DNA from: a virus
IMG/VR virus record: IMGVR_UViG_3300032285_004008
Length of the DNA stretch: 64,000 nucleotides
Direction: 5' to 3' (one strand)
Part shown: piece by piece, positions 1 through 64,000 of the stretch
Layout of the letters: every line of letters starts with the position of its first letter
How positions within the stretch are numbered: position 1 is the stretch's first letter
Notes under the pieces: model-generated
What the model was told of the DNA's origin: nothing
The model's input: the letters and a program-made list of their open reading frames with translations, nothing else
Database searches by the model: none
Position numbers and translations under genes: made by a program

Positions 1-21
1 AAATAAATACATCTGCGAGTC

Positions 22-54
22 AAAAAAAAACGCTGACGATTTCTCGCCAGCGTT
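22..54 (-). terminator. Intrinsic terminator after the ClgR-like gene
   Basis: CGCTG..CAGCG hairpin followed by T9 on the minus strand. Confidence 0.65.
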
Positions 55-66
55 CGTTTGAAGTTC

Positions 67-375
67 TTACAAAACTGATTCAGAATAATTTTCGATTCGA
101 TTCAGCAAATCGTGTGCCGTGTCTGGAATCTGTATGCCACCCATAATGAGAGACGCACAATAAATAATCTCGGAGGGTTCTACTCCCATTCCCTCATAAG
201 CAACTTTGTCTAAAAGTTCCGAACTAAGTTCCTTTGACCCTCGCTCAACTTCGGACAAATACCCAAGTGCGACAGACGCTTGCCCTGAAACCTGTCTTAG
301 CGTTAGCCCCTGAGCCTGACGCTCATCACGAAGGGCTTGCCCCAACGCCACTCTAAACAAAACTCGTTTACTCAT
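67..375 (-). CDS. XRE-family HTH regulator, ClgR/PopR-like
   Basis: [48 protein letters not shown] resembles the actinobacterial ClgR HTH. Start moved to ATG 375, 6 nt after a TATCAT -10 (leaderless). Confidence 0.8.
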
Positions 376-438
376 ACTCAAATGATAGTTGCCGTGTTCA
401 ACTTTGTAAACAACATTCGTTTGAAGTTTGTTCTTCGC

Positions 439-455
439 TAGAAAAAATAAATACA
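439..455 (-). repeat. AT box TAGAAAAAATAAATACA (minus strand TGTATTTATTTTTTCTA), copy 1 of 5 exact copies
   Basis: Exact copies at 439, 1011, 2327, 6721, 7388; partial at 1-11; inverted near-copy at 6082. Confidence 0.9.
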
Positions 456-480
456 AACCCCGTGCGAAAAACCCCGTGCG

Positions 481-523
481 AAAAAAAAACCGCCAGCGAG
501 AGGGGGGTCTCGCTGACGGCTTT
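481..523 (-). terminator. Intrinsic terminator
   Basis: CCGCCAGCGAGA/TCTCGCTGACGG stem with a T-run on the minus strand. Confidence 0.7.
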
Positions 524-538
524 TCTGGACTTATCTGT

Positions 539-910
539 TTAGATTATGTCCACCCTTAGGGTTGCTTTACCAGCACCCTTTGGAATCGTGTATTCCTGTT
601 TGAGCAAGACATACAACTCTGGCTGGGTCTTTTCAAGGCGTTCCCAGTCAAACGATTCGCTTGACGGAATAACCTTGACGCTAATCAAACGCTTTCCCTT
701 AGCGTCCGTGCCAACTAGGTCGGTGAGAGTTTCCCCAACGAAGTCAAGAATCTCGGTGCGTGCCGAATCCCCTAGTGCCTTTGCCTGCTTGGCAAGGTTG
801 CGTGATTCACGCAAGGCTTTCACCTTTGCCTGAACCTTTGGTGGCAAGACAACAATGTTGTCCTGTGTGGTGCTGGTGATAGTTGCTTTCGCAACCTTTG
901 TGTTCGCCAT
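539..910 (-). CDS. Hypothetical early protein
   Basis: 123-aa ORF, GAAAGGA RBS, own promoter and terminator. Confidence 0.75.
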
Positions 911-945
911 TTGATTTCCTTTCGTAGAGTATCACTGGGCTTACA

Positions 946-1027
946 AGTTCCACATTACCTTAGTCTGCCGACATTACGCAAATCCTATCGTGGTCGTGTC
1001 GCCGTGTTCGTAGAAAAAATAAATACA
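946..1027 (-). promoter_or_regulatory. Early promoter cassette: AT box, TTGCGT-N18-TAATGT, GGAACT
   Basis: SigA-like -35/-10 spacing, same layout as the other early cassettes. Confidence 0.7.
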
Positions 1028-1037
1028 ACCCGCCCTG

Positions 1038-1064
1038 AAAAAAAGACTGGGCTTTCGCCCAGCC
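1038..1064 (-). terminator. Intrinsic terminator
   Basis: GGCTGGGC-GAAA-GCCCAGTC followed by T7. Confidence 0.75.
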
Positions 1065-1078
1065 TTTCGTTTGAAGTT

Positions 1079-1939
1079 CTACTCCTCCGTGTTGTCCTCA
1101 TACTTCGGGAAAAGGTGTTCCCCTGTGTTCTCGTCTACAACTCGGAAACTATCTGCGTCCTCTGGTTCGAGGTTGTCTAGTCCGTCTTGGGCAAGTTCCC
1201 ACGCTTGCTCTGCGTTCTGGGCTTTGACCACATAACGGCGTTCGACTACAACTACGAAGTCCCTGTCCTCACGAGGGCAGTCCTCATAGAGGTCGTCTTC
1301 ATCACCGCTTTCGCACGCCCAGCAATCACGCCCTAGTTCCACATAGTCTGCGTGGCTATCGGGTATGTCCCACTCTTTCGTCATAATCAGCGACTTAGTT
1401 GGCTTGCCGTCTTCATCTACATCATCTGCGTCTGACGAAGTAAACTCCGCGCCCCAGCCCTGCTCTTCCTCCGAATAGAAGTCGAATGAAAGTTCTGGGT
1501 GCTGTCTGACTATTGCGTGGAATACTGGCTCTGGTATTGACCAAGCCGTTTGGAATGCGTAGTTCAGAAAAGGTGCTTTGTCGTCCGTGTTGTCCGTGAA
1601 GTCCACATCACTTGCGTCCCACTTAGTTCCCCACTCACGAACATTCCAGTCATACCAGCCGTTAGAAGAAAACTTCATTGAGTAAGCCATCTTATCTTCG
1701 ACAGACCAGTCGTTGTATCCGTCTGGCTTGTAGTCGCTTGCCCCGAAGTAGAGAGCCTTGTCCTCTGGCTCAATGAAGTTCCAAAATGAGAGTTCGCTCT
1801 TGTCGCCCTCCGTGTAAGTGAGCGAGCCGTCCTCCGTGTTCAGTCCGTCTGGTCGAGTTTTGCTCGCCTTATCACGGAACGCAATCAAGTCCTCTTTCGA
1901 GCCATTGACATTCATTGTGTTGTAGACCCAGTTTGGCAT
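1079..1939 (-). CDS. YubB/DUF1281-like ferredoxin-fold protein
   Basis: MPNW start, WYDWNVREWGTKW and FQTAW motifs. Confidence 0.75.
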   Translation of the reverse strand: MPNWVYNTMNVNGSKEDLIAFRDKASKTRPDGLNTEDGSLTYTEGDKSELSFWNFIEPEDKALYFGASDYKPDGYNDWSVEDKMAYSMKFSSNGWYDWNVREWGTKWDASDVDFTDNTDDKAPFLNYAFQTAWSIPEPVFHAIVRQHPELSFDFYSEEEQGWGAEFTSSDADDVDEDGKPTKSLIMTKEWDIPDSHADYVELGRDCWACESGDEDDLYEDCPREDRDFVVVVERRYVVKAQNAEQAWELAQDGLDNLEPEDADSFRVVDENTGEHLFPKYEDNTEE

Positions 1940-1941
1940 TT

Positions 1942-2238
1942 CTACCACTCCCCTTTCTTGATGTCCATTTTGTGCTTTTCAATCATCTCGTTCACAGTTT
2001 CACCTGCGAACAACTTGACTACGCCGAGCCGTGTTTCCAACTCCTCTATGCCCAACTTGCGAGCAAGGATTTCCGCTAGTGCCACAGCACGATACATAGT
2101 TGGGTCGCAGTATCCCTCTTGGCAATACTCCTCGACCATTACACCCAAAGTTGCTAGTGCGATACCAGCAATGTCCTCTGGCTCTAGGTCAGCGTGGTTC
2201 AACTCGTCCATTCGCTCACCTGAACACTTTACGCACAT
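1942..2238 (-). CDS. Hypothetical early protein
   Basis: 98-aa ORF directly after a promoter, GAAAGGGG RBS. Confidence 0.65.
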   Translation of the reverse strand: MCVKCSGERMDELNHADLEPEDIAGIALATLGVMVEEYCQEGYCDPTMYRAVALAEILARKLGIEELETRLGVVKLFAGETVNEMIEKHKMDIKKGEW

Positions 2239-2261
2239 CTCAATCCCCTTTCATTTGGATT

Positions 2262-2343
2262 AGTTCCACTTTACCCTAGTCCTACGACAAATACAAATAC
2301 CTCGTTGGAAGTGTCGTGGCGTTTCGTAGAAAAAATAAATACA
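2262..2343 (-). promoter_or_regulatory. Early promoter cassette: AT box, TTGTAT-N17-TAAAGT, GGAACT
   Basis: Same architecture as the 946-1027 and 6662-6737 cassettes. Confidence 0.7.
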
Positions 2344-2437
2344 CACACTCGAAAAAAAAAACGCAACGCAACTTTTCATGAGTTCGTTTGAAGTTCACCA
2401 GACTCGGCAACAACTGGTGCGCACTTACACATGGCAA

Positions 2438-2479
2438 AGAAAACCCCCGACAATCCGTTAGGACTATCGGGGGTTCTCT
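2438..2479 (-). terminator. Terminator-like hairpin after the VWA gene
   Basis: AACCCCCGA..TCGGGGGTT stem with a T-rich tail on the minus strand. Confidence 0.6.
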
Positions 2480-2486
2480 GTTATCA

Positions 2487-2527
2487 CTAACGGAGTGATG
2501 AAAGGACGAACAAACGCACTCCGTTAG
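2487..2527 (-). ncRNA. 11-bp hairpin whose loop is antisense to early-gene RBSs (candidate 3'UTR sRNA element)
   Basis: CTAACGGAGTG/CACTCCGTTAG stem; minus-strand loop CGTTTGTTCGTCCTTTCAT. Confidence 0.4.
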
Positions 2528-2542
2528 CAAACTTGCTGGCGA

Positions 2543-4303
2543 CTAAACGCTTGCTTTCAAAAGTGCGTCCGTTGCGCTCTTACCAATCGCAGACGCAATC
2601 TCGCTGGTCGCTAGATTTCCTAGCACCACGCCGTTTCCCTTGACCAGTCTCTCGCCCATTCCTTGACCGCACTCTTTCGGTGTAATCCAAAGCAGAGCCA
2701 CGCCGTTCTCTTTACAGAGGCGAGCCGTCTCAATCGCACGCTCGGTCTCTGTGCCTGTGTAATGTCCGTCCGATACAACAACCAACATACGCACGCCAGT
2801 TCCAGTTAGCAGACCAAGTGCGCCGTCCAATGCTCGGAACGCCTTGCCAAAAACTTCCGTTCCGTCTGGTGCGGAGTAGACCGAAACCTTATCCAACTTC
2901 TGACCAACCTTGAGAGTTGGGAACACATCTTGTCCGTAGTAGACCATAGCGGTCTTGGCTTGAATACGGCGACCTGCCTCTGACAAAACCCAAGCCGTAG
3001 TCGCCATGCTTTTCATGGCAGACGACATAGAACCGCTAATGTCCACCATTACGCCAATGGTCAAAGTCGGGTCGTCTGTGTGCTTGCGTGTCTTGTGTCG
3101 CCACGCAGGGTTCAAGTCTCGCACGCCCTTTGCCTCTAGTGCCTTGTTCTGAACAAGCACTCGTGATTTCAGTCTGCCCTTTGGTTCGACAGACTTCACG
3201 ATAGTTTCCGAACGCTCACGATACTTTGCCTTTTCCAACATCTGCGCAAGTTTGACTGCGCTGGCTCGTTCGTGTCCAGTTGGGTCTCGTTGCTCTTGAA
3301 GTCGTGAGTGAGACGAAGTTCCCTCGCTACCACTTGACTTGCTAAAGACTTCCTGTGCGTCTCGCTTGCTCTCGCTTTGTCGCTTGCTCTCGCTCTGACG
3401 CTTTGAGACTTCCTCTTTCCATTCCTCTTGGGTCTGCTGGTCGCCCAAGTCTTTCGCAACGGAAGTTCCAGTCTCACCTGCGTCCTCGCTCAAAGCGTCA
3501 AGCAAGTCCTGAATGATTTGAGGAACGCCAGAACCACCCTCACCCTGTTCGCCCTCTGGGTCTGCCTCTTTCAAAAGGTCATTCCACTTTTGAGCAAGTT
3601 CGATACCACGAGCAACTTGGCTCGTGTGAAGTTGCTGAAACTCCACCCAAACTTTGCGAAGTTCATTGAACAAGTCTAACCCAATGACCTCAAGAACTTT
3701 GTCGAAAGTTGCTTGAACATCTGCCAACTTCAAAACACCTGCGTCCACTCGTGCGAGTGCCAACGCTGATACATGAGCGCACGCACGAACCTCTGTCAAG
3801 TTGTCAAGTGCCTCGTCTGTCAAGTCCTCTAGTGCCAAGTTCAAAGCAGACGCACGCAAGAACAACTGGTTCTCTGGCATTAGAACAACGCCCTTGCGTT
3901 CGATACGACTTTCGTCTAGCAACTGAAAAGTCCTGAAAGTTTTTTCGTCCATGCTTTCAAGCGCAGACATTTCCCAAACTGAAAAACGAGCGTGAAGTGC
4001 CTCGTGATAAATAACCCCTGTTGCCTCTGCGAAGTCATACTGGACTTCTCGCTCTGAAAAGTCGCCAACCATTTCTGGAGTGGTCGCAAGACCAAACGCC
4101 CCACCAATGTTGATTTCGATTTCAGCAGTCGTGTTGATAAAGCAAGCAATAGCCATGCCCATACCTGCGTCCTCGCCTGCGTAAACTGCCAAGTCATTTC
4201 GACCTGACCAAGTGTTTACAACCTGCCCAATCTGTGCGCAAGTTTTCAGCCACTCGTTAGGCGTGGTGCTGGTGCGTGTTGCTACTCGTGATAAGTGAGA
4301 CAT
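2543..4303 (-). CDS. VWA (MIDAS) domain protein with N-terminal HExxH region, CobT/NorD-like partner of a MoxR ATPase
   Basis: VMVDISGSMS MIDAS, VVSDG, YHEALH. Start MSHL at 4303 has a GAAAGGACGAA RBS. Confidence 0.85.
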   Translation of the reverse strand: MSHLSRVATRTSTTPNEWLKTCAQIGQVVNTWSGRNDLAVYAGEDAGMGMAIACFINTTAEIEINIGGAFGLATTPEMVGDFSEREVQYDFAEATGVIYHEALHARFSVWEMSALESMDEKTFRTFQLLDESRIERKGVVLMPENQLFLRASALNLALEDLTDEALDNLTEVRACAHVSALALARVDAGVLKLADVQATFDKVLEVIGLDLFNELRKVWVEFQQLHTSQVARGIELAQKWNDLLKEADPEGEQGEGGSGVPQIIQDLLDALSEDAGETGTSVAKDLGDQQTQEEWKEEVSKRQSESKRQSESKRDAQEVFSKSSGSEGTSSHSRLQEQRDPTGHERASAVKLAQMLEKAKYRERSETIVKSVEPKGRLKSRVLVQNKALEAKGVRDLNPAWRHKTRKHTDDPTLTIGVMVDISGSMSSAMKSMATTAWVLSEAGRRIQAKTAMVYYGQDVFPTLKVGQKLDKVSVYSAPDGTEVFGKAFRALDGALGLLTGTGVRMLVVVSDGHYTGTETERAIETARLCKENGVALLWITPKECGQGMGERLVKGNGVVLGNLATSEIASAIGKSATDALLKASV

Positions 4304-4340
4304 TTGATTTCGTCCTTTCGTTGTCTCTTGATTTGTTGCT

Positions 4341-4375
4341 AGTTCCAACCTTACCAGATTTGGCAGGGAACGCAA
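4341..4375 (-). promoter_or_regulatory. Promoter TTGCGT-N16-TAAGGT-TGGAACT
   Basis: Matches the early promoter pattern. Confidence 0.6.
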
Positions 4376-4424
4376 GTTCATTTACAAACTGCGTTCCCCA
4401 CCTTTTCTAGTAGGAACGGAACTA

Positions 4425-5453
4425 CTAGATTTTGGCTGGCAGAACTGCCTCGCCAAAAACTCGTGTGAACACATCTGCGACAACAGACCTGTCAATCTCT
4501 GGTGCGCTGGCAAGCAAGTTGGCAACTGCCCACTTAGAACCAAACAACTCGCTTAGGTCTCGGAACGCAAGCAACTCTCGCATTTGAGGCGACCATGAAG
4601 TTTCGCCATTCGCCTGTTTCTTTGCCAAGTTCTGTGAGGCTGAAACTGCTGTCGCAGGAACGCCCAACTTCTTTGCCAATGCCCAGTCAGTAGTCATTTC
4701 GACCTGAACGCTGAAACGAGAGAGCAACGCCTCTGAAAGTCGAACTCCGGGTGCGTTAGGGTTGGTCGCACCAATCACGAAAAATCCCTCTTGAGCCTTG
4801 ATAGTTCCTCGCTCTGGGTTCTGGGTAATCGTGATTTCCTTGCGTCCGTCCATAAGACCATAGACCGCAGACAAGACCTTTGGGTCAATCAGACCAATCT
4901 CGTCAATGAGCAAAACTTTTCCTTGCTCGGCAGACTTGACCAATGCGCCGTCCACCCATTCAAAACCGCCACTTGGAGTTTGAACATAGCCACCAATGAA
5001 GTCAGCAAGTTCGGTGTCGCCAGAACCAAGAATGGTGTAAAGTTCGTCAGGGAACGCACCCTCAACGAGTGCTGTCTTTCCAGTTCCAGGTGCGCCATAG
5101 AGCAAGACATACTGACCTGCGCCTCGTGCTTTGCGCAAGACTTCAATGTCTGTGTGTTCTCCCCATGAGCGAGAGTAGTAATCCTGACCATTAGGTCGTG
5201 CGTATTTCTCAACGCCCTCTAATGCCTCAACATTTACCACTTTGTTCGCCTTTACTTTTGGAGTGCCAGTTCCAACTTTAGCACGCACATTCGCACGAGC
5301 AGTCGTTGGCATTAGCGCACTTAGTTCTGCTGGAACTTTGGTTGCGTCCATGTCTTGAATGGCAACACCATAGACAAGTTTCGATAGGTCTTGGTAAAGG
5401 TCGTCCACATTTAGTTCGACCTCTGGAACTGCTGGAGTAATGAGAGTAGTCAT
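4425..5453 (-). CDS. MoxR/CbbQ/CobS-like AAA+ ATPase
   Basis: Walker A GAPGTGKT, Walker B LLIDE, GATNP sensor, ALLSRF arginine finger. Confidence 0.9.
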   Translation of the reverse strand: MTTLITPAVPEVELNVDDLYQDLSKLVYGVAIQDMDATKVPAELSALMPTTARANVRAKVGTGTPKVKANKVVNVEALEGVEKYARPNGQDYYSRSWGEHTDIEVLRKARGAGQYVLLYGAPGTGKTALVEGAFPDELYTILGSGDTELADFIGGYVQTPSGGFEWVDGALVKSAEQGKVLLIDEIGLIDPKVLSAVYGLMDGRKEITITQNPERGTIKAQEGFFVIGATNPNAPGVRLSEALLSRFSVQVEMTTDWALAKKLGVPATAVSASQNLAKKQANGETSWSPQMRELLAFRDLSELFGSKWAVANLLASAPEIDRSVVADVFTRVFGEAVLPAKI

Positions 5454-5477
5454 TTTATTTTCCGTCCTTTTCTATGA

Positions 5478-5996
5478 CTATGCTTTTGAGTTGTATGGCT
5501 TTTCAGGAAAGCCAAGTGCTAGGCGAGTTTTCTGAATACGGCGAAGTGCTGACGCTGGTGCTTTCCAATCGCCGATTTCGGTGAAGTCCATGTCTGTAAG
5601 TTCAAACACGATAGGCTTTGCGCCACGCAAGTTAGTCAGACCATACTTCATCTGACGCTTGAGAACACGCTCTACCTGCTCTGACATAGCAGACGCTTTT
5701 GCCTCTGCTGTGGTCAGTTCCTTATCAGGTCGAATGAAACTGATACGCCATTGCTTGCGTGGAGACCAATCGCTAATAGTGCGAGTGCTAATAGCCATTG
5801 CGACATCTTGACCCTTTTCGTTCTTTCCCTCTGGGGTAATCAAGATTTGAGTTGCTTGGTCGCCATTGGCATTTGGGAGTTCAAGGTAGATACCCATTCC
5901 CATTACCTTTGGCTTGTTGCTAACTTCACCAAGCGCAACTGCGCTGGCTAGTTCTGGGGTTAGTTCCCCGAATGTTCCCATTAGGTCTGGGTTCAT
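5478..5996 (-). CDS. Hypothetical early protein
   Basis: 172-aa ORF, AAAGGACGG RBS. Confidence 0.75.
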   Translation of the reverse strand: MNPDLMGTFGELTPELASAVALGEVSNKPKVMGMGIYLELPNANGDQATQILITPEGKNEKGQDVAMAISTRTISDWSPRKQWRISFIRPDKELTTAEAKASAMSEQVERVLKRQMKYGLTNLRGAKPIVFELTDMDFTEIGDWKAPASALRRIQKTRLALGFPEKPYNSKA

Positions 5997-6044
5997 TTTT
6001 TTCCGTCCTTTACTTTAGGTTTGTTGGATTTTTCCAACAAGTCA

Positions 6045-6096
6045 AACTTAGCAGGGTTCGTTGGAAGTTGTCAAGTTCTGCTGTATTTATTTTTCT
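6045..6096 (-). promoter_or_regulatory. Promoter TTGACA-N18-TAAGTT with an inverted AT box upstream and a 13-bp motif overlapping the spacer
   Basis: Consensus -35; TTCGTTGGAAGTT at 6057-6069; TGTATTTATTTTTCT at 6082-6096. Confidence 0.75.
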
Positions 6097-6103
6097 GGCG
6101 TGT

Positions 6104-6640
6104 CTAGAAGTGAAAATCAACTGGGATTAGGAACTGCTTTTCAGGACTAGAGGCAACTCGCTTTGTGAAGTTGTCTAGTGAACCTGTCCAATAGTCCAAG
6201 TCGTAGATACCACTATCAGGTGTCCAGTCGTCATTCAGAAGTTGTGCCAACTTCTTAGTTCCCCACAACTCCATGTCTAGTTTGTTGTTGTATGGGTCGT
6301 AAGAATAACTAGATAGGTCTAGTGCCTGTGGCTGGAGAAGTCTGATTTCCTCGTAGCGATACTCCAGAAAACGAGTAATCACTTGTTCCGCGAGCGCGGG
6401 GTCGTCTGAATAGCGCAGATAGTTTGGGTTGGTATCTGTGTTGGTCATTACACCCTCCTCGTTGTATGACCCAAAGACTTCACCAGACCAGCGACCAGCA
6501 AAGTTCAAAGTGATAGCCCCTGACTGGTCTGCGTTGTGCCAGTCAGACCATTTTGGCTCGCCCTCTAGTTTGCGTGCTACTTCATCAAAAGCCTGTTCTG
6601 GTGTCTCTGCCTCTACTAGCAGGATTTGGCAAGTGTGCAT
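6104..6640 (-). CDS. Hypothetical phage protein (GRWSG ... VDFH type)
   Basis: 178-aa ORF, GAAAGGACGAA RBS. Confidence 0.75.
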   Translation of the reverse strand: MHTCQILLVEAETPEQAFDEVARKLEGEPKWSDWHNADQSGAITLNFAGRWSGEVFGSYNEEGVMTNTDTNPNYLRYSDDPALAEQVITRFLEYRYEEIRLLQPQALDLSSYSYDPYNNKLDMELWGTKKLAQLLNDDWTPDSGIYDLDYWTGSLDNFTKRVASSPEKQFLIPVDFHF

Positions 6641-6661
6641 TTTCGTCCTTTCGATTTGCCT

Positions 6662-6737
6662 AGTTCCAAACTTACAACGAACCTATGACAAAATACAAGT
6701 TGTCAAACGAGCGTGTTTCGTAGAAAAAATAAATACA
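6662..6737 (-). promoter_or_regulatory. Early promoter cassette: AT box, TTGTAT-N18-TAAGTT, TGGAACT
   Basis: Repeated cassette layout. Confidence 0.7.
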
Positions 6738-6748
6738 ACTAGGGCAAA

Positions 6749-6778
6749 GAAAAAAGCCCCTCGTGTTTGAGAGGCTTT
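6749..6778 (-). terminator. Intrinsic terminator
   Basis: AAAGCC..GGCTTT hairpin plus T-run on the minus strand. Confidence 0.6.
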
Positions 6779-6790
6779 CGTTCTTTGTTG

Positions 6791-7303
6791 TTATGCGTAG
6801 AGTTCCTCACGCAAGAGGTAGCAGGTTTTACAGATTGGGAGGCTTAGGCTCTTACTTCCTCGCCAAGTCTTTCTTTCCTCGAACTCGTGGACGCCCTCTG
6901 CGAAGTGTTTCGCTAGTTCAATCGTGTTTGCGTTGTAGCGAAGTTTGTTCCACATTTCCATACTCCATTCAGAAGTATCAAGAACCAGCATTTCCTCTGC
7001 GTTTCCGAAACTAGACCCAGAGAAGTAAGTCTTATTTCTTGGTTGGAGGTTTAGTGGAACTGCGATAAAAGCCCTGCCAGCAATCGTGTTCTCTTTGGCA
7101 TACTTCTTTGCTCGTGCCTCTGCTAGAGGTAGTCGTGAGTGGACACTCCAAATGCTCTCGAACACCCCATCTTTGAGCATTACAACTCCAGCAGTAATGT
7201 CTGACCTATCTGACCATGTGTAGAGCATTGTTCCAGCCCAGTCGGAGACAGGCATACCTACTGGTAGTTCAGGTATGTATTTGAAAGTGTTGTATTCAGC
7301 CAT
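6791..7303 (-). CDS. Hypothetical early protein
   Basis: 170-aa ORF, AGGAG RBS. Confidence 0.75.
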   Translation of the reverse strand: MAEYNTFKYIPELPVGMPVSDWAGTMLYTWSDRSDITAGVVMLKDGVFESIWSVHSRLPLAEARAKKYAKENTIAGRAFIAVPLNLQPRNKTYFSGSSFGNAEEMLVLDTSEWSMEMWNKLRYNANTIELAKHFAEGVHEFEERKTWRGSKSLSLPICKTCYLLREELYA

Positions 7304-7333
7304 AAATAACTCCTGTTTGTTCGTTTGGAGTCA

Positions 7334-7404
7334 ACTTTACCAGAGTAGATAAGTAGTGTCAAATCTTTTTGGCTTGGTGTGTTGCGCTAGAAAAAATAAA
7401 TACA
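7334..7404 (-). promoter_or_regulatory. Rightmost early cassette: AT box, TTGACA-N17-TAAAGT
   Basis: Near-consensus SigA promoter. Confidence 0.8.
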
Positions 7405-7405
7405 A

Positions 7406-7984
7406 CTAGAGATTTAGTCGATGTTTATTTGCCAGCGCTTCGTAATTCTTTTCTGCCTGCTCGAAATCAAATCTAGTCAAGTATTGAACGAATTCGTCAT
7501 AGTCAGGGAGTTCCCTAGAACTAGATACATGAGGAACACTGGAGTATGGCCCTCCATTGAAAATCTTTGTGGATACTGCCTCAGGGTGGAGTATCTCGTC
7601 ACCCAAAGCGTCAGCAACCTTTTTTACAACTGCGCTTGGATCTTTACAGAAGTCTTCATAAAGAACGACAATTTCTGCATTTGAATCTATGAACCTCATC
7701 TTGTCCGAGAACTCGCGAATGTAGAGGTCTACCATGGCATGGTATCCCTCGTCTCCAATTTGACTGTGTCCCTTTTTGGCATTCATTGCAATCAGTGACG
7801 CCACTGAACTTTTAGGGTCGCGAATGATTGAAACGATTTGCATACCATCAGCATCATCATCAAAGTGTGTCCCACGTAGGTGGACTTCGGTCTGCAGTTC
7901 ATAAGTGTGGGTGAATGCATTGAGCCCAGAGCGTGGGTAGGTGTAAACGACGTATCCGTTCTTACGGGTTGAGTCTAATCCCAT
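7406..7984 (-). CDS. Sulfotransferase-like P-loop protein
   Basis: TYPRSG (5'-PSB-like), IIRDPKSSVAS (3'-PB-like), YEDF. Confidence 0.6.
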   Translation of the reverse strand: MGLDSTRKNGYVVYTYPRSGLNAFTHTYELQTEVHLRGTHFDDDADGMQIVSIIRDPKSSVASLIAMNAKKGHSQIGDEGYHAMVDLYIREFSDKMRFIDSNAEIVVLYEDFCKDPSAVVKKVADALGDEILHPEAVSTKIFNGGPYSSVPHVSSSRELPDYDEFVQYLTRFDFEQAEKNYEALANKHRLNL

Positions 7985-7988
7985 GGTG

Positions 7989-8225
7989 CTAAAAATCTTC
8001 CTCCGTTGCTACAACAGCTTCTGCGCACTGCAAGCAAACCGTCCATTGGTCTATGTCATCTAAAACTATAGCGTATGAGTAGAACCCACCGTTGATGTAC
8101 CCGACCTCTTCGTAGCATGCCGAGCATGCCGCGCCGTCAATGTCGTCGATGTCTAGCAAGCCAGCCATCATTGCTGCGTCGATGTCCGCTGCGGACTCTA
8201 TCGTGTGGAGTTCTATATTTCTCAT
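7989..8225 (-). CDS. Small acidic protein with two CxxC motifs
   Basis: CSAC...CLQC. Confidence 0.6.
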   Translation of the reverse strand: MRNIELHTIESAADIDAAMMAGLLDIDDIDGAACSACYEEVGYINGGFYSYAIVLDDIDQWTVCLQCAEAVVATEEDF

Positions 8226-8279
8226 ACGGCTAGAATACCCCGTTGTTCAAATAGTGATTTGAACGCGCTCGCGGTATCC

Positions 8280-8462
8280 CTAGAAGACCGTTACTCCAAG
8301 CGGTGTTGTCTTCACGAGCAGCCATTCGACATGCCGTGATTCGTTAGAAGTTGCGGATCGCAGCTGAGCTTCAGCTTCCCGTTCGGTTTCAGCAAATGCT
8401 AGAACTCGCCCGTTTAGTGCTGGGTCATCGGCTTTTGTGATGAGATACTCGTATGCGTTCAT
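8280..8462 (-). CDS. Hypothetical protein
   Basis: 60 aa; leaderless promoter with TTGCAA -35 and TAACCT-N6-ATG. Confidence 0.6.
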   Translation of the reverse strand: MNAYEYLITKADDPALNGRVLAFAETEREAEAQLRSATSNESRHVEWLLVKTTPLGVTVF

Positions 8463-8502
8463 GAGTCCAGGTTAGCATGCCCGTGCCGTTATTGCAAATT
8501 GA

Positions 8503-8811
8503 CTAGTGAGCAAGCCTGTCCATGAACCGTGCCGACCTTGGAAAGAATCCTTGATTGATTGGAAGCTCGAGAAAGTCGCGGGCCGTTAACTTCCCACCAA
8601 TCCGATTCTCTAGGCAGCCGATGCATAGCATCACATCCTCGCCGCAATAGTCATCCGCGTAGATGGTACCTAACTTCCACAGTTCATCCTCAACCATGTA
8701 GTACTCGTTGGCTTCCAAAGTATTGACCGTGCAGTCCCAGCAATTGAATGCAGTGTAGCAGCGTGCCGTTGAGCATCCGTCAGAGCAGATGCACTTCTCG
8801 TGAATAGTCAT
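8503..8811 (-). CDS. Cys-rich actinophage hypothetical protein
   Basis: CWDC..EYYMV..W..LCIGCLE.RIG pattern; TTGACA..TACAGT-N6-ATG promoter. Confidence 0.7.
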   Translation of the reverse strand: MTIHEKCICSDGCSTARCYTAFNCWDCTVNTLEANEYYMVEDELWKLGTIYADDYCGEDVMLCIGCLENRIGGKLTARDFLELPINQGFFPRSARFMDRLAH

Positions 8812-8901
8812 GAGTTCACTGTAGCAAGCGCTCGCCGTTTTGTCAACCGGGCCCTGGCCGCGTGTCGAGTCTAACCGTTCGTTGGAAGTTGAGATCCGAA
8901 T

Positions 8902-9597
8902 CTACCGGCCGTCTCTTGTCCCATCGCGACGTAGTCCTTGTTCGTTGTACATCGAAATGAAGGATGGCAGCACGTAACGGTGCGGGCCTGCAAGAGGCGG
9001 CTTCACTCCGTGAGGGTAATCCGCGGTACCTGGGAAGAGCATCATCGCACCAGCCGGTACACGTAACTCGAGGTTCCTTGTTGGGAAGATGAGCTCGCCG
9101 CCGTTGTAGTCATCGTTGACGTAGATGATTGCAGCATATGCAACATATGGGTCCGTGTAGTTATCGACGTGCACTCTTAGCTCCGCGCCGTCGTATTGGC
9201 GCTGGATGGTACCCAGGCCGTTGTAGTACAAGAAATCGTACGGGCGGATGATGTCTTCAACTTGCCGGTTTAGCTTCTCCGTCAAATCACGAACCGTGTG
9301 AAGATGCAGATTCTTATCCGCCCAGTCCCAAGTGATCTCGAGCTTGCCGTCTTTATTCAGCTGCTCGATGTCACGCGTGCCGTGTTCTCGTTCGGCATGG
9401 TCGCGAAGGTGGTCCATGTAGTGGCCAAGCCAATCCTCCGGGCCGTATGTAACAACCTCGTCCATGATTCGCTTGCGGTCTTCAACATTGAGGAAATTCT
9501 TAATCATGAAGACGTGATCGTCGATCTCATCAACTTCCCAGCCCTGTGCTTCAATATCTGATTTGCGAACAGCTAGCATTTCCTGCTCCGTTAACAT
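8902..9597 (-). CDS. 2OG-Fe(II) oxygenase, prolyl-4-hydroxylase-like (#1)
   Basis: HVD..YVNDDYNGGELIF..HGV..RY. Confidence 0.9.
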   Translation of the reverse strand: MLTEQEMLAVRKSDIEAQGWEVDEIDDHVFMIKNFLNVEDRKRIMDEVVTYGPEDWLGHYMDHLRDHAEREHGTRDIEQLNKDGKLEITWDWADKNLHLHTVRDLTEKLNRQVEDIIRPYDFLYYNGLGTIQRQYDGAELRVHVDNYTDPYVAYAAIIYVNDDYNGGELIFPTRNLELRVPAGAMMLFPGTADYPHGVKPPLAGPHRYVLPSFISMYNEQGLRRDGTRDGR

Positions 9598-9600
9598 CCG

Positions 9601-10242
9601 TTACTCCTCGACGGTTTGTATGAATGAAGGCAGCACATACCTGGTTGGACCTGGCCCTACTGGATGCACGCCGTGTTTGTATTCGTTGGTTGTTGGAAAG
9701 AAGATGACGGATCCGGCCGGCGGCCTAACTTCCAACGAACGTGTTGGGAAGTACAGCTCGCCGCCAGTGTAATCATCATTCAAATAAAAGATTACCGCAT
9801 AGACAACAGCGGGTTCGGAATCACCATCCGTGTGAAGTTTGAGCTCCGCACCGAATGGCTGCCGCTGAGCATTACCGATGCCTCGGAATTCCAGGTGACC
9901 GTAAGGTTCAACTAGAGTCTGAATCTTTTCATCAAGTTCGTCAATAGTTGCTGATGGCTGCAGCTGGATCGTTTTATCAATCCACTCTTCATCCAGTGAG
10001 AGCACGCCGTCTTCGATGAGCTCCTCCATTGTTCGACCGAACTGACGCAGCGCGTACTCACGCATGCCGGTTACGTAGTTTTCTTTCCAGGCATCGTCAG
10101 TGTAGCTCTCGATCTCAGATAGCAGCAGGCCGCGTTCGTCGGATGTTAATACCCCCTTGACAAGAAACACCTGGTCATCGAGTACTTCCGGCGTCCAGCC
10201 AATTCGTTGGAAGTCTGAGATCTGCAACATGTTTTGAATCAT
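9601..10242 (-). CDS. 2OG-Fe(II) oxygenase, P4H-like (#2)
   Basis: HTD..YLNDDYTGGELYF..HGV..RY. Confidence 0.9.
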   Translation of the reverse strand: MIQNMLQISDFQRIGWTPEVLDDQVFLVKGVLTSDERGLLLSEIESYTDDAWKENYVTGMREYALRQFGRTMEELIEDGVLSLDEEWIDKTIQLQPSATIDELDEKIQTLVEPYGHLEFRGIGNAQRQPFGAELKLHTDGDSEPAVVYAVIFYLNDDYTGGELYFPTRSLEVRPPAGSVIFFPTTNEYKHGVHPVGPGPTRYVLPSFIQTVEE

Positions 10243-10252
10243 AGCACAGATT

Positions 10253-11101
10253 CTAATCGATCACAAAAAGCTTGGTCATCGCGGCGAGTCTCTTCAGGGT
10301 ACCGGCCTCCGGGGCTCCGTTAGCTTCAGATCCTACACGTCCGATGTTTCGTTGGAAGCGAGCAAACGCGCTCGCGGTAGCTCCATCCCACTTTCCTTCT
10401 TCAGCCCCTGAGATGTCGGTTACCTGGGAAAGCGCTAATTGAACAGCGGTTACGTGTTTGTTCTTAGATCCTGGCTGCAACTTCCTAACATCAACCGTTA
10501 GAAGTTGAGCTGCAGCTTCTGCTAGCTGAGCTAGTTCGATCCGATCTGCAGCGCTGAACTTCTTACGAATCCAGGCCGTTAGTTCCTTCCAGGCCGCCGC
10601 AGCTTGTACGTACAACAACTTCCGAATTCCTCGTTCGAAGTTAGCGGGCCGCAAGAAGATCGCAACATCAGTTGTGTATCGGATCCGTTGATGCACGCCG
10701 TCGAACTGTTGGTAAGAAGTTGATCCGGTCACGTTACCTTCAACGGTTAGGAACCGGCCGTTTGATTTGAACTCACGAGTATCTACTACCACGCCGCAGT
10801 GTGGCGCAGCAAAGCTTGATCCGTTAGTTACCGTGATTGATGAGAAGTTGAAGATCGCGATATCACCTGGCTGAGGCTTCTTACGAAGCTGGCCGTTACG
10901 TGCGAATTCCGCGAGCGCGGCTGGACTATAAACGAAGCTCGGTATATCCAGGCCGCTCTCCCGGGCGATCACATCAATGAACGAGCCGGACCACACCGTG
11001 GAATCATACCCTACGCGCTCGCCGAATATGTTCCGTCCAAGAAGCTCGGACTTATATCCGGTGTAGCGGCGGGCCGCTGCAATAAACGCATCTACCGTCA
11101 T
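10253..11101 (-). CDS. CHAP-like domain plus C-terminal peptidoglycan-binding domain (expected catalytic Cys is Ser)
   Basis: WSGSF, PQPGDIAIF, HCGVV, TVEGN; VQLAL..GKWD..T..A..RFQ PG-binding pattern. Confidence 0.75.
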   Translation of the reverse strand: MTVDAFIAAARRYTGYKSELLGRNIFGERVGYDSTVWSGSFIDVIARESGLDIPSFVYSPAALAEFARNGQLRKKPQPGDIAIFNFSSITVTNGSSFAAPHCGVVVDTREFKSNGRFLTVEGNVTGSTSYQQFDGVHQRIRYTTDVAIFLRPANFERGIRKLLYVQAAAAWKELTAWIRKKFSAADRIELAQLAEAAAQLLTVDVRKLQPGSKNKHVTAVQLALSQVTDISGAEEGKWDGATASAFARFQRNIGRVGSEANGAPEAGTLKRLAAMTKLFVID

Positions 11102-11146
11102 TATGTTCCTTCGTTAAAAGTTAAGGATCTGAGCTAGCTGCAGTTA

Positions 11147-11398
11147 CTAGTCCGTTTCAGGAAGTTGTTCGGAAGATAGCTCGAGTACTTGATTGTACAA
11201 GTTCTCGGCTTCCTGGGCAAGAGCGGTTAATCGGATGTGCTCGATACGGGTACCTGCATTGTTTATATCCGCTTTGAGGTTTTCGTACAAGTTGCTGGCC
11301 GCTATTACCAGATCTTCTTTTTGTTCTTTATTCACTAGCGGTTTCTTCCTTGTCCGTTTCAACGACTTCTGCATCAATGATGTCTTTTTCGGGTTCAA
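11147..11398 (-). CDS. Hypothetical protein (true start probably near 11334)
   Basis: ORF fills the gap between its neighbours. Confidence 0.5.
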   Translation of the reverse strand: MNPKKTSLMQKSLKRTRKKPLVNKEQKEDLVIAASNLYENLKADINNAGTRIEHIRLTALAQEAENLYNQVLELSSEQLPETD

Positions 11399-12236
11399 CG
11401 TGAAGTCCCGCTTCAGCTAGTCTAGCAGCAGCTGAAATTGCACCTTGGGCGAGACGGTCAAGACGCTCGGCAATCACACTAGCAGCAGGCCGCACATCAA
11501 GGTTCACCGTTGTGTCTATCTCCACGCCGCCTCGAACTCCGGCACGATCTAGGATCTCCGTTGCAGCTTTCAACTTCACCGGTTCTGACTCCGCGTTCTC
11601 CATCAGATCTTCGAGTAGATCTACTGCGTACGGGGCCGCCTGTACCAACTTCGCACGAGCCCGTTCGATGTCGTCACTCGTTTTATGTTTGACGGATCTT
11701 AAGTGGATACGGCACAGGCCGTCATCTTTTGGACGGCCGCTGCTCCACAACATACAACGAATACCGTCATCTTTGATCTGGCGGCAGCGGTGGGGTTGGG
11801 CTAGAGGTTGACGCTTCGGGTTAAGTACACCCGTTTCCTGTTCTTTCAAATAGAGGCGGGTACTATGTACAACCCAAGGCGGTACTAAGTAGTCGCTCGC
11901 CTCTTCCGCTAGAAGATCCAGGCCGGTGATAAAGTCCGAGTTGTTGTCCGTCGGAACCATGAGAAGTGGGCGCTTTTCGGCAAGAGATTGGAGGCGACGC
12001 TCCATCCGACTTTCAACGCTTCGTGCGAAGATGAGTCCGGTAGCTTGGCCCGTTGTTGAATAAACAGGATCCCAAGACATACGCGCTCGCCGTAGGATAG
12101 CACGGTTTTGAAAGTTATCTTCGCAAACGCCCCTATCAACTTCTTCAATACCGAGAAGGGAAAGGTCGGGGCGGAGGTCGATAGGTTCATCAACCCGAGG
12201 AGCTAAGTCAGCCGGGTCTTCGTCTTTTTCGAACAT
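11328..12236 (-). CDS. Putative terminase small subunit-like DNA-binding protein
   Basis: C-x8-C..LCRIH zinc-like motif followed by A..L..LM....SE.VKLKAATEILDRAG helices, as seen in TerS-like phage proteins. Confidence 0.5.
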   Translation of the reverse strand: MFEKDEDPADLAPRVDEPIDLRPDLSLLGIEEVDRGVCEDNFQNRAILRRARMSWDPVYSTTGQATGLIFARSVESRMERRLQSLAEKRPLLMVPTDNNSDFITGLDLLAEEASDYLVPPWVVHSTRLYLKEQETGVLNPKRQPLAQPHRCRQIKDDGIRCMLWSSGRPKDDGLCRIHLRSVKHKTSDDIERARAKLVQAAPYAVDLLEDLMENAESEPVKLKAATEILDRAGVRGGVEIDTTVNLDVRPAASVIAERLDRLAQGAISAAARLAEAGLHVEPEKDIIDAEVVETDKEETASE

Positions 12237-12505
12237 CGTTCTCTCCGTTGGAAGTTGGCTTGTGGATATCTACAAAAGTTACCCTATTGTTTAGAAGTTA
12301 CAAGCCGTCATAAGTGTTAGGTGACGATGGCTCTGCCGACTGGGGAGAGGACTTGCGGGAGAACCACCGTCCTATTAATTTTACGCTATGGCAAATCCTG
12401 TGATTTGTCGTAGGGTATAGTCAAAAAGTTTTTTTGCCCGTGGACAGGGAGACGCCAGGGTAATCTCTTTACATTAACAACGAATGTACTCTAGTACAGT
12501 TCTTA

Positions 12506-12775
12506 CTAGTTGATTCGTTTAGCGGTCTTGTTGTTTAGCTTGCCGCTCAGTAGTCTAAATCGACCTTGCTCATCGCGAAGGAACTGTCTAGAGTTATCCT
12601 TCGCTCTCGCTGATTTTTGTTTTTGCTTCTCTAAATGAACTGACTCAACATCGTCTAAATGAACATAGCCAGGGTGGGCTAACTTAAGTGAACCGTCTTC
12701 AATCCAGTTGTAGATTGTTTTATAGCTGACGCCGATAACGATAGCGGCTACCCTAATCTTTGTCATTTTTCTCAT
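12506..12775 (-). CDS. Excisionase/MerR-like HTH protein
   Basis: AAIVIGVSYKTIYNWIEDGSL. Confidence 0.75.
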   Translation of the reverse strand: MRKMTKIRVAAIVIGVSYKTIYNWIEDGSLKLAHPGYVHLDDVESVHLEKQKQKSARAKDNSRQFLRDEQGRFRLLSGKLNNKTAKRIN

Positions 12776-12777
12776 GG

Positions 12778-13245
12778 CTAAACACTATCACTCTTGACCC
12801 ACCAACCGCGGTGGTCTTTCTTTAATTTCTTAACTTGCTCTCGAAGCTCTTCGATTCTATCTCGGTGGTGAATCCTATCTTCGATTTGACTTGGCAAAGC
12901 TAGAATTTCATATCGGTCTACGGCAAAGTGAATTTTGTTTCCATAGACATAGTGTCTTTTAATATACCCCATTTGAGCATAATAGCTAATCATCCTGGTC
13001 CCGACCTTTAGGATGTCTGCTGCTTCTTTGGTTGAGATTAGTCTTCCGGAATATCTCTTGAGGATAATCTCAAACTTGGAAAGTCCCATGATGTTTTTGA
13101 CTTCTTCAGAGTCAACTAAATAATTCCTCTTGTGAAAGTTAGCTGTTGGGTATTTCTTCAAGAGTCCGCTCTTGGTCCAATGAGTAATCATTGTGTCAGT
13201 TACGAATGCAAGTTTTGCTGCTTCATGTGGAGTGATTAATGGCAT
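12778..13245 (-). CDS. Tandem MerR-like HTH protein
   Basis: LITPHEAAKL..W.KSGLL and LISTKEAADILKV..Y..MGYI; TATACT-N6-ATG start. Confidence 0.75.
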   Translation of the reverse strand: MPLITPHEAAKLAFVTDTMITHWTKSGLLKKYPTANFHKRNYLVDSEEVKNIMGLSKFEIILKRYSGRLISTKEAADILKVGTRMISYYAQMGYIKRHYVYGNKIHFAVDRYEILALPSQIEDRIHHRDRIEELREQVKKLKKDHRGWWVKSDSV

Positions 13246-13340
13246 GTCATGAGTATAAAGAAAACGGACCCCAAACGCAAGTTTGAGATCCGTTTTCCAA
13301 ACTCCAGAAGGCAACCATATACTGACTGGAGTTTTAACCC

Positions 13341-13895
13341 TTACTTCTTTTTCGGGGCTGGCTTTTTCTTCTTAGCAACAGGAGTATCAGCAATGTCCTT
13401 CTTGATAGCATCCTTCTTTGCAGTGGTCTTAGCAACTGGCTTCTTTTCAGTAGCCTTAGCCTTAGCCTTAGCCTTAGCCTTCTTGTTCTCAGCAACCTTC
13501 TTGTTGATTCCATCAATCACGGCTGGCTTCTGAACAATGCCCTTAGCCTTCATGGCTTCTGCATCTTCGATGACCTGCTGTAGCTTTGGCTTACGTGCTG
13601 GCTTAGTAGCGGAAGCTGCTTCAATCTTAGAAGTCACGCTCTTTGCGTAAGTCTTCTTTTCATCTCCAGCCTTGCAGTAGCACTTATCTCCCTGACCACA
13701 AACACATGCTGGGTTGTCGTTAGCAGTTGCTTTCACAGTGGTAATCTTTGTGTGGTCTACTGGACACTTTGCTTCCTGCTTGTCTTCCATAACCCAGCGA
13801 CCCATATCATCACGCTTGATAAACATCGGACCGTGCTCATTTGGCAGAGCCTTACCGCCTCGTAGAATCCTACGAATTTTGTTAAAGATTCCCAT
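13341..13895 (-). CDS. Basic protein with a histone H1-like Lys/Ala/Pro tail and Cys motifs
   Basis: KKAKAKAKAKATEKKPVAK..KKKKPAPKKK; KCPVDH; CVCGQGDKCYC. Confidence 0.7.
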   Translation of the reverse strand: MGIFNKIRRILRGGKALPNEHGPMFIKRDDMGRWVMEDKQEAKCPVDHTKITTVKATANDNPACVCGQGDKCYCKAGDEKKTYAKSVTSKIEAASATKPARKPKLQQVIEDAEAMKAKGIVQKPAVIDGINKKVAENKKAKAKAKAKATEKKPVAKTTAKKDAIKKDIADTPVAKKKKPAPKKK

Positions 13896-14124
13896 CTTCC
13901 ATACCTTTCCAGATATCTTCTAGTTGATCGACATCCACAACTGGGTCGATTTTGTTGATAATACTCCAAATGTATTCAGTTAGAGTATCGGCTACTTGCA
14001 CATCGAGTACATCATAGTCAGTCAGAATTTGTAGATGCGCTTCGATCTGACGACCCGCTTCTTCCTTCATCATCGTTACCACACTCCTTGCATTGACAGT
14101 ACCACTTTTTCTCGTAATATTCAA
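13882..14124 (-). CDS. Hypothetical protein
   Basis: 80-aa ORF overlapping the next start. Confidence 0.6.
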   Translation of the reverse strand: MNITRKSGTVNARSVVTMMKEEAGRQIEAHLQILTDYDVLDVQVADTLTEYIWSIINKIDPVVDVDQLEDIWKGMEDGNL

Positions 14125-14184
14125 TTACCTTTTTGCAGTCTTTATGAAAGCCAGTCATACACCAGCCACATTTCATTCTGCTCA

Positions 14185-14658
14185 CTACCGATTCCTACGG
14201 CATTCAGCACAGAGCATAACATTGTAGCCTTTGTCTTCATAAAGAATAACTCCACGCTCACTAACTGGAACTGGACTCAAATCCAAAGTTGATCCACATG
14301 GTCCACAAGTAGGAGTCCCAATCCACTCGAGTTTCTGTCCTGCCTTCTCAGCATCTCTGATACCTTGAGCCAAAGCATGCATAGGTCCAGGACCAGTAGT
14401 CTTGCGTAAAAAGATTCGAGTATCTTCTACAGTCAAAATCAATTGCTTCTTTTGGCATTTACAGTTTTGCTTATTCGCAGTGCAGAACTGAGCTCCTGCG
14501 CTAGTCACATCATGAAAACCATCCGCATGGCCGCACATGCAGATTGATTTACTCTTGGCTTTAACCTTCTTAGCTTCCTCAAGCACTTGGTCAATATCCT
14601 CAGCGGTGAAGTCAAAAACTGAAAGCAAGCTCTTGTTGTTATTTTCTTCCATAACCAT
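14185..14658 (-). CDS. Cys/His-rich zinc-binding protein
   Basis: CMCGH..H..C..CKC and CGPC..CAEC. Confidence 0.7.
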   Translation of the reverse strand: MVMEENNNKSLLSVFDFTAEDIDQVLEEAKKVKAKSKSICMCGHADGFHDVTSAGAQFCTANKQNCKCQKKQLILTVEDTRIFLRKTTGPGPMHALAQGIRDAEKAGQKLEWIGTPTCGPCGSTLDLSPVPVSERGVILYEDKGYNVMLCAECRRNR

Positions 14659-14699
14659 ATCCTTTCGCTTGACATTTCATTTGTCAAGTCCATTTTCTG

Positions 14700-15230
14700 T
14701 CAAGTCCATTCTAACACCTATTTATATCTATTTATATTTATCATAGCTATTTAACCTATTTGACTGAACTTTACTAAAGGAATGACCCATACGTACACAC
14801 GCGTAGTACTAGATTAATCAAATAGGTTAAATAGATATAAATAGGTAGGTTATTATCAAATTTTTTATCTTTTTAAAACTTGTTTTTCTTGATAATACCT
14901 TACCCTGTATTATCACCTTTTTAGCATCTAATATTATTTTTTCTTGATAATAACTTTACTTGCTTTTACTTCATATTTATAGTAGAATACACTACCACTA
15001 TGCTACACTTCAAGTACCTATTTAACCTATTTAATTTAATTTATAGAGAGAAAAAATATCTAAGATTTTTCCCATTTAACTAGCAAAATAGGTCAGATAG
15101 ATTGAATAGGTTAGAGCCAAGATTAGATATCAAATCGTTACATATCAACTTCCAACGAATCTTTTTATCACTCGTCAGAAGATAATATATTAATTAATTC
15201 TAAAAATAACCACCAAATTTAAGATTTACA
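14700..15230. other. AT-rich non-coding region with clustered CTATTT/AATAG repeats, putative replication origin
   Basis: About 0.5 kb with no convincing gene, at the - to + strand switch, with inverted repeat clusters. Confidence 0.5.
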
Positions 15231-15238
15231 ATAGTTCC

Positions 15239-15490
15239 ATGGAGCCGTACGATATTCTCACCCCAGATTATAGGGACCCGCTTAGACGCGCATTAGACCG
15301 TATAGAGCTCTGTACTTTTGCTATACAAGAAGCGCATTACGAAGTAGAACCACCCCAGGACCCAGAACACAAGGCTGACCTTCTACTTGCAGTTGAAGCT
15401 TTGGCACTCGAAGCTATAGACCTTTTGCACACGACAAAGTTATTTGTGTGGGGTCCAGAATCGGAATCAGAAGAAGACGAAAAAGATTAG
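15239..15490 (+). CDS. Hypothetical acidic protein
   Basis: TACAAT-N6-ATG leaderless start. Confidence 0.65.
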   Translation: MEPYDILTPDYRDPLRRALDRIELCTFAIQEAHYEVEPPQDPEHKADLLLAVEALALEAIDLLHTTKLFVWGPESESEEDEKD

Positions 15491-15699
15491 TTCTTACCCT
15501 TGTTCCTAGGGAATCTAGGAGGGTAGATTAGCTTTGTTAGGACGATCTGTCCTTCAACAGTCTTACGCAGTTCGCGGATAGATGGCATAACGCGTAGCCA
15601 AAAATAGATAGCGAAGCCAACAATAAAAGTCAGCCAGATAGCAAATATTACTATAAGTGCTATATCCCAGGTTTCCGCGTTTTCTACCATAGAAATCAT
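15487..15699 (-). CDS. Small single-TM membrane protein
   Basis: Hydrophobic IALIVIFAIWLTFIVGFAIYFWL. Confidence 0.55.
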   Translation of the reverse strand: MISMVENAETWDIALIVIFAIWLTFIVGFAIYFWLRVMPSIRELRKTVEGQIVLTKLIYPPRFPRNKGKN

Positions 15700-15775
15700 T
15701 ATAGTGCCCGCCCTACATTGCTGATAAAATAGTACAGGGAGAGACCGCCAAATACAATACCGCTAAGGCCGTCTC

Positions 15776-18700
15776 ATGATTTTTAGAGGTAAATCTCTTA
15801 AAGTATTAAAAAAGCCGCTACTTATTACAGTAACGGCCCTTTTAGCTGCTCTACCTATTACAACAGCAGAAGTAGCGATAGCTCAGCAGGTTAGAACTTT
15901 CTCCTACCTCGAGAAGAATTATTACGAGCTCTACCCCCAGCAACAGCTGCAGCTATTACTAGCGCCACAAGCTCTACAAGAACAGTTAGGCCTACTCCCA
16001 GCCATAGGGATGCCCAATCAAGACCTGTTACAGCAACTACCATTTCACACCTCTTCTTCATCAGTTAGTGATTTACAGGCTACTCTAGCACAGCTACAGC
16101 AGCAATTGCAAGCGGCTCAGTCAACTCTTTCTTCAGCCCAGTCTGACCTACAAACTGCCCTATCCTCAAAAACCTCTACTTCAGCCCAGAGACAGTCAGC
16201 CCAGGATGCTTTAGACCAAGCACAGGGTCAGGTTGACACCCTACAGTCACAATACAATCAAGCCCTACTTGTCACCCAGTCTGCTCAACAGGCTCTACAG
16301 CAGGCTAACAATAACTACTCCCAAGCTCTTTCGCAGCTTCAAGATAGCAATCTAAATACTTCTACTCAAGTCACCAACTACAACCTAGCGCAATCAGCTC
16401 TAGAACTACAGCAACAGCGCGTACAAAACGCACTTGCAACTTTAAACGAAGCTATTCACCAGAACCAAGATGCACTTGATCTTCTAAACTCTGCTAACGA
16501 ATCGCTGACCGGTCAAACAAACACCACAAACCAAGCACAAGAAACATTAAGTGCCAAGCAAACTCAGTACGGCACAGCATCAGCAAACTTCCAACAAGCA
16601 ACTTCTGATTACAACTCAGCGCAGCAAGATTTAAATCAAGCTACAGCTACACAACAAGAAGAACAGCAGAACTACGATTATCTGTTAGGTGTCTACAATC
16701 AAGCAGTTGCAGATAGACAAGCAGCAGAAGTTTCCTACAATCAAGCAGTTTCCAACCACGCTTCAACCGAAGCAGATAAAGCAGCCAAACTAACTGCCAT
16801 GCAGCAAGCAGATGCTCGTGCTTATGAACTAAGTGCTATATACACAGCAGCTGCCGCTCAAGCAGACTTAACATATTCTCAGCTTGTTGTTGCTACACAA
16901 GATAAAGTATTTGCTCAGCAAACTTTGCAACAAGCACAAGCTGCATATGATGCTGCTGCTTCACTAACAATAACTCCACCAAGCACAGGTGCCGTTACTG
17001 CTGGACTGAAGGTAGATGTGTACAACAGCCTGAATCAGATTCCACCTCAACGCTCAACCACTGCCTACCACCTATGTAGGACAGAAACCATGAGCCAGAT
17101 TGCAAACAACTGGGGGTCTGGTTCTATAGAAGGTTGCGGTAGTGATCGCGTGATGGTTCACTACTACGGGTTTATTACCTACCCAACCACCGCTAGCGTC
17201 CAGTTCATGGCGCAGGCAGATGATGGTTTCTATATGACCATCAATGGAACACCTATTGTTACCGACTGGCGAGACAAGGGTTGCGGAGCTTCAAGCTTTA
17301 ATTACTTCCAATTCCAAGCAGGGGTTTCTTATGCCATCGATGCTTGGTTCTATGAGAATGGTGGCGGTGCTTGTTCTACCCTTTATGGCTACGACACCGC
17401 TTACTATCCTTACGGTTGGTTCGTAGTTCCTGCTTCTTTCTTCACCCAAGGTGAAGTCCCTCAGCCAATCCCAGTTCCAGTGCCTCAAACTATTATTGAT
17501 GCCCTTGCAGCTGCACAGGCACTTTACACAAACAAACTAGCAATCTATAACGATGCCGTAGCTCAAAATAACATTGCACAGGGTAATAAGCAAACAACCC
17601 TAGCTAATTACTCGAATGCAATTGATTACCGAAACCAGCGCATGTACGAGTATCAAGCAGCTGATGCAGCAAACAACCAAGCAATTCAAGACGAGCAGGA
17701 TGCCCTAGGAGTTCTTCAGTCTGCACAGGCTTCAGAGGAAGATGCTCTTCAAGCTCTCAATGAGCAAGCTCTTGTTCTAGATGCAGCTAATCAAGTTTTG
17801 GCAGATAAGCAAATGGTATTTGGTATAGCAACTTCTAATTTAGAGTCTGCACGCCAATCTCTATACCAAGCAGACCAAGAACTCGCAGCAGCTCAACAAG
17901 ACTACGACCAGCAAGTTTCTATTCTTCAGCAAGTACAGGACTATCGAGACCAGCTAGCAGCAAATCAAACTGCAACTGATTTACAGCAGCAAATTGCTCA
18001 GCAAGATTATGACAACGAACTAAACATCTTGCACTCACTAGAGCTAGCTCTTGCAGCCGCTCAGTCATCTCTAGAGCAAGCAACCGCAGCTGAGGCTGTT
18101 GCAGCGCAACTTCTAACCAGTGCTCAGCAAGACTTACTTCTAGCACAGCAAGACATAGAAGATGCACTAGTAGCAGAAGCTCAATCACTTGCAGATGCGC
18201 AATCTGCAGAGAGCGTAGAGTCCACCGTCTCATCAGAACTAAGTTCCGCAACCCAAATGGATGACTCTGCAACTACACAAGTTGCTTCTGCACAATCTTC
18301 AGTAGAATCAGCAACCGCTATTGTTTCCTCTACGCAAGATGCTATTGCCGCAATGGAAGCAGCTATAGCAGCTCAACAAGCAGCGGATGCTCAAGCAGCT
18401 CAGGAAGCTGCAGATGCAGCAGCAAAGGCAAAAGCAGAAGCAGACGCTAAAGCTGCAGCAGACGCACTAGCAGCTCAACAGGCGGCAGAAAAAGCAGCGG
18501 CAGAAAAAGCTGCAGCCGACAAGGCTGCTGCAGAAAAAGCAGCCGCTGATGCTCTTGCTGCACAACAAGCAGCTGATGCCGCCGCTAAAGCCAAAGCAGA
18601 TGCAGAGGCTGCCGCAGCAGCTAAAGCTGCCGCAGAAAAAGCAGCGGCAGAAAAAGCTGCAGCAGATGCTCAAGCAGCAGCCGAACAAGCAGCTAAAGAA

Positions 18701-19171
18701 GTTCCTAAGAAGGCAGCTGATATTCCAGTAACTATCTCTAGCGAACAACTTATGAAGGTAGACCTTAAACAAATTGTTGCTACTGATCTAACTCCAGTTC
18801 AGGCAGAGGCAATTAAATCTGCAGCTCTAGAAACTTTCCAAACTGCTGACCAAGGCTCACCACAGTATCAGCAAGCTCTTGATGCGCTAGCAGTGGCAGC
18901 TAAAGCAGATGACATTGTTGTTGACCCATCACTTGCAGCAATACCAGGTGTTGGACAGGCAGCTGAAGCTGCAGCAGCAGTAATTAACCTCCTTGGAAAC
19001 GTTGGTGCTGACATCTCTCCACAGGTTCGTAAGAAAGCTCAGGAAGCAACCGTTGCGGCAGTTATCGTCGGTCAGGTTGCAGGAGCAGCAGTATCAGCAG
19101 CAACTTCGGGTTCAGCGGGTGCATCCGGTGGATCTTCAAGAAACAACACCAATAGAAAGAATGGAAAATAG
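15776..19171 (+). CDS. Large exported coiled-coil protein with a central PA14-like domain and TolA-like Ala/Lys/Glu repeats
   Basis: Signal-peptide-like N-terminus; Q/A heptads; ADDGF..W.D..YENGGGA PA14 motifs; AAAEKAAA repeats. Confidence 0.8.
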   Translation: MIFRGKSLKVLKKPLLITVTALLAALPITTAEVAIAQQVRTFSYLEKNYYELYPQQQLQLLLAPQALQEQLGLLPAIGMPNQDLLQQLPFHTSSSSVSDLQATLAQLQQQLQAAQSTLSSAQSDLQTALSSKTSTSAQRQSAQDALDQAQGQVDTLQSQYNQALLVTQSAQQALQQANNNYSQALSQLQDSNLNTSTQVTNYNLAQSALELQQQRVQNALATLNEAIHQNQDALDLLNSANESLTGQTNTTNQAQETLSAKQTQYGTASANFQQATSDYNSAQQDLNQATATQQEEQQNYDYLLGVYNQAVADRQAAEVSYNQAVSNHASTEADKAAKLTAMQQADARAYELSAIYTAAAAQADLTYSQLVVATQDKVFAQQTLQQAQAAYDAAASLTITPPSTGAVTAGLKVDVYNSLNQIPPQRSTTAYHLCRTETMSQIANNWGSGSIEGCGSDRVMVHYYGFITYPTTASVQFMAQADDGFYMTINGTPIVTDWRDKGCGASSFNYFQFQAGVSYAIDAWFYENGGGACSTLYGYDTAYYPYGWFVVPASFFTQGEVPQPIPVPVPQTIIDALAAAQALYTNKLAIYNDAVAQNNIAQGNKQTTLANYSNAIDYRNQRMYEYQAADAANNQAIQDEQDALGVLQSAQASEEDALQALNEQALVLDAANQVLADKQMVFGIATSNLESARQSLYQADQELAAAQQDYDQQVSILQQVQDYRDQLAANQTATDLQQQIAQQDYDNELNILHSLELALAAAQSSLEQATAAEAVAAQLLTSAQQDLLLAQQDIEDALVAEAQSLADAQSAESVESTVSSELSSATQMDDSATTQVASAQSSVESATAIVSSTQDAIAAMEAAIAAQQAADAQAAQEAADAAAKAKAEADAKAAADALAAQQAAEKAAAEKAAADKAAAEKAAADALAAQQAADAAAKAKADAEAAAAAKAAAEKAAAEKAAADAQAAAEQAAKEVPKKAADIPVTISSEQLMKVDLKQIVATDLTPVQAEAIKSAALETFQTADQGSPQYQQALDALAVAAKADDIVVDPSLAAIPGVGQAAEAAAAVINLLGNVGADISPQVRKKAQEATVAAVIVGQVAGAAVSAATSGSAGASGGSSRNNTNRKNGK
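18365..18700 (+). repeat. Low-complexity AAAEK/AAADA coding repeats
   Basis: Repeated GCAGAAAAAGCAGCGGCAGAAAAAGCTGCA units. Confidence 0.8.
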
Positions 19172-19173
19172 AA

Positions 19174-19371
19174 ATGAAACACTTTCTTAAAGCACTACTA
19201 CAGGATCTAGTTGACCAAGCATGGACCTTGCTAGGTCTAGGAACTGCTTGGGTGCTACTAGAGGGCTCAGCAAGAGCTCTAGTTGGGAACATGATTCTAA
19301 TTACCCTTGCAATCTGGATAATTACATTCCCAATTTTCCGCTACGAAAAAGAAGACAAATCTGGTGAATAA
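19174..19371 (+). CDS. Small two-TM membrane protein
   Basis: Two hydrophobic segments; starts 3 nt after the large gene. Confidence 0.75.
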   Translation: MKHFLKALLQDLVDQAWTLLGLGTAWVLLEGSARALVGNMILITLAIWIITFPIFRYEKEDKSGE

Positions 19372-19558
19372 CGGATCAGCCTGTCTAATTTGTGGAGAAT
19401 CGCATGATATCTCCATGGACATTCGTCAGGCTGCCTATACCGCTATTTACAGGGCCCAGATGGACTACGGGGACAAACTCCCATGGCGCGAAGAGCGGGA
19501 ACTTTTCCACAAAGTAGTCCACGAATACTCCGCAAATAACCCTGGTAAAATTAGCTAG
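19364..19558 (+). CDS. Hypothetical protein
   Basis: Overlap-coupled ORF with a CxxC..H motif. Confidence 0.55.
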   Translation: MNNGSACLICGESHDISMDIRQAAYTAIYRAQMDYGDKLPWREERELFHKVVHEYSANNPGKIS

Positions 19559-19779
19559 TGAAACGCTTACTCAACTACCTAAAGTTCTACTTTGAGCCGA
19601 ACAGTAAAGACCTCCGTCGAGAGGCTTTTATTTCGGCTAAGTTCTATTTTAGAGATAAGCCCAAGCACAACAATTACACACTAAGAACAATAGAGTTTCA
19701 GGCATATCAACAGGCTTATATAAGGGCCTATAGAGAGTCTTATGCCGAAAAGAAACTTGAAACATTAACTTCTAACTAG
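19558..19779 (+). CDS. Hypothetical protein
   Basis: Overlap-coupled ORF. Confidence 0.55.
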   Translation: MKRLLNYLKFYFEPNSKDLRREAFISAKFYFRDKPKHNNYTLRTIEFQAYQQAYIRAYRESYAEKKLETLTSN

Positions 19780-19788
19780 GAGAGAAAA

Positions 19789-20607
19789 GTGGCAGCAGCA
19801 AAACCACGCGTTCAATATAAAGAACCGTTTGATAAGAAGCTTCGTAATGACCAGTTTGGCAATATGGCTCCTTACCGTTCACACCCACACCGCGGGACCG
19901 ACTGGTCTCCAAAGGAACTTAGCCCAATCCCATCTGCAGCCGAGGGTAAGGTTACTCAGGTATTCTGGTCTAACGTTCTAGGCTGGGTTGTAGAAATTCT
20001 TCACGCAGATGGCGTTTACTTCCAGTACTGCCACATCGCACCAAAGACTGTATGCGTTGACCCAGGCGAGACTGTAAAGCTTGGTCAGATTATTGGTAAA
20101 GTTGGTGGCGGTAAGAAGACTCCGTCGGGCTCTGCCTCAACTGGTGCCCACCTACATCTTGGAGCTTCACGCGTCAAGAACGGGCACCTTGCACCTTATG
20201 ACAAGCTGATGGACCCAACCAAGTGGATTGTTGCTAACCTAAATCCAGTAACCCCAGCGGCTGACGCAGCCCCTGCAACCCCTGCAGCCTCTGCAGAACC
20301 AGTAGCAGCAGCTACAACACCTGATGCAGCTCCGGCTGCACCAGCAGCACCTGTAGCAAATGCACCTGCAGCACCCGCAGACTTCCACTCAGAAGTTCTA
20401 AAGATTGACCTCTCAAAGCGTCCAAAGATTAAGCCAGGAGACAAGAGCAACTACGTTGCTTACGTTCAGGCTAAGTTTGGTCAGACCCCTACTGGCGTCT
20501 ATGACAACAAGCTAAAGAAGGCAGTTATTGATCTTCAGAAGAAGAACAAGTATGTAGCTGACGGTGTCTTCGGAAACCTAACCTGGGCAAAGGTTATTGA
20601 ACTCTAA
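19789..20607 (+). CDS. M23 peptidase with Ala/Pro linker and PG-binding domain (endolysin-like)
   Basis: HRGTD, YCH, STGAHLH; Q..N...ADGVFGNLTW. Confidence 0.85.
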   Translation: MAAAKPRVQYKEPFDKKLRNDQFGNMAPYRSHPHRGTDWSPKELSPIPSAAEGKVTQVFWSNVLGWVVEILHADGVYFQYCHIAPKTVCVDPGETVKLGQIIGKVGGGKKTPSGSASTGAHLHLGASRVKNGHLAPYDKLMDPTKWIVANLNPVTPAADAAPATPAASAEPVAAATTPDAAPAAPAAPVANAPAAPADFHSEVLKIDLSKRPKIKPGDKSNYVAYVQAKFGQTPTGVYDNKLKKAVIDLQKKNKYVADGVFGNLTWAKVIEL

Positions 20608-21134
20608 TGAAGAAGATTCTTGCTACCCTAGCTACTCTATTGCTTGCACTAGGCACAACTGCCCCAGCTCTAGCAATTGACTGGCAGCTACAGGATAAGA
20701 AGATTACCCCAGGATTGCTCAATCCTTCAGTGGTTCAGTCTGACATTAAAACAACTGTTTGTAAGTCTGGTTGGACAGCAACAATTCGTCCAACTGTCAC
20801 ATATACAAATAAGTTGAAGATGGTTCAGCTTAAGGGCGAATATGCTTTTGAGACCAAGGTATATGGTACCGATGCCTCAGCTTACGAAGAAGATCACCTA
20901 ATCTCTTTGCAGCTGGGTGGAGACCCATCTAATCCTAAGAACCTATGGCCTCAACCATATGTCGGTCAAAATGCTCGTAAAAAGGATGTTGTAGAGACAG
21001 CTCTAAAGCGTCTAGTTTGCGCAGGAACTATTACTCTTGCTACTGCCCAGTCTGCAATTCTTGACTGGCCTACAGCCTATAAGAAGTACGTTACTAAGGC
21101 AGATACCACTGTAGTTAATAACGAAGATAACTAA
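20607..21134 (+). CDS. Secreted HNH-like protein
   Basis: Signal peptide; YEEDHLISLQLGG.P..PKNLWPQP. Confidence 0.7.
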   Translation: MKKILATLATLLLALGTTAPALAIDWQLQDKKITPGLLNPSVVQSDIKTTVCKSGWTATIRPTVTYTNKLKMVQLKGEYAFETKVYGTDASAYEEDHLISLQLGGDPSNPKNLWPQPYVGQNARKKDVVETALKRLVCAGTITLATAQSAILDWPTAYKKYVTKADTTVVNNEDN

Positions 21135-21146
21135 ATAGCTTCTTAA

Positions 21147-21181
21147 GAAGACCCCTATTAATTTAGGGGTTTTTCTTTTTT
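21147..21181 (+). terminator. Intrinsic terminator
   Basis: ACCCCTA..TAGGGGT plus T-run. Confidence 0.7.
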
Positions 21182-21198
21182 AGGAGTACAATAGGCTT

Positions 21199-21384
21199 AT
21201 GGATACTAAAAAGAAGAGTATATTTAAGAGTTTTAGCTGGCAGATATCTCACGGTATGATTGCTATGTTGTTTGCATATTTAATCTCTGGAAAGCTATAT
21301 GTCGCTGCTGCTATCGCAGGCGTAGAGCTTCTCTGGGAACCAGTAGCCTACTACCTACACGAACGAGCATGGTCTAAATTTTAA
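21199..21384 (+). CDS. DUF2061-like membrane protein (copy 1)
   Basis: KS.SW..YYLHERAW. Confidence 0.75.
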   Translation: MDTKKKSIFKSFSWQISHGMIAMLFAYLISGKLYVAAAIAGVELLWEPVAYYLHERAWSKF

Positions 21385-21392
21385 GGATAAAC

Positions 21393-21587
21393 ATGGATAC
21401 CAAGAAGAGAAGCCTTCTTAAAACCATCAGCTGGCACATTGTTCACCTGCTAGTTGCTGGAACCGTCGCACTTATCATCACTCACCGATTTGATTTTGCA
21501 GCTATGATTGCCTCTGCTGAGCTCTTATGGGAGTCAGTACTGTTCTATACTCATGAGCGAGCATGGTCTAAAGTGCCTAAGAAGTAG
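21393..21587 (+). CDS. DUF2061-like membrane protein (copy 2)
   Basis: RSLLKTISW..FYTHERAW. Confidence 0.8.
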   Translation: MDTKKRSLLKTISWHIVHLLVAGTVALIITHRFDFAAMIASAELLWESVLFYTHERAWSKVPKK

Positions 21588-21627
21588 AAAAAACCCCCGT
21601 AGATATCTCTACAGGGGGTTCTTTTTT
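21588..21627. terminator. Bidirectional terminator between convergent genes
   Basis: A-run, CCCCC..GGGGG stem, T-run. Confidence 0.8.
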
Positions 21628-21632
21628 AGGCT

Positions 21633-21944
21633 TTACTTAAATGGATCGTCATCCCCAAAGTCATCATCCTCATCGAGTTCATCTAGAAGCTCCATATTAA
21701 GACTACGGTTAATAGAATCAATAATGTCCTTGAAGGAAGTATTTACACGAGCTAGATTCTGATTACGAGCATGTAGCTCAATCATCTCAGCCTTATAAAT
21801 CAAGACTGCCATCTTCTTCTGATCACGCTCAGATAGATTTTTAAACAGAGGATTGCTCAGAAGCATAATAAAAATGTCTGACATGTGGCGTTGCTTCTGG
21901 ATCTTTAGTAACTGACGTTCATTCATTGAAGCAGTGCCTTTCAA
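21633..21944 (-). CDS. Hypothetical protein
   Basis: ORF with an acidic tail. Confidence 0.6.
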   Translation of the reverse strand: MKGTASMNERQLLKIQKQRHMSDIFIMLLSNPLFKNLSERDQKKMAVLIYKAEMIELHARNQNLARVNTSFKDIIDSINRSLNMELLDELDEDDDFGDDDPFK

Positions 21945-21974
21945 TTTATTTCTTTTATTTAGTTTACAAGTATT

Positions 21975-22295
21975 TTAAAAGAACTTATTTAGTTCTTCCT
22001 GCAATACAGACTTAGGCTTAGCTCCAGTTATGGAATGTAGCACTTCTCCACCCTTAAATACAAGTAGGGTAGGGATGCTTGATACTCCATATTTTGAAAC
22101 TGTATCAGGGTTTGCATCAGCGTCAACCTTAAACCATGATGCTTTATCTGCATTTTCTTCAGAAAGCATGTTCAAAATAGGAGCCAACTGCTTACAAGGA
22201 CCACACCAAGTAGCCCAAATATCGACAATTACAGTTCCTTCTGCATTGACAACCTTGTCATCAAAGTCAGCAGTAGTCAAAACTTCCAGTGCCAT
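21975..22295 (-). CDS. trxA: Thioredoxin
   Basis: WATWCGPCK, SIPTL. Confidence 0.95.
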   Translation of the reverse strand: MALEVLTTADFDDKVVNAEGTVIVDIWATWCGPCKQLAPILNMLSEENADKASWFKVDADANPDTVSKYGVSSIPTLLVFKGGEVLHSITGAKPKSVLQEELNKFF

Positions 22296-22302
22296 TTCAT
22301 TC

Positions 22303-22488
22303 CTATTCGTATTTAAAGATATGTAGGATTCCGTCTTTATCTAAGAAATAGACATCATCCCAACTACTATAGTTGATAATCCCTAGCTTATGTAGATACT
22401 CAAAAGTTTCTTTACGTCCAGCGTATTTAACTTCATCTTTGATTTCCCGTGGCTTCCTTTTTGGAGGCTTAGCGGGTCCGTGATCCAT
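22303..22488 (-). CDS. Hypothetical protein
   Basis: 61-aa ORF coupled to the upstream gene. Confidence 0.55.
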   Translation of the reverse strand: MDHGPAKPPKRKPREIKDEVKYAGRKETFEYLHKLGIINYSSWDDVYFLDKDGILHIFKYE

Positions 22489-22661
22489 TAGTTAACAGTT
22501 TCGTCGTCTAGCTCCAAGACCATTTCCCAAAATTGAATATCAGTAACAAGAGCATCTAATTTACGTCCAACTTCTTCAAGATTCTTAGCAGTTCTGTCAA
22601 CCTTTGCATCGATTCGATCCCACTCCTCGTGAATCCATTCGCTACTTTCATTATGTTCCAT
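22488..22661 (-). CDS. Small coiled-coil hypothetical protein
   Basis: Start moved to MEHN (GAGG RBS) so the gene clears tRNA-Asp. Confidence 0.55.
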   Translation of the reverse strand: MEHNESSEWIHEEWDRIDAKVDRTAKNLEEVGRKLDALVTDIQFWEMVLELDDETVN

Positions 22662-22707
22662 TGAACTGCCTCTCTTATCTCTATTCATAGTTGCGTCTAC
22701 TATATAG

Positions 22708-22781
22708 CGAACCCAACCGGACTTGAACCGGCGACCTCCGCCGTGACAGGGCGGCGCTCTAACCAACTGAGCTATGAGTCC
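22708..22781 (-). tRNA. tRNA-Asp(GTC)
   Basis: GGACTCATAGCTCAGTTGGTTAGAGC..CTGTCAC..GGTTCAAGTCC cloverleaf; no encoded CCA. Confidence 0.95.
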
Positions 22782-22800
22782 ATCTACTTAAAGTATACAG

Positions 22801-22873
22801 CCCCCTATGAGAGATTCGAACTCCCGGCCTTACGGGTAGAAACCGTCTGCGCTATCCACTGCGCCAATAGGGG
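22801..22873 (-). tRNA. tRNA-Arg(TCT)
   Basis: CCCCTAT acceptor, TTTCTAC anticodon loop, GTTCGAATC T-loop. Confidence 0.9.
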
Positions 22874-22917
22874 GTATATAAGGTAAGTATAGAAACCTAT
22901 AAACCCTATGTCAAATT

Positions 22918-23451
22918 TTAGCTATTAATAGGCTCGAGAGTAGGCTGATCTGGCTCGATAACAAAGATATCTTCTGGGATAGCGTAACGGAAAGATCCTT
23001 CATTTATTGCACGAATATTGAATGCATGATCTTCAGTTGGAGAGAAGTAAATAATGCTTCCAGACTTAGGCTTTACTACAAACTCCTGATTTACGAAGTC
23101 GAGCTCCCCACCTTCATAGTCATCATTCACAATAATCAAGCATGACATAAGACAGCGATCATCTTCACGAAGGTGCGCATAGTGCACTACATCGTGCTCT
23201 CCAGGCTCACGACGCTGAATACGATTAGCGTTTCTAACTATATATTCTGACGGGTCAAATAGCGTACGTAGTCTATCTAATACAGCAGATGACAGCCCAA
23301 TGCTACTGATATTAGGGCTCTCGTCTCCTCGCTTATTCCAGTCTTCAGTTGTAAGGGTGGAGCAGTAGTTCAAAATTAGAGCTACCTCTTCTTGAGATAG
23401 AAAGTTTTCGGCAATGAAAATACCTGGGTGTACTTCGATTGGAGCATCCAT
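22918..23451 (-). CDS. 2OG-Fe(II) oxygenase fold, P4H-like (#3), degenerate iron ligands
   Basis: VNDDYEGGELDF..KPKSGS..RY retained; HxD and distal His not canonical. Confidence 0.8.
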   Translation of the reverse strand: MDAPIEVHPGIFIAENFLSQEEVALILNYCSTLTTEDWNKRGDESPNISSIGLSSAVLDRLRTLFDPSEYIVRNANRIQRREPGEHDVVHYAHLREDDRCLMSCLIIVNDDYEGGELDFVNQEFVVKPKSGSIIYFSPTEDHAFNIRAINEGSFRYAIPEDIFVIEPDQPTLEPINS

Positions 23452-23548
23452 TTTAGGTCCTAATATTGGGAGAGTTATACCCCAATTTTACCACAGGGCG
23501 GGCAATAAGAAACCGGACAGCCCTAAGGGCTGCCCGGCTCCTAAGCTC

Positions 23549-23989
23549 TTAAAGAGCTACTTTAATTACCTGCGGTAGGCGATACTTATCATAATTGTAG
23601 CTTTTATTAGCATTGAACTCCTTTGATGCCTCTTCATAGGTCTCAAATAGCTGAATAAAAACCTCCATATGACCAAGGTTATTGCGTCTACCATTTTGCT
23701 CTGACCCATAGTAATCGCCAGAGTATCTCTCACGAATGACTGCCCAATTACCGCTACCGTCAATATATGGGCGGTCTAGGTGCGCATTCTCACCATTGTG
23801 CCGATAACGCTTACCAATAGCACATTTAAAGAAGGTCTCAGCAGTCTTATGTGACTTAGAACATTTACAGTTGCTCCATGTAGATACTGGAGCTTTAGCG
23901 GCAATTTCTTTAGCTTTCTGCTCATACTTCTGACGAGACTCTTCACCAAGAGCAGCAAGTTCTGCCCACGAGATCTGATTAGATGACAT
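23549..23989 (-). CDS. Hypothetical protein
   Basis: 146 aa, CKCSKSH motif, coupled to the Hsp20 gene. Confidence 0.65.
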   Translation of the reverse strand: MSSNQISWAELAALGEESRQKYEQKAKEIAAKAPVSTWSNCKCSKSHKTAETFFKCAIGKRYRHNGENAHLDRPYIDGSGNWAVIRERYSGDYYGSEQNGRRNNLGHMEVFIQLFETYEEASKEFNANKSYNYDKYRLPQVIKVAL

Positions 23990-24843
23990 TATGCCTCCAC
24001 GATCTTCTTGTAGGCAATCATGTAGCCAGTACTCGAGTACTTACCATCTTTATTCACACAATGAGGGCTACGATGCTCTGGCTCATATTTACCATCATTA
24101 CCTTCAGGCATACCATGGGTGTGATATTTCAAGCACTCATCACAATAGACATATACAATCTCTGCACCAGGGTAGCTAGGATTTGGTTCTGATTTATCAA
24201 TGTAGAGAATAGGTATATCAGACGTACCTTCTTTTACAGAGATATCAACTACATCGTCATACTCCACAGGGTATTCTTCAACGACGGTAATGACTAGCAT
24301 TCCATTATCTAAAAAGGCTTTACGAACCTTAGCCCACGGGGTTAGTAGGAAACTACGATGAAAGTTACGAGCAGCAATCCCGCTGTACTGAGTAGTTTCA
24401 GAAAGTACTACCGTCTCACTATCATCCGAGTTCTTATTAACCTTAAATTGAGCTGTACCTTTAGGAGCTTCACCATCAATATATAGGGTCCCACGGATCA
24501 AAGATACTGATAAATCACCTGCTGTAAACCCAGATACCGCCATAGTAATCTGATACTCAGTAGATTTTAGTGATGATTTACTATCATAAATGTGTTTAAC
24601 ATTAATCGTATGAAATGGATAATTATCCTTTTGAGGGTACTCAAAGAAGTCTGTCATCTCCTGTAGAAGAGATTGATACCCAATTGAATACTTATGTATT
24701 CCAGGATAGTTTTTTTCCATTTCAGCATTTAGTTTCTCTAGATAGTCAGCTACTCGCTCTGTATCTACAAGCCCAAATGGACGAGATGGTACATCTGCAT
24801 CTAGTGCTTTGACGCCATCTTCTTTTGTTCTATTTACTGCCAT
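23989..24843 (-). CDS. Small heat-shock protein (Hsp20/IbpA-like) with a C-terminal Cys/His domain
   Basis: NYPF..ITMAVSGF..GIAARNFHRSF..A.LDNGMLVI; C-terminal CDECLKYHTHG..HRSPHC. Confidence 0.85.
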   Translation of the reverse strand: MAVNRTKEDGVKALDADVPSRPFGLVDTERVADYLEKLNAEMEKNYPGIHKYSIGYQSLLQEMTDFFEYPQKDNYPFHTINVKHIYDSKSSLKSTEYQITMAVSGFTAGDLSVSLIRGTLYIDGEAPKGTAQFKVNKNSDDSETVVLSETTQYSGIAARNFHRSFLLTPWAKVRKAFLDNGMLVITVVEEYPVEYDDVVDISVKEGTSDIPILYIDKSEPNPSYPGAEIVYVYCDECLKYHTHGMPEGNDGKYEPEHRSPHCVNKDGKYSSTGYMIAYKKIVEA

Positions 24844-24953
24844 ACTAATTCACTCCTTACGACGTGAAGTTACGGCTGTGCCCCAGTTATAAATCCTGCC
24901 CGAAGCACAGCACTTGTTATAGAGACCCGATTGGCATCTCTACATTTAGTATA
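24844..24953 (-). promoter_or_regulatory. TATACT promoter and three-hairpin 5'UTR of the Hsp20 gene (RNA-thermometer-like)
   Basis: Hairpins at 24920-24942, 24875-24911 and 24847-24870; the last covers the AAGGAG SD. Confidence 0.6.
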
Positions 24954-24957
24954 GGGG

Positions 24958-25647
24958 TTATTCTTCATTAAGTCCAGTAGCGGCGTCCACTATATTTTTC
25001 ACAGTTGACGGATGCCACTTACGTCCATTTTGAGTAGGGATTCCATCAGAATTAAGGGCGTCTGCTATTTCGCGGTAGGACAGTCCTTTAAGTCTAGAGC
25101 TTATGATTCTATCTTTGACTTCTTCTGGAGTCTTGTTCTTTGGCCCCATATCCACACCCCAGACTACCCCTCTATCTCTGCGGTCCTTGTGCACATCCTT
25201 CTGACGAGCAGCGATGATTCCTCGCTCCATCTCTGCCAAAGCACTCATCACAGTAACTACGAATCGTCCTTGGTACGTGCTAGTGTCAAGATTCAAGTCC
25301 AACATAATCAATCGCCAACCACCCTTGTTAGCGCGGTCAACAATATCCAAGAAGTCAGTTGTACTTCTGGCAAGTCGATCGATTCTAGTAACAATAAGGG
25401 CGTCTGCTTCTTTTTGCTCAAGCGTCTTCAAAGCAGCTGTCAAAGCAGGGCGTCCAGTAATACTCTTTCCAGAACGACCCTCCTCGCGCACCATCTCCCA
25501 TTCAGTGAACCCGTGGAACTCGGCAGCATTAACTAGCTGGCGTTCCTGAACATCCAACGAAACACCTTCATTAACCTGCATTGATGTACTTACTCGAGCA
25601 TAGAGAAGAGCTTTGCCAGGATTTATTTCTTCATTCATAGGAGCCAA
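24958..25647 (-). CDS. Serine recombinase (resolvase domain plus short recombinase domain)
   Basis: YARVST catalytic Ser, SGK...RP, RIDRLARS, AEMER. Confidence 0.9.
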   Translation of the reverse strand: MAPMNEEINPGKALLYARVSTSMQVNEGVSLDVQERQLVNAAEFHGFTEWEMVREEGRSGKSITGRPALTAALKTLEQKEADALIVTRIDRLARSTTDFLDIVDRANKGGWRLIMLDLNLDTSTYQGRFVVTVMSALAEMERGIIAARQKDVHKDRRDRGVVWGVDMGPKNKTPEEVKDRIISSRLKGLSYREIADALNSDGIPTQNGRKWHPSTVKNIVDAATGLNEE

Positions 25648-26378
25648 GATTCTGTGATGATAGTTGTACTTAGTTTACTTTTAGTAGGGAACTTAAGATC
25701 TTCCAACCACGTGTATCCATCCGATGCTGCTACCAAGGCATTAGTTTCTGTTTTATAGTTCAGACTATTGCTATCAATCGCCAGCACACAATGGGTGAAT
25801 ACCTCTTCAATATTTCTGTACTGCCTAGCTATATCTTCTAGACCATCTCCACCAGTTATATTCGCAAGTAAAATGCCATAAGGATTTAGCAGCTTTGATA
25901 GCTCAGAATAGAACCCCACTGTTGTTAGAGATTCTGGAGTACTAATCCCCATATAGATGTCAGCAATGATTAAATCAAAACTATTCGGTGGAAGAGCTCT
26001 AACAATACTTTTAGCATCGCCATATATGATTTCAGCAGGAGTCTTTAGAGGAGCAACTTCTTCTACAAGATCTACTATTTCTTTCTCAAGCTCAACAATA
26101 ACTTGCAGAGCATCAGGATACTTAGCACCTATATACCTAACTATACTCATAGCACCAGCACCTAGGTGTAGTACGGAAAGATCCTCGCTGCTAGGGAAAT
26201 AGTGGTCAATCATATCCCCTAGACGTCTAACGTAGTCCAGATTAAGAATGCTCGGATCTTCAGGCACAACGTTAGATTGCGTTACCCCGTCCACAATCAA
26301 ATCAAATCCCCCATAAAACTCAGACTTAGCCATCTTTGCAGATAGACCACTGATACTTAGATTTATAGGGGCGTCCAT
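25635..26378 (-). CDS. Spermidine synthase-like SAM-dependent transferase
   Basis: VDGVTQS, LHLGAGA, VELE, GDA, DLIIADIY. Confidence 0.8.
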   Translation of the reverse strand: MDAPINLSISGLSAKMAKSEFYGGFDLIVDGVTQSNVVPEDPSILNLDYVRRLGDMIDHYFPSSEDLSVLHLGAGAMSIVRYIGAKYPDALQVIVELEKEIVDLVEEVAPLKTPAEIIYGDAKSIVRALPPNSFDLIIADIYMGISTPESLTTVGFYSELSKLLNPYGILLANITGGDGLEDIARQYRNIEEVFTHCVLAIDSNSLNYKTETNALVAASDGYTWLEDLKFPTKSKLSTTIITESWLL

Positions 26379-26599
26379 TACTTTCTACTATCTAAGAAAG
26401 CAAGAAGGTCATTAGAGGTGAAGTGGTCACGAGTAACACCAATTCCCGCCTCCAGTTCCATATAAGAGGTATTATCCTTTACCCAATCGCGAATAGCCTT
26501 ACGCTCCTCGGCTGCACCGGCAAGTTCCCCATCCTTCTTCCCAGTATTGTATCCGTCATCATAAAGCCAGCTCTCTGAGCTTGAATTGTGTGGCATCAT
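26378..26599 (-). CDS. Hypothetical protein
   Basis: AAGGAGG RBS, coupled to the next gene. Confidence 0.65.
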   Translation of the reverse strand: MMPHNSSSESWLYDDGYNTGKKDGELAGAAEERKAIRDWVKDNTSYMELEAGIGVTRDHFTSNDLLAFLDSRK

Positions 26600-26697
26600 C
26601 CCTCCTTAGGGGCGTTTACTACTAACTATTCTATCGGTTGCGGCGTCTATTATTTTGATGTAAGATATAGACAAATAACCCCCATATAAGGAGTATC

Positions 26698-26994
26698 ATG
26701 AAAATTCGCTCAGAAGCAGGCAAGCTACGTGGAGTTCGCGTAATGGCTGATCCAGAGGGGATCCTACTGGACCCATTCTTGGATATGGATGGCATCACTA
26801 CTTTTGGTTATCTATTGATTCCTCACGAAGGATCTCCAGCTGTATATGACGGTCGCGACTGGCACCCAGTCTATGATGGCGATGACCTAGACCTACACGA
26901 CCTAGCAGCAAAGCAGTATGCAGATATTAAGACTGCTATCGAAAATGGAAACTCTAGCTACGCTCAGCTAGCTGCACTACTTCAAAGTGCCTAA
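26698..26994 (+). CDS. Hypothetical protein
   Basis: AAGGAG RBS, TAAGAT -10 upstream. Confidence 0.7.
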   Translation: MKIRSEAGKLRGVRVMADPEGILLDPFLDMDGITTFGYLLIPHEGSPAVYDGRDWHPVYDGDDLDLHDLAAKQYADIKTAIENGNSSYAQLAALLQSA

Positions 26995-26997
26995 TAA

Positions 26998-28203
26998 ATG
27001 GAGATTATTGACCACGGTCATGACATTATCGAATACCGTAATGCCATAACCAACCCCTATGCTCTCATAGCCGATATTGAAGAGCTTGATAGTGATAGGG
27101 GCGTCTATCAAGTTTTACCTAAATTTACCGAGTGGAAAGAGGGCTATACCCAACCAGACGGGGTATGGCGAGCTGTAAACGTCAAAGGGCGTAACAAGGT
27201 ATTTAGGTGGAACGAGAGTCTACAAGTATCAGATAAGTCAGCTAGAGAATTAGCTTCTGAAAAAGTAATCGACCCGATAGTCAACCCCATTATAAAATGC
27301 TCCAATGATTATGCTGAAAAAGTAGGGATACCTCTACCAAATACTGTCAGCAAGAACGTTGATCTTAGGGTATATGCCACTGGAGAGAATCTAGGTGTTC
27401 ATGAAGACACCAATCACGGGGAGCCAGCTACAACCCACAGCCTAGTTATATATCTAAATGATGATTATGAAGGCGGAGAAATAAATTTTCCGAATATAGG
27501 ACTCAAAATAAAGCCACAGGCAGGCTCTATAGTTGCATTCCCAGCAACCACTCCCCACGAATCTATGAAGGTTACAAAAGGGGAAAAGTGGCACAGCCCA
27601 TACTTTTGGTACAGCAGCATCGGATTGATAACCTCAGGCAAAGAGGCACCCAGTATCGACAGATTCAGACCAACAACAAACATTGCTTTAATCGGCTTTG
27701 GACTAGTTGGTAGGGAAGTCTATAGACAGCTAACTAATCACCCAGACTATGAAAGTAAATTTATAGTCTCCCGCATTCAGGTTCTTAATTCAGATATTGA
27801 TAGGGGCGTCCAGCATAACGGGGTAATTATTACTAATGATTTAGCCTCCCTCCAAGAGACAGATATCTACAATACAGTCATTGACTGCTCTGAATACACA
27901 CCTCAATCTAAAGATCTAATAACTAACTTGCTAAAAAGAAAGATAAATCTACATACCTGCAGCAAAGGGTTGGTTGAAGAAAACTGGCAAGAGCTGGTAG
28001 AGCTAGCCAAAGCATCAGGATCAACTATCACTTTTAATTCGATTCCGGCGAGCGCCACTTTAGAGAAATATAAGGGCATAGACCTAACAGACAAGAACTT
28101 TTCTGAACACAATAGTCCCGATCTGTATATCTTTAGAGGAGCCGGACCTAAGGAAACTGCATCTTACATAGTTAATGATGTACTCAACCAGGCAACAATA
28201 TGA
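26998..28203 (+). CDS. P4H-like 2OG-Fe(II) oxygenase (#4) fused to a homoserine-dehydrogenase-like Rossmann domain
   Basis: HED..YLNDDYEGGEINF..HES; then IALIGFGLVG..GAGPKETASYIVND. Confidence 0.8.
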   Translation: MEIIDHGHDIIEYRNAITNPYALIADIEELDSDRGVYQVLPKFTEWKEGYTQPDGVWRAVNVKGRNKVFRWNESLQVSDKSARELASEKVIDPIVNPIIKCSNDYAEKVGIPLPNTVSKNVDLRVYATGENLGVHEDTNHGEPATTHSLVIYLNDDYEGGEINFPNIGLKIKPQAGSIVAFPATTPHESMKVTKGEKWHSPYFWYSSIGLITSGKEAPSIDRFRPTTNIALIGFGLVGREVYRQLTNHPDYESKFIVSRIQVLNSDIDRGVQHNGVIITNDLASLQETDIYNTVIDCSEYTPQSKDLITNLLKRKINLHTCSKGLVEENWQELVELAKASGSTITFNSIPASATLEKYKGIDLTDKNFSEHNSPDLYIFRGAGPKETASYIVNDVLNQATI

Positions 28204-28853
28204 TTAACCAGCTAGCTACATATAAATCAGGAACCCTAGAGGCAGTTGAACTATACAAGGGTATCTATCAAATTGACAATGCTCTGCAGCCAGAAGATAT
28301 TCTCTATTTAAGGACATTAGCTGAAGGATTGCCACAAGATAGTTGGAAAGAGCGAAATCATGAAGTTTTGCATTCCCAGGCGGTGGAGCTCTACGGTGAA
28401 GAGGCAGAAGAGGATATCGCTGCATACATCGAACGAAACCACTCCGCCTACTGGGATGACAAGATAATAAAGATTCCAGATACTGCTTTTAATGACAAAA
28501 TCAATCAGCGTCTAGCTCCCTTCTTCGAGGGGCTATATGATCTGGCGTATCTAGAAGAGGTACAGCGTCAGTATGAGGGTGTTGGTCTAGACGAGCACGT
28601 TGACGCTGAATATGACTCAAGAATCAAGTTCGCTGTAGTTATGTATATAAATGATGACTTTACTGGTGGAGAGTTATATTTCCCACTTAAAGGCATTGAA
28701 ATCAAACCAAAGGCTGGATCCTGCCTAATCTTTGATACAGGCAAAGAATTTCTCCACGGGGTGCGTAAAGTTGGTCCTGGACCAGGAAGATACGCTATGG
28801 CAGGTTTCGCCTGGGAATATGGCACTGGAGAAGGCTGGATAGCCTCGCATTAA
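28200..28853 (+). CDS. 2OG-Fe(II) oxygenase, P4H-like (#5)
   Basis: HVD..YINDDFTGGELYF..HGV..RY. Confidence 0.9.
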   Translation: MINQLATYKSGTLEAVELYKGIYQIDNALQPEDILYLRTLAEGLPQDSWKERNHEVLHSQAVELYGEEAEEDIAAYIERNHSAYWDDKIIKIPDTAFNDKINQRLAPFFEGLYDLAYLEEVQRQYEGVGLDEHVDAEYDSRIKFAVVMYINDDFTGGELYFPLKGIEIKPKAGSCLIFDTGKEFLHGVRKVGPGPGRYAMAGFAWEYGTGEGWIASH

Positions 28854-28935
28854 CGTACAAACTTAATCCTAAGTTTATACACTTAGTTCAAAATATAGCA
28901 TATTCTGAATGTTCGAACAGCTGTTCGATAACGGG

Positions 28936-29235
28936 CTAGATCCCGCATTCTGTAAGGCATTCGATACGAGTTACCTCAGAAGTACGTCTATTGGTGAAAG
29001 TATTATCCTCAGTAGCGATGTCAGAGGTCCAGATGAACATAGGACCGCCTACCTCAGCTACAACAGTTAGAAAGGGGAACCACTCACGGTCTTTACGCAT
29101 TTCGGCAGCATCTTTGCCAGGATTACGTTTTGCACGTTTAGTGTCATAGTCAATTAGGTAGGAGCTATTCTCGGTAGATACCTTGAACATTCCGCTGGTA
29201 ACCCCAGCTAGGTTTGATTGATTACTCGAGCTCAT
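28936..29235 (-). CDS. Hypothetical protein
   Basis: 99-aa ORF in a coupled operon. Confidence 0.6.
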   Translation of the reverse strand: MSSSNQSNLAGVTSGMFKVSTENSSYLIDYDTKRAKRNPGKDAAEMRKDREWFPFLTVVAEVGGPMFIWTSDIATEDNTFTNRRTSEVTRIECLTECGI

Positions 29236-29506
29236 TATCTAATTCTACCGCTTCTACGCAGCAGCCATCACAGCCATGAACACCACGGCCCCCATACTCA
29301 AGCCCAATTTCATCTGGATCTGGGTGCCCAACTCCGTGCTTACAGATACGCTCCATAAGACCTTTATCTTCACGCCACTTCTGAGGAGCATTTTTTAGTG
29401 GATGATCAGACCAGTTGTGTATCGAACAGTACTCCTTGAGGCACGTCCCAGCATCATGGATATTGGTCAGCCTCTGATTGAAGCTAGTTGTATAGGTCTC
29501 AGACAT
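29222..29506 (-). CDS. Cys/His-rich actinophage protein
   Basis: CSIHN..H..MERICKHGVGHPDPD..HGCDGCC. Confidence 0.75.
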   Translation of the reverse strand: MSETYTTSFNQRLTNIHDAGTCLKEYCSIHNWSDHPLKNAPQKWREDKGLMERICKHGVGHPDPDEIGLEYGGRGVHGCDGCCVEAVELDNELE

Positions 29507-29681
29507 GTTTCATATCCTTTATAGCCTGAATAATGAATCCAATATGCAGAGCATGCTCAGGATTGGTTCTTAGTAGAGCTTTGGCTTGCTTTTCTAGGGC
29601 TTCAATAATGTCTAGTCGCTCAAACTCACGACCATTCTTTAGAAACTCTAGATCTCTCTCAGTCAAAGAAGTGGTTGACAT
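29499..29681 (-). CDS. Hypothetical protein
   Basis: Start moved to MSTT (AAGGAG RBS). Confidence 0.55.
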   Translation of the reverse strand: MSTTSLTERDLEFLKNGREFERLDIIEALEKQAKALLRTNPEHALHIGFIIQAIKDMKHV

Positions 29682-30156
29682 AGCCCTCTCCTTCGCACTC
29701 TGAACACTCTTCGTCATACTCTTCTTCCTCCCCACTGCGATTACATACAGTGCATGGTAGGTAGGCACCAACCTGTACTGACTCAAAATGATCATCAGGA
29801 CCTTCCCATGGCTTAGTCATTACATACCAACCATAGCCTTCCCAGCAACCACAGCCCCCACCGCTAAACTCATAAAAGCCATTAGTTACCCTAGGATCTT
29901 CGCAGGTTCCATGATCAGTCCAAACAAGACGGGTATCTATAGCTTTAACCTTTTCTAGGTTTTCTTCAGAGGTTTCCAGGTACTCGTGAGGACCATACTC
30001 TTTTAACCAACTATTGAATTCTTCTTGTAGCTCATCAGCAGTTGGGTTATCTGCATAGTAGTCAGGGGCTTCTTCTACATCTAGCTCAGCTAGTGCAGCA
30101 TTCTCCTCTAAATGATGACAGGAACCTACTTGGCAGTTAGGGCAATCTGGCTTCAT
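29659..30156 (-). CDS. Acidic Cys-rich protein (DnaJ-like CxxCxGxG end)
   Basis: CPNC, CTVC, CSECEGEG. Confidence 0.65.
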   Translation of the reverse strand: MKPDCPNCQVGSCHHLEENAALAELDVEEAPDYYADNPTADELQEEFNSWLKEYGPHEYLETSEENLEKVKAIDTRLVWTDHGTCEDPRVTNGFYEFSGGGCGCWEGYGWYVMTKPWEGPDDHFESVQVGAYLPCTVCNRSGEEEEYDEECSECEGEGYVNHFFD

Positions 30157-30393
30157 CTACTTATCTTTCTTTTTCTTGATAATAGGATCGATATCTTGAA
30201 TAGCTCGATCGTACTCAATTCCACCGTACACATCTACAAACTGATACATCCACTCCATACCAGTAGTGGCATGCGAAACAAGATCTAAGACATGACACTT
30301 TTCAGAACCAAAGTCACGCTCAAGAGTATTTTTCATCACTGTAGAGATAATCTTGACAAACTCTTCAGGAGTTAGGTACTTATCCATTTTCAT
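30157..30393 (-). CDS. Hypothetical protein
   Basis: ORF within the operon. Confidence 0.6.
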   Translation of the reverse strand: MKMDKYLTPEEFVKIISTVMKNTLERDFGSEKCHVLDLVSHATTGMEWMYQFVDVYGGIEYDRAIQDIDPIIKKKKDK

Positions 30394-30395
30394 CC

Positions 30396-30872
30396 TTAAT
30401 TAACGTGTGTAACCCAATAGTAGTTGCACTTCTCACAGCAGGGCTGGTTATTGCTATCAACTACTGCTGACTTAAAATCATAGTAGTAAGCATCATCTTT
30501 TCGATACAGGTTGGCTCGGTGAGTCGTAGTGACACGGCTCATAATCTCATGATTACCAAACCACTCAGGAAGTCCACTACCCCAGTTAGCAATAGTTGCT
30601 ACACGAAGAGCCATAAGATTCTCTTTGTTCTTGTCAGTCTTGATGCCACGTCGATCTGCCTCAGCAACCATAGCCATGGTGTATTCAAATAAAGCATTTT
30701 CATACCCACGCCACATCTTGACAGCTGGGTGGTTGCGCCATCCAGCCTTAGGATCTGGGTTATTTAGAACCTTGAGGATCTGGTAGCACTCAAGAATCTG
30801 CTTGTTGAGGCGCTTCGAGTCCAGCACGCTAGCTGTCTTATCAAAGTCGTTATACGGTAGGAATGTTTGCAT
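30396..30872 (-). CDS. Pyrimidine-dimer DNA glycosylase-like protein (MSMEG_6728 family)
   Basis: MQTFLPY..LDSKRLNKQILECYQI..GWRNHPAVKMWRGYE..HRANL. Confidence 0.85.
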   Translation of the reverse strand: MQTFLPYNDFDKTASVLDSKRLNKQILECYQILKVLNNPDPKAGWRNHPAVKMWRGYENALFEYTMAMVAEADRRGIKTDKNKENLMALRVATIANWGSGLPEWFGNHEIMSRVTTTHRANLYRKDDAYYYDFKSAVVDSNNQPCCEKCNYYWVTHVN

Positions 30873-30993
30873 TAGCTTCTTTCTTTGCTAGATACTGACC
30901 ATATTGCATTCCTGCAATAAATCCTTTATAGGCTGCTTCGTTCTCACGACGTAGTAGGTACCAACTAATTTTAGTTTTAATTTTCTTAAGCAT
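30850..30993 (-). CDS. 47-aa hypothetical protein absent from the ORF track
   Basis: MLKKIKTKISWYLLRRENEAAYKGF..; ATG overlaps the subtilase stop codon. Confidence 0.5.
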   Translation of the reverse strand: MLKKIKTKISWYLLRRENEAAYKGFIAGMQYGQYLAKKEANANIPTV

Positions 30994-32168
30994 TATTTAA
31001 CTCTCACGGTTAGGCTAGGTTGTCCAGTGCCCAATGAGCCAACAGCACTAACTCGATAATAACCAGCTACTGCAACATCTGCAAATACATCTAAAGTTTT
31101 AGTGGTACTTACCACAACCCATGTACTTCCGGTGGCGCTACTTTCAATCATGTAGCCAATGATTCCAGAGGTAGGAGCATTTGCTGGTGCAGACCAAGAT
31201 AGCTTGTAACCCGTTCCGCTCTTAGTTGCAGATACTACCGAGACCTTACCTGGAAGAGTAGTCCCGACTGTCTTAGGGGTTACTATAGCAGGGGCATTAG
31301 CAATCGGACCCAAGAATGAAGTATTAAGTAAATAGTTTCCATTCTTAGACTGAGCATCAACTACTACATCCCTGAGAGCCCCGGCACGTAGTGCGCTAGC
31401 AACCTCGGCTGGCTTGGCAGTCGGGTTCTTCTCTAAATATAGAGCAGCTACACCAACAACATGAGGAGTAGCCATAGATGTACCAGTCATTGTTTTATAT
31501 CCTGATGAATTTTGCCAGTCTTCCGAATCAATTAATCCACCTGGAGCAAAAATATCTACGCAGTCTCCGTATGCAGAAGTATTTGTACGCTGGTCATTTT
31601 TATTGATACCGGCAACAGTAAAAGCATTAGGAGCACCTGAAGGACTCCATTTACATGCATCTGTATTTGTATTTGATGCAGCTACTACTGGAAGAATTCC
31701 AGCATTATAAAGACGATCAATAGCGGCATCTACGGCCGGGCTTTTACCAACAGTAATGCTGATATTCACTACTGCAGGACCATTATTTATTGCAAGTACT
31801 TTATCTATACCAGCAATTAAATCTTTTGGATAAACTACACCATTACAATCCGCAACCCTAATCGAGACAATTTTAACCCCTCGAGCCACACCAAACTGAG
31901 AAGATCCAATAGTTCCGGCAACATGGGTACCGTGTCCATTGCAGTCAATATCACCAGAAGCACGTCCACCAAAACCCGGATCACTAATAGCAACTCCAGT
32001 ATCCAGAACATATGCAGTTACGCCAGCACCAGTGTAAGGAACAGAGTAGGAACCATCAATGGCACCATCTAAGCGGTCTAGCCCCCAAGAGGATACGGCA
32101 GCATAGGCAGGAACAGCAGTAAGCGTTAATGAAGCAACCAAGGCTCCAATAAGTAATTTATTCTTCAT
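30993..32168 (-). CDS. Secreted S8 subtilisin-like protease with a C-terminal FN3-like domain
   Basis: Signal peptide; LDTG, HGTHVAG, GTSMATPHV triad. Confidence 0.95.
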   Translation of the reverse strand: MKNKLLIGALVASLTLTAVPAYAAVSSWGLDRLDGAIDGSYSVPYTGAGVTAYVLDTGVAISDPGFGGRASGDIDCNGHGTHVAGTIGSSQFGVARGVKIVSIRVADCNGVVYPKDLIAGIDKVLAINNGPAVVNISITVGKSPAVDAAIDRLYNAGILPVVAASNTNTDACKWSPSGAPNAFTVAGINKNDQRTNTSAYGDCVDIFAPGGLIDSEDWQNSSGYKTMTGTSMATPHVVGVAALYLEKNPTAKPAEVASALRAGALRDVVVDAQSKNGNYLLNTSFLGPIANAPAIVTPKTVGTTLPGKVSVVSATKSGTGYKLSWSAPANAPTSGIIGYMIESSATGSTWVVVSTTKTLDVFADVAVAGYYRVSAVGSLGTGQPSLTVRVK

Positions 32169-32219
32169 GCCTAAACTATAGGCATATTTTTCTTAAATGT
32201 CAAGTTTTACTGCATTAAA

Positions 32220-33107
32220 CTAGTCAAGTAGCTGTTCTATGCAATATGGTAGGTCTTCTATATTTCCATCATTAAAAAGATACCTATCAAACGGGTACTT
32301 ATTCAAAGCAGTCTCAGAAATATGGTCATTTGCTGGACCAACGCTTTCACGAATAATACGCCAGACTTCCCCGCCATTTGAGTAAATAGCGTCAGCCTCA
32401 TTAGGGAATCTGACGTCAGCAAATACTACCTTTTCACCGTCTGGAATTGCTGCAATTGCTGCATCAACCCAAAAATTTTCTCCCCACATCTCTCGTCCAA
32501 CTTCGGTCCCCATGCGCTGCATAAGGCTACGAATATCAGGACTTTGAGTTTTTAACTCCTCCCACCCCATGAGATCAACTGCCGTAGCAAGATGCATGCT
32601 GTAGCCATTTAGATCTACGGTGGGATTCAGTCTGTATAAGGCACCACGCATTTGATCTGCAAAAGACACTTTAGTGTAACCATGCGCAGCAACCAAATAG
32701 TTTGCAACAGTATCCTTACCGCTACGTGCCCAGCCAGACAAGCCAATCATTCTAATTCGGGGAATCAATTCTCCGTTTTTTAATACCATCAAAGGAAGTC
32801 CAAGTGCTTTAGCTACTGTTACTTCAAGAGTAGCTCCTTTAGATTTCTCCCACCCAGGGAGCAAGCAAAGCATGTCTACGTCCATAACATGAGGCAAGTC
32901 ACGCTTCATATAATATGACCAAAGGTTATTAGGGGATTCTGGAGTACCAGCTGACTGTAGTGCTTCTTGAACAGTTGCTCCATCATTGTGTGCTGGATTT
33001 ATTACGTCATATCCTAGCTTTTCAAGCTCACGCTCTGCTTCAAAAAATGCTGGAAAATTGAAATCCTCCATGCCACTCATAGGGCCAGCGATATACACCT
33101 TAGTCAT
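32220..33107 (-). CDS. DUF4406 (deoxyribosyltransferase-like) fused to a dNMP kinase
   Basis: VYIAGPMSG..NFPAF..WEKSKGATLE; IGLSGWARSGKDT..DVRFPNE..HISE. Confidence 0.85.
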   Translation of the reverse strand: MTKVYIAGPMSGMEDFNFPAFFEAERELEKLGYDVINPAHNDGATVQEALQSAGTPESPNNLWSYYMKRDLPHVMDVDMLCLLPGWEKSKGATLEVTVAKALGLPLMVLKNGELIPRIRMIGLSGWARSGKDTVANYLVAAHGYTKVSFADQMRGALYRLNPTVDLNGYSMHLATAVDLMGWEELKTQSPDIRSLMQRMGTEVGREMWGENFWVDAAIAAIPDGEKVVFADVRFPNEADAIYSNGGEVWRIIRESVGPANDHISETALNKYPFDRYLFNDGNIEDLPYCIEQLLD

Positions 33108-33133
33108 TGGATTCCTTTAGTTATATAGATATT

Positions 33134-33769
33134 TTAAGACCAGTTAGGTACTAGATCTATAAAATAGTTTGTAGTGTGTTTTGTAGTTAAAGTGATGTTG
33201 TATCTAGGAACATCTCCCTTAACAGGCTTTACCTCATGAGTATAGTCGGCATTTCCAGAAAAGACTACAAGTGAATTCGAGTTAGGTTTAAATAAAATAT
33301 CTTTATTTTTAAAATATAGCTCCCCACCCTCGTAGTCGTCATTGATATAAAAGTTAATAGCACTTTTTATGTCAGAATTATTTTCATCATCTCGATGCTC
33401 CCCCAGATATCCACCAGCCGTATATCTTTTAACGACTCCCATGTATCCTTTAGGTGTCATATTAGGGAATCCATAAAAATTTAATTTTTCGCTTATGGAT
33501 TTAAAAAATTCAGATTCTTTTAGCGGAACAGCCACTATTGAAGATTTTGCCTTAGTAGTATTTTTTACAGAAGTATCTATAAAATAATCCTGCCTAATTT
33601 TATCTGTTGGCCACATATCTTCTGCAAGTATTTTAAAAAATTCTTTAGTAGACCTATCCCAGTCTATCTTTGAAAAATCATCATTTAGATATGAAAAAAG
33701 AGCGCTAATCTCGAAATTAGTTAGAAAATTTTCGTAAACAAAAATTCCGGGATAGCGCTCTTCAAACAA
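33134..33769 (-). CDS. 2OG-Fe(II) oxygenase, P4H-like (#6)
   Basis: HRD..YINDDYEGGELYF..HEV..RY; AT-rich gene. Confidence 0.85.
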   Translation of the reverse strand: MFEERYPGIFVYENFLTNFEISALFSYLNDDFSKIDWDRSTKEFFKILAEDMWPTDKIRQDYFIDTSVKNTTKAKSSIVAVPLKESEFFKSISEKLNFYGFPNMTPKGYMGVVKRYTAGGYLGEHRDDENNSDIKSAINFYINDDYEGGELYFKNKDILFKPNSNSLVVFSGNADYTHEVKPVKGDVPRYNITLTTKHTTNYFIDLVPNWS

Positions 33770-33778
33770 AATATATGT

Positions 33779-34021
33779 CTACTTTGATTCTTCAGACTCT
33801 ACTACTGGAGCTGCAGTAGCCCACTGAGCCAAAACTACATAATCCAAGCTGTAGCATGTAGAGATAGTAGAGTTATTTTCTCCACCCTGAATAATTGTAA
33901 TAGTCTTATCGCTAATATGGCTAACTACACCGCGGTGTTGTGTAGAAGCCTCTCCTGGAACAGCGATCTTTAAAACTACAACAGAATTCAAGATTCCATC
34001 TGGAAAAATATTATTTGACAT
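33779..34021 (-). CDS. Hypothetical protein
   Basis: AGGAG RBS. Confidence 0.6.
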   Translation of the reverse strand: MSNNIFPDGILNSVVVLKIAVPGEASTQHRGVVSHISDKTITIIQGGENNSTISTCYSLDYVVLAQWATAAPVVESEESK

Positions 34022-34040
34022 TTTATCTCCTAATTGTTAA

Positions 34041-34589
34041 TTAAATTGTAGCTCCACCGATTTCTCGGTTACAAGCAGTTAGTTCACCAGTCTGAAGTGC
34101 ATCAAGAACTCGCAAAGCCTCCTGAGCATTACGACCAGTATCTAGACCATTAACAGTGACATGCTGAATAATATTTTCTGGGTCAACTAAGAATGTTGCA
34201 CGAAGTGCAACACCAGACTCATGACGAACACCAAGCTGATCAACTAAAGACCCATTCCAGCTATCAATGCGAGTATCAGCAAACATAATACTGGTCAGCT
34301 TAGCTAGATCTGGGTGAGCTTCCTTCCAAGCAAGCTTGCAGAACTCATTATCGGTTGAACCAGACATGAGAACTGCACCACGAGCTTCGAACTCAGCGTT
34401 TAGCTTGTCATACTCGATAATCTCGGTAGGGCAAACAAAAGTAAAGTCCTTAGGGTAGAAAACGATAACCTTCCACTTGCCAGGAAACGACTTTTCAGTA
34501 ATTTCCTCGAAGTAGGTTCCATCGTGAAGGACGTATGGATATACCCCAACAACTTTAAATTCGCCTAGTTTATCTCCAACAGTAAGCAT
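34041..34589 (-). CDS. ahpC: Peroxiredoxin, AhpC type
   Basis: FYPKDFTFVCPTE; start MLTVGD at 34589. Confidence 0.95.
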   Translation of the reverse strand: MLTVGDKLGEFKVVGVYPYVLHDGTYFEEITEKSFPGKWKVIVFYPKDFTFVCPTEIIEYDKLNAEFEARGAVLMSGSTDNEFCKLAWKEAHPDLAKLTSIMFADTRIDSWNGSLVDQLGVRHESGVALRATFLVDPENIIQHVTVNGLDTGRNAQEALRVLDALQTGELTACNREIGGATI

Positions 34590-34810
34590 TATGCTCTTAC
34601 TCCGATCTTTTCTATGACCGCGTCGGCGATCGTTTCCGCATGCTGGATAGTCTGATCTTTGATAGAAATATTCCATCCACCAACTACCTCCGGTTCAATG
34701 TTTGCATAGTTTCCATTAAGTTTTGTTGAAACAATGTCTGCAACTAGTGGAGCTATGTTCTCCGCAGACATTGGGCTAGAATAATCAATTCCACCAACTT
34801 TAGTCATCAT
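34589..34810 (-). CDS. Hypothetical protein
   Basis: Coupled to ahpC. Confidence 0.6.
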   Translation of the reverse strand: MMTKVGGIDYSSPMSAENIAPLVADIVSTKLNGNYANIEPEVVGGWNISIKDQTIQHAETIADAVIEKIGVRA

Positions 34811-34815
34811 TTGTC

Positions 34816-35160
34816 CTATTCTTCAGAAATTAGATATTCCATAAGTTTTGGGTTATCTCGCAATAATACTAACAGGGATTCTTCCCAAATTCCAATAAAG
34901 AAATGCTCCCAAATTTCAAAATTATCGCTTTTCTTTGGAACCACGGATGTATCGTAAACATTCCTAGTAGCATGCATAAGCTCATGCCATAGAGTTAGTT
35001 GCTGACGACTATGAGAGATATCTTTATCAAGTACAATCAGATTTTCGGTGTCCAAAGTATAGCCAAAAGTGCCATCGTTGAGCATTCCATCGTCATGACG
35101 TGACCGCTCAATGACGTCAAACCATTGACTTCCAACTTTGATTTTTAGGGGGATATCCAT
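34816..35160 (-). CDS. Small HExxH zincin-like phage protein
   Basis: TLWHELMHA. Confidence 0.7.
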   Translation of the reverse strand: MDIPLKIKVGSQWFDVIERSRHDDGMLNDGTFGYTLDTENLIVLDKDISHSRQQLTLWHELMHATRNVYDTSVVPKKSDNFEIWEHFFIGIWEESLLVLLRDNPKLMEYLISEE

Positions 35161-35184
35161 GATAGACAGTCTATCTCAAAATAG

Positions 35185-35784
35185 TTATAGCTTCTTTTTA
35201 ACAAACGCGGTACTAGAATACCTAATGCCAGAGGATACTGGCAATACCCCATGCGAGTAATCAGGTGTACCCGGGTGAATTACTAAGCTTCCAATTTTAG
35301 GCTTTATTGCAATTTTTAGATCAGGATAGTATATTTCCCCACCCTCGTAATCATCATTCAAATACAAGACCATCCCATGGGGAGTAGCTATATTTTTATT
35401 TAGACTTGGTCCATCATCTGAATGAACCTCCAAACCTACCCCAGATCGCATAGTTACTACAGTACCTAGATTTATATACTCGATATTAGGATCTTTTTCA
35501 TATCTATCTTCGTAGATCTCGATAGATCTTTTGACAATATCTTTAACTATTAATTGAACTTTAGTGTCTGGATGATGGAACAGATATATGTATGGAGAAT
35601 CATCGTAAGCTTTTTTACCATCATTAATGTATTCATATAAATTATCAGCATATGATCGGTCTGATAGAGCCAACTCTACAGCTTGAACTAGGTAGTTACA
35701 TAAATCTGCTGATAGAAAATCTTCAACATAAGTGATCTCAGTTCCTTGAATAGAACTAGAAAAACTAGAAATATCATGATGCAT
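35185..35784 (-). CDS. 2OG-Fe(II) oxygenase, P4H-like (#7)
   Basis: HSD..YLNDDYEGGEIYY..HGV..RY. Confidence 0.9.
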   Translation of the reverse strand: MHHDISSFSSSIQGTEITYVEDFLSADLCNYLVQAVELALSDRSYADNLYEYINDGKKAYDDSPYIYLFHHPDTKVQLIVKDIVKRSIEIYEDRYEKDPNIEYINLGTVVTMRSGVGLEVHSDDGPSLNKNIATPHGMVLYLNDDYEGGEIYYPDLKIAIKPKIGSLVIHPGTPDYSHGVLPVSSGIRYSSTAFVKKKL

Positions 35785-36382
35785 TAGCTACAAAATACCT
35801 TCCATACTCAGTGTATGGAATTACAGTAGAGTCAATCCACCAATCTTCATGAGGGTGACGTTGGACTAGCTTGTAACCATAACTAGATAAGACAGCACGC
35901 TGGGCATCTCGCTCAATAGTATTTTTATAGTTATTCATGCAGTCATGCTCGAATTGAATTACAGTAAATCTATAAGTACTAAGTGGTAAATTGATTAACC
36001 CTTGTAGACATAATGCTGATCCACCAACTTCATTTCCCAGCTTGTCATACCCAGCATCCATATCTACCTGCAAGTAGTCAATTTGCTTGGGAAAATTATT
36101 TTCTTCAAAATATTTACGAAAATCAAAAGTAGTTGCATCATGCAATACGCAAGGGTTTTTACGATTAGAGTTAAATTCTTTAGCATAGTCGGGGACAACC
36201 TCTAGAGATACTCCAGACCAGTTAAAGCCATTTTCTAGGAGCCAGGTATTGCTACCCTTTTTAGAATGAAAAGCACCAAGCTCTACATAATAGCCATTCT
36301 TTTTTTCATTTAAAACGTTAATAACAAAAGACTCGTTGCCGCCGCCACCACTATTACTTTCCGGATAGATACGATAATTCAT
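35774..36382 (-). CDS. FkbM-like SAM methyltransferase
   Basis: YYVELGA..SNT..LE..W.G..E; IDYLQVD; FEHD. Confidence 0.8.
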   Translation of the reverse strand: MNYRIYPESNSGGGGNESFVINVLNEKKNGYYVELGAFHSKKGSNTWLLENGFNWSGVSLEVVPDYAKEFNSNRKNPCVLHDATTFDFRKYFEENNFPKQIDYLQVDMDAGYDKLGNEVGGSALCLQGLINLPLSTYRFTVIQFEHDCMNNYKNTIERDAQRAVLSSYGYKLVQRHPHEDWWIDSTVIPYTEYGRYFVANAS

Positions 36383-36384
36383 TT

Positions 36385-36636
36385 TTATCCTTCAAGAGAT
36401 TCAATAACACCAATAGCCCACTCTACGCATGCGCTATCTTCAGACTTAAAGGCTTCAATAATTTTTAACTTCATATCTTCAGAGCCAAGCTCATAGCCAA
36501 AAGTACTAGATGCATCGATAGCCTCAGCCGTAGCATCTTTAAGTGCCTCCTTAGCTGCCATAGCAGCCCGTACGGCAGATCCAATTTTTGTAATGATTAG
36601 CTCATCACTGGCGTCGATGCCTGGCACTTGCGACAT
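36385..36636 (-). CDS. Hypothetical protein
   Basis: 83-aa ORF. Confidence 0.6.
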   Translation of the reverse strand: MSQVPGIDASDELIITKIGSAVRAAMAAKEALKDATAEAIDASSTFGYELGSEDMKLKIIEAFKSEDSACVEWAIGVIESLEG

Positions 36637-36893
36637 AAGTATTGCTCTCTTTTCTCTTTTTCTTTTTTAGCCTGAATACGTTCAACTTTACGCTTAATTT
36701 TACGAATTTTAAGATCAATACCGCTTGCTGGATCGGCATCATCCTTGAAAAATATTAAACAACCTTCAGTAAGAATTGCCATAGAAAATAATAGAGCTGC
36801 AATTAACATAGCCCCTTCAGTATTGTAGGCAATATACGCTATAGCTAAAAGCATTACTGCATTAGCATGAAATAAACCTTCAATTAGTTTCAT
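36597..36893 (-). CDS. Membrane protein with two TM segments
   Basis: Hydrophobic N-terminal half, basic C-terminal half. Confidence 0.55.
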   Translation of the reverse strand: MKLIEGLFHANAVMLLAIAYIAYNTEGAMLIAALLFSMAILTEGCLIFFKDDADPASGIDLKIRKIKRKVERIQAKKEKEKREQYLCRKCQASTPVMS

Positions 36894-36994
36894 TAAAAAG
36901 ACCTTTCCTTCATACGTCGTTCCAAATAGCACTGGGGGCAGTAACTGCCCTTAAAGCGAATTCGGTGCTTGCGACAAGGATACCCCTTTTTCAT

Positions 36995-37696
36995 TTAAGG
37001 CGCAACTCTTCCATTTTTATTAAATGTTTCATAGGTTATAGGCATTTTTTCAGCAAAGAACTCTTCCATCTTTTCAGCAACCATTTCAATTTCCCGCTGA
37101 GGAAAACTAGGGAAGTGGGTGCCTTCGCGAATAGTACGTAAGGATAGAAAGTTCATAAGAGATCTTGCATTAATAGTTACATACATGCTGCTGTAGATGT
37201 TCAGCGGAAGAACCATACGAGCTACTTCACGGGCTATGCCAGATTCCATAAGCTCTCTGTAACGATGATAAGCGTGCTCAGATACAAGCTCAAAGTCCAC
37301 TTCAATATCGTCATGCTGCTCGGCAGTTCCTGGCTCAAAGGTATATGCCCCTGGCTTTCCCTGCTGAATTAGCTTTCGACTGCGGTCTGGGATGTAAAAC
37401 ACAGGAGCAAGCTCCTTGTAGCGACCCGACTCCTCGTTGTAGGAGGCGATGCGGTGACGCATGAACTCACGGAAAACAAATATTGGTGCTTCAATATAAA
37501 AGGTAAAGGCATTGTGCTCAAACGGCGACCCGTGGCGATCGCGCATCAAATAATTGATTAGGCCAGCATCTTTTTCAGGATTTTCCGAGGCTCCTGTAGA
37601 TACACGAGCTGCCATAGTTACAGCCTCATCGGAGGCCATAGAATTGATAAGTCTTACAGTAACGTCGCTGCGAAAAGTAATTTCGATCATGCTCAT
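36995..37696 (-). CDS. thyX: Flavin-dependent thymidylate synthase
   Basis: HGSPFEH, REFMRHRIASYNEESGRY. Confidence 0.97.
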   Translation of the reverse strand: MSMIEITFRSDVTVRLINSMASDEAVTMAARVSTGASENPEKDAGLINYLMRDRHGSPFEHNAFTFYIEAPIFVFREFMRHRIASYNEESGRYKELAPVFYIPDRSRKLIQQGKPGAYTFEPGTAEQHDDIEVDFELVSEHAYHRYRELMESGIAREVARMVLPLNIYSSMYVTINARSLMNFLSLRTIREGTHFPSFPQREIEMVAEKMEEFFAEKMPITYETFNKNGRVAP

Positions 37697-37715
37697 ACTT
37701 TAGCATGACTAATAA

Positions 37716-39158
37716 CTATCTGCCAGTAATTACCTTAGTTTTATAGTGTTCTTCCCACAGGGCTACATCATTCAAATCATTAAGAATTGGCTGTCCCTTT
37801 ATATTCAGACTTGTATTAAGAAGTACAGGAACTCCAGTCAATTCATAGAATTTTTTTAAGACAGCGTAGAGCCCGGGGTGCTGCTGAGCATTAACAGTTT
37901 GAACCCTAGAAGTACCATCATGATGCACAACCGACGGGATTGCTTCTGGCTTTAAGCATTTCGGGGTATATTGCATATACGGAGATGCATAATCCATATC
38001 AAACCATTCAGATGCATACTCCTCCATAACTACAGGAGCAAACGGTCTAAATAGCTCACGTTTCTTTATTTTATTTACTTTATCCTTGATGTCGGGATCG
38101 CGAGGATCAGCGAGAATACTACGGTTACCCAGAGCTCTTGGACCATATTCAGCTCTTCCGTTCGCTACTGGAGCTATTTTGTTTTTAATAAGAGCGTCTA
38201 CTATTTCATCCACCGGATAGTCGCCAGGAATGTTAGTACCAAGGTATGGACCCCTCCAGTTTAGTTTCTTTTCATAAAAAGCTGCTGCTGCCCCTAAAGA
38301 TGAACCAGCATCACCAGGGTTAGGCATAATCCATATATTAGGAAATATATCGTGAAGCAGTGTATTTGCCTTGCTATTGAGAGCACACCCACCAGCAAAA
38401 ACTAAATTATCGCTCCATGATTCTTGTCTAGCAATGTAGACAAAATCCCATAGGCGATCTTCATAGACTCTCTGCACAGCTGCCGCTATATGGAACTTAT
38501 CATTATCAGTTATATCTTGGCCCCAGTCATCGATACCCTTATGAAAGTTATAGGTTTGCTTGTACACAGAAGGGAAGTATTTAGAGACCTTTTCAAAATA
38601 GAGATCAGGATCACCATAAGCAGCCATGCCCATCATGATGTATTCTTCTTCATTTGGTTTTAGCCCAATTAGATCAGTAAAGGCCGAATAGAAAAGACCA
38701 AAACTAAATGGATACTTCCAACGCTTAACTTGCTTAAGCTCATCTCCTTTGCCATGCCATATAGAGCTAGTAGTAAATTCGCCAATAGCATCAAGAACAA
38801 TAACTACAGCATCATCAAATGGAGAGGTGTAATACCCCGCCGCAGCGTGGGAGTGGTGGTGGTACGCAACATATGTAGGAATGCCTTTAAGCTCAGGCAT
38901 ACTAGTATAAAAAGGTTTTCCACCACCTAAACCTCCTCTAGAAAATATACGCCACTTCTTAAGCCAGCGATCTTCATAATAGGCAATTCTATCGGGGGTG
39001 CCATATGAAAGTGCTTCAAGGATAAGATCACGATTGGTATACCAATCATTTTTAATTTTGGAATATCGCTCAGCATGAGCAGCAAATAAAATTTTGCCAT
39101 CTTCAATTAAAGTAATTGAAGCATCATGAGAAGTCTCATTTATACCTAGAATTTTCAT
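37716..39158 (-). CDS. Carbamoyltransferase (NodU/CmcH family)
   Basis: HDAS..ERYS..HHHSHAA..DAIGE..MGMAAYG..EYGPRALGNRSILADP..FRPFAP..NTSLN. Confidence 0.95.
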   Translation of the reverse strand: MKILGINETSHDASITLIEDGKILFAAHAERYSKIKNDWYTNRDLILEALSYGTPDRIAYYEDRWLKKWRIFSRGGLGGGKPFYTSMPELKGIPTYVAYHHHSHAAAGYYTSPFDDAVVIVLDAIGEFTTSSIWHGKGDELKQVKRWKYPFSFGLFYSAFTDLIGLKPNEEEYIMMGMAAYGDPDLYFEKVSKYFPSVYKQTYNFHKGIDDWGQDITDNDKFHIAAAVQRVYEDRLWDFVYIARQESWSDNLVFAGGCALNSKANTLLHDIFPNIWIMPNPGDAGSSLGAAAAFYEKKLNWRGPYLGTNIPGDYPVDEIVDALIKNKIAPVANGRAEYGPRALGNRSILADPRDPDIKDKVNKIKKRELFRPFAPVVMEEYASEWFDMDYASPYMQYTPKCLKPEAIPSVVHHDGTSRVQTVNAQQHPGLYAVLKKFYELTGVPVLLNTSLNIKGQPILNDLNDVALWEEHYKTKVITGR

Positions 39159-39166
39159 AACAAGTC

Positions 39167-39787
39167 CTAATAGTTGAAATGCTTCGTGCTAGAGATATTT
39201 CCTTTACGGGAATAGAAAAAAACTAAATTTTTTCTCTCTCCCGAGAGAACTTCAGTTACCTCATGTATATGATCTATATCGCCTTTAAAAACTACTAGCT
39301 GACCCTTCTTAGGCTCAATAGCTAGATTCTGAAGATGAAATTTAAGCAATCCACCAGAGAAATCAATAGAGTGATTATTTAAATACAGAAGAGCTGAAAA
39401 TTCTAATTCTTCAGGGACCCCGTCGTCTCTCCAAGTAGAGCCATCCAATTTTACAGAGTCTGCATGAAGCTCGTTTTTGGCCCCTTTAGACATACTTTGA
39501 TAGGTGCAGTTCACTAAATCTAGTTCTAAATTAAAAAACTGTTCGGCATACGAGTGCACATTTTTGTACACAGACTCTAAATCAGAGACATATTGCTCTT
39601 TATCGGAAGAATAGTTTTTTACAGCCCTAGCGGAGGTGCCTACTTTAGAAGCATCCTCTGATGTGTCATAACCTAAGGCACCTTTAATACCCCCCTGAGG
39701 AGTAGGGGTAGCTAGCTCATCAAGAAAGATAGACAAGCTATCTGCCAAATCAGTAGGAATAAACCCATCAACTATAGAAATATTCAT
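39167..39787 (-). CDS. 2OG-Fe(II) oxygenase, P4H-like (#8)
   Basis: HAD..LLYLN..FSGGLLKF..HEV..R. Confidence 0.85.
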   Translation of the reverse strand: MNISIVDGFIPTDLADSLSIFLDELATPTPQGGIKGALGYDTSEDASKVGTSARAVKNYSSDKEQYVSDLESVYKNVHSYAEQFFNLELDLVNCTYQSMSKGAKNELHADSVKLDGSTWRDDGVPEELEFSALLYLNNHSIDFSGGLLKFHLQNLAIEPKKGQLVVFKGDIDHIHEVTEVLSGERKNLVFFYSRKGNISSTKHFNY

Positions 39788-39806
39788 AAAGCCATCCTAC
39801 TTATTG

Positions 39807-39880
39807 TCGAGAGTGTGGGACTTGAACCCACGACGACCGAATTATGAGTTCGGGGCTCTAACCAGCTGAGCTAACTCCCG
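39807..39880 (-). tRNA. tRNA with CAT anticodon (elongator Met or Ile2)
   Basis: CGGGAGTTAGCTCAGCTGGTTAGAGC..CTCATAA..GGTTCAAGTCC; 5' end overlaps the dut 3' end. Confidence 0.9.
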
Positions 39881-40304
39881 TTGAGCCAAAGCCACCATCT
39901 CCACGATCTGACTCTGGAAGTTCTTGCACTACTTCAAAATCTGCTCTAATAAATTCTTGAATAACAAGTTGAGCAATTCGATCTCCACGATTTACTACAA
40001 ATACATCATTTCCAGTATTGTACAGAATTACACCAATCTCGCCGCGATACCCAGAATCCACAGTCCCTGGAGTATTCAATACCGTAATGCCATTCTTTAG
40101 TGCGAGTCCACTACGAGGGTGCACGAATGCAACATAGTTGCTAGGTAGTGCAATTCTAACGCCAGTCTTGACTAAAGCCCTTTCTCCAGACTTAATTGCC
40201 AGATTTTCCGCTGAGCGTAGATCAGCTCCCGCATCGCCAAACTTAGCGTAACTTGGCAGTAGATCCGGTGATTCAGCAGTAATTAGCACAGTAGTCATAG
40301 ACAA
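39858..40304 (-). CDS. dut: Trimeric dUTPase
   Basis: AGADL, PRSGLA, GTVDSGYRGE, RIAQL, RGDGGFGSTG. Confidence 0.97.
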   Translation of the reverse strand: MSMTTVLITAESPDLLPSYAKFGDAGADLRSAENLAIKSGERALVKTGVRIALPSNYVAFVHPRSGLALKNGITVLNTPGTVDSGYRGEIGVILYNTGNDVFVVNRGDRIAQLVIQEFIRADFEVVQELPESDRGDGGFGSTGVSSAG

Positions 40305-40329
40305 TACCCTAGCATAGTAAACTAGAAAA

Positions 40330-40920
40330 ATGACTAGTTACTCTAAAGAAGATATCAAAAAAGCTATAGCCGAGGCAAATGCCAAGGAAATTGCTGTATC
40401 TTTTAAGGGAATGGCCCCCATCACGCCCGGCTGGGATAAATTTATCCACTTAATACATTCAGAGATTCACGGGGCACCGAATACCACTATCCCAAATTCT
40501 CCCTTAGAAGAGAGAATGATAAATGGCGTGATAATCAGAAATCTTTTCTATCTAACTGTAAGAATATCTAAATTAGAGATGCTATCTGAATCAAGTGCAC
40601 TTATAGAAGTATTTAGCGATATTTTTAATACAGAAATACTTCCAGTCTCGGCATTTATAAATATTATTGGTGGGGAAAAGCCAGGAGAAGCTCATAAAGA
40701 TAATAGGGAGACTATTTTCTGGCAATGCCATGGCGTGTCAGAATGGACGCTATACGAGACACCAGAATCGCCAAAATATGAGACATCAGAATTAAAAATA
40801 TATAAAAAGATAAGGCTAGATCCGGGGGATGTTTTATATCTAAGAAATCAAGGAATACACTCAGTGCAGAATTTTGGACCAAGAGCATCTATTGCTTTTA
40901 TGCCTGATAATCGTAACTAG
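40330..40920 (+). CDS. JmjC/cupin-like 2OG oxygenase (A)
   Basis: HKD.RETIFWQCHG..W..LDPGDVLY..HSV..PRA. Confidence 0.75.
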   Translation: MTSYSKEDIKKAIAEANAKEIAVSFKGMAPITPGWDKFIHLIHSEIHGAPNTTIPNSPLEERMINGVIIRNLFYLTVRISKLEMLSESSALIEVFSDIFNTEILPVSAFINIIGGEKPGEAHKDNRETIFWQCHGVSEWTLYETPESPKYETSELKIYKKIRLDPGDVLYLRNQGIHSVQNFGPRASIAFMPDNRN

Positions 40921-40993
40921 AGCCTCCAACAGGACTTGAACCCGTCACCTACGCATTACAAGTGCGTCGCTCTACCAGATGAGCTATAGAGGC
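40921..40993 (-). tRNA. tRNA-Thr(TGT)
   Basis: GCCTCTA acceptor, ACGCA-CTTGTAA-TGCGT anticodon arm. Confidence 0.95.
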
Positions 40994-41050
40994 AGTAAAA
41001 GAATTTAGTATCAGGAAACATATTTGTCTGATGATCTTATGATTCTTTTG

Positions 41051-41121
41051 AGCGGATAGCGAGAATCGAACTCGCACCTTCAACTTGGAAGGATGAGGCA
41101 CTACCATTATGCAATATCCGC
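41051..41121 (-). tRNA. tRNA-Gly(TCC)
   Basis: GCGGATA acceptor, CTTCCAA loop, GTTCGATTC. Confidence 0.93.
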
Positions 41122-41297
41122 AGCAGCTGCGTCCAGCTACTTTTATTTTATATCATTCTTATAGTCACCGCTACACCAATTCGCGAAATTGGTCCTCCAA
41201 CGTTAGTTCCTTTTGTGGGACGTGGGATATGCTGACTGCAATACATCATCACGGCAGTAGATTATTTTTATATATAAAAATTTTTTTGTCAATTTTG

Positions 41298-41370
41298 CTG
41301 CCCCACCTGGGATCGAACCAGGGACCTGCCGATTAACAGTCGGACGCTCTGCCAGCTGAGCTATAGGGCA
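41298..41370 (-). tRNA. tRNA-Asn(GTT)
   Basis: TGCCCTA acceptor, CTGTTAA loop, GGTTCGATCC. Confidence 0.93.
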
Positions 41371-41380
41371 AAAACCTTAT

Positions 41381-41494
41381 TTACTTTTTAGTCACAAGAC
41401 GACGCTTTTCAGCATCCCAAACCTTTGGACGCTTCTTTGAAGCCTTACCGCTAGGTCGATCGCTATTGCGGGCACCTTTTGTCTTTGCTGCCAT
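41381..41494 (-). CDS. 37-aa highly basic protein absent from the ORF track
   Basis: MAAKTKGARNSDRPSGKASKKRPKVWDAEKRRLVTKK; GAAGGA RBS. Confidence 0.65.
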   Translation of the reverse strand: MAAKTKGARNSDRPSGKASKKRPKVWDAEKRRLVTKK

Positions 41495-41509
41495 TTTGTC
41501 CTTCTTTCG

Positions 41510-41821
41510 TGGAGATGGCGGGAATTGAACCCGCGTCCTAACATATTCTATCTATTCTTCTACAAGCTTAGGCTCTACCAGCCACGGTACTACAAAGGCG
41601 GGATCTTAAGGTCTCCTGCTGCAACCTTTCGGTTGTTCTATTTATTTAAGACCTGACTGCCCAGCTAGAACTACTGCTTTGTCAGGGGCATGAGCTACTA
41701 CTAAGCAGCTAGTGCGAATGTTGAACGTGATTCAGCATTTATTTTTTTGCCCGATCTAAGAGTACGGGCGTCTCTGCTTGCTTCACTAGACGTCAGATGC
41801 CAGTCGAAACCAGTCATCCCC
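41510..41821 (-). ncRNA. ssrA: tmRNA; tag (A)AESRSTFALAA at 41736-41701
   Basis: 5' GGGGATGACTGGTTTCGAC; 3' GACGCGGGTTCAATTCCCGCCATCTCCA; tag ORF ends ALAA-TAG. Confidence 0.95.
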
Positions 41822-41894
41822 TCTATTTAATTGTAAATATATAATAGCACACAAGGGCTCAATAACAACAATAAATACAAGATAGAATCTTTTT

Positions 41895-42569
41895 ATGATT
41901 GAATTTGACAGATTAGAAGAAGTACGTGCTGGTATAGAGAAAGTACGTAATGGTGGATTAGCTGTAGTTTTTAAGAATCTATTTCCTATAGTCCCCACCT
42001 GGGAAGACTTTATAAACCATGCTCAGCTAGAGATTTCCACCCCTCCAGGTAATATCCCTGCTCAGCCATACGAGGAGAGGTTTATTAATGGAGTACTTTT
42101 AAGAAATCTATTCTATTTAATGGTCTCTAATCCAAATGATAAGGTATTCCCTCAGAGTCGTATAGTTAGAGACGTCTTCAACGAACTATTGGAAGACGAG
42201 CTTTGGCCTGTCAGTGCATTTGTTAATTTCCTTGGCGGAGAGAAGCCAATTGCCCCCCACTGCGATATGCGCGAGACTGTTTACTGGCAGTGTCAGGGAA
42301 AAGTGACCTGGAAGATTTATAAGCAAGAAAATATCAACGAAGAGCGTGCCTACGGAATAAAGCCTGATATGGAACTACATCTAGAACCAGGTGATGTAGT
42401 ATTTGTTGGTTTTATGGTAGGCCACTCTGTAGTGACCCTGGGGCCTCGCGCAGCTATTGGATTCCAGCATAAACAAGATGATCGAGGTCGTTTTGATGAA
42501 AGCAATAAGATTATTAAGAAACACTACGAAGATCTTGGAATAGATGTAAATTTCAGTAGAAACTCTTAA
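41895..42569 (+). CDS. JmjC/cupin-like 2OG oxygenase (B), paralog of A
   Basis: HCD.RETVYWQCQG..W..LEPGDVVF..HSV..PRA; shares EER.INGV..RNLFYL with A. Confidence 0.75.
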   Translation: MIEFDRLEEVRAGIEKVRNGGLAVVFKNLFPIVPTWEDFINHAQLEISTPPGNIPAQPYEERFINGVLLRNLFYLMVSNPNDKVFPQSRIVRDVFNELLEDELWPVSAFVNFLGGEKPIAPHCDMRETVYWQCQGKVTWKIYKQENINEERAYGIKPDMELHLEPGDVVFVGFMVGHSVVTLGPRAAIGFQHKQDDRGRFDESNKIIKKHYEDLGIDVNFSRNS

Positions 42570-43678
42570 TTATTTTCTAAAAATTTAATATAAGACTCAG
42601 CGATATGGGTATGCTTATGTATCCCAAAATGAGTTTTATCTATGCCATGAAAATCATCTAAACCTCTAAAAAAATTGTCGCCATATTGAGCTCTAAGCTC
42701 ACTGTGGCAATCGACTATTTCAGATACAGAATCTTTAATATATCGATCTGCATCTTTCTGAAATAAATCTCCTGCTACTTTTTTATCTGGGTTTTTGACC
42801 CAGTTATAAAGATCTAAATTAACTAAATTAGAGTAATTTTGGGGATATTCACTTTTTATATTTGTTAAAAAGAAAAGCATCGCAGGTTCCCATGTAGACC
42901 ATGCAAATTTAATATTATTAGCCCTACAGTATTGGTCCAGCATTAAGATACTTTGAATAGATTGGTAAATAGCTGTATCAGCAGGAATAACATCAATAAC
43001 ATTGTGAGGACGCCTAGAATATTCCGGCGTGTCCCCGGGATTAGGCGCATTATGCAAATGAACTTCGTAGAGTTTACTATCAGTACCAAAACCAGTTACA
43101 GGAGATTTATCATGCGGGTTTCTATAAATTAACTGGTTACTATTTGATGCCAATATCATTCTATAAAAATCAGGAAATAAACAACAAAGAACTTCAGGAT
43201 GTCCATATTTGTCAAAATACGCAAAAATATTTTTAACAATTAGATGAGTAGAGGATCCTTGTTTTGATAGGTTGGCATAGGAAAGATCAAAATGATTAGC
43301 TACCATTGATCCCCAAATTCTGTCTTCAGGAACACCAGTACCAAAAGTATTTGAACATCCTGCATATAGCAATTTAGCCGAACCATCAAATTCTTTAGAC
43401 CTATATCCATCTGAATTATAGACGTACTCATTAGTATTATCTAAAAATATAGGATCACCAGTTTTTTCATCAAACCTTAGAAGTAGTTTATTTTTAATAT
43501 CAATTCCTCTTTTTTCAGCAGTGGAGAGGCTGTTGACATAAAACTCATCTTTTTGCAAAATGGTACTAAAAATTCTATCCCTGGAGCTTTTCGAGTAAGA
43601 GATTTGTTTTTTCCCAGAAATAATTAGTGGCTTAGAGAAATTTCTCCCGGCATCGCTATTATTTTTATCCATATCCAT
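42566..43678 (-). CDS. SGNH/GDSL-like hypothetical protein
   Basis: YNSDGYRS..GCSNTFG..W..NLS..G.S and C-terminal H.G...H; AT-rich. Confidence 0.55.
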   Translation of the reverse strand: MDMDKNNSDAGRNFSKPLIISGKKQISYSKSSRDRIFSTILQKDEFYVNSLSTAEKRGIDIKNKLLLRFDEKTGDPIFLDNTNEYVYNSDGYRSKEFDGSAKLLYAGCSNTFGTGVPEDRIWGSMVANHFDLSYANLSKQGSSTHLIVKNIFAYFDKYGHPEVLCCLFPDFYRMILASNSNQLIYRNPHDKSPVTGFGTDSKLYEVHLHNAPNPGDTPEYSRRPHNVIDVIPADTAIYQSIQSILMLDQYCRANNIKFAWSTWEPAMLFFLTNIKSEYPQNYSNLVNLDLYNWVKNPDKKVAGDLFQKDADRYIKDSVSEIVDCHSELRAQYGDNFFRGLDDFHGIDKTHFGIHKHTHIAESYIKFLENN

Positions 43679-43803
43679 ATTGCAAGCTTAATATATGTAG
43701 TTAGTGCTTGATTTATTTTTCTTAAGATATCTACGCTTTTTGATACCAGAGATAACCCGGGAAATACGATATTTAATATATAAAAACATATTAATTAAAT
43801 CTC

Positions 43804-44037
43804 CTATAAAGAAAAATTGCTGTTTGTAGCTCGCCAAACCGATGGAGCATGGTTTTCTTCGACCGCAAGCTTGATGGTAGGGTCTTCATATAGACGCAAG
43901 ATGTGGATACAAGGATCTGACTCTTCAAATTCCGAGTCCTCCTCCGCCGAGGTAGGAAGACCATCATGGGTATAGCAGACAGCTGGACCAACCCACCCTT
44001 GAGTAATTCCTTCTTGCAGCCAAATATCAAAATCCAT
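43804..44037 (-). CDS. Hypothetical protein
   Basis: GWVGPAVCYTHDGLP..DPCIH; AGGAG RBS before MDFD. Confidence 0.7.
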   Translation of the reverse strand: MDFDIWLQEGITQGWVGPAVCYTHDGLPTSAEEDSEFEESDPCIHILRLYEDPTIKLAVEENHAPSVWRATNSNFSL

Positions 44038-44101
44038 TTGCTCTCCTAAAATTAAACCCTCCACCTATAATAAGGCAGAGGGTCTAATTTTTCAAATCTA
44101 A

Positions 44102-44386
44102 TTACTGATATTTTTCCTCTTCAGGAACGGTTTCACCAAGTCCATCAGCAGTTCCCTTAGGATCTTTGATGTTGAAGGCAGCATTGATCTCATCTTCGGT
44201 CAACTTACCATCATCAATAAAGGCACGAGCTAGACGCTCAACAACAGCTGCAACAGCACCAGCACCAGCCATAAGGGCAGACTGAGCAATGCTAACGCCA
44301 ACAATCGATCCAGTACCGATGGTAGCTAGAGCGGTGGCAATAAATACCGCAATGATGCGGTATAGGATGTCTAATACAATTTTCAT
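44102..44386 (-). CDS. Two-TM membrane protein (holin-like)
   Basis: Hydrophobic N-terminus, DDGKLT.DEINAAF tail. Confidence 0.65.
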   Translation of the reverse strand: MKIVLDILYRIIAVFIATALATIGTGSIVGVSIAQSALMAGAGAVAAVVERLARAFIDDGKLTEDEINAAFNIKDPKGTADGLGETVPEEEKYQ

Positions 44387-44453
44387 AGTTCTCCCAGGAG
44401 TAGAGGTTAGTTATATAAGCCTCTCTCCCAAGGGCTATGCATTTATTGTACCA

Positions 44454-44759
44454 TTATTGTCTATTTTTGACTTTACCATTGCGGAGCATACGGCGTCTGT
44501 CCCCCTGGGTAGTACCTCCCCAGATCCCCTGGGTATCTGGATTCTTTAAGGCATATGCCAAGCATTGTAGAGTAAAGGGGCAACTAGCGCATATAGCCTT
44601 AGCCTCCCGCTCATTAGAGTAAAACTCAAACCTAGTTATAGTACCCTCTAAGTGGTCAACGGGAAAGAAGATATCTGGATCAATCTCAGCGCATAAAGGA
44701 ATGCCATCATCTATAAAATCTGGAAAACCCTCTAGATATCCAATACCGTTAAAATCCAT
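44454..44759 (-). CDS. whiB: WhiB-family Fe-S transcription factor
   Basis: C..DPDIFFP..AKAICASCP...QCL..GIWGG. Confidence 0.92.
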   Translation of the reverse strand: MDFNGIGYLEGFPDFIDDGIPLCAEIDPDIFFPVDHLEGTITRFEFYSNEREAKAICASCPFTLQCLAYALKNPDTQGIWGGTTQGDRRRMLRNGKVKNRQ

Positions 44760-44781
44760 CCTAGGCCTTCCTAATACATAT

Positions 44782-44967
44782 TTACTTATTCGTATGCTGA
44801 AATCCAGATCCCTTAAAAGTTATCGGTGGAGCACTGAATACTCTCAATAGTTTACCTTCACAACCCTCTTCAATGCAAGTTGTTCTAGTGGAAGATTCGG
44901 TAATGCTCCTGATTTCCACATACCTGTGCTCAGGATTGATATCACATTTAAATTCATAAGTAGGCAT
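44782..44967 (-). CDS. FmdB-family zinc-ribbon protein
   Basis: MPTYEFKC..C..C..FKGSGF. Confidence 0.85.
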   Translation of the reverse strand: MPTYEFKCDINPEHRYVEIRSITESSTRTTCIEEGCEGKLLRVFSAPPITFKGSGFQHTNK

Positions 44968-44989
44968 ATATCAATCCTATAGGGTAAAA

Positions 44990-45015
44990 GAAAACCCCTC
45001 CGAAGAGGGGCTTTC
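44990..45015 (-). terminator. Terminator after nrdF
   Basis: CCCCTC-TTCG-GAGGGG plus T-run. Confidence 0.8.
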
Positions 45016-45024
45016 AACTTAGAA

Positions 45025-45996
<972 letters not shown>

Positions 45997-48114
45997 TTAT
46001 AGCATGCAAGAAACGCAACCCTCGACGTCAGTGCCGTCAAGAGCCATCTGGCGGATACGAATGTAATAAATAGTTTTAATGCCCTTCTTCCATGCATAAA
46101 TCTGGGCTCGGTTGACATCGCGAGTGGTTGCGGTGTCCTTGAAGAACAAGGTCAGCGACAGGCCTTGGTCGACGTGCTGGGTGGCAGCCGCGTAGGTGTC
46201 GATGATCTTCTCAGGGCCGATCTCATAGGCATCATCGTAATACTCAAGATTCTCATTAGTTAAGTAAGGAGCTGGGTAGTAAACACGACCAAGCTTTCCT
46301 TCTTTACGAATTTCAATCTTTGAAGCAATTGGGTGGATCGACGAGGTCGAGTTGTTGATGTACGAGATTGAACCGGTAGGAGGCACAGCCTGGAGGTTCT
46401 GGTTGTAGATACCAAAAGCCTGTACAGACTCTGAAAGCTCTTCCCAATCCCTTTGAGTAGGAATATTGATACCAGCATTCTTAAAGATATTTGCTACCTT
46501 CTCGGTCTGAGGCTTCCATTCCTGATCAATATACTTCTTAAAGAACTCACCTGAAGCATACTTTGACTTCTCAAAGTTATGGAACCATTCGCGCTTTTCA
46601 ATAGCAATCTTGTTAGATGCCTTTAGTGCGTGGAACAAAACGGTGTAGAAGTAAATGTTGGTGAAGTCGATACCTTCTTCTGAGCCATAGTGGATACGCT
46701 CCTTACCTAGATACCCATGCAGGTTCATCTGACCAAGACCAATCGCGTGGGCACGCTTATTGCCTTCAGCAATAGATGGAACAGACTCGATGTAGCTGAG
46801 GTCAGATACAGCAGTCAAAGCACGTACAGCAGTCTCGATGGTCTTACTAAAGTCCTTAGACTCCATAGCCTTAGCAATGTTTAGAGATGCAAGGTTGCAA
46901 GAAATATCACTACCAATCTCCTCATAACCCAAATCAGCCTTAAATGTAGATGGAGTATTGACCTGGAGGATCTCCGAGCAGAGGTTCGACATGTTGATGC
47001 GACCCTCGATTGGATTTGCGTTGTTCACGGTGTCCTCATACATAATGTATGGGTAGCCCGACTCAAACTGAAGCTCAGCGATACGCTCGAATAGTACACG
47101 TGCCTTGATCTTGGTCTTCTTGATGCGAGCATCGTCAACCATTTCCTGATACTTCTCAGTTACAGAGATGTCGCCAAACGGAACACCGTACACACTCTCA
47201 ACGTCGTATGGCGAGAATAGGTACATATCAGCATTCTCTTTTGCTAATTCAAGCGTAATATCCGGAATTACGATACCAATAGATAGAGTCTTAATACGAG
47301 TTTTCTCATCGGCATTCTCACGCTTAGTGTCTAAGAAACGAAGAATATCTGGGTGGTGAGCATTCAGGTAAACCGCACCAGCACCCTGACGAGCGCCAAG
47401 CTGATTTGCATAACTAAAAGCATCCTCTAGAAGTTTCATGACAGGAATAATTCCAGATGACTGATTCTCTATTTTTTTAATAGGAGCACCAAGCTCACGT
47501 AGGTTACTTAGATTAAGTGCAACACCACCACCACGCTTTGAAAGCTGTAGCGCCGAGTTGATGCCTCGAGAAATTGACTCCATGTTGTCTTCGATGCGCA
47601 GTAGGAAGCATGAAACAAATTCGCCACGCTGCTTCTTGCCAGAGTTCAAGAAGGTTGGAGTAGCAGGCTGGAAACGACCAGAAATAATCTCATCAATAAT
47701 ATTTAGAACTTGAGCCTCATCACCGCATGCAAGAGTCAAAGCATTCATAACTACACGGTCTTCAAAACGCTCCAGGTAGCGAGTGCCGTCGAAGGTCTTC
47801 AGTGCGTACGAGGTATAGAACTTGTAAGCACCAAGAAAAGCATCAAAACGGAACTTATAAGCATAGGCAGCCTGGAAGGCAGACTTAATAAACTCAGGAG
47901 AATACTGATTTAGTACTTCTGATTCATAATAGTCGTGCTCTACTAGATAGGCTAGTTTTTCTTCAAGCGTGTGGAAAAACACGGTATTTTGATTTACATG
48001 ATCTAAAAAATAGGCACGAGCAGCTTCTTTATCCTTATCGAACTGAATCTTACCCTCTGAATCGTAAAGATTCAGCATTGCATTCAGTTCGTGGTAGCTG
48101 TATTTGTTTTCCAT
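45997..48114 (-). CDS. nrdE: Class Ib ribonucleotide reductase alpha subunit
   Basis: [26 protein letters not shown]-terminal CVSC. Confidence 0.97.
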
Positions 48115-48509
48115 AGCTGCTCTAGCCTCTCGGTAATTTGTTCGATATCTTCTGGCGTTCCTAATATTTCTGCACGATATAGCAACGGAACGCCCGTCTT
48201 AGCTACAACGACATCCGCGGCTAAGCAATAGTGTTCACCAAAATTGGTGTTACCAGTACCGATTACCCCGCGAATAAGGTCTCTATTTTGTTGCAAATTT
48301 AAAAATTTAACTACTTGACGTGGAACTGCTTTTTCATACTCTCCACCACCATATGTAGGAAGAATTAAAACATATTCACGTTCGGTAAGCAGAGGTTTTT
48401 CTGCGTCCCATTTGAGGGGGATCTGTACAAGAGTTGTTAGAGAAGAAAATTTCTCTGCAAATCGTTTTGTATTCCCGGAGGCGCTAGAGAAATAGACGAT
48501 GTCGTACAT
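48084..48509 (-). CDS. nrdI: NrdI flavodoxin
   Basis: [24 protein letters not shown]. Confidence 0.95.
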
Positions 48510-48524
48510 AACATCAGCCTACTA

Positions 48525-48752
48525 CTAGTTGGTTGATAAAGCGCCTAGTTTGTCAGGACGGAAGCCTGACCAGTGGTCGTCGCCAGCGAATACAATAGGG
48601 GCAGCCTGATACCCAAGAGTCTTAACCATCTCATACGCAGTCTCATCTTGACTAAGGTCGACAACAGAATATTCAATGTTATTTTTATCTAGAACCTTTT
48701 TAGTACTCTCGCACTGGACGCAAGATGGGAGTGTATAAACGGTTACAGACAT
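48525..48752 (-). CDS. nrdH: NrdH glutaredoxin-like protein
   Basis: CVQC, WSGFRPD. Confidence 0.95.
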   Translation of the reverse strand: MSVTVYTLPSCVQCESTKKVLDKNNIEYSVVDLSQDETAYEMVKTLGYQAAPIVFAGDDHWSGFRPDKLGALSTN

Positions 48753-48871
48753 AGCATGGGCCTTTCAGGCATCGAATTATAAGCCAAAACCTGACGATTT
48801 ATCCAAAAATATCTGGTTCGTCAGGAGGTGGATTACTAGTATAAATCAAAAATTGACTAGCGATTTTTTCA

Positions 48872-49102
48872 CTAAAAGAATGATACTTCTTCTACTATTT
48901 CTTTGCAAATCGGGCATATTTTTAATCGCTCAGGATTTTTTGAAGGTATAAAAATTTTTCCACATAGTGCTTGAACAGGAGTCCCCATAACATAGCCCTC
49001 TGTAACAGAGGCAGCTTCAGCATAGTGAGCAAGTTCATTATTATCATTCGAATCAGTTTGCTGATTTAGATCAGTATCTATTAGATCTAAAACCTGAGTC
49101 AT
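48872..49102 (-). CDS. DUF3039 protein
   Basis: AHY..V.GTPV.ALCGK..CPICKEI. Confidence 0.8.
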   Translation of the reverse strand: MTQVLDLIDTDLNQQTDSNDNNELAHYAEAASVTEGYVMGTPVQALCGKIFIPSKNPERLKICPICKEIVEEVSFF

Positions 49103-50052
49103 ACTTCCTCCAATAAATTCATTACAGTAGATTTAGGAATTATAGCTAGGTGACTGCTTAAATCATTAATCCCATAAGAAATAATAAAGTCATTATCTTT
49201 TTCAACTAATCCAGCTGCAAACTCAATGCCACTAATCTCAAACTGAAACTCGGGGGTGAGAGAAATAATATCCCCCATGGAGTTATATCTAACAAATTGG
49301 TGAGTATAAAATTTCTGTTTACCTGCTTGCACAGCGAAAGTTCTAATGCTTTGATACGTGACATTTTTTATATATAGCATATGAACTACAGCTAGATAGG
49401 TACCATCACCAAGATCATGTAAGTTAGTGTTGCCTCTAAGGCCACTTAATTTTTTATTTGAATTAAATTTATTTATAAGAATGTTTTCTTTAATAATCCC
49501 AGTTGGACCATAAATATAGTCAAAATTTGGATTGGGTTCGTAAGGTGCCATCCAATTTTTCTCTGGTTTAGCATACTCCGGACCATCATATTTTTTTACT
49601 AAAGTAGCTAGATTACTTTTATGGTCATACCTGTATAAAGCCACGCGAGCAACCGGGGTGTGGGACTTTTCCATCATAATTCCAGTAAAGTGCCAAGATC
49701 CATCTCTCCAAAAAAGCTTGGCATCTTCAATCCCACGTTCTAACTTATAGTCAGATTTTTCAAATTCAATTTGACGCAGGTTCTGTATATTTAAATCTTT
49801 ATCTAGTTCAGCAAACCAAACTTGATTTTTAATCTCTCCCTGATTAGTTACCTCTAGATAGCCAGTATCTAGGTAGATAACATAATTACTAGAACGAATA
49901 GTCAAGGCATACCCTTCTACTGGAGAGTATGCAATCGAAGGGTTAAAGGCAGACCATGTTTTTATCTCTGGATCTACTAATCTACGTATTTGTCTAGTAG
50001 TTCCACCTAATTTTTTAATATTAGGGTATGATTGTTTGATTTTATTTTTCAT
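49099..50052 (-). CDS. Five-bladed beta-propeller glycosidase/phosphorylase-like protein
   Basis: FNPSI, GIEDAKL, EKNW.P, IEFAAGL, SYGIND. Confidence 0.65.
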   Translation of the reverse strand: MKNKIKQSYPNIKKLGGTTRQIRRLVDPEIKTWSAFNPSIAYSPVEGYALTIRSSNYVIYLDTGYLEVTNQGEIKNQVWFAELDKDLNIQNLRQIEFEKSDYKLERGIEDAKLFWRDGSWHFTGIMMEKSHTPVARVALYRYDHKSNLATLVKKYDGPEYAKPEKNWMAPYEPNPNFDYIYGPTGIIKENILINKFNSNKKLSGLRGNTNLHDLGDGTYLAVVHMLYIKNVTYQSIRTFAVQAGKQKFYTHQFVRYNSMGDIISLTPEFQFEISGIEFAAGLVEKDNDFIISYGINDLSSHLAIIPKSTVMNLLEEV

Positions 50053-50858
50053 ACGTAAAGCACCGATGGATAACGATCTATAACTTTAGAAATTTTTTTT
50101 GCAACTACAAATAAATTATCTCCCATATCAGCCAAGTTTAAATCATATCCAGCAGCCTTTAAACGCTCTAGATCTTCCAGCACGGGCTTTTCAAAGGTAT
50201 TCTCGGTCCAAATATCAACTTGAAATCCAGCAGCTTCTAGAACTGTTTTAAGGGTTCTTTTACTGTATTCATAGTTGTGACGATATCGACTACCATCCTT
50301 ATGGTATTGCATATAGAAATAGGGCTCATACCCCCTGAGAATCTTCCAAACCCCCTGAGTACTACAAACATTTGGCGTAGTTAAAACTAAGACTCCACCC
50401 TCTTTTAGAACTCTATTAATTTCTGAAAGCATATACATAGGGTCAGAATCTAAATGCTCTAATACCTCAGAGCACAACACGGAATCGTAAAAAGAATCTT
50501 CAATAGGTAAGGGCATGGTCTCAAGGTCTACAGCCATATAGTTAGTTTCGATACTGAAGGTACCCAAAGATAGTGGCATAGTCCCAGTAGTTGGCATATC
50601 TAAATCAAAATGGGTCACATCCACTTGTAAGCCAGGGATTAGATTATTTAAGGCTAACGGAATAATTGAGCTAGTCCCCATTTCTAGCATTTTACTTCCA
50701 AGATTCTGATTTAACAAAACCTCTAAAGTCTTGCTATAGCGTACCTCATGAGAGGCGTGATATTCTTCATCAGAACCATATTTAGAATCTTGTTTTAAAA
50801 GTATTTTTAAAACACTAGAAACATGCTCTCTTACCCCAACATCTTGTGGTGAATTCAT
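50049..50858 (-). CDS. Class I SAM-dependent methyltransferase
   Basis: LEMG, DSVLCSEVLEHL, RVLKEGGVLVLTTPN. Confidence 0.85.
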   Translation of the reverse strand: MNSPQDVGVREHVSSVLKILLKQDSKYGSDEEYHASHEVRYSKTLEVLLNQNLGSKMLEMGTSSIIPLALNNLIPGLQVDVTHFDLDMPTTGTMPLSLGTFSIETNYMAVDLETMPLPIEDSFYDSVLCSEVLEHLDSDPMYMLSEINRVLKEGGVLVLTTPNVCSTQGVWKILRGYEPYFYMQYHKDGSRYRHNYEYSKRTLKTVLEAAGFQVDIWTENTFEKPVLEDLERLKAAGYDLNLADMGDNLFVVAKKISKVIDRYPSVLYV

Positions 50859-50950
50859 CTATAATCCCTAAATATGCCGCTAAGAGGCCCATCTTACCAT
50901 ACTGCAAATGATGTAAAATAAGTATTGACTGTATCTCCCGAAAGTGCGTA

Positions 50951-51313
50951 ATGAGTACACCTGCTGGTCTTTATAACATCATAGCCGATCAGGGCTCTAC
51001 TTTTTCACGCACAATCGTATGGCGAGATCCAGCCAAAAAACCAATCCTGATGGAAGGCTACAAAGCCCGAATGCATGTCAGAAAATCAGTGGATGACGCC
51101 GATACAGTCCTCGTACTCACTACTGAAAACGGTAGAATTAGCCTGCACCGAACCAATGGTCAGATTACTTTAACTGTAGATGACAGCATAATGGCTGATA
51201 TTCCTGAAGACAAGTACGTATATGACCTAGAGCTCATCGGCCCTAGTGCAAACCTGTACGTATACAAACTACTAACAGGCAACTTTGTTGTCCGAGCAGA
51301 GGTGACTAGATAA
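50951..51313 (+). CDS. Virion structural protein (BppU/LtfC-like Ig fold)
   Basis: DQGSTF..ARM.VR..YVYDLEL..G.F.V..EVTR; first gene of the tail module. Confidence 0.7.
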   Translation: MSTPAGLYNIIADQGSTFSRTIVWRDPAKKPILMEGYKARMHVRKSVDDADTVLVLTTENGRISLHRTNGQITLTVDDSIMADIPEDKYVYDLELIGPSANLYVYKLLTGNFVVRAEVTR

Positions 51314-51630
51314 TGGCCGGAGACGTCCCAAGTAGTGTTGCTACTGGTAAATATGTCCGTCAAATTGTAGTAACCGCCCCCGGACCTCAAGGCCCTGGCG
51401 GAGTTGACGGAATTCAAGCCAGTCAAATTGTAGATTTGGTTTCATACAAGCACACCCAAAACAGCCCACTAGCTGTCTGGACAGTAGTTCATAACTTAAA
51501 CTTCTTCCCGAACGTCACCGTTTTTGATAGCGGAGAGTCTCAGGTAGAGGGATCAGTGACACATATCGACGAAACCCGCTTAACTATATCTTTTTCATCA
51601 GCAATTGCTGGAAAAGCTCATCTCTCATAA
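51313..51630 (+). CDS. Tail-associated protein
   Basis: GPQGPGG; WTVVHNL..P.VTV. Confidence 0.65.
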   Translation: MAGDVPSSVATGKYVRQIVVTAPGPQGPGGVDGIQASQIVDLVSYKHTQNSPLAVWTVVHNLNFFPNVTVFDSGESQVEGSVTHIDETRLTISFSSAIAGKAHLS

Positions 51631-51640
51631 GGAAAATTAA

Positions 51641-54004
51641 ATGTCACGTCAATTCCTAACGGGGCTCAATCTTAATAAGAATGAGCTACAAAATGCCAGA
51701 ATTCAAAACCTAGCTACCGCCCCGTCATCTCCTGTAGCAGGTCAAATTTATTTTGATACTACCCATCACCACCTTCGCCAATGGGACGGCTCTCAATGGC
51801 TAACTTATGCCTCACTAGCTGAGCTACAGACAGCCCTAACCACAGGCACTCAGACTAACATCAGCGTTACCTATGATGCAGGTAGTGGTGTCTACAACTT
51901 TGTGGCTGAAAACGGCGTTGCTGACTCAACTACTGATGATCTAGAAGAAGGCACTACTAACCTATACTTCACCAACCAGCGTGCAATCGATGCCGTTGGC
52001 GGTTCTGCTACCTCAGCAAATACTCCTAATACTGTTGTAAAGCGCGGAACATCTGGCGAATTTGCTGCTGGAACCATTACTACCAATGCTGTCTCTTCAG
52101 AGGCAGGAGATGCCTTCACCCTAACTGGTAGCACCAGCGTAGATATTACTGCAAATAATGGATATGTAGGCCTTAATGTAACTGACGGTGCTTATGTTAA
52201 CGAAGACGAGATTGTCACTAGAACTGCATCTCAGACTCTAACCAATAAGACTCTAGATACAGCTACCCTCAAGGGTCGTATTTCTCTAACTGACTCTGGC
52301 AACACCGAGACCGCCTACATCGAGCACTCATATACAGGTACTACCAGAATTGTTTCTGGCGATGACTTTGCTATCCGCTCTACTGATGGTGACATCATCC
52401 TTTATCCAGGAAATGACAATGGCGGAACTGGTCGTGCATACGTCCACTGGGGTAATGATGCTACTGGTGCTGGCCTTGGTAATGAAATCCTTACCAGAGA
52501 TGCATCTCAGGTAATTACTAACAAGACTGTAAACGATGAGTTGTACTTCACAAACCCATCTACCTACCCTACCGTTGATGGTGGAATCAAGGTAAATGAC
52601 TCTACCGAAGTCCTCGAGATCCACGGATACACTACAGGCATCGAGCTTCTAACAGCTAATGGAGATATTACTCTTTCTCCAGATGCTAACGTACACGTTA
52701 ATTCAAGCGTAATTGCCACCAATAACCTATACGGTCGTCTAGGTATTTTTGGTGGTCCAGACAATGACAATGATGGTGGCCTATATGTCTACAAGGTAGG
52801 CGGAGGAGAGACCTTCTCTGTAGATGCAAGTGCAGATACTGCCATCGTTCACGGCTCGCTACAGATTGCAGCTCCTGGAGCTGGCTACTCTGTAATCGGA
52901 ATCAGCGAAGACGGTAGCGGTAACGGTATCATCAACGGTTGGAACAACAACCTTATCCTTACCTCAGATAATGGTGCTCATGGCGTGTATCTAGGAAGCG
53001 TAGCTAACGATAACCGCGTAGTTACTCAGGGTGCAAACCAGTACCTAAATAACAAGACACTTGGTGTAGGTACAGTCCTAGGCGATAACCTAGATGCTGA
53101 TGGCTACAAGATTATTAATCTTGCTACTCCGACTGATCCTAATGATGCAGCTACCAAGGCATATGTTGACAACGCAACTGCAGGTCTAACCTGGAAGAAC
53201 GCTGTAGACCTTCTATGGGATGACTCTAATGCAGGTCTGACCGGAGATACCGGAACTCTAGTAATTGATGGACACACTGCCCTAAACACCAGCCACGTCG
53301 GTTACCGCATTCTCATTACCAGTGGCACAAACGCAGGTATCTGGAGCTACGCTGATGATGGCGATGTTTGGACCCTTTCTCGTGCAACTGATGCTGATGC
53401 TTTCGCTGAGCTAAAGGGTGCAACCGTATTCGTCGAGGAAGGCGAAACTTACGGACAGTCAGCTTGGACTCAGGCTAACCACTACATTGCTGATTTTACT
53501 GGACAAGACTGGGTACAGTTCTCTGGTGGTTCTCAGATTATTGCTGGTGCAGGTCTAACTAAGTCTGGGAATCAACTTGATGCAGTTGGTACTGCTGATA
53601 GAATCACCGTAAATTCTGACAGTATTGACATTGCTTCTACCTATGTAGGTCAAGAATCAATCACTACTCTCGGTACAATCACCACTGGTGAATGGAATGG
53701 TACAACCATTGCTGTAGCTGACGGTGGTACTGGAGCAACTACTGCTGCTGGTGCACGTGAAAACCTTGGTGCAACTACTAAGTACGCTGCAAATAACCCT
53801 GCACTTACTGCCGTGTCTGGCAGCGTTTCATGGGTAGTTAGCCACAATCTAGGAACTGAAGACGTAATTGTTCAGCTAAAAGATATAAGTACTAAGGAAT
53901 TAGTAGAAGTTGATGTTGACATCACTAGCACAAATACAGTTACCCTTTCATGGGTTTCTAGTAACGTTGCTGATGACTCATTCCGCGTTGTTGTTGTAGG
54001 CTAG
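51641..54004 (+). CDS. Tail fibre/spike-like protein
   Basis: Thr/Gly-rich; GQIYFDT, TLTNKT, DAATKAYVD, GGTGATTA, HNLGT motifs. Confidence 0.8.
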   Translation: MSRQFLTGLNLNKNELQNARIQNLATAPSSPVAGQIYFDTTHHHLRQWDGSQWLTYASLAELQTALTTGTQTNISVTYDAGSGVYNFVAENGVADSTTDDLEEGTTNLYFTNQRAIDAVGGSATSANTPNTVVKRGTSGEFAAGTITTNAVSSEAGDAFTLTGSTSVDITANNGYVGLNVTDGAYVNEDEIVTRTASQTLTNKTLDTATLKGRISLTDSGNTETAYIEHSYTGTTRIVSGDDFAIRSTDGDIILYPGNDNGGTGRAYVHWGNDATGAGLGNEILTRDASQVITNKTVNDELYFTNPSTYPTVDGGIKVNDSTEVLEIHGYTTGIELLTANGDITLSPDANVHVNSSVIATNNLYGRLGIFGGPDNDNDGGLYVYKVGGGETFSVDASADTAIVHGSLQIAAPGAGYSVIGISEDGSGNGIINGWNNNLILTSDNGAHGVYLGSVANDNRVVTQGANQYLNNKTLGVGTVLGDNLDADGYKIINLATPTDPNDAATKAYVDNATAGLTWKNAVDLLWDDSNAGLTGDTGTLVIDGHTALNTSHVGYRILITSGTNAGIWSYADDGDVWTLSRATDADAFAELKGATVFVEEGETYGQSAWTQANHYIADFTGQDWVQFSGGSQIIAGAGLTKSGNQLDAVGTADRITVNSDSIDIASTYVGQESITTLGTITTGEWNGTTIAVADGGTGATTAAGARENLGATTKYAANNPALTAVSGSVSWVVSHNLGTEDVIVQLKDISTKELVEVDVDITSTNTVTLSWVSSNVADDSFRVVVVG

Positions 54005-54029
54005 TTTCACAATATACTAAGGATAAAAC

Positions 54030-54479
54030 TTGTCTAGAAAGTTTTTAACACCGATAAACCTACCGCATGGGACCACTCTTCCATCGGTAGGTTCATCTGG
54101 TGATTTATTTTACAAAACAGACGAGCAAACAGTATATGTACATACATCTACGAGATGGATTGCGGCTCAAGGTGGCGGTAGCGGTGGGTACCTATCATCT
54201 TTATATGATGTCTCTATAACAGCGCCTATAGAGGGAGACATTCTCCTATATAACAGCGCAGACTCTACATGGCAAAATACTTCTCTAGCCGATATTCTAT
54301 ATGGCCCTGTAAGCACAGCCTGGATGAGCCAAGTAATGACAAATGTATTAATAGAGACCGGACTATTAAATGGTGATAGCGGATTATACAACGCTCAGCC
54401 AACTGGTACAATTGATGGTGGAACCCCGACCACTTCTTACCTAATTACCTATGATGGTGGAAACGAAAGTAGCTTCTAA
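54030..54479 (+). CDS. Tail-associated protein
   Basis: N-terminus like the previous gene (MSRKFLT); L..L.DV.I..GDILLYN..W.N; DGG motifs. Confidence 0.7.
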
Positions 54480-57400
54480 TGGCAATTAAGATTCAGATTA
54501 GACGCGGTACAGCCGCTAACTGGACCTCGACCAATCCTACTCTTTCAGTCGGAGAACTAGCTCTAGAGACGGATACCGGTAAACTAAAGGTAGGTACCGG
54601 CACAACAGCATGGGTAGACCTAGCTTATGCAGGAATGACTCCCACTGAGGTGGCAACTGCTATTACAACAGCTGTTTCCAATGTCATTGATATGGCACCA
54701 GGTGCTCTAGATACTCTAAATGAGCTAGCTGCAGCAATCAATGATGATCCAGCATTCTTTAGTAGCATTGCAACAAACATTTCAGGTGCTATTACAACAG
54801 CTAACACCTATACCGATACTTCTATCAATGCACTTACCACTTCAGACATTGAAGAAGGTACTAACAAATACTTTACAGACGAGCGTGCTCAAGATGCTGT
54901 CGCTGCAGCAATAGCCGCTGGAACCCATGCAAACATCACTATTACTTACGATGATGTACACAACAAGATTAGTTTTGCCGCCGAGAATGGTGTTGCTGAC
55001 TCAACTACAGATGACTTAGCTGAAGGTACTAACCACAAATACTTCACCAACCAGCGTGCATTGGATGCGACTGCTAGTGCTATCTCTACTGCTGCAAGCG
55101 GAGCAGTAACCTCTGCAAATGGGTATACCGATACAGCTGTATCTAACTTAGTAGATGCTGCCCCTGGACTACTCAATACCCTAAATGAGCTAGCTGCGGC
55201 CATCAACGATGATGCCAACTTCTCTACTACAGTTGCTACTAGCATCGGTACTGCTAAGACTGATGCTATTGACCACGCTGATAGCATTATGGCCACCCAC
55301 GAGGGTCTTACTACAAATGTTCACGGTATCTCAGATACTCGTAACTTAGTCTATGAAACCCAGTTGATCACTAATATCAACACTCACTCAAACAAAACTA
55401 CCAATGTGCACGGCATTGCGGATACCAATGCAATTGCTCTGAAAAATAACCCAACATTTACCGGTAGCGTATCTCTTCCAGTGGATACAACAATTGCCAC
55501 ATATGGTGGAGTTCACACTGTAGGGCCGAATCAGTTCACTACTCTTAGCGAAATTACTGCTTCTGCAGCAGAAATTAACACCCTAGATGGTATTACAGCT
55601 AGTACGGCTGAGCTCAATACTCTAGACGGCATCACTGCAAGCACATCTGAATTAAATACTCTAGACGGCATCACTGCAACTACTACAGAGTTAAACACTC
55701 TACATGGCCTTACAGCTAGCACAGCCGAGTTAAATACTCTAGATGGCATTACTGCTAGCACTACCGAGCTAAATATTCTAGATGGAATCCTAGCAACCAC
55801 AGCAGAGCTAAATACTTTAAATGGCATCACTGCAAGTACATCTGAATTAAATACACTAGATGGAATAGTTGCTACTACCGTAGAGCTAAACTATCTTTCT
55901 GGTGTTACAGGGGCTATTCAAACTCAAATTAGCAGCAAAGCTCCTATAGATAGTCCTACATTTACTGGCACTGTCTCAGGTATAACCAAGGCAATGGTTG
56001 GCCTAGGAAACGTCAATAATACTTCAGATGCAAATAAGCCAGTATCTATTGCAGCTCAAACCGCTTTAGATCTTAAGGCTAACCTTTCTGGTGGAGCTAC
56101 CTTCACAGGAACCATCAGCCTTCCTCAAACTACCTCTATTGGTAACGTATCCGCCACCGAGCTCAACTATCTAGATGGTGTTACATCTGCAGTTCAGACC
56201 CAGTTGGATTCAAAAGCACCGCTATCTGGTCCAACATTTACTGGAACTGTAGTTCTTCCAAGTACTACTTCAATTGGTAACGTATCTGCAACTGAAATAG
56301 GATACGTAGATGGAGTTACCTCTTCAATTCAGACCCAGTTGGATGCCAAGGCTCCTACTGCAGATCCTACATTTACTGGAACAGTATCCGGTATCACAAA
56401 GTCGATGGTTGGCCTAGGCAATGTAAATAATACCTCGGATGTAAATAAACCAGTAAGCACTGCTACTCAGACTGCTCTAGATCTTAAACAAGATAAGGTA
56501 ACTGGCGTATCTGATACCGAAATCGGATACCTAGATGGCGTTACTAGTTCGATCCAGACTCAGCTTGATTCAAAGCTAGCTTCATCTACTGCAGCTTCTA
56601 CTTATGCACCATTAGCAGCACCTACCTTTACTGGAACCGTTGTCCTGCCATCAACTACTTCTATTGGAAGTGTCTCAGCCATCGAGATTGGTTATGTGGA
56701 TGGTGTAACTTCGGCTATCCAGACTCAGCTTGATTCAAAGCTAGCTTCATCTACTGCAGCTTCTACTTATGCTCCGATTGATAGCCCTACGTTTACAGGT
56801 ACGGTTTCTGGCATTACTAAGTCTATGGTTGGTTTGGGCAACGTTACCAATACTTCTGATGCCAATAAGCCAGTATCAACTGCTCAGCAGACTGCTCTAG
56901 ATGCAAAACTTTCCCTAAGCGGCGGCACCATGACAGGAGCCTTGACGCTTTCAGGTGCTCCAACTTCTGATCTACATGCAGCTACAAAGCTATATGTGGA
57001 TGGAGTTGCCTCGGGCATTAACTTCCACGCTCCAGTAGTTGCAGCTACAGCCGGAAATCTTGCTGGAACATATGACAACGGTACAAATGGGTATGGTGCA
57101 ACTCTAACAAAAGCATCTAATGGATCAATTGGAACTATTGATGGTGCATCAGTAGTAGTTGGTTCACGTATCTTACTCCGTGCACAGACCGATGCAAAAC
57201 AAAATGGTATTTATACCATTACTGCTGTAGGTAGTGGATCAGCTCCTTGGCAGATAACTCGTGCTGCAGATGCTGACAATAACCCATCTGGTGAACTTGC
57301 CGGTGGAGATTTCTGCTTCGTTACAGGTGGTAGCACCTATGCAAACACTGGATTTATCTTATCTAACTCTGGCTCAGTTGCAATTGGAACTGACAATGTT

Positions 57401-58201
57401 ACATATGTGCAGTTCAATGCTGCTCAAGCAATTGTTACCGGGTATGGTCTAACTAAAACTGGTGGAACAATTGCTGCAGATAACACTGTACTTGCTCCAC
57501 TTGATGCTCCAACCTTCACGGGAACAGTGGTACTGCCAAGTACAACATCTATAGGTAGCGTAAGTGCCACGGAGATTGGGTATGTAGATGGCGTTACTAG
57601 TTCGATCCAAACTCAGCTAGATGCTAAAGCACCAAGCTCTTCTCCTACCTTTACCGGAACTGTGACTACCCCGCTATCTACAGCTGGATATGTTAAGACT
57701 AATTCAAGTGGTGTTCTGAGCTCATCTGCGGCCATTTCACCATCAGATATTACTGGAACTGCAGTTATTACAACAGACTCTCGTCTATCTGATTCTCGTA
57801 CACCTACCGGTTCTGCTGGTGGAGACCTTACTGGAACATACCCAAACCCGACCTTAGCAACTACAACAGTCACCGCTGGTTCATACACAAGTGCAAACAT
57901 CACAGTTGACTCTAAGGGTCGCATTACTGCTGCATCTAAGGGAGCAGCTGTAACTTCAGCCTCTTCTGCACCATCATCACCTACTGCAGGAGATGTTTGG
58001 TTTAATACAAATGATGGAAACCTATATGTCTACTACGGCACCACATGGGTTCTATCTAATGGAGTTACAAACCCTAATGGTTCTGGAGTTCCAGCAGGCG
58101 GAACTACCGGTCAAGTCTTAGTTAAAAAATCAGGCACTGATAACGATACTCAATGGGTCACACAGAGCGTTGATATAATGGTTATCATGGGTGCCTACTA
58201 A
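54479..58201 (+). CDS. Long tail fibre with an Mtd-N/hyaluronidase-type N-terminal domain and internal repeats
   Basis: [27 protein letters not shown]; [11 protein letters not shown]; VGLGNV.NTSD..KP repeats. Confidence 0.85.
55553..55903 (+). repeat. Nine tandem 39-nt (13-aa ITASTxELNTLDG) repeats
   Basis: Visible in the translation. Confidence 0.9.
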
Positions 58202-58235
58202 TAAACCCACCATATTAATAAGGAAGTAGTAACTA

Positions 58236-58550
58236 ATGGCTACGTTAACAAAGGCTCTAGCAAGAGCTTCATTTGCAACATCAGTTGGAGACCTATACAC
58301 AGTCCCAACTACCGGAACCACGACCATCGTAACTAACATTGTAATTACTAATACAACTAGTTCTGCAGGTACTTTTACTATTCTGCTAGATGGTGTTGAG
58401 CTCTTTGCAACTAGCCCAATTGCTGGAAATGCTACCGTTTCTATGGACCTAAAGCAGGTTTTGGATGCCAATGCTACTCCAAAGAAGATTAGAGGATTTG
58501 CCTCTGCAACTACTATCAAAGTACACATCAGTGGAGTGGAGCTATCCTAA
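58236..58550 (+). CDS. Small virion structural protein
   Basis: LYTVP..T.VTNI..N..ISGVE. Confidence 0.7.
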   Translation: MATLTKALARASFATSVGDLYTVPTTGTTTIVTNIVITNTTSSAGTFTILLDGVELFATSPIAGNATVSMDLKQVLDANATPKKIRGFASATTIKVHISGVELS

Positions 58551-61500
58551 TGTCATCTAATATCTATCCAAATCCTAATTCAGTCTTTACTCCTACAGAG
58601 GTTTTAAACGACCCTGTAAATAAGCTACGTACCTCAAGCCCACAGGCTCTTATTGATACTGACTTCGAGTATGGTACTCAGATTTCAAAGTGGGAAAACC
58701 TAGCTGCAACAAATAACCGTCCATTTGCAGCACCATCGGCCACCACATTGAGTAATATTTCTTCGATGACTATGTCTTCAAATGCTCGTGTAGTTACTGT
58801 TTCTCTCTCAACCACTTCGTCTACACCAAACTCTGTAGCCTCTGCCACTCCTGTTACTGGTTTTGCCACGTACACTACTGCTGCTAGCCACGGATTCTTC
58901 CCTGGTCAATACGTAACAATTGCCGGTTCCTCTGTATCTGGCTATAACGGAACATTTTTAATTACATCAACCCCTACTGCAACCACATTTGTTGTAGCCA
59001 ACTCAACTACGGGAACTCCATCATGGTCAGGTGCATCTGCACTTGCTGGTGTTGCTCCAGCAGTTGGCTCGGCAATCACGGTACAGGATACATACCTAAA
59101 TATTGCAAATGGTAACTTCTTGATTGAGACCGGTGGTGGAACTGGTACTTTTACCTACTTAGGTCGTGCTCAGAATACCCTGGGTGTTACTTCAATTTTT
59201 GACCCAAACAAGACATCTATTGCTGTAGCAACTATTTATACAAATGCTCAGATTGGTGGAGCACCTACAGTAACAGTTTCAGGTACTGATCTAAAAGTCA
59301 CAGTAACAACAACTGTACCTCACGGATTATCAGTAGGCAATGAAATAGGTGTTACCGGTATTACCGGAACTAACCCACCAAATGGTTCGTATCAGGTAGC
59401 TACAGTTGCCTCTCCTACTACTTTTGTATATTATGCAGATCCTACAGAAGGAACCCCTTCTAGCTTGACTGCATCATCTGCAGCTATATATGTTCGTCCA
59501 CAAGCTCAGTTCCTACACCGTCCATTTGATGGTGGAGTTCTTTTCTCTGCTAACGGTTCTTCCAACTATGAAACTGCAATTCGCCAGACTCGTCGTTACT
59601 TCCGTTACCAGTCTGGTAAGGGTATCCAGATGTCTTCTGGAACTATCTTTAAGCCATATGGAAATATTGACAGCATTACCTCTAGCGGTGGAGTTGCAAC
59701 TGTAACCACTAAGGAGCAGCACAATATTCAGCCTGGAACAACTATCGTTATTTCTGGAGCAAATGAGTCAGCATATAACGGTTCATTTACTGTTAGCAGT
59801 ATTACCGGTTATAACTCCTTCACATATGCAATTACCGGAAGCCCTGCTAGCCCAGCAACTGGAATTGTAAACGTAAACGTAAATACTTGGTACGGAGCAG
59901 CTAACCGTCTAGGAATTTTTGACAGCCAGAATGGACTTTTCTGGGAATTTGATGGTCAGAACCTATATGCAGTTAAGCGTTCTTCTACTCAGCAGCTTTC
60001 TGGCCGAGTAGACGTTACCAATGGATCAAATGTTGTCTCTAGAACTACATCCGCATTCCCTACTGCATTCTCTAGCCAGCTAAACCCTGGCGACTATGTA
60101 GTTATTCGCGGGCAGTCTTACCGAGTATTGGCAATTGATGACATATCATCTACACCAAACTTCACTATCTCTCCTTCATACCGTGGAGCTTCTACTTCAC
60201 ACGTAACTGTGTCTAAAACAATCGAGACTCGTATCCCTCAGTCGCAGTTTAATCTAGATAAACTAGATGGAACCGGCCCTTCTGGGTACACCATCGATCT
60301 AACCAAGATGCAGATGTTCTATGTGGACTACTCTTGGTATGGTGCTGGTTTTATCCGCTGGGGTGTACGTGCCACAAATGGTGACGTTATTTATGCACAC
60401 AAGATGCAAAACAATAACGTCAACAATGAAGCATACATGCGTTCAGGAAACCTTCCAGGTCGCTACGAGTCGCAGACTCTACCACCGACTACTAAGGTGA
60501 CTGCAAATATTGGTGCATCTGATACAACACTTACTGTTTCAGATACCTCATCTTTCCCTACTACTGGAACTCTTCTTATCCGTCCAAGTACAGCAACTAA
60601 CCAAGCATCGTTGACATATGAATATGTAAACTACACTGGTAAAACTGCAACTACTTTCACTGGTTTGACTCGTTCTCAGGCTGGCGCAGCTGGAGTAACT
60701 ACTACCTGGACAGCAGGCTCTAACTCAGGTACCGTATCCAGTGCAACAGGTATCCAGATCGGTCAACGAGTAGTATCTAGCACTAGCCCTAACCCAGTGC
60801 CAGACGGTACTTTTGTTACTGGAATTAGCGGAACAACTGTTACACTCAACTCTGCTCTAACGGCTAATAACCCGACTTTGATTTTTGCTCCGCTAGGTGC
60901 AACTTCTGGTACTGCTTATACATACTCAGCAGCATCTCCAATTTCAGTTGAGCTAGCAGCGCCTACATTCTCACCATCGGTATCTCACTGGGGTACCTCG
61001 GTTATTATGGATGGTCGATTCGATGACGACAAGTCTCTTATCTTCACATACGGTCAGACTAACTTTGCAACTATTGCTTCTGGTGCTAGCAAGGCTCTTA
61101 TGTCAATCCGAGTAGCTCCGTCTGTGGATAACGGTATTGGAGCTGCTTTTGGAGCTCGCGACTTGATTAACCGCATGCAGCTAAAGATGAGCGCCTTGGA
61201 TATCACTACTAAGACGACAGGTGCAAACCTTTTGATTCGTGCATATCTAAATGGTGTACCTTCATCGGCAACCGCATGGACAAACGCTGTGGGCAATATC
61301 CCAGGCGTTGTTAACTCGTCTCTAGCTCAGATTGCTGACCATGGTACCGGTGTGACAACAGTTTATGGTGGAGAAGTTACCGGTGGATTCTTTGTATCTA
61401 CAACTGGTTCGATTGATCTAGGATCTCTACGAGACCTAGGTAACTCTATCCTAGGTGGTGGCTCCACAGTAGCAAACACCGGAATCTACCCAGATGGACC

Positions 61501-61588
61501 TGATACACTTACATTTGTAGTTACAAATGTTGGTACAACATCTGCAGATGTACTTGGACGCATCTCTTGGACTGAAGCGCAGGCATAA
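58550..61588 (+). CDS. Large Ser/Thr-rich virion structural protein with repeated beta modules
   Basis: KLRTSSPQALIDTDFEYG.Q..KWE; QTRRYFRYQSGKG; repeated T...HG...G..VTI.G modules. Confidence 0.75.
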   Translation: MSSNIYPNPNSVFTPTEVLNDPVNKLRTSSPQALIDTDFEYGTQISKWENLAATNNRPFAAPSATTLSNISSMTMSSNARVVTVSLSTTSSTPNSVASATPVTGFATYTTAASHGFFPGQYVTIAGSSVSGYNGTFLITSTPTATTFVVANSTTGTPSWSGASALAGVAPAVGSAITVQDTYLNIANGNFLIETGGGTGTFTYLGRAQNTLGVTSIFDPNKTSIAVATIYTNAQIGGAPTVTVSGTDLKVTVTTTVPHGLSVGNEIGVTGITGTNPPNGSYQVATVASPTTFVYYADPTEGTPSSLTASSAAIYVRPQAQFLHRPFDGGVLFSANGSSNYETAIRQTRRYFRYQSGKGIQMSSGTIFKPYGNIDSITSSGGVATVTTKEQHNIQPGTTIVISGANESAYNGSFTVSSITGYNSFTYAITGSPASPATGIVNVNVNTWYGAANRLGIFDSQNGLFWEFDGQNLYAVKRSSTQQLSGRVDVTNGSNVVSRTTSAFPTAFSSQLNPGDYVVIRGQSYRVLAIDDISSTPNFTISPSYRGASTSHVTVSKTIETRIPQSQFNLDKLDGTGPSGYTIDLTKMQMFYVDYSWYGAGFIRWGVRATNGDVIYAHKMQNNNVNNEAYMRSGNLPGRYESQTLPPTTKVTANIGASDTTLTVSDTSSFPTTGTLLIRPSTATNQASLTYEYVNYTGKTATTFTGLTRSQAGAAGVTTTWTAGSNSGTVSSATGIQIGQRVVSSTSPNPVPDGTFVTGISGTTVTLNSALTANNPTLIFAPLGATSGTAYTYSAASPISVELAAPTFSPSVSHWGTSVIMDGRFDDDKSLIFTYGQTNFATIASGASKALMSIRVAPSVDNGIGAAFGARDLINRMQLKMSALDITTKTTGANLLIRAYLNGVPSSATAWTNAVGNIPGVVNSSLAQIADHGTGVTTVYGGEVTGGFFVSTTGSIDLGSLRDLGNSILGGGSTVANTGIYPDGPDTLTFVVTNVGTTSADVLGRISWTEAQA

Positions 61589-61590
61589 AA

Positions 61591-62451
61591 ATGGCACTTA
61601 CTTTCCCTTCTAGCCCTACTAATGGCCAGATTTATACATATAGCGGTAAATCTTATACATGGAACGGCACAGCGTGGACCCCGAATGCTCCAACATTTAC
61701 AGCTAGCCGTGCCTTAGCAACCGATAGTAACGGGTCTATTGCTGCGTCTAGTGTAACTACTACAGAACTAGGGTATGTTTCAGGAGTCACATCAGCAGTT
61801 CAGACTCAGTTAGATGGAAAAGCTGCTATTGATTCGCAGACCTTGACTGGAACTCCAAAGGCTCCAACCGCTTCAGCTGACACAAACACCACTCAGCTAG
61901 CTACCACAGCTTTTGTTGTTGGTCAGGCTTCTTCATCAACTCCTGCTAATAATGGAACAGCCGCGGTAGGTACATCTCTTAAGTATGCCCGTGCTGATCA
62001 CGTTCACGCCTCCGACACAACCAAAGCATCTCTATCAGGTGCATCATTTACAGGCAGTGTTGGTGTTGCTTCAGCCGGATTAGTATTCTCTGATTCGACC
62101 ACCCAGGTGACTGCTGGTGTTCCATCTTTGACTACAATTAAGTCAACACTCTCGTCTAACACCTCAACATCTGCTCTAAGCTCAGCGCTAACCTATAGAG
62201 ATGCATTAGTACCTCTATCTGGTGCTGTAAACCTTACAATAGATGCAGACGGAACCAACTCAATCACTTTTCCTATCGGAACTTCAATTGACTTTTATCA
62301 GAGCTCAGGGACAGGCGCCGTGTTTGTCCAGGGATCGGGAGTGACTTTGCAGTATACGCCGGGTCTAAAGTTCAGGGCAACATACTCATCTGCTACTATT
62401 ACTAAGGTAGCTACTAACACTTGGCTGGTTTACGGCGACCTCTCAGCCTAA
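61591..62451 (+). CDS. Tail fibre-like protein
   Basis: FPSSPTNGQ..WNGTAW; GTPKAPTA; YARADHVH; C-terminal W...GDL. Confidence 0.75.
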   Translation: MALTFPSSPTNGQIYTYSGKSYTWNGTAWTPNAPTFTASRALATDSNGSIAASSVTTTELGYVSGVTSAVQTQLDGKAAIDSQTLTGTPKAPTASADTNTTQLATTAFVVGQASSSTPANNGTAAVGTSLKYARADHVHASDTTKASLSGASFTGSVGVASAGLVFSDSTTQVTAGVPSLTTIKSTLSSNTSTSALSSALTYRDALVPLSGAVNLTIDADGTNSITFPIGTSIDFYQSSGTGAVFVQGSGVTLQYTPGLKFRATYSSATITKVATNTWLVYGDLSA

Positions 62452-62476
62452 AAATTTTAAGGTAGAATGACATACT

Positions 62477-63823
62477 ATGAGCAAAAGAACCGGTAAGCAC
62501 TCCGCACAGCAGAATGACTTTTTGCAGCCAGCTGCAGTAACTATCACCACTGCAACTAACGTTGGTACTAACCGACCATACCTGTTTTCTGCTACTGGAA
62601 ATGCTGGCACTGGTGGTGCAGTAAACCTAGTATGGACTCTACCTAATGGCTCAGCTCCAGCTATAAGCTACGATATTACAACTACCCCTACAACTGTAAC
62701 CAAAAACACAACTACACTTCCAACTTCTGGATCTCCATTCGTATTTGAAGGTCTTGCCTCTGGTACAGACTATACATTCACGGTAGTAGCTAAGAACAAT
62801 GCTGGAAACTCAAATCCAACAACTTCTCAAACAGTCTCTGTAAGTACTGTACCTCCTGCCCCAAATACTCCGTCAGTTCGTCAGGTCAGTAATGACCAAA
62901 ATGACTACCTAACAATTACAATCTCTGCAACTGGTGGTTCTGCAATTACCAACTTCCACTGGGAAAGTACTGACTCTAAGTCTGGTGACCGAGGAACTAG
63001 TACCGCAGAATTTGCTGTAGCTCAGGAAGCTAATACTGCCCAACAGTATCGTGCTTATGCCACAAACGCCAATGGAAATTCAGACTGGTCTGGTTATTCT
63101 GGGTCTGTAACAACTCCTCCTTACTTCCCCCCTTACTTCCCGTTCTTCCCTTACTTCCCGCCATTCTTCCCGTACTTCCCTCCTTATTTCCCATACTTCC
63201 CATATTTCCCTCCTTATTTCCCATACTTCCCACCGTTCTTCCCTTATTTCCCTTATTTCCCACCGTTCTTCCCTTACTTCCCACCGTTCTTCCCTTATTT
63301 CCCACCGTTCTTCCCGTTCTTCCCGTTCTTCCCTCCTCGCTTCTGCATCGAGGAAAGTACTTTGGTTGATACTCCTTCGGGATCAGTAGCGGCTAAGGAT
63401 CTTAAGGTAGGAGATACCTTGGTATCAGTAGCTCTAGAAGAGCTTTCAACAGAGCCTCGATCTGAAGAAAACTTTATTATTGGCCCTACACTAACCCTCG
63501 GCGGTGGAGAGCCAGTAGAGACTACTATCGTTGACATTATCGAGAGTACTAAGGCAGAAATCGTATACTTCAATGAAGATACAACTGCTAAGTACTCAAA
63601 TGAGCAGTCAATGTTTGCCCTAGTTGATGGTCAGTTCCAGACTATAAATGCTGGACTACTGAAGCCTGGAGACTACTTGGTCAAGGTGCTGCCGGATGGT
63701 ACTTATGTAACAGAAGAGATCTCATCTATCACCGAGATTTACGAACCTACAACCGTATATCAGTACATCTGTGAACCATATAACTGGTTTATTGCAGGTG
63801 GATATCTAGTACACCAGAACTAA
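62477..63823 (+). CDS. FN3-domain protein with a (P)P[YF]F repeat and a C-terminal Hint domain
   Basis: FN3 motifs (GLASGTDYTFTVVAKNNAG; YATNANG.S.WS); 76-aa Pro/aromatic tract; Hint from CIEESTLV..DLKVGD to VY..WFIAGGYLVHQN. Confidence 0.85.
   Translation: MSKRTGKHSAQQNDFLQPAAVTITTATNVGTNRPYLFSATGNAGTGGAVNLVWTLPNGSAPAISYDITTTPTTVTKNTTTLPTSGSPFVFEGLASGTDYTFTVVAKNNAGNSNPTTSQTVSVSTVPPAPNTPSVRQVSNDQNDYLTITISATGGSAITNFHWESTDSKSGDRGTSTAEFAVAQEANTAQQYRAYATNANGNSDWSGYSGSVTTPPYFPPYFPFFPYFPPFFPYFPPYFPYFPYFPPYFPYFPPFFPYFPYFPPFFPYFPPFFPYFPPFFPFFPFFPPRFCIEESTLVDTPSGSVAAKDLKVGDTLVSVALEELSTEPRSEENFIIGPTLTLGGGEPVETTIVDIIESTKAEIVYFNEDTTAKYSNEQSMFALVDGQFQTINAGLLKPGDYLVKVLPDGTYVTEEISSITEIYEPTTVYQYICEPYNWFIAGGYLVHQN
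63116..63343 (+). repeat. 22 tandem units of (P)P-[Y/F]-F (last unit PPRF), pyrimidine-rich DNA
   Basis: Direct translation: 32 Pro, one Arg, all other residues Tyr or Phe. Confidence 0.95.
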
Positions 63824-63829
63824 ATTAAG

Positions 63830-63862
63830 AAAAAATAAGGCCCCCACGGGCCTTATTTTTTT
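63830..63862 (+). terminator. Intrinsic terminator
   Basis: AAAAAATAAGGCCC-CCAC-GGGCCTTATTTTTTT. Confidence 0.85.
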
Positions 63863-63914
63863 GCCAAAATCAGGATAATAGTGCTAGACTGGTGCCAATA
63901 GTTCAGGAGAATAT

Positions 63915-64000
63915 ATGACATACGATCCAAGTCAAAATAACTGGTTTACTAAAGACAGATCAGAAACTACTAGTAATAGGTCTGCAAATCGCCAGTTAGG
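63915..64000 (+). CDS. 5' end of a gene truncated by the window edge (MTYDPSQNNWFTKDRSET..)
   Basis: AGGAG RBS, TAGACT -10, frame open to the window end. Confidence 0.65.
   Translation, partial: MTYDPSQNNWFTKDRSETTSNRSANRQL

Follow-up and report, generated by a model that had tools for sequence, protein, structure and literature searches.

The first 7,404 positions of the window, by which we mean the whole 64,000-nucleotide stretch of DNA analysed here, form part of a gene block in which most short palindromes are almost absent and which runs off the window start (1–7404). The block is built as an array of early cassettes, whose units combine a terminator and an AT-rich box with a host-type promoter and one to four genes. 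The predicted promoters are σ70/SigA-like and co-oriented from a sharp edge; in the first of them, the AT-rich box lies ~25 nt upstream of a TTGACA-type −35 element, which is followed by a 17-nt spacer and a TAAAGT −10 element. All block genes and promoter boxes are on the minus strand, and position 7404 is the promoter-proximal edge. The first and most upstream box (7388–7405) sits at this edge, the predicted leading end; the second (6721–6738) precedes an operon of four genes, and the boxes of the third, fourth and fifth cassettes lie at 2327–2344, 1011–1028 (with a terminator hairpin before the box) and 439–456.

The first block gene encodes a 170-aa protein (6791–7303) found in few relatives. 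The operon of the second cassette begins with an acidic 178-aa protein (acid178, 6104–6640; pI 4.3), whose gene opens the block in the closest relatives and whose structure model (pLDDT 88) had no match among solved structures. It is followed by the 172-aa protein p172 (5478–5996), which adjoins the ATPase in 76 of 80 relatives; a MoxR-class AAA+ ATPase (4425–5453; Pfam AAA_5, E 9e-20) with the Walker A motif GAPGTGKT; and a 612-aa VWA partner protein (2543–4381). The C-terminal VWA domain of this partner is a weak Pfam match (E 0.0015, below the Pfam cut-off), and a DxSxS metal-site motif is visible in its sequence; the two genes form a MoxR-class pair conserved in 79 of the 80 relatives. The remaining cassettes encode an acidic 98-aa protein (1942–2238); a very acidic 289-aa protein (1079–1948; pI 4.1) with a DUF1281_C/Api92-like domain, for which the sole match of the AlphaFold model (pLDDT 81) was the uncharacterised Api92 structure 2ijr (E 1e-3); a basic 123-aa protein (539–910) weakly matching the C-terminal part of a RecE-like PHROG; and an XRE-type helix-turn-helix regulator (67–402; Pfam), whose true start is probably downstream of the promoter box at 439–456. 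An ORF at 2282–2530 contains a promoter box and was therefore not accepted as a gene. Pfam and PHROGs searches of the block proteins returned only the HTH, AAA_5, weak VWA, DUF1281_C and weak RecE-like matches, their protein look-alikes were phage proteins without assigned function, and a PDB sequence search gave no meaningful match; no block ORF was identified as an anti-restriction gene by Pfam, PHROGs, protein look-alikes or the structure models of the two acidic proteins.

Outside the block, the first gene (7406–7984, minus strand) is sulfotransferase-like, has a normal site density and has a stop codon that abuts the first promoter box. Next to it lies a Cys-rich 78-aa gene (7989–8225, minus strand), which is upstream of the block in 47 relatives; no other gene stands between it and the first promoter box of the block in the closest relative.

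Word counts revealed how nearly complete the loss of palindromes is. Instead of the normal frequencies that the earlier note on this DNA had named as the contrary outcome, 12 of the 16 4-bp palindromes occurred 6 times in total in 1–7404 against ~340 expected. GATC, AGCT, GGCC, GTAC and TTAA, which that note had given as missing, were indeed absent, and the depletion proved stronger than it had stated; ACGT, ATAT and TATA were also at zero, and AATT, TGCA and CCGG were found once each and CGCG three times (25–32 expected for each of the twelve). The other four palindromes were kept (CATG 13, CTAG 33, GCGC 21, TCGA 24). All 4-mers counted at most once were palindromes; no non-palindromic 4-mer was missing, the lowest being GATG (2) and GCGG (3). 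Among interrupted sites, GCNGC and GGNCC were at zero, as previously noticed by eye, together with GTNAC, CCNNGG and GGNNCC, with one ACNGT and two CCNGG. Of the 32 words of the form XY-N(1-2)-Y'X', seven were almost gone, all of which we take to be restriction-enzyme sites, and the remaining 25 were far less reduced; other words of the form XY-N(1-6)-Y'X' were mostly near expectation, with CAN6TG (6 vs ~27) as the clearest extra deficit. Palindromes of 6 bp were seen 6 times against 113 expected, 61 of the 64 words being nearly absent; ACTAGT and TTCGAA, whose 4-bp cores are retained, were missing. The type-IIS-like 5-mers GGATG, GCATC, CTCAG and CCTTC, which are asymmetric, were missing from both strands.

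These deficits go beyond codon usage. In 300 shuffles of synonymous codons and 300 shuffles of codon order, the observed count was never reached in either shuffle type for 11 of the 12 purged 4-bp words and for the four type-IIS-like 5-mers, CCGG being the exception (observed 1, shuffle minimum 1). The shuffles likewise never reached the observed counts of the interrupted sites, except for ACNGT in the synonymous shuffle.

The purge extends to the proteins. Over the 2,195 aa of the block, Ala-Ala and Gly-Pro, reported earlier as lacking, were both at zero (17 and 5.7 expected), as was Val-Thr (10 expected), and Thr-Val was found once (10 expected). Ten site-forcing dipeptides together were seen 4 times against 54.5 expected, whereas control proteins of the same window (9,942 aa) contained 369 against 320 expected. 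The exceptions listed earlier as forced by the protein, CCNGG at the two Pro-Gly of the ATPase (4747 and 5086) and TGCA at a Met-His start (6636), were found in place. Among ATPase orthologues, Ala-Ala occurred 3–8 times in most unpurged relatives and not at all in the clade of the window and in most of the strongly purged relatives. One argument of the earlier note had to be abandoned, namely that a Walker A motif reading GAPG rather than GPPG is an effect of the purge; this form is the most frequent one in the ATPase family, among purged and unpurged relatives alike.

The edge of the block is sharp, within ~40 bp, and falls at the first early promoter. As far as 7 kb the twelve purged words were counted at 0–3 per kb; their density rose to 15 per kb between 7 and 8 kb and to 32–75 per kb beyond. 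The earlier note had seen sites return from about 7548 and become dense after 8 kb; the first returning sites are AATT at 7444 and GGCC at 7548. A promoter-proximal step was present in all 22 purged relatives compared, marked in most and weak in the least purged. From this step the purge relaxes downstream: residual sites number 4.9 per kb over the initial 4 kb and 7.8 per kb between 6 and 10 kb, a pattern followed by 18 of the 22 relatives. Instead of the order of entry proposed below, this relaxation could reflect younger accessory cassettes that are still unpurged.

The phage is a large uncultured freshwater phage with a probably actinobacterial host, as suggested by WhiB genes in relatives and by the nearest records. 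Exact 40-mers of the window had no match in viral or metagenome contigs, and megablast of the window against phage records gave none. The complete 153.7-kb genome of a close relative contains exactly one purged block, at 131.3–145.0 kb (9% of the genome), exactly spanned by fifteen promoter boxes; the rest of that genome carries 43–127 sites per 2 kb and the window is normal beyond its block. Equal depletion genome-wide, which the earlier note had named as an outcome against its own reading, was thus not seen. In one relative the purged block measures 31 kb. Among 54 distinct ATPase sequences from related contigs, 30 were purged, 13 partly purged and 11 unpurged, and the distribution of these states on the ATPase tree requires at least 6–7 changes. 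Lineages also differ in the set of avoided words; a close relative, for example, shows no deficit of CAN6TG, unlike the window. The cultured relatives Gordonia phage GodonK and Pumpernickel carry the ATPase mid-genome; no local purge was found in the 7,581-bp repeat of GodonK, around the ATPase of Pumpernickel or in the metagenome-assembled relative DSL-LC01. We found no paper in the literature that describes a regional purge of this kind.

Together, these results make restriction-modification very probably the agent of selection, because the lost words are palindromes and known enzyme-type sites depleted beyond codon usage, and because the purge costs protein sequence and related phages avoid different sets of words. 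Natural selection would have cleared the block of the words recognised by many restriction-modification systems, through synonymous codons and the exclusion of site-forcing dipeptides. Avoidance of restriction sites (palindromes) across whole genomes is known in phages and bacteria, and here the same kind of words is lost, presumably to the same selective agent; in contrast to genome-wide avoidance, one sharply bounded block of 7–31 kb is affected, with most 4-bp and 6-bp palindromes lost at once and whole dipeptides removed. Restriction-site avoidance in prokaryotic genomes has been covered previously (PMC4687349).

A cause outside defence, such as a mutational bias, or a DNA/RNA-structure or transcription constraint acting against short palindromes in highly expressed early genes, could appeal to the block as a distinct class of transcription unit with strong promoters, to the potential of AT-only palindromes (TATA, ATAT) to create spurious −10 elements, and to DSL-LC01, which lacks ATAT and TTAA genome-wide. 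Such a cause is nevertheless highly improbable: CATG, CTAG, GCGC and TCGA are palindromes of the same kind and keep normal counts, the loss of spaced sites is limited to particular words and spacings, asymmetric type-IIS-like 5-mers are lost on both strands, and relatives of the same architecture avoid different sets. Moreover, four-bp palindromes form no hairpins.

Restriction could also have acted elsewhere than in this infection cycle, if the cassettes are a mobile gene pool shared among phages and plasmids of many hosts, so that the purge records their travel history. The cassettes are autonomous and have conserved junction boxes, gene content downstream of the conserved core varies between relatives, and the SSB, DUF3846 and HTH genes found in the block of one relative resemble plasmid leading regions. 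However, the most strongly purged part is the conserved core of p172, ATPase and VWA protein, which is present in 76–79 of 80 relatives and tracks the phage lineage, and the edge coincides with the first promoter rather than with individual cassettes. Orthologues of these core genes are unpurged in sister lineages, and purging therefore happens in place. We consider a travel-history origin quite unlikely.

The overall explanation that we favour as probable is a restriction-purged early block with staged exposure, for which the simplest basis would be first entry. Under staged exposure, the block DNA would be inside the cell and would have to be transcribed while host nucleases are still active. 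The remaining 90% of the genome has sites at normal density and would therefore need protection at a later stage, presumably from block products. In its simplest physical form, the block would enter first, with the sharp promoter-proximal edge (window ~7405) as the leading end and entry running in the direction of transcription, either as a T5-like first-step-transfer segment, possibly a long terminal repeat collapsed in assemblies, or through slow polar entry. The earlier note had read this region as first-entering DNA selected against many restriction-modification systems at once. Selection against many specificities is borne out by the words, the codon shuffles, the dipeptides and the variation between lineages; first entry we infer with a slight leaning in its favour. 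Consistent with first entry, the block coincides exactly with the array of early promoter cassettes, is the sole such block in the complete genome of the relative, and shows a sharp promoter-proximal step with residual sites rising downstream. Against it stand the size of the 31-kb block, large for a first-step segment or terminal repeat, and the lack of a local purge in GodonK, Pumpernickel and DSL-LC01.

Normal site densities in the rest of the genome would also follow if the whole genome enters together and its bulk is protected otherwise, by base or sequence-specific modification or by a co-injected protein; the block, unable to use such protection, for instance because host RNA polymerase must still be able to read it, would avoid sites instead. 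The rest of the genome must indeed be protected somehow, and the window encodes a dNMP kinase fusion, ThyX, ribonucleotide reductase, and many 2OG oxygenases and transferases; nucleotide-metabolism genes such as the first three are frequent in phages with modified DNA. We regard this alternative as unlikely. Among the genes of the window, none was recognised as coding for a DNA methyltransferase or a base-modification enzyme, and the downstream relaxation of the purge would be left unexplained. To our knowledge, phage base substitutions apply genome-wide and would cover the block too, and we know of no precedent for a modification-exempt region.

Staged exposure has parallels in phages whose leading DNA determines their sensitivity to restriction. 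T5-like phages are restricted only if sites lie in first-step-transfer DNA (PMC10644984), and in Autographiviridae sensitivity is decided by sites in the first-injected leading region (PMC12455610). Like the block, the first-step-transfer DNA of T5 and BF23 (Tequintavirus) makes up ~8–9% of the genome and carries small early genes that rely on host RNA polymerase. A non-coding stretch with repeats borders the T5 segment; a possible counterpart is the 0.7–0.9 kb of non-coding DNA that closes the block in two relatives of the window phage, of which one stretch is repeat-rich and the second only weakly so. Among cultured phages, GodonK has the nearest relative of the large terminase (49% identity), and its linear record carries at the termini an exact direct repeat of 7,581 bp that is full of small genes; T5 has a long terminal repeat as well. 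The terminase gene is 20.5 kb from the left end in GodonK, and in two relatives the block edge is 18.8–20.5 kb from the terminase gene. Against first entry, circular-looking assemblies span both block edges, and the ends of related contigs, taken as a proxy for termini, were scattered with no cluster at the block edge. A 'terminal repeat' of the complete relative's contig was rejected as a 127-bp assembly overlap.

The likeness to T5 has limits. The T5 segment is organized as two divergent gene units, whereas here all genes share one orientation, and the purge is almost complete and extends into the proteins. Palindromes in the T5 first-step segment showed no general loss (627 observed vs 619 expected), so that staged entry alone does not yield such a purge, a point against first entry. 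A tblastx comparison of a relative's block with T5 1–45 kb gave no match, and hence none to the pre-early genes A1, A2 and dmp. Finally, the two-step transfer and terminal repeat of T5 are putative in the window phage. Host DNA is also broken down by T5 while its first-step segment is being transferred, and there is no explanation yet for the survival of that segment itself (PMC10644984), raising the possibility that the block was purged to escape the phage's own nucleases, which would destroy host DNA early while only the block is inside the cell. Although confinement of the purge to early DNA agrees with this possibility, it is very unlikely: more than 20 distinct words are avoided in sets that differ between close relatives, which fits changing host enzymes better, domain and profile searches found no nuclease domain in the block, and staged entry would still be required.

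The block may also resemble the leading early region of T7-like phages, which carries Ocr. Its predicted host-type promoters would point inward if the sharp edge is the leading end, and the gene nearest the edge in the closest relatives encodes an acidic protein, although no block protein matched Ocr by Pfam. It differs from the T7 early operon in that each cassette ends in a terminator, and the genome is ~150 kb with a terminase of a different lineage; the terminators speak against an entry pulled by RNA polymerase as in T7. Two other systems with small early genes on the DNA that is exposed first may also be comparable. Bacillus phage SPO1 carries a host-takeover module of small early genes with their own strong promoters in its terminal redundancy, and protects its DNA with hydroxymethyluracil rather than by site avoidance. 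The leading regions of conjugative plasmids, which are exposed first, carry SSB and anti-restriction genes, and an SSB gene is likewise present in the block of one relative.

More tentatively, it is possible that these phages are a widespread family of uncultured freshwater actinophages with staged DNA delivery, in which the first 8–31 kb are near-invisible to type II restriction. The leading genes that are conserved, for the acidic 178-aa protein, p172, the MoxR-class ATPase and its VWA partner, would then constitute a new system of broad spectrum by which host nucleases are disarmed ahead of the remaining genome. The block supplies a small set of conserved genes as counter-defence candidates. 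If first entry is correct, the limits and polarity of a first-entering segment could be read from sequence alone, and a simple word count would mark the first-exposed DNA of an uncultured phage and the end from which it enters, an order of entry otherwise unknowable without a host. The list of avoided words, differing between sister lineages, gives indirect information on which restriction enzymes these never-cultured hosts possess. The block is also an unusually clear case of nucleic-acid constraint shaping protein sequence, indicating that selection acting on DNA is able to exclude entire dipeptides, Ala-Ala among them, from ~2,000 residues of working proteins.

Word counts across window 1-7404, the early-gene block that runs off the window start, revealed a nearly complete loss of most 4-bp palindromes, including the absence of GATC, AGCT, GGCC, GTAC and TTAA that the earlier note had claimed from reading the sequence. 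Eight were missing altogether (ACGT, AGCT, ATAT, GATC, GGCC, GTAC, TATA and TTAA) and four were near absent (AATT, CCGG and TGCA once each, CGCG three times), with 25-32 copies expected for each of these 12 of the 16 palindromes. The other four were retained (CATG 13, CTAG 33, GCGC 21 and TCGA 24 copies). Every 4-mer counted zero or one time was a palindrome, and the least frequent non-palindromic 4-mers were GATG (two) and GCGG (three). In the first 7 kb the twelve purged words had a density of 0-3 per kb, which increased to 15 per kb between 7 and 8 kb and to 32-75 per kb thereafter, the AATT at 7444 being the first purged word to reappear beyond the block edge. The G+C content was 48% in the block versus 43% in the remainder of the window.

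The loss extended to longer words. Only six 6-bp palindromes were left versus 113 expected (TCATGA, TCTAGA and four copies of TGCGCA), and ACTAGT and TTCGAA were missing despite their common cores. Among interrupted palindromes, GCNGC, GGNCC, GTNAC, CCNNGG and GGNNCC were absent, and ACNGT (one copy) and CCNGG (two) were nearly so; the remaining XY-N(1-6)-Y'X' words mostly occurred at about expectation, a few AT-rich ones being moderately low. The clearest extra deficit was that of CAN6TG, with six copies versus about 27 expected and no depletion in the block of a close relative, making it a lineage-specific avoided spaced word without a nameable enzyme. None of its six copies had the fully symmetric 3+4+3 form. 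Four asymmetric 5-mers were also depleted on both strands, GGATG and GCATC to none and CTCAG and CCTTC to one each; we take these to be the sites of FokI, SfaNI, BspCNI and HpyAV, respectively.

Comparison with two null models, 300 shuffles each of synonymous codons (keeping proteins and codon usage) or of codon order, indicated that coding constraints do not account for the purge. For each purged word the shuffles predicted 7-36 copies across the block's 6.6 kb of coding DNA, and the observed counts were never reached in either kind of shuffle for 11 of the 12 4-bp words, the interrupted sites other than ACNGT and the four 5-mers. The exceptions were CCGG and, in one synonymous shuffle, ACNGT. 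Counts of CATG, CTAG, GCGC and TCGA fell inside the null range, and GANTC and CTNAG were approximately halved. The block proteins were affected as well: Ala-Ala and Gly-Pro, which the earlier note had reported to be lacking, occurred 0 times (17 and 5.7 expected), Val-Thr 0 times (10 expected) and Thr-Val once (10 expected). The ten dipeptides that force a purged site by any codon pair numbered 4 versus 54.5 expected, compared with 369 versus 320 expected in the 9,942 residues of the other proteins of the window. The exceptions listed in that note were exact: CCNGG coincided with both Pro-Gly pairs of the ATPase, and TGCA with a start that reads Met-His.

The block is organized on the minus strand as a chain of cassettes. 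In each, a hairpin and its T-run are followed by an AT-rich box of 18 nt; after about 25 nt come a TTGACA-like -35 element, a 17-nt spacer and a TAnnnT-type -10 element avoiding TATA, and then a ribosome-binding site ahead of one to four genes. The -10 hexamers of the early promoters (window 7334-7362, 6660-6700, 2270-2300 and 950-985, minus strand), among them TAAAGT, TAGGTT and TAAGGT, avoid both TATA and ATAT, indicating that the purge reached the promoter elements themselves. Because the first AT-rich box ends at 7405, abutting the stop codon of a sulfotransferase-like gene ahead of it, the purge begins at the first early promoter, within about 40 bp.

All genes in the block lie on the minus strand. 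They encode a 170-aa protein (the first gene), an acidic protein of 178 aa, a protein of 172 aa, a MoxR-class AAA_5 ATPase and the 612-aa partner of this ATPase (VWA domain, DxSxS motif). The others specify proteins of 98 aa (acidic), 289 aa (very acidic, DUF1281_C/Api92-like) and 123 aa (basic) and an XRE-type regulator. An 82-aa TTG-start ORF (2282-2530, minus) is probably not a gene, since it overlaps both a promoter box and the tail of a terminator; setting it aside leaves nine genes, in agreement with the initial count. Domain and family searches of the block proteins found no known anti-restriction families, and structure models of the 289-aa and 178-aa acidic proteins, though confident, had no informative match. 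As a lead on function, DUF1281_C was found alongside a polyvalent-protein domain in one bacterial cluster. As a further lead, a phage MoxR ATPase is reported in a preprint (10.1101/2025.11.20.689424) to be required to overcome a predicted defence system. In the related contig G001, the distal part of the purged block encodes a single-strand-binding protein and a DUF3846 protein (L083:16938-17330 and L083:13598-13969, both minus), a content of distal early cassettes that recalls plasmid leading regions.

Outside the block, the window encodes a ribonucleotide reductase, many 2OG oxygenases, a carbamoyltransferase, lysins, tail-fibre-like proteins and a 284-aa protein with an Hsp20/alpha-crystallin domain (23989-24843, minus). 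A fusion of DUF4406 (nucleoside deoxyribosyltransferase-like) to a dNMP kinase (32220-33107, minus) and the thymidylate synthase ThyX (36995-37696, minus) are of the nucleotide-metabolism kind sometimes linked to modified DNA. Six tRNAs (22707-22873 and 39806-41370) are present, and a tmRNA gene with a tag peptide ending in ALAA (41509-41821, minus) adjoins the tRNA cluster. Among database records, the ATPase and the large terminase came closest to those of the metagenome-assembled Actinomycetia phage DSL-LC01 (73% and 72%, respectively; PMC10611076) and of Gordonia and Microbacterium phages; together with the two WhiB proteins encoded by each complete relative, these matches suggest that the host is likely an actinobacterium.

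Of 184 ATPase relatives in IMG/VR, 80 loci were fetched, and a palindrome drop beginning 1-2 kb upstream of the ATPase was found in many and was absent in others. A complete 153.7-kb relative genome (84% ATPase identity) had a single purged block at 131.3-145.0 kb, 8.9% of the genome, which kept the same four palindromes as the window and was exactly spanned by 15 promoter boxes; the block gives way to about 0.9 kb of non-coding sequence, after which a tight operon runs to a 735-aa gene and the terminase. In a second relative the purged block measured 31 kb and was closed by non-coding, repeat-rich DNA 3.5 kb short of the terminase. This far edge (contig G002, ~36.25-36.6 kb; L090:16250-16610) contains about 15 tandem 8-bp CTCACCTA-like units and about eight copies of a partly palindromic 18-20-nt unit, and might function in packaging, as an origin or like an injection stop. 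The phage DSL-LC01 showed no regional purge (OQ999401.1, 1-50000); with ATAT and TTAA at zero in 50 kb of ~55% G+C and few AATT, TATA and CTAG, it shows a genome-wide avoidance of AT-only palindromes.

Restriction is well supported as the selective agent, as the earlier note had proposed: the purge goes beyond the coding null, is visible in the proteins and involves words that depend on lineage. Since purged-word sites number in the thousands outside the block, the remaining genome must be shielded by other means, and we propose that the block would be exposed while this shield is still missing. Staged DNA entry is a known precedent for such early exposure: restriction of T5-like phages requires sites within the part of the terminal repeat that enters as first-step-transfer DNA (PMC10644984), and in Autographiviridae sensitivity is decided by the first-injected region (PMC12455610). 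First entry of the block is the best available explanation, in which the leading end would lie at window ~7405 and entry would proceed in the direction of transcription.

Two features of the 22 purged relatives point indirectly to a leading end at this position. A step at the promoter-proximal edge was present in all 22, sharp in the majority and weak in those purged least. Residual sites numbered 4.9 per kb over the first 4 kb and 7.8 per kb at 6-10 kb, a rise that held in 18 of the 22 (Wilcoxon p = 0.001, for loci that are not independent). This downstream relaxation might instead reflect younger accessory cassettes rather than staged entry. Two other indirect observations are compatible with first entry. 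The edge is closely preceded by lysis-type genes and the block is soon followed by packaging genes, an arrangement commonly seen around phage genome ends; the assemblies are circular. The terminase shares 49% identity with its counterpart in Gordonia phage GodonK, whose linear record (NC_048176.1) carries an exact direct terminal repeat of 7,581 bp with 19 small genes and places the terminase gene 20.5 kb from the left end; the distance from block edge to terminase was 18.8 and 20.5 kb in two relatives. Palindrome density within the GodonK repeat was normal, with no depletion. Against first entry, palindromes are not depleted in T5's own first-step DNA, and a first segment of 31 kb would be unusually long; the terminators in the block speak against T7-like, polymerase-driven entry.

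The principle of staged exposure is already known from T5 and T7. Our literature search found no description of such a regional purge, and a sharply bounded, near-total, multi-specificity purge that reaches the proteins and recurs in a large uncultured phage family seems to be undescribed. The avoided words vary by lineage, with TCGA, GCGC and CATG avoided in some and AGCT kept in some; CTAG was strongly avoided in no lineage compared, and a few relatives avoid some words genome-wide. Among 54 distinct ATPase rows, 30 were purged, 13 partly purged and 11 not, requiring at least 6-7 changes of state on the ATPase tree. ATPase orthologues contained 3-8 Ala-Ala in most unpurged relatives and none in the window's clade and most strongly purged relatives. 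This pattern and the changes of state between lineages argue that the purge is a living, lineage-specific adaptation made in place, and shifting restriction-enzyme repertoires would yield exactly such differences between lineages.

Follow-up and report, generated by a model that had tools for sequence, protein, structure and literature searches.

Which start site, if any, is addressed by a hairpin that displays an anti-RBS loop at the 3' end of a phage gene? The question is raised by the region behind a CobT-like VWA gene in the 64-kb stretch of viral DNA analysed here (IMG/VR record IMGVR_UViG_3300032285_004008, hereafter the window), in whose first 15 kb the genes lie on the minus strand. 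A preliminary description had interpreted this hairpin as part of a 3'UTR-derived small RNA (sRNA) that shuts off translation of the early genes and thus acts as a timer. Of this interpretation, a 3'UTR hairpin ahead of a terminator with a loop selected for complementarity to a ribosome-binding site (RBS) stands, whereas the RBS to which complementarity is conserved belongs to the VWA gene itself. All coordinates are given on the plus strand, and the RNA is read on the minus strand.

The VWA gene and the hairpin at its 3' end

The VWA gene (2543-4303, minus strand; 586 aa) runs from ATG 4303-4301 to the stop codon TAG 2545-2543. Its longest open reading frame begins at 4381, but relatives instead align from the methionine at 4303, and the start was set there because of this alignment and of a Shine-Dalgarno (SD) sequence 5 nt upstream. 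The resulting translation initiation region GAAAGGACGAAAUCAAAUG (4301-4319, minus strand) comprises the SD (4309-4319) and the AUG (4303-4301), and local folding predicts a weak hairpin (GAGACA 4327-4322 / UGUCUC 4302-4297) whose 19-nt loop contains the SD. Further upstream lies a putative promoter (4348-4375, minus strand) with the boxes TTGCGT (4375-4370) and TAAGGT (4353-4348) separated by a 16-nt spacer. A long inverted repeat holds the -35 box in its 3' arm, which is also the case in most relatives (TTGACA or TTGCGT), and this repeat in turn lies behind a hairpin at the stop codon of the preceding gene, which encodes an AAA_5 (CobS/MoxR-like) ATPase, the partner of the VWA protein (4425-5453, minus strand; 342 aa). 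Given a -35-like box behind the AAA stop, the VWA gene is probably a separate transcription unit with its own promoter. Phage records with a VWA homologue all belong to actinophages (Actinomycetia phage DSL-LC01 as well as Microbacterium and Gordonia phages), and the DSL-LC01 homologue is annotated 'cobalamin biosynthesis protein'. Also encoded in the window are six tRNA genes, together with a full-length tmRNA gene (128.6 bits; 22708-22873, 39807-41370, and 41507-41821, minus strand), a set that resembles those of other large actinophage-like genomes.

The hairpin, H1 (2484-2530, minus strand), starts 12 nt past the VWA stop codon. Its arms 2487-2497 and 2517-2527 are 100% complementary and form the perfect 11-bp core previously described, which grows to 14 bp by U-A, U-G, and G-U pairs and encloses 19 nt. 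This loop (2498-2516; RNA 2516-2498) reads CGUUUGUUCGUCCUUUCAU and contains the anti-RBS sequence, while the 5' arm holds the box CUAACGGAGUGC that is conserved in the family of related elements (see below). The 181-nt region around H1 folds with z = -5.6 against shuffles, and H1 is the sole sense-strand hairpin of the window (stem of at least 8 bp) with a CU-rich anti-SD loop. Since it is followed by UGAUAACAGAG and no U tract, H1 itself does not qualify as an intrinsic terminator. The terminator-like second hairpin noted earlier is nonetheless real: 13 bases beyond H1 begins an intrinsic terminator for the VWA transcript (2436-2473, minus strand) with a GC-rich 13-bp stem (CCCCCGAUAGUCC / GGAUUGUCGGGGG, 2473-2461 / 2456-2444) that includes two G-U pairs, the loop UAAC, and the tail UUUUCUUU with its U tract at 2443-2436. 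The 2444-2473 hairpin was judged by eye to be a good terminator; a simple terminator scanner did not call it, possibly owing to an extension of the stem into the A and U tracts. Its homologue in the family motif is the second hairpin (AGAACCCC...GGGGUUUC). Judging from this anatomy, H1 and the VWA RBS would lie on one transcript. The next gene starts about 200 nt beyond (ATG 2238), behind a repeated promoter box of the region.

Two side observations concern these surroundings. The element CUAACGGAUUG in the terminator loop and 3' arm (2451-2461, minus strand) is a near copy of the H1 5' arm CUAACGGAGUG (2517-2527, minus strand), so that the H1 3' arm could pair with the terminator instead; a loop-dependent antiterminator built on this alternative helix was considered and rejected, as by eye the helix is poorly kept in L019, the closest relative. 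A repeated box TTGTATTTATTTTTTCTA(C/G), moreover, precedes promoter-like sequences at about 2325, 6735, and 7405 (minus strand), and the leaders behind it end in GGAACUAG before several early genes.

The loop part UUCGUCCUUUC is complementary to the VWA RBS GAAAGGACGAA. This word occurs exactly at 4309-4319 and 6642-6652 on the minus strand and, on the plus strand, within the H1 loop; with at most one mismatch, four sites compare with 0.94 expected, and 2 of 100 shuffles yield as many as four. Both 11-nt complements of the preliminary description are therefore exact, but the one at 4309-4319 is the VWA gene's own RBS and not that of another early gene, while the one at 6642-6652 is the RBS of gene 6104-6640 (minus strand) and identical over 11 nt to the VWA RBS. 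The shorter matches listed there were recovered as well, namely 10 nt at 7324-7315 (ACGAACAAAC), 8 nt (AUGAAAGG) whose true position is 2254-2247, one base shifted from that given, and 8 nt (AAAGGACG) near 5461 and 6001, before the genes starting at 5453 and 5996. The word AAAGGACGRAA is common to four consecutive genes (starts 6640, 5996, 5453, and 4303). When every 38-nt window of the 64-kb minus strand was scanned for duplexes with the loop, the best predicted partner was the VWA initiation region (-21.3 kcal/mol, 17 bp from the SD through the AUG). This duplex consists of 11 bp on the SD, a 2-nt bulge, and the pairing of loop CGUUUG with CAAAUG, start codon included. The second-best predicted duplex, with 6642-6652 (-19.3 kcal/mol), marks this site as a possible secondary trans target of the loop. 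As the VWA SD itself lies in a hairpin loop, a loop-loop (kissing) contact between the two is structurally plausible. A role of the H1 loop as RBS of a plus-strand reading frame, by contrast, finds no support, since the distance between the GGA and the nearest plus-strand start (TTG 2533) is about 27 nt and G-U pairs conserved in the family (see below) place the structure on the VWA-sense strand.

Displayed SDs are found at the neighbouring genes, too. The AAA RBS and start (5446-5481, minus strand) lie in a 20-22-nt loop of an 8-10-bp hairpin (AAAGGACGGAAAA...AUG), and so do those of gene 5478-5996 (5982-6023, minus strand); loop-displayed SDs thus appear to be a feature of the AAA-VWA module.

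Loop and own RBS change together in relatives

Relatives were found via the VWA protein and comprise 18 IMG/VR and 80 metagenome loci (98 in all, 73 of them distinct) with 40-72% identity. These loci are mostly of freshwater and partly of marine origin and actinophage-like, and their hosts are probably Actinobacteria, which are not known to encode Hfq. For each locus, the VWA start was taken from the protein alignment, the 3'UTR not being consulted, and 31 nt around this start were compared with 170 nt after the stop. Despite many sequence changes, loop and RBS have remained matched: the mean length of the longest exact complement is 8.9 nt with the own RBS as compared to 6.4 nt with the RBSs of other loci. 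With 39 cluster representatives, which are still phylogenetically related, the values are 8.9 versus 6.5 +/- 0.2 nt (100,000 permutations, p<=1e-5). The matches involve at least 16 distinct words with lengths of 9-15 nt, and compensatory indels occur among them. They are lineage-specific and reach into different flanks of the SD, as exemplified by UGACGGAAGGAY (12 nt), AAAGGACAAG (10 nt), GAAAGGACAA, CUUUUAGAAAGGG (13 nt), UUUUGGAAAGG (11 nt), AAACAGAAAGGU (12 nt), AAAGGAUAAGAAA (13 nt), UAAACAGAAAGGAUU (15 nt), and GGGAAAGCAA (10 nt). The window and L019 have the word CGAAAGGACGAA (12 nt) in common, which carries little weight alone because the two are about 80% identical over the whole 3'UTR. 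Fine compensation is visible in pairs such as GGGAAGCA/UGCUUCCC versus GGGAAAGCA/UGCUUUCCC versus GGGAAAAAC/GUUUUUCCC, or GGUAAGGG/CCCUUACC versus GGUAUGGG/CCCAUACC. The matching stretch is also accessible, being 84% unpaired in minimum free energy (MFE) folds as compared to 43% for the 3'UTR overall.

Not every feature of the loops follows this rule. Many relatives have an exact match of only 7-8 nt that is flanked by C opposite A, with 42 A-C versus 8 G-U combinations at the positions beside the seeds. As the C runs oppose A, the loops are not optimised purely for RBS pairing, and the C runs of many loops are not explained by it. In four loci (L002, L010, L013, and L022), many genes of the same phage carry a lineage-specific extended RBS word (e.g., AACGACGGAAGGA or ACGAAAGGACAA), so that a match to the own RBS cannot be told apart completely from one to the RBS consensus of the lineage; pairing with the 16S tail would not account for the length of these words.

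How specific is the match for the VWA gene? With about nine sense-strand gene starts compared per locus, the VWA RBS ranks first, alone or tied, in 52 of 73 loci, and in 32 no other start equals it. The excess of own over cross matches amounts to +2.57 nt for the VWA RBS and only to +0.3 to +0.8 nt for the RBSs of the AAA gene, of the homologues of the 6640, 5996, and 2238 genes, and of the 1079-1939 gene. These values speak against a loop that targets early genes in general, as had been proposed, and leave a wider early-gene shut-off weakly supported. The site at 6642-6652 is partly kept, in that the homologue of the 6640 gene retains 7-10 nt in L019, L024, and L032 (10 nt in L019 and L024); its match to the VWA 3'UTR never exceeds that of the VWA site. 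For the gene behind the 7315-7324 match (start 7303), a homologue occurs in a single relative, L020. Three loci, L087, L089, and L091, have a VWA gene that lacks its own SD and immediately follows the AAA gene. The AAA gene is then the first cistron, and its RBS is the best match of the loop in L087 (14 nt) and L089 (11 nt); in L091, the loop matches the AAA RBS over 11 nt and the RBS of a downstream gene over 13 nt. A general rule by which the 3' region of each gene matches its own RBS was also considered and fails within the window (5.52 versus 5.55 for 79 genes, the VWA gene being the sole outlier).

At a distance of 1.5-3 kb downstream of the VWA gene, some relatives have additional strong hairpins whose loops are of the CCCCCUU type (L054 7571-7645, L081 6209-6309, L053 7005-7039, L056 5159-5248, and L097 4373-4520). 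Several of them give weak hits with the covariance model described below, and no extended match of such hairpins (e.g., in L054, L081, and L053) to the RBS of the upstream gene was detected.

The AAA gene offers an independent second case that, judged by its sequence, obeys the same rule. In the window, a small hairpin spans its stop codon (4407-4428, minus strand; CUAGUAG - UUCCGUUC - CUACUAG), and its loop can form six consecutive Watson-Crick pairs, or 8 bp with one G-U, with the gene's own RBS GGACGGAA (5460-5467). Most relatives have a hairpin straddling the AAA stop, with the stop codon within the stem (e.g., AGAUUUAGUGG-UUCGUGUCC-CACUAAA), and the loop covaries with the RBS, as in the pairs UUCGUGUCC/GGACACGAA, GUUUCCGUCCU/AGGACGGAAAC, CUAGUGUCCUU/AAGGACACUAG, UUGUCGUAUC/GAUACGACAA, and CAUUGGGUG/CACCCAAUG. 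For 32 representative loci, the match to the own RBS is 7.6 nt as compared to 5.65 +/- 0.22 nt in permutations (p<=1e-5).

A structured RNA motif behind the VWA stop codon

Nearly all relatives carry a structured element right after the VWA stop, and a hairpin with a CU-rich loop is found within 200 nt of it in 64 of 74 distinct loci. The VWA hairpins begin 4-12 nt after the stop, and the elements come in several forms. A single long hairpin with the loop UCCUUCCGUCAGAU characterises L001-L009 and L096, a single hairpin with the loop UUACUUGUCCUUU is present in L010, L013, and DSL-LC01, and L021-L032 have a two-hairpin form. The commonest form is a three-helix domain, AACGGAKUGCCUA...GGUUGAGCGAAAG - hairpin with the loop YCCCCCCUUUC - ACUAGUUCCC..., after which a terminator-like hairpin follows whose large loop reads UGCUUUCCCCC. 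Among the many relatives in which the next gene begins directly after the hairpin and no terminator is present are L001-L009.

Covariation was assessed with 21 aligned sequences of the largest subgroup, which has the three-helix form. Their consensus structure is paired in 97.4% of the cells, and 65 cells have changed on both sides as compared to 17 in shuffles, none of 500 shuffles reaching 65; the pairing scores collapse once the partners are slid. About 46 cells are G-U and about 14 unpaired, and one G-U pair is kept in 20 of 21 sequences. These conserved G-U pairs indicate that the structure belongs to the VWA-sense RNA. At the level of sequence comparison, the family structure is real and its stems covary. 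The strand was assigned by such alignment-based pair counts, as two energy-based approaches had proven unsuitable: the antisense loop-RBS duplex is the more stable one on average (55 versus 18 loci), and the MFE of the UTR does not differ between strands. Both outcomes stem from the C-rich loops, whose A-C mismatches turn into G-U on the other strand.

A covariance model trained on the same 21 sequences (R1, alignment A2) matches about 58 loci (E<1e-5), including untrained subgroups, and every such match lies on the sense strand immediately behind the VWA stop. The window element yields no match at E<=1 in a 748-kb search. With filters off and a 401-nt target, a weak match of 26.5 bits is obtained that covers the 5' box CUAACGGAGUGC and the terminator (AGAACCCCC...GGGGGUUUUC), with the simple H1 replacing the central domain; L019, the window's closest relative, likewise scores only 6.6 bits. 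The window element appears to be a reduced, divergent version of the family motif. It follows the VWA stop immediately, lies on the sense strand, and has a loop complementary to the VWA RBS, and its membership in the family is suggested by synteny, the shared box and terminator, and the shared logic rather than by a strong model score. The most conserved sequence of the motif, AACGG, which belongs to the almost unvarying box AACGGAKUGC, is present in 44 of 73 3'UTRs, often twice. A CCGUU partner in the VWA leader was found in only two of 73 loci, and the box could serve antiterminator-like pairing or as a protein or processing site.

Searches against Rfam returned no hit at the gathering score in the window, the actinobacterial 6C RNA (RF01066) included, and none at E<=1 in eight relatives; between 2200 and 2700, only sub-threshold, terminator-type noise appeared at E<=10. 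In Microbacterium phage Pumpernickel, a distant cultured relative (31% identity), a hairpin follows the gene and no RBS match was seen.

Proposed autoregulation, its alternatives, and its relevance

Taken together, we consider it fairly probable (roughly two in three) that H1 is a 3'UTR element that pairs with the start region of its own gene and mediates delayed negative autoregulation of VWA. According to this model, the 14-bp stem would hold the 19-nt loop open for base pairing with the VWA initiation region from the SD through the AUG (4319-4301). This might occur in cis, the tail of the finished mRNA folding back onto its start, or in trans, a nuclease-resistant 3' fragment consisting of H1 and the terminator acting on newly made VWA mRNA. 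In either case, the pairing would cover the SD and should block binding of the 30S subunit, thereby limiting the amount of VWA protein per message or infection. The feedback would be delayed, since transcription has to traverse the entire 1.76-kb gene before it reaches the loop, and it would retain the flavour of a timer, albeit one acting on the VWA gene itself. Pairing of loop and RBS in the cell would be expected from their co-evolution, and we infer repression only from the SD being covered; the sequences are compatible with action in cis or in trans and with repression as well as with a positive closed loop.

The proposal closest to the preliminary description, a stable trans-acting sRNA (H1 plus terminator) that binds the RBSs of the 6640, 5996, 5453, 7303, and 2238 genes in addition to that of VWA and shuts off the early programme as a timer, appears unlikely to us, although it does not exclude autoregulation at the own start. 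It draws on the second exact 11-nt site and the 10-nt site within the window, on the word AAAGGACGRAA in front of four consecutive genes, on the partial conservation of the 6640 site in three relatives, on the matching word being common to many RBSs in some lineages, and on the succession of hairpin and terminator that is the usual shape of a 3'UTR-derived sRNA. Yet the co-evolution is specific to the VWA RBS, which is the unique best partner in 32 of 73 loci, the 7303 gene has its only homologue in L020, and in L001-L009, where the next gene directly follows the hairpin, no discrete sRNA end is evident. Lower still do we rate a positive role, in which the pairing of tail and start would create a closed loop that guards the message against 5' exonucleases or endonucleases or returns ribosomes to the start; a ribosome at the stop codon would then melt the base of the hairpin 4-15 nt downstream and free the SD. 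The position of the hairpins so near the VWA stop, and of the AAA stop codon within the stem in most relatives, means that every terminating ribosome must disturb them, a coupling that plain repression does not require. However, the pairing covers the SD and often the AUG, which blocks initiation in every characterised bacterial case (PMC3868564, PMC7398697), and nothing in the sequences points directly to activation.

Explanations that dispense with RBS pairing fare worse. It is very improbable that H1 is merely structural and resembles an anti-SD by accident, whether it serves in tandem termination, in blocking exonucleases, or as an RNase III site of the lambda sib kind, or that it mimics the 16S rRNA 3' end or binds a protein, even though long perfect stems are typical RNase III substrates and neither the conserved box CUAACGGAKUGC nor the C runs are explained by RBS pairing. 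The word UCCUUUC, moreover, coincides with a stretch of the 16S rRNA 3' tail, so that SDs would be matched by any loop of this kind. A structural role would predict a constant or a free loop; the loops instead track the flanks of their own RBS in at least 16 words with compensatory indels, and H1 lacks a U tract and is followed by the true terminator. The covariation therefore appears to disfavour this explanation. At the DNA level, RBS word and loop word formally constitute an inverted repeat that brackets the VWA gene, which might be taken for recombination or operator sites, and the energy-based tests did not separate the strands. Nevertheless, the chance of such a role seems vanishingly small, as the two copies invariably coincide with the SD and with the loop of a covarying hairpin, respectively, the repeats measure only 7-15 bp, and the ratio of about 46 G-U to about 14 unpaired cells fits a sense-strand RNA.

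Several known systems resemble the proposed autoregulation in part. In phage lambda, sib mediates retroregulation of int and provides an RNase III entry site. Like sib, H1 would be a phage regulatory hairpin located 3' of the controlled gene, but sib acts through this entry site and not by RBS pairing. The closest counterpart in terms of logic is the icaR mRNA of S. aureus, in which an anti-SD motif in the 3'UTR pairs with the own SD, blocks ribosome binding, and creates an RNase III site (PMC3868564; reviewed in PMC5502269). Here, too, an anti-SD in the 3'UTR is complementary, beyond chance, to the SD of the same mRNA. The phage element, however, has no sequence or structural homology to icaR, presents its motif in the loop of a long covarying hairpin, probably for loop-loop kissing, and is conserved and co-evolving across a large phage family, twice on neighbouring genes. 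OppZ and CarZ of Vibrio cholerae are autoregulatory 3'UTR-derived sRNAs that are released by RNase E, act in trans, and provide delayed negative feedback (Hoyos et al. 2020, PMC7398697; Hfq is among the paper's keywords). They share with H1 the location at the 3' end of a transcription unit before the terminator and the complementarity to an initiation region in the own transcript, but differ in that the phage element could equally well act purely in cis and that its likely hosts are Actinobacteria. Finally, the actinobacterial 6C sRNA (Rfam RF01066) is reported to bind mRNA targets independently of RNA chaperones (Mai et al. 2019, PMC6486639). 6C resembles the phage family in its C-rich loops on hairpins, given that most family members show CCCCCCUUUC-type loops and have probable actinobacterial hosts. 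It is distinguished by the missing Rfam match or homology, by being a free-standing gene rather than an mRNA tail, and by the window loop, which has no C run and is directed at the element's own gene. Literature searches retrieved no published description of such a phage element.

Tested cases in which 3'UTR pairing controls an own RBS are few (icaR and, in trans, OppZ and CarZ), and none has been backed by deep comparative evidence. In the phages considered here, the same logic would be embodied in a conserved structured RNA of a large family of uncultured aquatic phages, with dozens of natural compensatory 'experiments' and a second instance on the neighbouring gene. The element constitutes a new RNA motif family and a candidate for Rfam, and its natural loop/RBS pairs provide a test set for short loop-displayed seeds in hosts without Hfq. 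A more far-reaching view, which we regard as doubtful, is that tail-RBS pairing is a heritable design of the AAA-VWA (CobS/CobT-like) pair in aquatic phages and a new, widespread class of cis-regulatory RNA absent from Rfam that works as a ribosome-coupled counter or closed-loop switch. The 3' hairpin loop of each gene would track its own RBS and terminating ribosomes would melt the hairpins, so that the output would depend on the number of ribosomes that have finished and not on simple repression. With respect to delayed autoregulation, the tail-start pairing would represent a simple and portable design for negative feedback, and it may suggest that these phages have to keep the amount of the enigmatic CobS/CobT-like AAA-VWA pair within tight limits.

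Follow-up and report, generated by a model that had tools for sequence, protein, structure and literature searches.

Ten 2OG-Fe(II) oxygenase genes are spread through the stretch of phage DNA analysed here (64,000 nucleotides, hereafter the window) as accessory members of a family that has its main tandem cluster beginning at the window's last bases. In our preferred reading, to which we assign a probability of about one half, they belong, as scattered copies, to a radiation of stand-alone protein hydroxylases specific to this lineage, and a proline-rich repeat tract is the leading candidate substrate for some of them. Oxygenase gene batteries are already known from marine cyanophages; new here are the interleaving of scattered and cassette copies in the tree, the likeness of the predicted o2 fold to peptidyl-prolyl hydroxylases, and that of the predicted j2 fold to ribosomal-protein hydroxylases. 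The source is an uncultured freshwater phage of about 140 kb, for which no near DNA match to any deposited phage was found, and the set comprises seven intact P4H-type enzymes, one degenerate P4H-like paralog, and two minimal JmjC enzymes.

Identity and arrangement of the oxygenase genes

All ten open reading frames that the sequence-only reading had named as oxygenases, eight P4H-like and two JmjC-like, were recovered with the starts it gave (Table 1). Comparison with Pfam profiles revealed that seven of the eight P4H-like proteins score 36–47 bits (36.1–46.7) against PF13640, above the curated cut-off of 27 bits, whereas the eighth, at 22918, fails the cut-off and lacks iron-binding residues. 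The two JmjC genes both pass the PF08007 (JmjC_2) cut-off of 22 bits, and their products are 40% identical to each other. The HxD...H iron triad and the 2OG-binding Arg/Lys are kept in o1, o2, and o4–o8 and not in o3, and iron and 2OG-binding residues are intact in nine of the ten oxygenases. By blastp, all eight P4H-like proteins are paralogs of one another (E values of 1e-5 to 1e-61), and an HMM built from the paralogs found no further copy inside the window. As had been noticed earlier, the paralogs differ in GC content (0.32 to 0.53) and in their N-terminal halves, with most pairs aligning over the C-terminal 55–100 residues only.

Table 1. Oxygenase genes and associated features of the window, with Pfam matches
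Feature	Coordinates	Strand	Assignment	Profile match
o1	8902..9597	-	P4H-like 2OG-Fe(II) oxygenase, in tandem with o2; HxD..H..R motif intact	PF13640, 37.2 bits
o2	9601..10242	-	P4H-like oxygenase	PF13640, 43.4 bits
o3	22918..23451	-	Degenerate P4H-like paralog	PF13640, 23.3 bits (under cut-off)
o4	26998..28203	+	P4H-like domain fused to a homoserine-dehydrogenase-type NAD-binding domain	PF13640, 46.7 bits; PF03447, E 9.7e-9
o5	28200..28853	+	P4H-like oxygenase	PF13640, 43.5 bits
o6	33134..33769	-	P4H-like oxygenase, GC 0.32	PF13640, 45.6 bits
o7	35185..35784	-	P4H-like oxygenase	PF13640, 36.1 bits
Carbamoyltransferase	37716..39158	-	NodU/CmcH type	PF16861, E 1.5e-53; PF02543, E 3e-41
o8	39167..39787	-	P4H-like oxygenase	PF13640, 43.7 bits
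j1	40330..40920	+	Minimal JmjC (ribosomal-oxygenase-like) oxygenase	PF08007, 27.9 bits
j2	41895..42569	+	Minimal JmjC (ribosomal-oxygenase-like) oxygenase	PF08007, 30.3 bits
Repeat protein	62477..63823	+	FN3-(P)P[YF]F repeat-Hint protein, candidate substrate (translation)	fn3 domain
Cassette P4H	63915..64000	+	First tandem-cassette P4H gene, cut by the window end; 29-residue N-terminus	

In o3 the motif reads HxA with no aligned distal His, and the ortholog in the close relative G006 reads LxA..Y, so that its first His is lost as well; judged by these residues, o3 is probably non-catalytic. Assignment of o3 as an Fe/2OG halogenase, the HxA/G variant that keeps both His ligands, was rejected on the missing distal His and on the loss of the first His in G006.

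The ten genes lie on both strands over 34 kb, form only two tandem pairs, and are separated by more than 40 unrelated genes. Around them stand tRNAs, a tmRNA, and genes of nucleotide, redox and lysis functions. They stand 20–55 kb upstream of the repeat gene, mostly on the opposite strand, amid early/metabolic-type genes. A lysin-like gene (10253–11101) lies directly upstream of o2, and the lysin-like gene followed by two P4H genes is common to the window, G006, and G011. Both members of this pair are under purifying selection (dN/dS of 0.10 for o1, whose G006 ortholog is 77% identical, and 0.15 for o2). The start of o5 overlaps the stop of o4 by 4 bases. The second domain of o4 also matches the NCBIfam homoserine dehydrogenase model (E 7e-11); this C-terminal domain is missing from the G006 ortholog, and in G007 it adjoins a P4H gene. 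o7 overlaps the end of orf202 (35774–36382), a conserved gene of unknown function; orf202, o7, and an M78-like gene are kept as a module in G006 and G007, and orf202 homologs occur at the cassette end in G013, G015, and G017. The oxygenase set differs from that of G006, a relative at 65–83% identity: orthologs of o5 and o6 are missing from it, and o8 has changed place, with a 35% identical relative elsewhere in that genome. o6 lies inside a block missing from G006, in which the flanks at 33108 and 34823 of the window are continuous (24520/24530).

The repeat-linked cassette and the neighbouring transferases

The protein encoded at 62477–63823 carries, as had been claimed, a 76-residue P/F/Y tract, and it is the only Pro-rich protein in the window. 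An eleventh oxygenase gene starts at 63915; over its first 29 residues it agrees with the P4H that opens the cassette in G006 and in G004, and nucleotide synteny continues to the window end. Tandem P4H genes follow the repeat-protein homologs at each of the 15 IMG/VR loci that a search with the repeat protein yielded, and six more contigs also have the cassette, among them G008, where the homology search had not picked up the repeat protein; the layout is shared by all 21 related phage loci examined. No PPYF-Hint homolog was found in deposited phages. The cassette adjoining the repeat gene is a more obvious modifier of the tract than the scattered genes are. Treating the ten scattered genes as the cassette itself was rejected on their distance of 20–55 kb from the repeat gene and on their lack of its partner genes: no paralogs of the cassette's two non-oxygenase partner genes were found in the window.

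In the phylogenetic tree, the scattered P4H genes are intermingled with those of the cassette. One cassette orthologous group has o1, o2, and o5 as its sister (bootstrap 90, SH-aLRT 97), with o5 grouping with the G011 gene at 42680–43348, and o4 falls within a clade of cassette groups supported at 96/94. At least four changes of the cassette label are needed on well-supported branches; the deep nodes are weakly supported, and o7 and o8 are placed at 88/42 and 87/87, respectively. Sequence comparison thus supports the membership of the scattered genes in the same radiation as the repeat-linked cassette. Under our preferred reading, the core of this radiation would be the tandem cassette that immediately follows the FN3-(PPYF)n-Hint gene, running from 63915 past the window end, and copies would have moved several times between it and the accessory arm. 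The Pro/aromatic tract of the fibre-module protein would be the leading candidate substrate of o1, o2, and o5, and more weakly of o4 and o7, since it is in the tract-linked cassette that their closest kin from other phages are found. For the scattered oxygenases as a group, the tract is a candidate substrate and not an established one; they may have come to act on different substrates, and their dissimilar N-terminal halves would agree with this. Four observations count against the proposal, namely the distance from the repeat gene, the variable set among relatives, the lack of partner-gene paralogs, and the weak deep nodes.

The sequence-only reading had joined the oxygenases to a set of tailoring transferases in one coordinated pathway that hydroxylates the Pro tract at 63116–63343, with sulfo-, carbamoyl-, and methyltransferases then decorating the new hydroxyls. 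The P4H-type folds, the tract as the only Pro-rich sequence in the window, and the proposal that fibre-like proteins of bacterial clusters are first hydroxylated and then sulfated (Iyer et al. 2010, PMC2938197) are in keeping with such a pathway. The carbamoyltransferase is solid, and it lies 8 bases downstream of o8; a P4H-like gene is likewise directly upstream of the carbamoyltransferase gene in G007. This adjacency is, however, missing in G006, and the neighbours in the window and G007 are different P4H paralogs. Most of the other partners were unconfirmed, unlinked, or differently assigned. The borderline sulfotransferase-like match at 7406 falls just short of its cut-off (26.2 bits, with 27 required) and lies outside the oxygenase span, as does the only well-scoring class I methyltransferase (50049–50858). 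The gene at 25635–26378, tried as a tailoring methyltransferase, is instead spermidine-synthase-like (65 bits against a cut-off of 40). FkbM, SGNH, and glycosidase-propeller proteins were not found, the best match being GH130 at E 0.058 for 49099–50052. Operon structure is absent, more than 40 unrelated genes are interleaved, the scattered set varies among relatives, and a dedicated cassette adjoins the tract. A single pathway is therefore unlikely in our judgement, and in our preferred reading the scattered genes would not act in one pathway with sulfo-, carbamoyl-, or methyltransferases.

Predicted folds and candidate substrates

Fold evidence for the P4H-like set comes from one predicted model, that of o2 (pLDDT 92). 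Structural comparison revealed that its closest matches are the Bacillus anthracis P4H (5hv4, 5v7y), the PBCV-1 collagen P4H vCPH (5c5t), and the Chlamydomonas P4H (3gze), an algal enzyme, all sharing the double-stranded beta-helix fold (E 6e-12 to 3e-9, TM about 0.6). The Foldseek match to 5hv4 has an E value of 6e-12 with TM scores of 0.60/0.65, and that to 5c5t an E value of 2.7e-11; PolD, PiuC, and PasI rank lower than the peptidyl hydroxylases. o2 and the solved peptidyl P4Hs have the same HxD..H plus basic-residue motif and similar sizes, but are only 15–19% identical, and the N-terminal halves are specific to the phage proteins, as the matches of cellular homologs are confined to the catalytic core. 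The tree kinship to the cassette, together with the predicted folds of o2 and j2, suggests that the scattered genes are probably protein hydroxylases. The intact enzymes would use Fe(II), 2-oxoglutarate, and O2 to hydroxylate protein side chains, most probably those of proline. Of the protein-modification chemistry proposed earlier, hydroxylation is thus the part best fitted by these folds and the tree, and coordination with transferases is the part not supported.

The predicted j2 model gave the ribosomal-protein hydroxylases NO66, MINA53, and YcfD as its top structural matches, with a target-normalised TM of only 0.25–0.35 against the matched chains. The residues H122, D124, and H177 of j2 are invariant in 18 homologs, and j1 and j2 have in common with YcfD/RoxA, NO66, and MINA53 (PF08007) the JmjC catalytic domain and its HxD..H motif. 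At 196–224 residues, against 360–460 in the matched chains, the phage proteins consist of the catalytic domain only and lack the C-terminal dimerisation and winged-helix domains of YcfD, NO66, and MINA53. Assignment of j1 and j2 as true ribosomal oxygenases was rejected for these missing domains, and they are described as resembling such enzymes only. In the ESM Atlas they lie nearest to clusters of viral JmjC proteins about 200 residues long, and no BLAST-detectable j2 homolog was found in deposited phages.

These matches bear on a host-takeover explanation, in which the scattered copies, above all the JmjC pair, hydroxylate translation proteins of the host or of the phage, for example EF-Tu or ribosomal proteins, as part of host takeover. 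All best structural matches of j2 are ribosomal-protein hydroxylases, o2 agrees best with the B. anthracis P4H family, of which entry 5v7y is titled as modifying EF-Tu, and three tRNA genes and a genuine tmRNA have j1 on one side and j2 on the other. The RNA genes are on the opposite strand, however, and the adjacency may therefore be coincidental; the missing C-terminal domains of j1 and j2 also argue against this explanation, which we regard as improbable. A combined version has two hydroxylase programmes, with a late cassette tailoring the fibre tract and the separate scattered set of the accessory arm, including the JmjC pair beside the tRNA/tmRNA cluster, hydroxylating host EF-Tu and ribosomal proteins to reprogramme protein synthesis during infection; we consider it slightly more improbable still.

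Comparison with oxygenase batteries of other phages

To our knowledge, counts of 2OG-Fe(II) oxygenases in the genomes of marine cyanophages go back to 2007–2010, with no known substrate. In the lake-phage lineage described here, the family reaches at least 15–17 copies per genome, and the kinship of the scattered copies to the repeat-linked cassette points to a concrete peptide for cassette and scattered enzymes alike. The lineage also allows copies that stayed in the cassette to be compared with copies that left. If the scattered copies act elsewhere, it would show a phage enzyme family taking on new substrates.

Synechococcus phage Syn9 carries a tandem array of about ten 2OG oxygenases, nine classical ones of several families and one JmjC of the MINA/NO66 clade, for which peptide modification was proposed and the substrate is unknown (Iyer, Abhiman, de Souza and Aravind 2010, PMC2938197). 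Both Syn9 and the window thus represent large aquatic phages that combine many classical 2OG oxygenases with MINA/NO66-type JmjC enzymes (8 + 2 in the window). The Syn9 genes, however, form a tandem array with tryptophan halogenases, whereas the window copies are scattered, with two tandem pairs only and two JmjC genes, and no tryptophan halogenase or member of any halogenase family was found among the window ORFs scanned. Unlike Syn9, this lineage also possesses a distinct tandem cassette coupled to a Pro/aromatic-repeat protein.

In T4-like cyanomyoviruses, several to nine or more divergent 2OG-Fe(II) oxygenases are scattered beside tRNAs and Hsp20, cobS, peroxiredoxin, and carbamoyltransferase genes (Sullivan et al. 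2010, PMC3037559; S-SZBM1, PMC9146016). The genes studied here could be cyanophage-type accessory genes that act on small molecules or nucleic acids, or merely consume 2OG, and are unrelated to the fibre protein. Cyanomyovirus 2OG-Fe(II) oxygenases are the only relatives among deposited phages, in genomes that have 9–11 scattered copies and lack a PPYF-Hint homolog, and the accessory set of cyanophages recurs in the window (CobS-like AAA + VWA, Hsp20, peroxiredoxin, denV, and carbamoyltransferase). The fusion of o4 to a homoserine-dehydrogenase-type domain, the ThyX, dUTPase, and dNMP kinase genes among the oxygenase neighbours, and the DNA-repair and 2OG-level roles proposed in the literature point the same way. 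On the other side, the closest solved structures are peptidyl hydroxylases and not AlkB, TET, or small-molecule enzymes, the Tet_JBP match of o5 is far under the cut-off (18.5 against 34.9 bits), and the scattered copies interleave with the tract-linked cassette. We therefore hold this explanation to be doubtful and favour the protein-hydroxylase radiation.

Two further observations count against the radiation proposal: full-length o2 homologs (28–30% identity) occur in 141 cyanophage records that have no PPYF-Hint homolog, and the o4 fusion hints at an amino-acid or other small-molecule substrate. Cyanomyoviruses differ from this phage in their backbone, and deposited phages have no repeat-protein cassette linked to the paralogs. 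The oxygenase total is also higher in this lineage, with at least 15 PF13640 matches and two JmjC genes in G006, compared with 9 PF13640 matches in S-RIM32 and 11 in S-SCSM2R.

The ten oxygenase genes and their predicted folds

Analysis of the window confirmed, with corrections, the battery of ten oxygenases described in the sequence-only reading, and all ten ORFs were found where it had placed them. The eight P4H-like genes (o1–o8) all match PF13640, seven of them above the cut-off and o3 below it (23.3 bits against 27), and both JmjC-like genes (j1 and j2) match PF08007 (JmjC_2) above its cut-off. The P4H-like proteins are mutual paralogs, with an E value of 1e-61 for the tandem pair o1/o2 and 1e-5 to 1e-33 for the others, while j1 and j2 share 40% identity; an HMM built from the eight detected no additional copy within the window. 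The differences in N-terminal halves and GC content attributed to the paralogs were both borne out: alignments are mostly limited to the C-terminal core, and GC ranges from 0.32 in o6, the lowest of all window genes, to 0.53 in o1, a spread that partly tracks regional GC. The dS values are saturated for o3, o4, and o7, leaving dN/dS usable for o1, o2, and o8 only.

The iron and 2OG ligands are kept in nine of the ten genes, the exception being o3. Because o3 has HxA without an aligned distal His, and its ortholog in the related phage genome G006 has LxA..Y, this lineage is a degenerate, probably non-catalytic paralog, although its reading frame is unbroken in both phages. A halogenase assignment of o3, suggested by HxA, was rejected because the remaining iron ligands are missing.

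The structure model of o2 (pLDDT 92) is nearest to peptidyl prolyl 4-hydroxylases, the closest being the P4H of B. anthracis, the viral collagen P4H of PBCV-1, and the Chlamydomonas enzyme in complex with a (Ser-Pro)5 peptide. That small-molecule enzymes stand lower in this structural ranking counts against a less likely alternative, in which the scattered oxygenases (o1–o8, j1, and j2) would act on small molecules or nucleic acids, as has been suggested for cyanophages. The j2 model (pLDDT 79.5) is nearest to NO66, MINA53, and YcfD, which all hydroxylate ribosomal proteins, and modification of translation proteins by the scattered oxygenases is a further, unlikely alternative. Unlike these three enzymes, j1 and j2 consist of the catalytic domain only, and the ESM Atlas clusters closest to them comprise viral JmjC proteins of ~200 residues. 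The o4 protein bears a homoserine-dehydrogenase-type NAD-binding domain, which the G006 ortholog lacks and which, in the relative G007, is located next to a P4H gene; peptide patterns found no IMG/VR relative of the fusion protein.

Locations of the oxygenase genes and other features of the window
Feature	Location	Strand	Detail
o1	8902-9597	-	P4H-like
o2	9601-10242	-	P4H-like
o3	22918-23451	-	P4H-like
o4	26998-28203	+	P4H-like
o5	28200-28853	+	P4H-like
o6	33134-33769	-	P4H-like
o7	35185-35784	-	P4H-like
o8	39167-39787	-	P4H-like
j1	40330-40920	+	JmjC
j2	41895-42569	+	JmjC
Second lysin-like gene	10253-11101	-	PHROG endolysin E 5e-9; weak CHAP, peptidoglycan-binding matches
M23 lysin	19789-20607
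DUF4406 (nucleoside deoxyribosyltransferase-like) fused to deoxynucleotide monophosphate kinase domain	32220-33107	-
orf202	35774-36382	-
Carbamoyltransferase	37716-39158	-
tmRNA	41507-41821	-	Rfam RF00023, 128.6 bits vs cut-off 47; tag AESRSTFALAA
Tail-fibre module	from ~51 kb on	+
Fibre protein	54479-58201	+	1240 residues
Repeat protein	62477-63823	+
CobS-like AAA + VWA pair	in/around the ten-gene span
Class Ib ribonucleotide reductase (nrdI, E, F)	in/around the ten-gene span
dUTPase, ThyX	in/around the ten-gene span
denV, pyrimidine-dimer glycosylase	in/around the ten-gene span
Thioredoxin, peroxiredoxin, Hsp20	in/around the ten-gene span
Serine recombinase, S8 subtilase	in/around the ten-gene span
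Six tRNAs	in/around the ten-gene span

The repeat-linked cassette and its proposed kinship with the scattered genes

The repeat protein consists of FN3 domains, a 76-residue tract purely of P, F, and Y, and a Hint-like end; no other protein of the window is Pro-rich. A tandem run of P4H-like genes (the cassette) lies directly downstream of its homolog in 15 of 15 IMG/VR loci and behind the repeat gene in six further contigs. Co-occurrence counts are confounded by the contigs' shared ancestry and were not taken as independent evidence. The six contigs include the complete genome G008, whose repeat protein was missed by the homology search; there, a 305-residue FN3-(PFF)n protein immediately precedes two P4H genes. 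The window itself reaches just into the cassette, whose first gene begins at 63915 and is truncated at 64000; DNA past that point was inferred from relatives and the last 86 bases. Because the 29 residues that can be read from this gene match the enzyme opening the cassette in G006 and in G004 (a 30-kb fragment), the window phage is predicted to have a dedicated cassette beyond the ten scattered genes; the G006 cassette has ten members.

G006 is a complete IMG/VR genome (153,711 bp, with terminal repeats), syntenic with the window at 65–83% nucleotide identity. Comparison of the two revealed positional orthologs of o1, o2, o3, o4, o7, j1, and j2 (45–83% amino-acid identity). The closest G006 homolog of o8 is 35% identical and located at another place, o5 has no G006 counterpart, and a block of o6, an 80-residue ORF, and an AhpC-type peroxiredoxin (33134-34676, -) is absent from G006, across an otherwise continuous junction (window 33108/34823, G006 24520/24530). 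G006 in turn carries additional copies missing from the window. The scattered gene set is thus fluid.

A maximum-likelihood tree was built from 71 P4H-like proteins of seven phages. Scattered copies are intermixed with cassette copies in it, and on well-supported branches the cassette label must change four or more times. Together with their scattered orthologs, o1, o2, and o5 form the sister group of one set of cassette orthologs, from G001, G013, and G017 (bootstrap 90, SH-aLRT 97), o4 falls within a 96/94 clade whose other members are cassette groups, and o7 and o8 are placed, weakly supported, with cassette groups. Micro-synteny agrees with this kinship in part; a point against it is that the window has no paralog of the two non-oxygenase partner genes found inside the cassette. 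The very well conserved orf202 shares 11 bases with the start of o7, and its homologs in G013, G015, and G017 are located where the cassette ends; identity is ~60% over more than 500 clusters of proteins from phage contigs of 90–115 kb, and the protein has no match in Pfam, PHROG, NCBIfam, or PDB. A module of a lysin-like gene and two P4H genes is kept in the window, G006, and G011, its lysin-like gene (10253-11101) being distinct from the M23 lysin. The carbamoyltransferase has a P4H-like gene directly upstream in the window and G007 but not in G006.

Taken as members of one protein-hydroxylase radiation whose core is the repeat-linked cassette, with no pathway shared with transferases, the scattered genes find a reading to which we give about even odds (roughly 0.5). 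For o1, o2, and o5, the Pro/aromatic tract can reasonably be put forward as a candidate substrate; for o4 and o7 it is a less certain candidate.

Proposed tailoring genes

A joint pathway of the oxygenases and tailoring transferases had been proposed. Its NodU-type carbamoyltransferase is a firm assignment, and the sulfotransferase-like protein has a match, just below the cut-off. The supposed class I methyltransferase at 25635-26378 is spermidine-synthase-like (NCBIfam, 65 bits), the clear class I methyltransferase lying at 50049-50858, and the FkbM, SGNH, and glycosidase-propeller assignments found no support from Pfam, PHROGs, or NCBIfam. A coordinated tailoring pathway is an unlikely alternative, the preferred reading being kinship of the scattered genes with the repeat-linked cassette. 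A serine recombinase (resolvase, E 3e-33) adjoins the spermidine-synthase-like gene, the two together spanning 24958-26378 (-), in a region unlike G006.

Distribution, relatives, and neighboring genes

Comparable oxygenase batteries are already known from cyanophages: 14 of 16 cyanomyoviruses have numerous 2OG-Fe(II) oxygenases (PMC3037559), S-SZBM1 has nine scattered copies (PMC9146016), and Syn9 has an array of ten dioxygenases, including a MINA/NO66 homolog (PMC2938197). We found 9 scattered PF13640 matches in S-RIM32 and 11 in S-SCSM2R; a PPYF-Hint homolog was found in no deposited phage. Full-length o2-type proteins occur at no fewer than 574 IMG/VR loci and, among deposited phages, are confined to 141 records from cyanophages or marine viruses. 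Gene neighborhoods in bacteria offered no clue to function, as the o2-type matches in cellular genomes cover only the catalytic core, save one. This full-length match (34% identity, residues 25–207) lies on a Bacteroidia MAG contig (JBBALJ010000003.1, L047), which may represent a prophage or phage DNA that was mis-binned.

Comparison with 50,697 deposited phage genomes gave no near DNA match to the window, the sole match being a tRNA. Homology searches placed the window's proteins on a 139,740 bp contig, and G004 and G007 are other close relatives. Neither promoter-like sites (32 where 29.9 were expected, and 46 where 49.1 were) nor a terminator scan gave a usable signal. The DUF4406–kinase fusion lies near denV, the S8 subtilase, ThyX, and dUTPase. 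The tmRNA is genuine and phage-encoded; grouped with tRNA-Thr, tRNA-Gly, and tRNA-Asn between j1 and j2, it is covered by the nucleotide match to G006. The fibre protein has an N-terminal Mtd_N (major tropism determinant) domain, and its gene contains internal DNA repeats at ~55.3–56.5 kb that align in several registers to G006.

What the first reader, a model, noticed from the sequence alone, without database searches (positions are those of the whole stretch)
62477..64000. FN3 - (P)P[YF]F x22 - Hint protein: candidate self-processing, modified virion appendage or RiPP-like precursor
Seen: the last gene of the tail module has FN3 domains, then 76 aa made only of Pro, Tyr and Phe (one Arg) with mixed synonymous codons, so the peptide rather than the DNA repeat looks selected. 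The tract ends exactly at Cys1 of a 159-aa Hint domain (63344). The Hint ends HQN-stop with no Cys/Ser/Thr +1, and its block-B TxxH appears as SNEQ. Known: Hedgehog/BIL Hint domains form a thioester at Cys1 and release or ligate the upstream protein without splicing. Inference: the Pro-aromatic tract becomes an activated C-terminus that is cleaved or coupled to a nucleophile, and is hydroxylated and decorated by the phage's oxygenases and transferases. The truncated next gene may be another such enzyme. This is my best candidate for an undescribed system.
Basis: partly seen in the sequence, partly recalled or inferred. Interest (0 to 1): 0.92.

Follow-up and report, generated by a model that had tools for sequence, protein, structure and literature searches.

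The report
Phage fibre protein, Pro-aromatic stalk, Hint cap
An uncultured aquatic phage encodes a tail-module protein with two FN3 domains, a 76-residue tract made almost only of proline, phenylalanine and tyrosine, and a real intein-like (Hint) end domain; it belongs to a large undescribed family that always sits beside a battery of prolyl-hydroxylase-like enzymes, so it is probably a chemically tailored, self-processing virion appendage.

Summary
ORF 62477-63823 (+, 448 aa) has a conserved N-terminal peptide, two FN3 domains, a 76-aa tract (P32 F30 Y13 R1) and, from Cys290 (nt 63344), a 159-aa Hint domain. AF2 gives pLDDT 94.8, and the best PDB fold and profile match is a bacterial intein-like (BIL) domain.

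It cannot splice, because one residue follows His-Gln and half of its relatives lack His-Asn. In 188 distinct domains, position 1 is Cys (135) or Ser (41). Block B is S/T-x-x-Q/H, and Ser1 always pairs with His. That points to retained N-terminal acyl-shift chemistry.

The larger finding is a module. FN3 + Pro/Phe-tract genes are followed by 3-11 P4H-like 2OG oxygenases plus DUF6065: 49/54 tract-ascertained loci and 44/44 DUF6065-ascertained loci. FG-type tract homologues lack the array (1/37). The Hint is one of several interchangeable C-terminal caps (Cys-rich knot, acidic tail). The gene starting at 63915 is the first oxygenase.

Hydroxylation and cleavage are both inferred, not shown. I found no paper describing this. 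The scan noted a related phage proline-hydroxylation cassette on other DNA (e1-5391729). The RiPP reading is unlikely.

The parts
62477..63823 (+). Whole gene: 448-aa FN3-FN3-P(P)[YF]F tract-Hint protein, the last gene of a co-oriented tail-fibre block.
   Evidence: At least 472 homologues of the same length and architecture. The upstream genes are fibre-like: Mtd_N, phrog_5838 virion structural protein, tail-fibre PHROGs.
62477..62536 (+). Conserved N-terminal peptide (residues 1-20, K-x-x-G-x-x-S-x-x-Q-N-D-F-L-x-P). Inferred to be the virion-docking end.
   Evidence: K3, G6, S9, L16 and P18 are at least 90% conserved in A3. AF2 puts a short helix at residues 12-15. The docking role is inference only.
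62537..63115 (+). Two FN3 (Ig-like) domains, about residues 21-122 and 126-212.
   Evidence: Pfam fn3 E 1.2e-8 for residues 45-116. AF2 pLDDT is 88-97 across both beta-sandwiches.
63116..63343 (+). Pro/aromatic tract, residues 214-289: P32 F30 Y13 R1, 22 P(P)[YF]F-type units. Probable substrate of the downstream P4H-like array and a spacer or stalk.
   Evidence: Composition and codons. TRF finds only imperfect DNA repeats, 64-79% matches. AF2 pLDDT is 42-56 with no secondary structure. Co-occurrence with the oxygenase array.
63344..63820 (+). Hint (BIL-like) domain, residues 290-448. Key positions: Cys1 = C290 (63344-63346); block B S374 (63596-63598) and Q377 (63605-63607); block F:4 position Q429; ends H446-Q447-N448 then stop.
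   Evidence: AF2 pLDDT 94.8. Foldseek PDB top hits are 2lwy (BIL), 6y75 (BUBL BIL2), mini-inteins and 1at0 (hedgehog). The profile matches 2lwy at E 8.3e-12 and KlbA at 9.8e-9. Residue conservation.
63830..63861 (.). GC-rich hairpin flanked by an A-run and a T-run (terminator-like in both directions), between the tract gene and the oxygenase array.
   Evidence: Sequence. The scan lists it with 14 pairs.
63915..64000 (+). Start of the first of ten co-oriented tailoring genes, a 250-aa P4H-like 2OG-Fe(II) oxygenase. The array continues beyond the window.
   Evidence: L001/L140 gene table: 8 genes with PF13640, 1 DUF6065 and 1 DUF6065-like. The closest solved relatives are Bacillus anthracis P4H 3itq/5hv0, E 3e-4.

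Best explanation
This is a virion-appendage protein from the tail-fibre module of an uncultured aquatic phage of about 120-140 kb.

Proposed layout: an N-terminal peptide and two FN3 domains form the folded part. The 76-aa Pro/Phe/Tyr tract is an extended stalk or linker. The stalk is the dedicated substrate of the adjacent battery of prolyl-4-hydroxylase-like 2OG oxygenases plus DUF6065 proteins. In some relatives a GlcNAc-transferase-like or a sulfotransferase-like gene is added.

Proposed Hint chemistry: the C-terminal domain is a BIL/Hedgehog-type Hint domain that cannot splice. Cys290 would attack the Phe289 carbonyl (N-S acyl shift). The resulting thioester would be resolved by water or another nucleophile. 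That would release the hydroxylated FN3-stalk from a removable C-terminal cap, much as the self-cleaving C-terminal chaperone domains of other phage fibres are released.

Shown here: the architecture, the Hint fold, the conservation of the nucleophile, and the gene neighbourhood.

Inferred: virion location, hydroxylation, and cleavage or transfer.
For: Hint domain:
- The fold is confident and is closest to BIL domains, by structure and by profile.
- Among 188 distinct domains, position 1 is Cys in 135 and Ser in 41; the other 12 are alignment gaps. Block B S/T is present in 178.
- Ser1 always pairs with block-B His (41/41). Cys1 pairs mostly with Gln (100), otherwise with His (27). This is the pattern expected if catalysis is under selection.
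- About half of the family has no terminal His-Asn, and none has a real C-extein. Only the N-terminal reaction can be the conserved one.
- The tract+Hint unit recurs at the C-terminus of otherwise unrelated fibre or adhesin proteins (PASTA-type, and multidomain proteins of 874-971 aa). The tract always directly precedes Cys1 (BFVD hits).

Module:
- The ten genes downstream in this phage are 8 P4H-like, DUF6065 and a DUF6065-like gene.
- Loci found through the tract: 49/54 PP-type have at least 3 oxygenases plus DUF6065. FG-type homologues: 1/37, and 0/37 for DUF6065.
- Loci found independently through DUF6065: 44/44 carry an FN3 + Pro/Phe-tract gene just upstream.
- Each tract or tail type has its own accessory genes.
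- A PF11397 GlcNAc-transferase-like gene lies between the tract gene and the array in L006. From memory, that Pfam family is the Skp1 hydroxyproline GlcNAc-transferase family.

A BIL domain that turns its thioester into an isopeptide bond is documented for Tetrahymena BUBL (PMC8616854).
Against: - No biochemical or proteomic data exist for any member.
- In this particular protein three canonical catalytic positions are Gln: block B His becomes Q377, F:4 Asp becomes Q429, and the terminal Asn becomes Q447. It could be slow or inactive.
- A few relatives seem to have lost the position-1 nucleophile (L075, L015, L078), so the domain can persist without catalysis.
- Hint-less variants show that the cap is dispensable for the module.
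- The oxygenase array is also next to collagen-like fibres in this phage, and the genome has 8 more P4H-like genes elsewhere. The tract need not be the only substrate, or the true one.
- After allowing for shared ancestry, the tract-type/array association is 5-6 against 1 in independent pairs, p about 0.2.
- Conserved synteny by descent could explain much of the 44/44.
Confidence: 0.5

Rival explanations
1. Ligation rather than simple cleavage. The Hint keeps a latent thioester at the end of the stalk and transfers the stalk's C-terminus to a nucleophile. The acceptor could be a Lys of another virion protein (covalent assembly) or an amine or hydroxyl on the host envelope (covalent adsorption). 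This would work as in Hedgehog cholesteroylation or BUBL isopeptide formation.
For: The chemistry is the same as in the best explanation up to the thioester. The closest structural neighbours include BUBL BIL2, which makes Lys-isopeptide bonds. The tract+Hint unit sits on adhesin-like proteins with FN3 or PASTA domains. The alternative Cys-rich tails could be a different covalent (disulfide) anchoring device.
Against: No acceptor has been identified. There is no sterol- or adduct-recognition region after the Hint. Acidic-tail and tail-less variants have no obvious ligation chemistry. No neighbour gene is specific to all Hint-bearing loci.
Confidence: 0.15
2. The Hint domain is a non-catalytic distal knob. 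It would be a folded cap or binding domain that stays attached, and the tract is an unmodified flexible linker.
For: Q377, Q429 and Q447 replace canonical catalytic residues in this protein. Some relatives lack the nucleophile. The cap is interchangeable with small Cys-rich or acidic tails. AF2 sees the tract as unstructured.
Against: Cys or Ser at position 1 is kept in 176 of 176 alignable domains spanning 25-40% identity, and the Ser1-His / Cys1-Gln pairing is hard to explain structurally. The tract always abuts position 1.
Confidence: 0.22
3. The oxygenase array serves other substrates, such as collagen-like fibres, nucleic acid or small molecules. Its adjacency to the tract gene would then be inherited synteny only.
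For: Collagen-like fibres follow the array in this phage. Eight further P4H-like genes are scattered among non-structural genes. The independent-pairs test is not significant.
Against: Only 12 of 87 array-bearing loci show a collagen-like ORF within the fetched DNA, against 82 with a tract ORF, although most of those loci were ascertained through the tract. The DUF6065-ascertained set gives 44/44. FG-tract homologues in similar genomic positions lack the array and carry other paralogous families instead.
Confidence: 0.25
4. RiPP-like precursor. The tract would be a core peptide that is modified, excised and released as a small bioactive product.
For: A repetitive core-like tract lies next to many tailoring enzymes, and the window also encodes a subtilase.
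Against: The tract is flanked by folded FN3 and Hint domains, inside a fibre gene block. It also occurs as an internal linker between folded domains of other structural proteins. No leader peptide, transporter or dedicated N-side cleavage site is seen.
Confidence: 0.03

Closest known systems
Bacterial intein-like (BIL) domains, e.g. the Clostridium thermocellum BIL (PDB 2LWY)
   Same: Hint fold, best match both by Foldseek (E 1.1e-7) and by sequence profile (E 8.3e-12). Cys at position 1. No +1 Cys/Ser/Thr. Found in variable surface-type proteins. Expected to give cleavage rather than canonical splicing.
   Different: It is encoded by a phage, at the extreme C-terminus of a virion-module protein, with 0-12 residues after it. 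Block B is S-x-x-Q in 54% of members, including this one. It is always preceded by a Pro/aromatic tract. Half of the members lack His-Asn altogether.
Hedgehog/Hog C-terminal autoprocessing domain (PDB 1AT0) and Tetrahymena BUBL BIL2 (PDB 6Y75)
   Same: A Hint domain at the C-terminal side of the product. Its only conserved reaction is thioester formation at Cys1, followed by transfer of the upstream polypeptide to a nucleophile: cholesterol for Hedgehog, Lys for BUBL (PMC8616854). Both are among the top structural hits.
   Different: There is no sterol-recognition or adduct-recognition extension. The acceptor, if any, is unknown. Sequence identity is only 9-14%.
Self-cleaving C-terminal intramolecular chaperone domains of phage tailspikes and fibres (Peptidase_S74)
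   Same: Functional analogy: a removable C-terminal auto-processing module on phage fibre proteins. A Peptidase_S74 fibre lies in the same gene block in relative L018.
   Different: The fold and the chemistry are unrelated (Ser-Lys dyad protease against Hint acyl shift). The analogy is an inference.
Viral and bacterial prolyl 4-hydroxylases with proline-rich substrates encoded by the same genome (PBCV-1 P4H; Bacillus anthracis P4H, PDB 3ITQ/5HV0), and plant extensin or Skp1 Hyp-glycosylation pathways
   Same: P4H-like 2OG oxygenases are encoded next to a Pro-rich repeat protein. The closest solved relatives of the first array enzyme are B. anthracis P4H. A PF11397 GlcNAc-transferase-like gene is present in relative L006. 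The PBCV-1, extensin and Skp1 parallels are from memory.
   Different: The array holds 8-11 paralogous oxygenases plus DUF6065 proteins, not one enzyme. The substrate motif would be P(P)[YF]F or PPxFF, which is not a known P4H motif. No activity has been shown.

Membership tests
Hint superfamily (intein / Hog / BIL fold) | Hint beta-fold | tested here: met
   AF2 pLDDT 94.8, pTM 0.89. 59 PDB hits at E<=1e-3 (the rows shown are inteins, BIL or hedgehog), TM about 0.65-0.70. Profile E 8.3e-12 to 2lwy.
Hint superfamily (intein / Hog / BIL fold) | Cys/Ser/Thr nucleophile at position 1 | tested here: met
   C290 in this protein. Cys 135 and Ser 41 among 188 distinct family domains; the rest are alignment gaps.
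Hint superfamily (intein / Hog / BIL fold) | Block B T-x-x-H | tested here: inconclusive
   This protein has S374-N-E-Q377. The family has S/T in 178/188, with Q 101, H 74 and E 7 at the His position. The motif aligns with T-H-D-H of the KlbA intein. Compensation for a missing block-B His is reported for inteins (reference cited in PMC8616854).
Canonical (splicing) intein | C-terminal His-Asn followed by a Cys/Ser/Thr +1 residue of a C-extein | tested here: not met
   The protein ends H446-Q447-N448-stop. Relatives end HNK-stop or ..IVIS/..VIA/..LTIA without His-Asn.
Canonical (splicing) intein | Insertion into a conserved host protein that exists elsewhere without the insert | tested here: not met
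   The domain is terminal. Hint-less relatives carry a different tail at the same junction rather than a rejoined extein.
BIL domain (A-type) | Hint with Cys1 and terminal His-Asn but a non-nucleophilic +1 residue, in variable secreted or surface proteins | tested here: inconclusive
   About 45% of the family ends H-N-(K). This member has H-Q-N. BIL is the best structural and profile match. Type-specific motifs were not tested, because no BIL A/B/C models were at hand.
Hedgehog/Hog autoprocessing domain | Hint followed by a sterol- or adduct-recognition region | tested here: not met
   The protein stops at the end of the Hint fold.
Prolyl 4-hydroxylase-type 2OG-Fe(II) oxygenase (neighbour genes) | PF13640 domain above the gathering score, with relatives among solved P4Hs | tested here: met
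   45 bits against a cutoff of 27 for the gene starting at 63915. 3itq/5hv0 P4H at E 3e-4. Substrate and activity cannot be tested here.
RiPP precursor | Short leader-core peptide with a dedicated maturation protease or transporter | tested here: not met
   This is a 448-aa multidomain protein in a fibre block, and the tract is also an internal linker elsewhere.

The most novel reading that the evidence does not exclude
Phage virion proteins would carry a new kind of post-translationally built stalk. A Pro-aromatic repeat is hydroxylated, and in some lineages glycosylated or sulfated, by a dedicated battery of up to about 10 paralogous P4H-like enzymes plus DUF6065. The terminal Hint domain stores a latent thioester that covalently ligates the stalk's C-terminus to another virion protein or to the host envelope. 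That would be intein-type chemistry used for covalent phage assembly or irreversible adsorption.
Probability: 0.12. Interest if true: 0.95.

Novelty: new variant of a known kind. Interest (0 to 1): 0.78.

Why it matters
Large aquatic phages are known for carrying many 2OG-Fe(II) oxygenase genes, and what those enzymes act on is mostly unknown. Here the oxygenases have a concrete, testable candidate substrate encoded next door. The candidate is a Pro/Phe/Tyr repeat stalk on a fibre-module protein. At least 472 homologous proteins and at least 594 DUF6065 loci are in public data, so the module is widespread.

The finding also places a BIL/Hedgehog-type Hint domain at the end of phage structural proteins. 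I found no paper describing such a role. If the domain cleaves or ligates, it is a new maturation or attachment chemistry for virions, and a natural source of self-cleaving tags. DUF6065 also gains a context: it is a partner of P4H-like enzymes.

Tried and rejected
- tblastn of the whole protein and of the Hint part against 50,697 deposited phage genomes gave no match. No cultured relative carries the gene.
- Pfam alone gives only sub-threshold Hint or intein hits. A single-sequence PDB search was marginal. The profile and the structure were needed.
- The search for related loci with the broad alignment A1 failed because it had no conserved 7-10-mer. I replaced it with a tract DNA pattern and single-protein or DUF6065 queries.
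- No whole genome is held for this window.
- The tract pattern in 185,579 prokaryote genomes gave only 15 stretches. The multi-copy ones lie on short contigs of MAGs from unrelated phyla, probably mis-binned phage DNA. No host could be inferred.
- The host stays open. The portal of relative L019 is 57-59% identical to 130-kb Streptomyces phages. One fibre gene of the window is about 80% identical at the nucleotide level over 200 nt to T4-like cyanophages. No such portal lies in the window or in L001/L140.
- hhalign found no link between the P4H-like set and DUF6065, and only a weak DUF6065 to 'unk' link (66% probability).
- An all-against-all BLAST of neighbours timed out. I repeated it on immediate neighbours only.
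- The phylogenetically independent pairs test for tract type against array was not significant.
- Literature searches on Hint with tail fibre, BIL with phage, P4H with phage, DUF6065 and PF11397 found nothing on this system.
- I rejected the selfish-intein reading, because there is no extein to rejoin, and the RiPP reading.
Full report
**1. What is there.**
The ORF at 62477-63823 (+) encodes 448 aa. It closes a co-oriented block of fibre-like genes:
- a 1240-aa protein with an Mtd_N domain;
- a 1012-aa protein matching phrog_5838 'virion structural protein' at E 1e-271;
- a 286-aa protein matching tail-fibre PHROGs.

Pfam finds one FN3 at E 1.2e-8. A full-length AlphaFold2 model built on 46 homologues shows two confident beta-sandwich domains at about residues 20-122 and 126-212. 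It also shows a low-confidence, structure-less stretch at 214-289 (pLDDT 42-56) and a confident C-terminal domain.

Residues 214-289 are P32 F30 Y13 R1, that is 21 P(P)[YF]F units plus PPRF. Cys290 is encoded at 63344.

One detail needs correcting. Pro and Tyr codons are mixed, but all 30 Phe codons of the tract are TTC, against 5 of 12 elsewhere in the gene. At the DNA level the repeats are only 64-79% alike.

**2. The Hint domain is real.**
Pfam alone is sub-threshold: Intein_splicing E 0.016 and Hint_2 E 0.21. An AF2 model of residues 285-448 reaches pLDDT 94.8. Its best PDB matches are these:
- the Clostridium thermocellum bacterial intein-like domain 2LWY (E 1.1e-7);
- the Tetrahymena BUBL BIL2 domain 6Y75;
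- mini-inteins;
- hedgehog 1AT0.

A profile of 21 family Hint domains hits 2LWY at E 8.3e-12 and the KlbA intein at 9.8e-9. In the KlbA alignment the family's S-x-x-Q lines up with the intein's block-B T-x-x-H. In BFVD the nearest models are uncultured-phage proteins auto-named 'Hint domain containing', 'Fibronectin type III' and 'PASTA_pknB domain containing'.

**3. What the Hint can and cannot do.**
The protein ends H446-Q447-N448-stop. Among 188 distinct family domains:

| Position | Residues observed |
|---|---|
| Position 1 | Cys 135, Ser 41, 12 alignment gaps |
| Block B Thr position | S/T in 178 |
| Block B His position | Gln 101, His 74, Glu 7 |
| C-terminal pair | His-Asn in about 45%; the rest end ...IVIS, ...VIA, ...LTIA or ...VLMF |

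None has more than about a dozen residues after the fold. Splicing and C-terminal cleavage therefore cannot be the conserved function. Only the N-terminal acyl shift can be.

Ser1 is always accompanied by block-B His (41/41). Cys1 goes mostly with Gln (100), less often with His (27). The weaker nucleophile keeping the stronger catalytic partner is what selection for catalysis would give, although shared ancestry may inflate the numbers.

Some evidence points against activity in this particular protein:
- Q377, Q429 (the F:4 Asp position) and Q447 all replace canonical residues.
- A few relatives seem to have lost the nucleophile altogether.

A naturally missing block-B His can be compensated in inteins (reference cited in PMC8616854).

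**4. The family and the module.**
The search for homologous proteins returned at least 472 homologues. Nearly all are metagenomic and 390-470 aa long with the same architecture. None is in 50,697 deposited phage genomes.

The longer contig holding the window (L001/L140) shows ten co-oriented genes after the gene and a terminator-like hairpin. Eight carry PF13640 (2OG-FeII_Oxy_3), one is DUF6065, and one is weakly DUF6065-like. The closest solved relatives of the first enzyme are Bacillus anthracis prolyl 4-hydroxylases. The truncated gene starting at 63915 is that first enzyme.

I then fetched three sets of loci from IMG/VR:
- by an FG-tract homologue (75 loci);
- independently, by DUF6065 (at least 594 hits, 80 kept).

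Scoring used HMMs I built from the L001/L018/L019 genes.

| Locus set | Result |
|---|---|
| PP-type tract genes with at least 5 kb downstream | 49/54 followed by at least 3 P4H-like genes (median 6, maximum 9), and 49/54 by DUF6065 |
| Homologues with an FGFTPFG(A)FG tract | 1/37 with at least 3 oxygenases, 0/37 with DUF6065 |
| DUF6065-ascertained loci with at least 5 kb upstream | 44/44 carry an FN3 + Pro/Phe-tract gene just upstream, with either a P(P)[YF]F or a PP[GS]FF[AS] tract |

The FG-type homologues carry other paralogous families of about 214 aa instead of the array.

The limit of this evidence is relatedness. On a tree of the FN3 part there are only 8 well-supported independent pairs that differ in tract type. 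The array goes the same way in 5-6 of them and the other way in 1 (p about 0.2). The link is strong descriptively and only suggestive statistically.

**5. The Hint is one of several caps, and the tract is a general linker.**
Many FN3-tract genes with the same oxygenase array have no Hint. They end in one of these:
- a tail of about 25 aa with 8-9 Cys (for example ...CCGSCGC). This type is accompanied by its own neighbour gene family of about 147 aa: 23 of 29 loci across three BLAST clusters of about 147 aa.
- an acidic tail (...EETDE);
- a few residues only.

P0008 is 72% identical to the window protein over the FN3 part. It switches to an acidic tail exactly after ...FPPRF, where the window protein has Cys1.

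Conversely, tract+Hint units close other, unrelated structural proteins:
- PASTA-type proteins of 347 and 394 aa;
- multidomain proteins of 573, 874 and 971 aa.

The same tract also serves as an internal linker. One example is a He_PIG protein of this very phage (L140:15027-15986). Others are L085 and L096.

This argues that the tract is a structural stalk or linker element and not a RiPP core. The Hint is a portable C-terminal module whose substrate junction is the end of such a tract.

**6. Most likely mechanism.**
Shown:
- the architecture;
- the Hint fold;
- the conserved nucleophile;
- the neighbourhood.

Inferred:
- The protein is a virion appendage.
- Its tract prolines are hydroxylated by the array.
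- In some lineages there is further decoration. L006 has a PF11397 GlcNAc-transferase-like gene; from memory, that is the Skp1 hydroxyproline GlcNAc-transferase family. L010 has a Sulfotransfer_2-like gene and an Asp/Asn beta-hydroxylase-like gene.
- Cys290 forms a thioester with Phe289, which is then hydrolysed or transferred, removing the cap.

My odds:
- about 0.5 for this package as a whole;
- about 0.6 that the tract is hydroxylated;
- about 0.5 that this particular Hint cleaves;
- about 0.15 that the outcome is ligation rather than hydrolysis.

The BUBL BIL2 domain, a top structural neighbour, shows that a BIL thioester can be resolved into a Lys isopeptide bond (PMC8616854).

**7. Rivals.**
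- A non-catalytic knob: 0.22.
- An array that serves other substrates: 0.25. Two collagen-like fibres lie just downstream, and eight more P4H-like genes are scattered in the window.
- A RiPP precursor: 0.03.

**8. Novelty.**
Each component is of a known kind: a BIL/Hedgehog-type Hint, and viral or bacterial P4H-like enzymes. Three things appear undescribed:
- the Pro-aromatic tract as a recurrent phage stalk;
- its fixed pairing with a multi-paralogue oxygenase + DUF6065 array;
- the use of a terminal Hint as one of several interchangeable caps on virion proteins.

Eight full-text searches found nothing on the system. UniProt carries members only under automatic names.

The scan itself had already noted a related 'phage proline-hydroxylation and glycosylation cassette' on other DNA (e1-5391729). 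Other first-stage notes on this genome describe the same locus (e1-5791713).

I class this as a new variant of known kinds, with high interest because it is widespread and directly testable.

Noticed in passing
window 8905-9597(-), 9604-10242(-), 22921-23451(-), 26998-28200(+), 28200-28850(+), 33137-33769(-), 35188-35784(-), 39170-39787(-): Eight further P4H-like 2OG oxygenase genes (my HMM, E 3e-17 to 2e-33) are scattered among non-structural genes. With the eight in the downstream array, that makes about 16 on one phage contig. One of them (26998-28200) is fused to an NAD_binding_3 domain.
   Followed up: partly
L140:10366-13638, 13638-15017 and 15027-15986 (same contig, beyond the window): Directly after the oxygenase array come two collagen-like (G-X-Y) fibre genes of 1090 and 459 aa, with Pro mostly in the X position. 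They are followed by a 320-aa He_PIG protein that uses a 40-aa P(P)[YF]F tract as an internal linker.
   Followed up: partly
L022:609-1610, L069:3502-4437, L125:2606-3601, L092:3124-4065: These are Hint-less FN3-tract proteins ending in a tail of about 25 aa with 8-9 cysteines (e.g. ...CWQACPxCCGxCGC). This type is specifically followed by a gene family of about 147 aa with no Pfam match (23 of 29 such loci), placed before the oxygenase array.
   Followed up: partly
L017:10001-13243, and L141-L204: Homologues whose tract is FGFTPFG(A)FG (FG-repeat-like, few prolines) mostly begin their Hint with Ser instead of Cys. They lack the P4H/DUF6065 array and are followed by 2-3 paralogues of an unannotated family of about 214 aa. 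This may be a different tailoring set for a different tract.
   Followed up: partly
L006:11767-12771; L010:5334-6035 and 6013-6579: Extra tailoring genes are wedged between the tract gene and the oxygenase array in some relatives. One is a PF11397 'GlcNAc' glycosyltransferase (E 7e-20). Others are a marginal Sulfotransfer_2 (23.3 bits against a cutoff of 22) and an Asp/Asn beta-hydroxylase-like cupin (E 2.6e-12).
   Followed up: no
L010:13672-14712; L013:12106-13287: Proteins with a PASTA-like N-terminal domain, PT-rich or PPY repeats, a short P[YF]F tract and a C-terminal Hint. BFVD names a matching model 'PASTA_pknB domain containing protein'. A peptidoglycan-binding domain on a phage appendage hints at a Gram-positive (actinobacterial?) host.
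   Followed up: no
L019:18786-20363: The portal of a syntenic relative is 57-59% identical to portals of 130-kb Streptomyces phages. In contrast, window 60282-60487 is about 80-85% identical at the nucleotide level to 'virion structural protein' genes of T4-like Synechococcus phages. The fibre genes look mosaic, and the host is unresolved.
   Followed up: partly
window 63116-63343: All 30 Phe codons in the tract are TTC, whereas the rest of the gene uses TTT 7 times and TTC 5 times. Many IMG/VR contigs end inside such tracts, so assemblies often break there.
   Followed up: no
L001:12954-13688: In the ESM Atlas, DUF6065 is mostly viral. It occurs fused to 2OG-FeII_Oxy_3 in phages and to Cupin_8/JmjC_2 in Pseudomonadota. 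That supports a role as a partner of 2OG oxygenases.
   Followed up: partly
window 30993-32168(-), 37716-39158(-): A Peptidase_S8 subtilase, which also gives a weak hit to the FN3 N-terminal HMM (E 2e-7), and a carbamoyltransferase lie among the scattered oxygenases.
   Followed up: no
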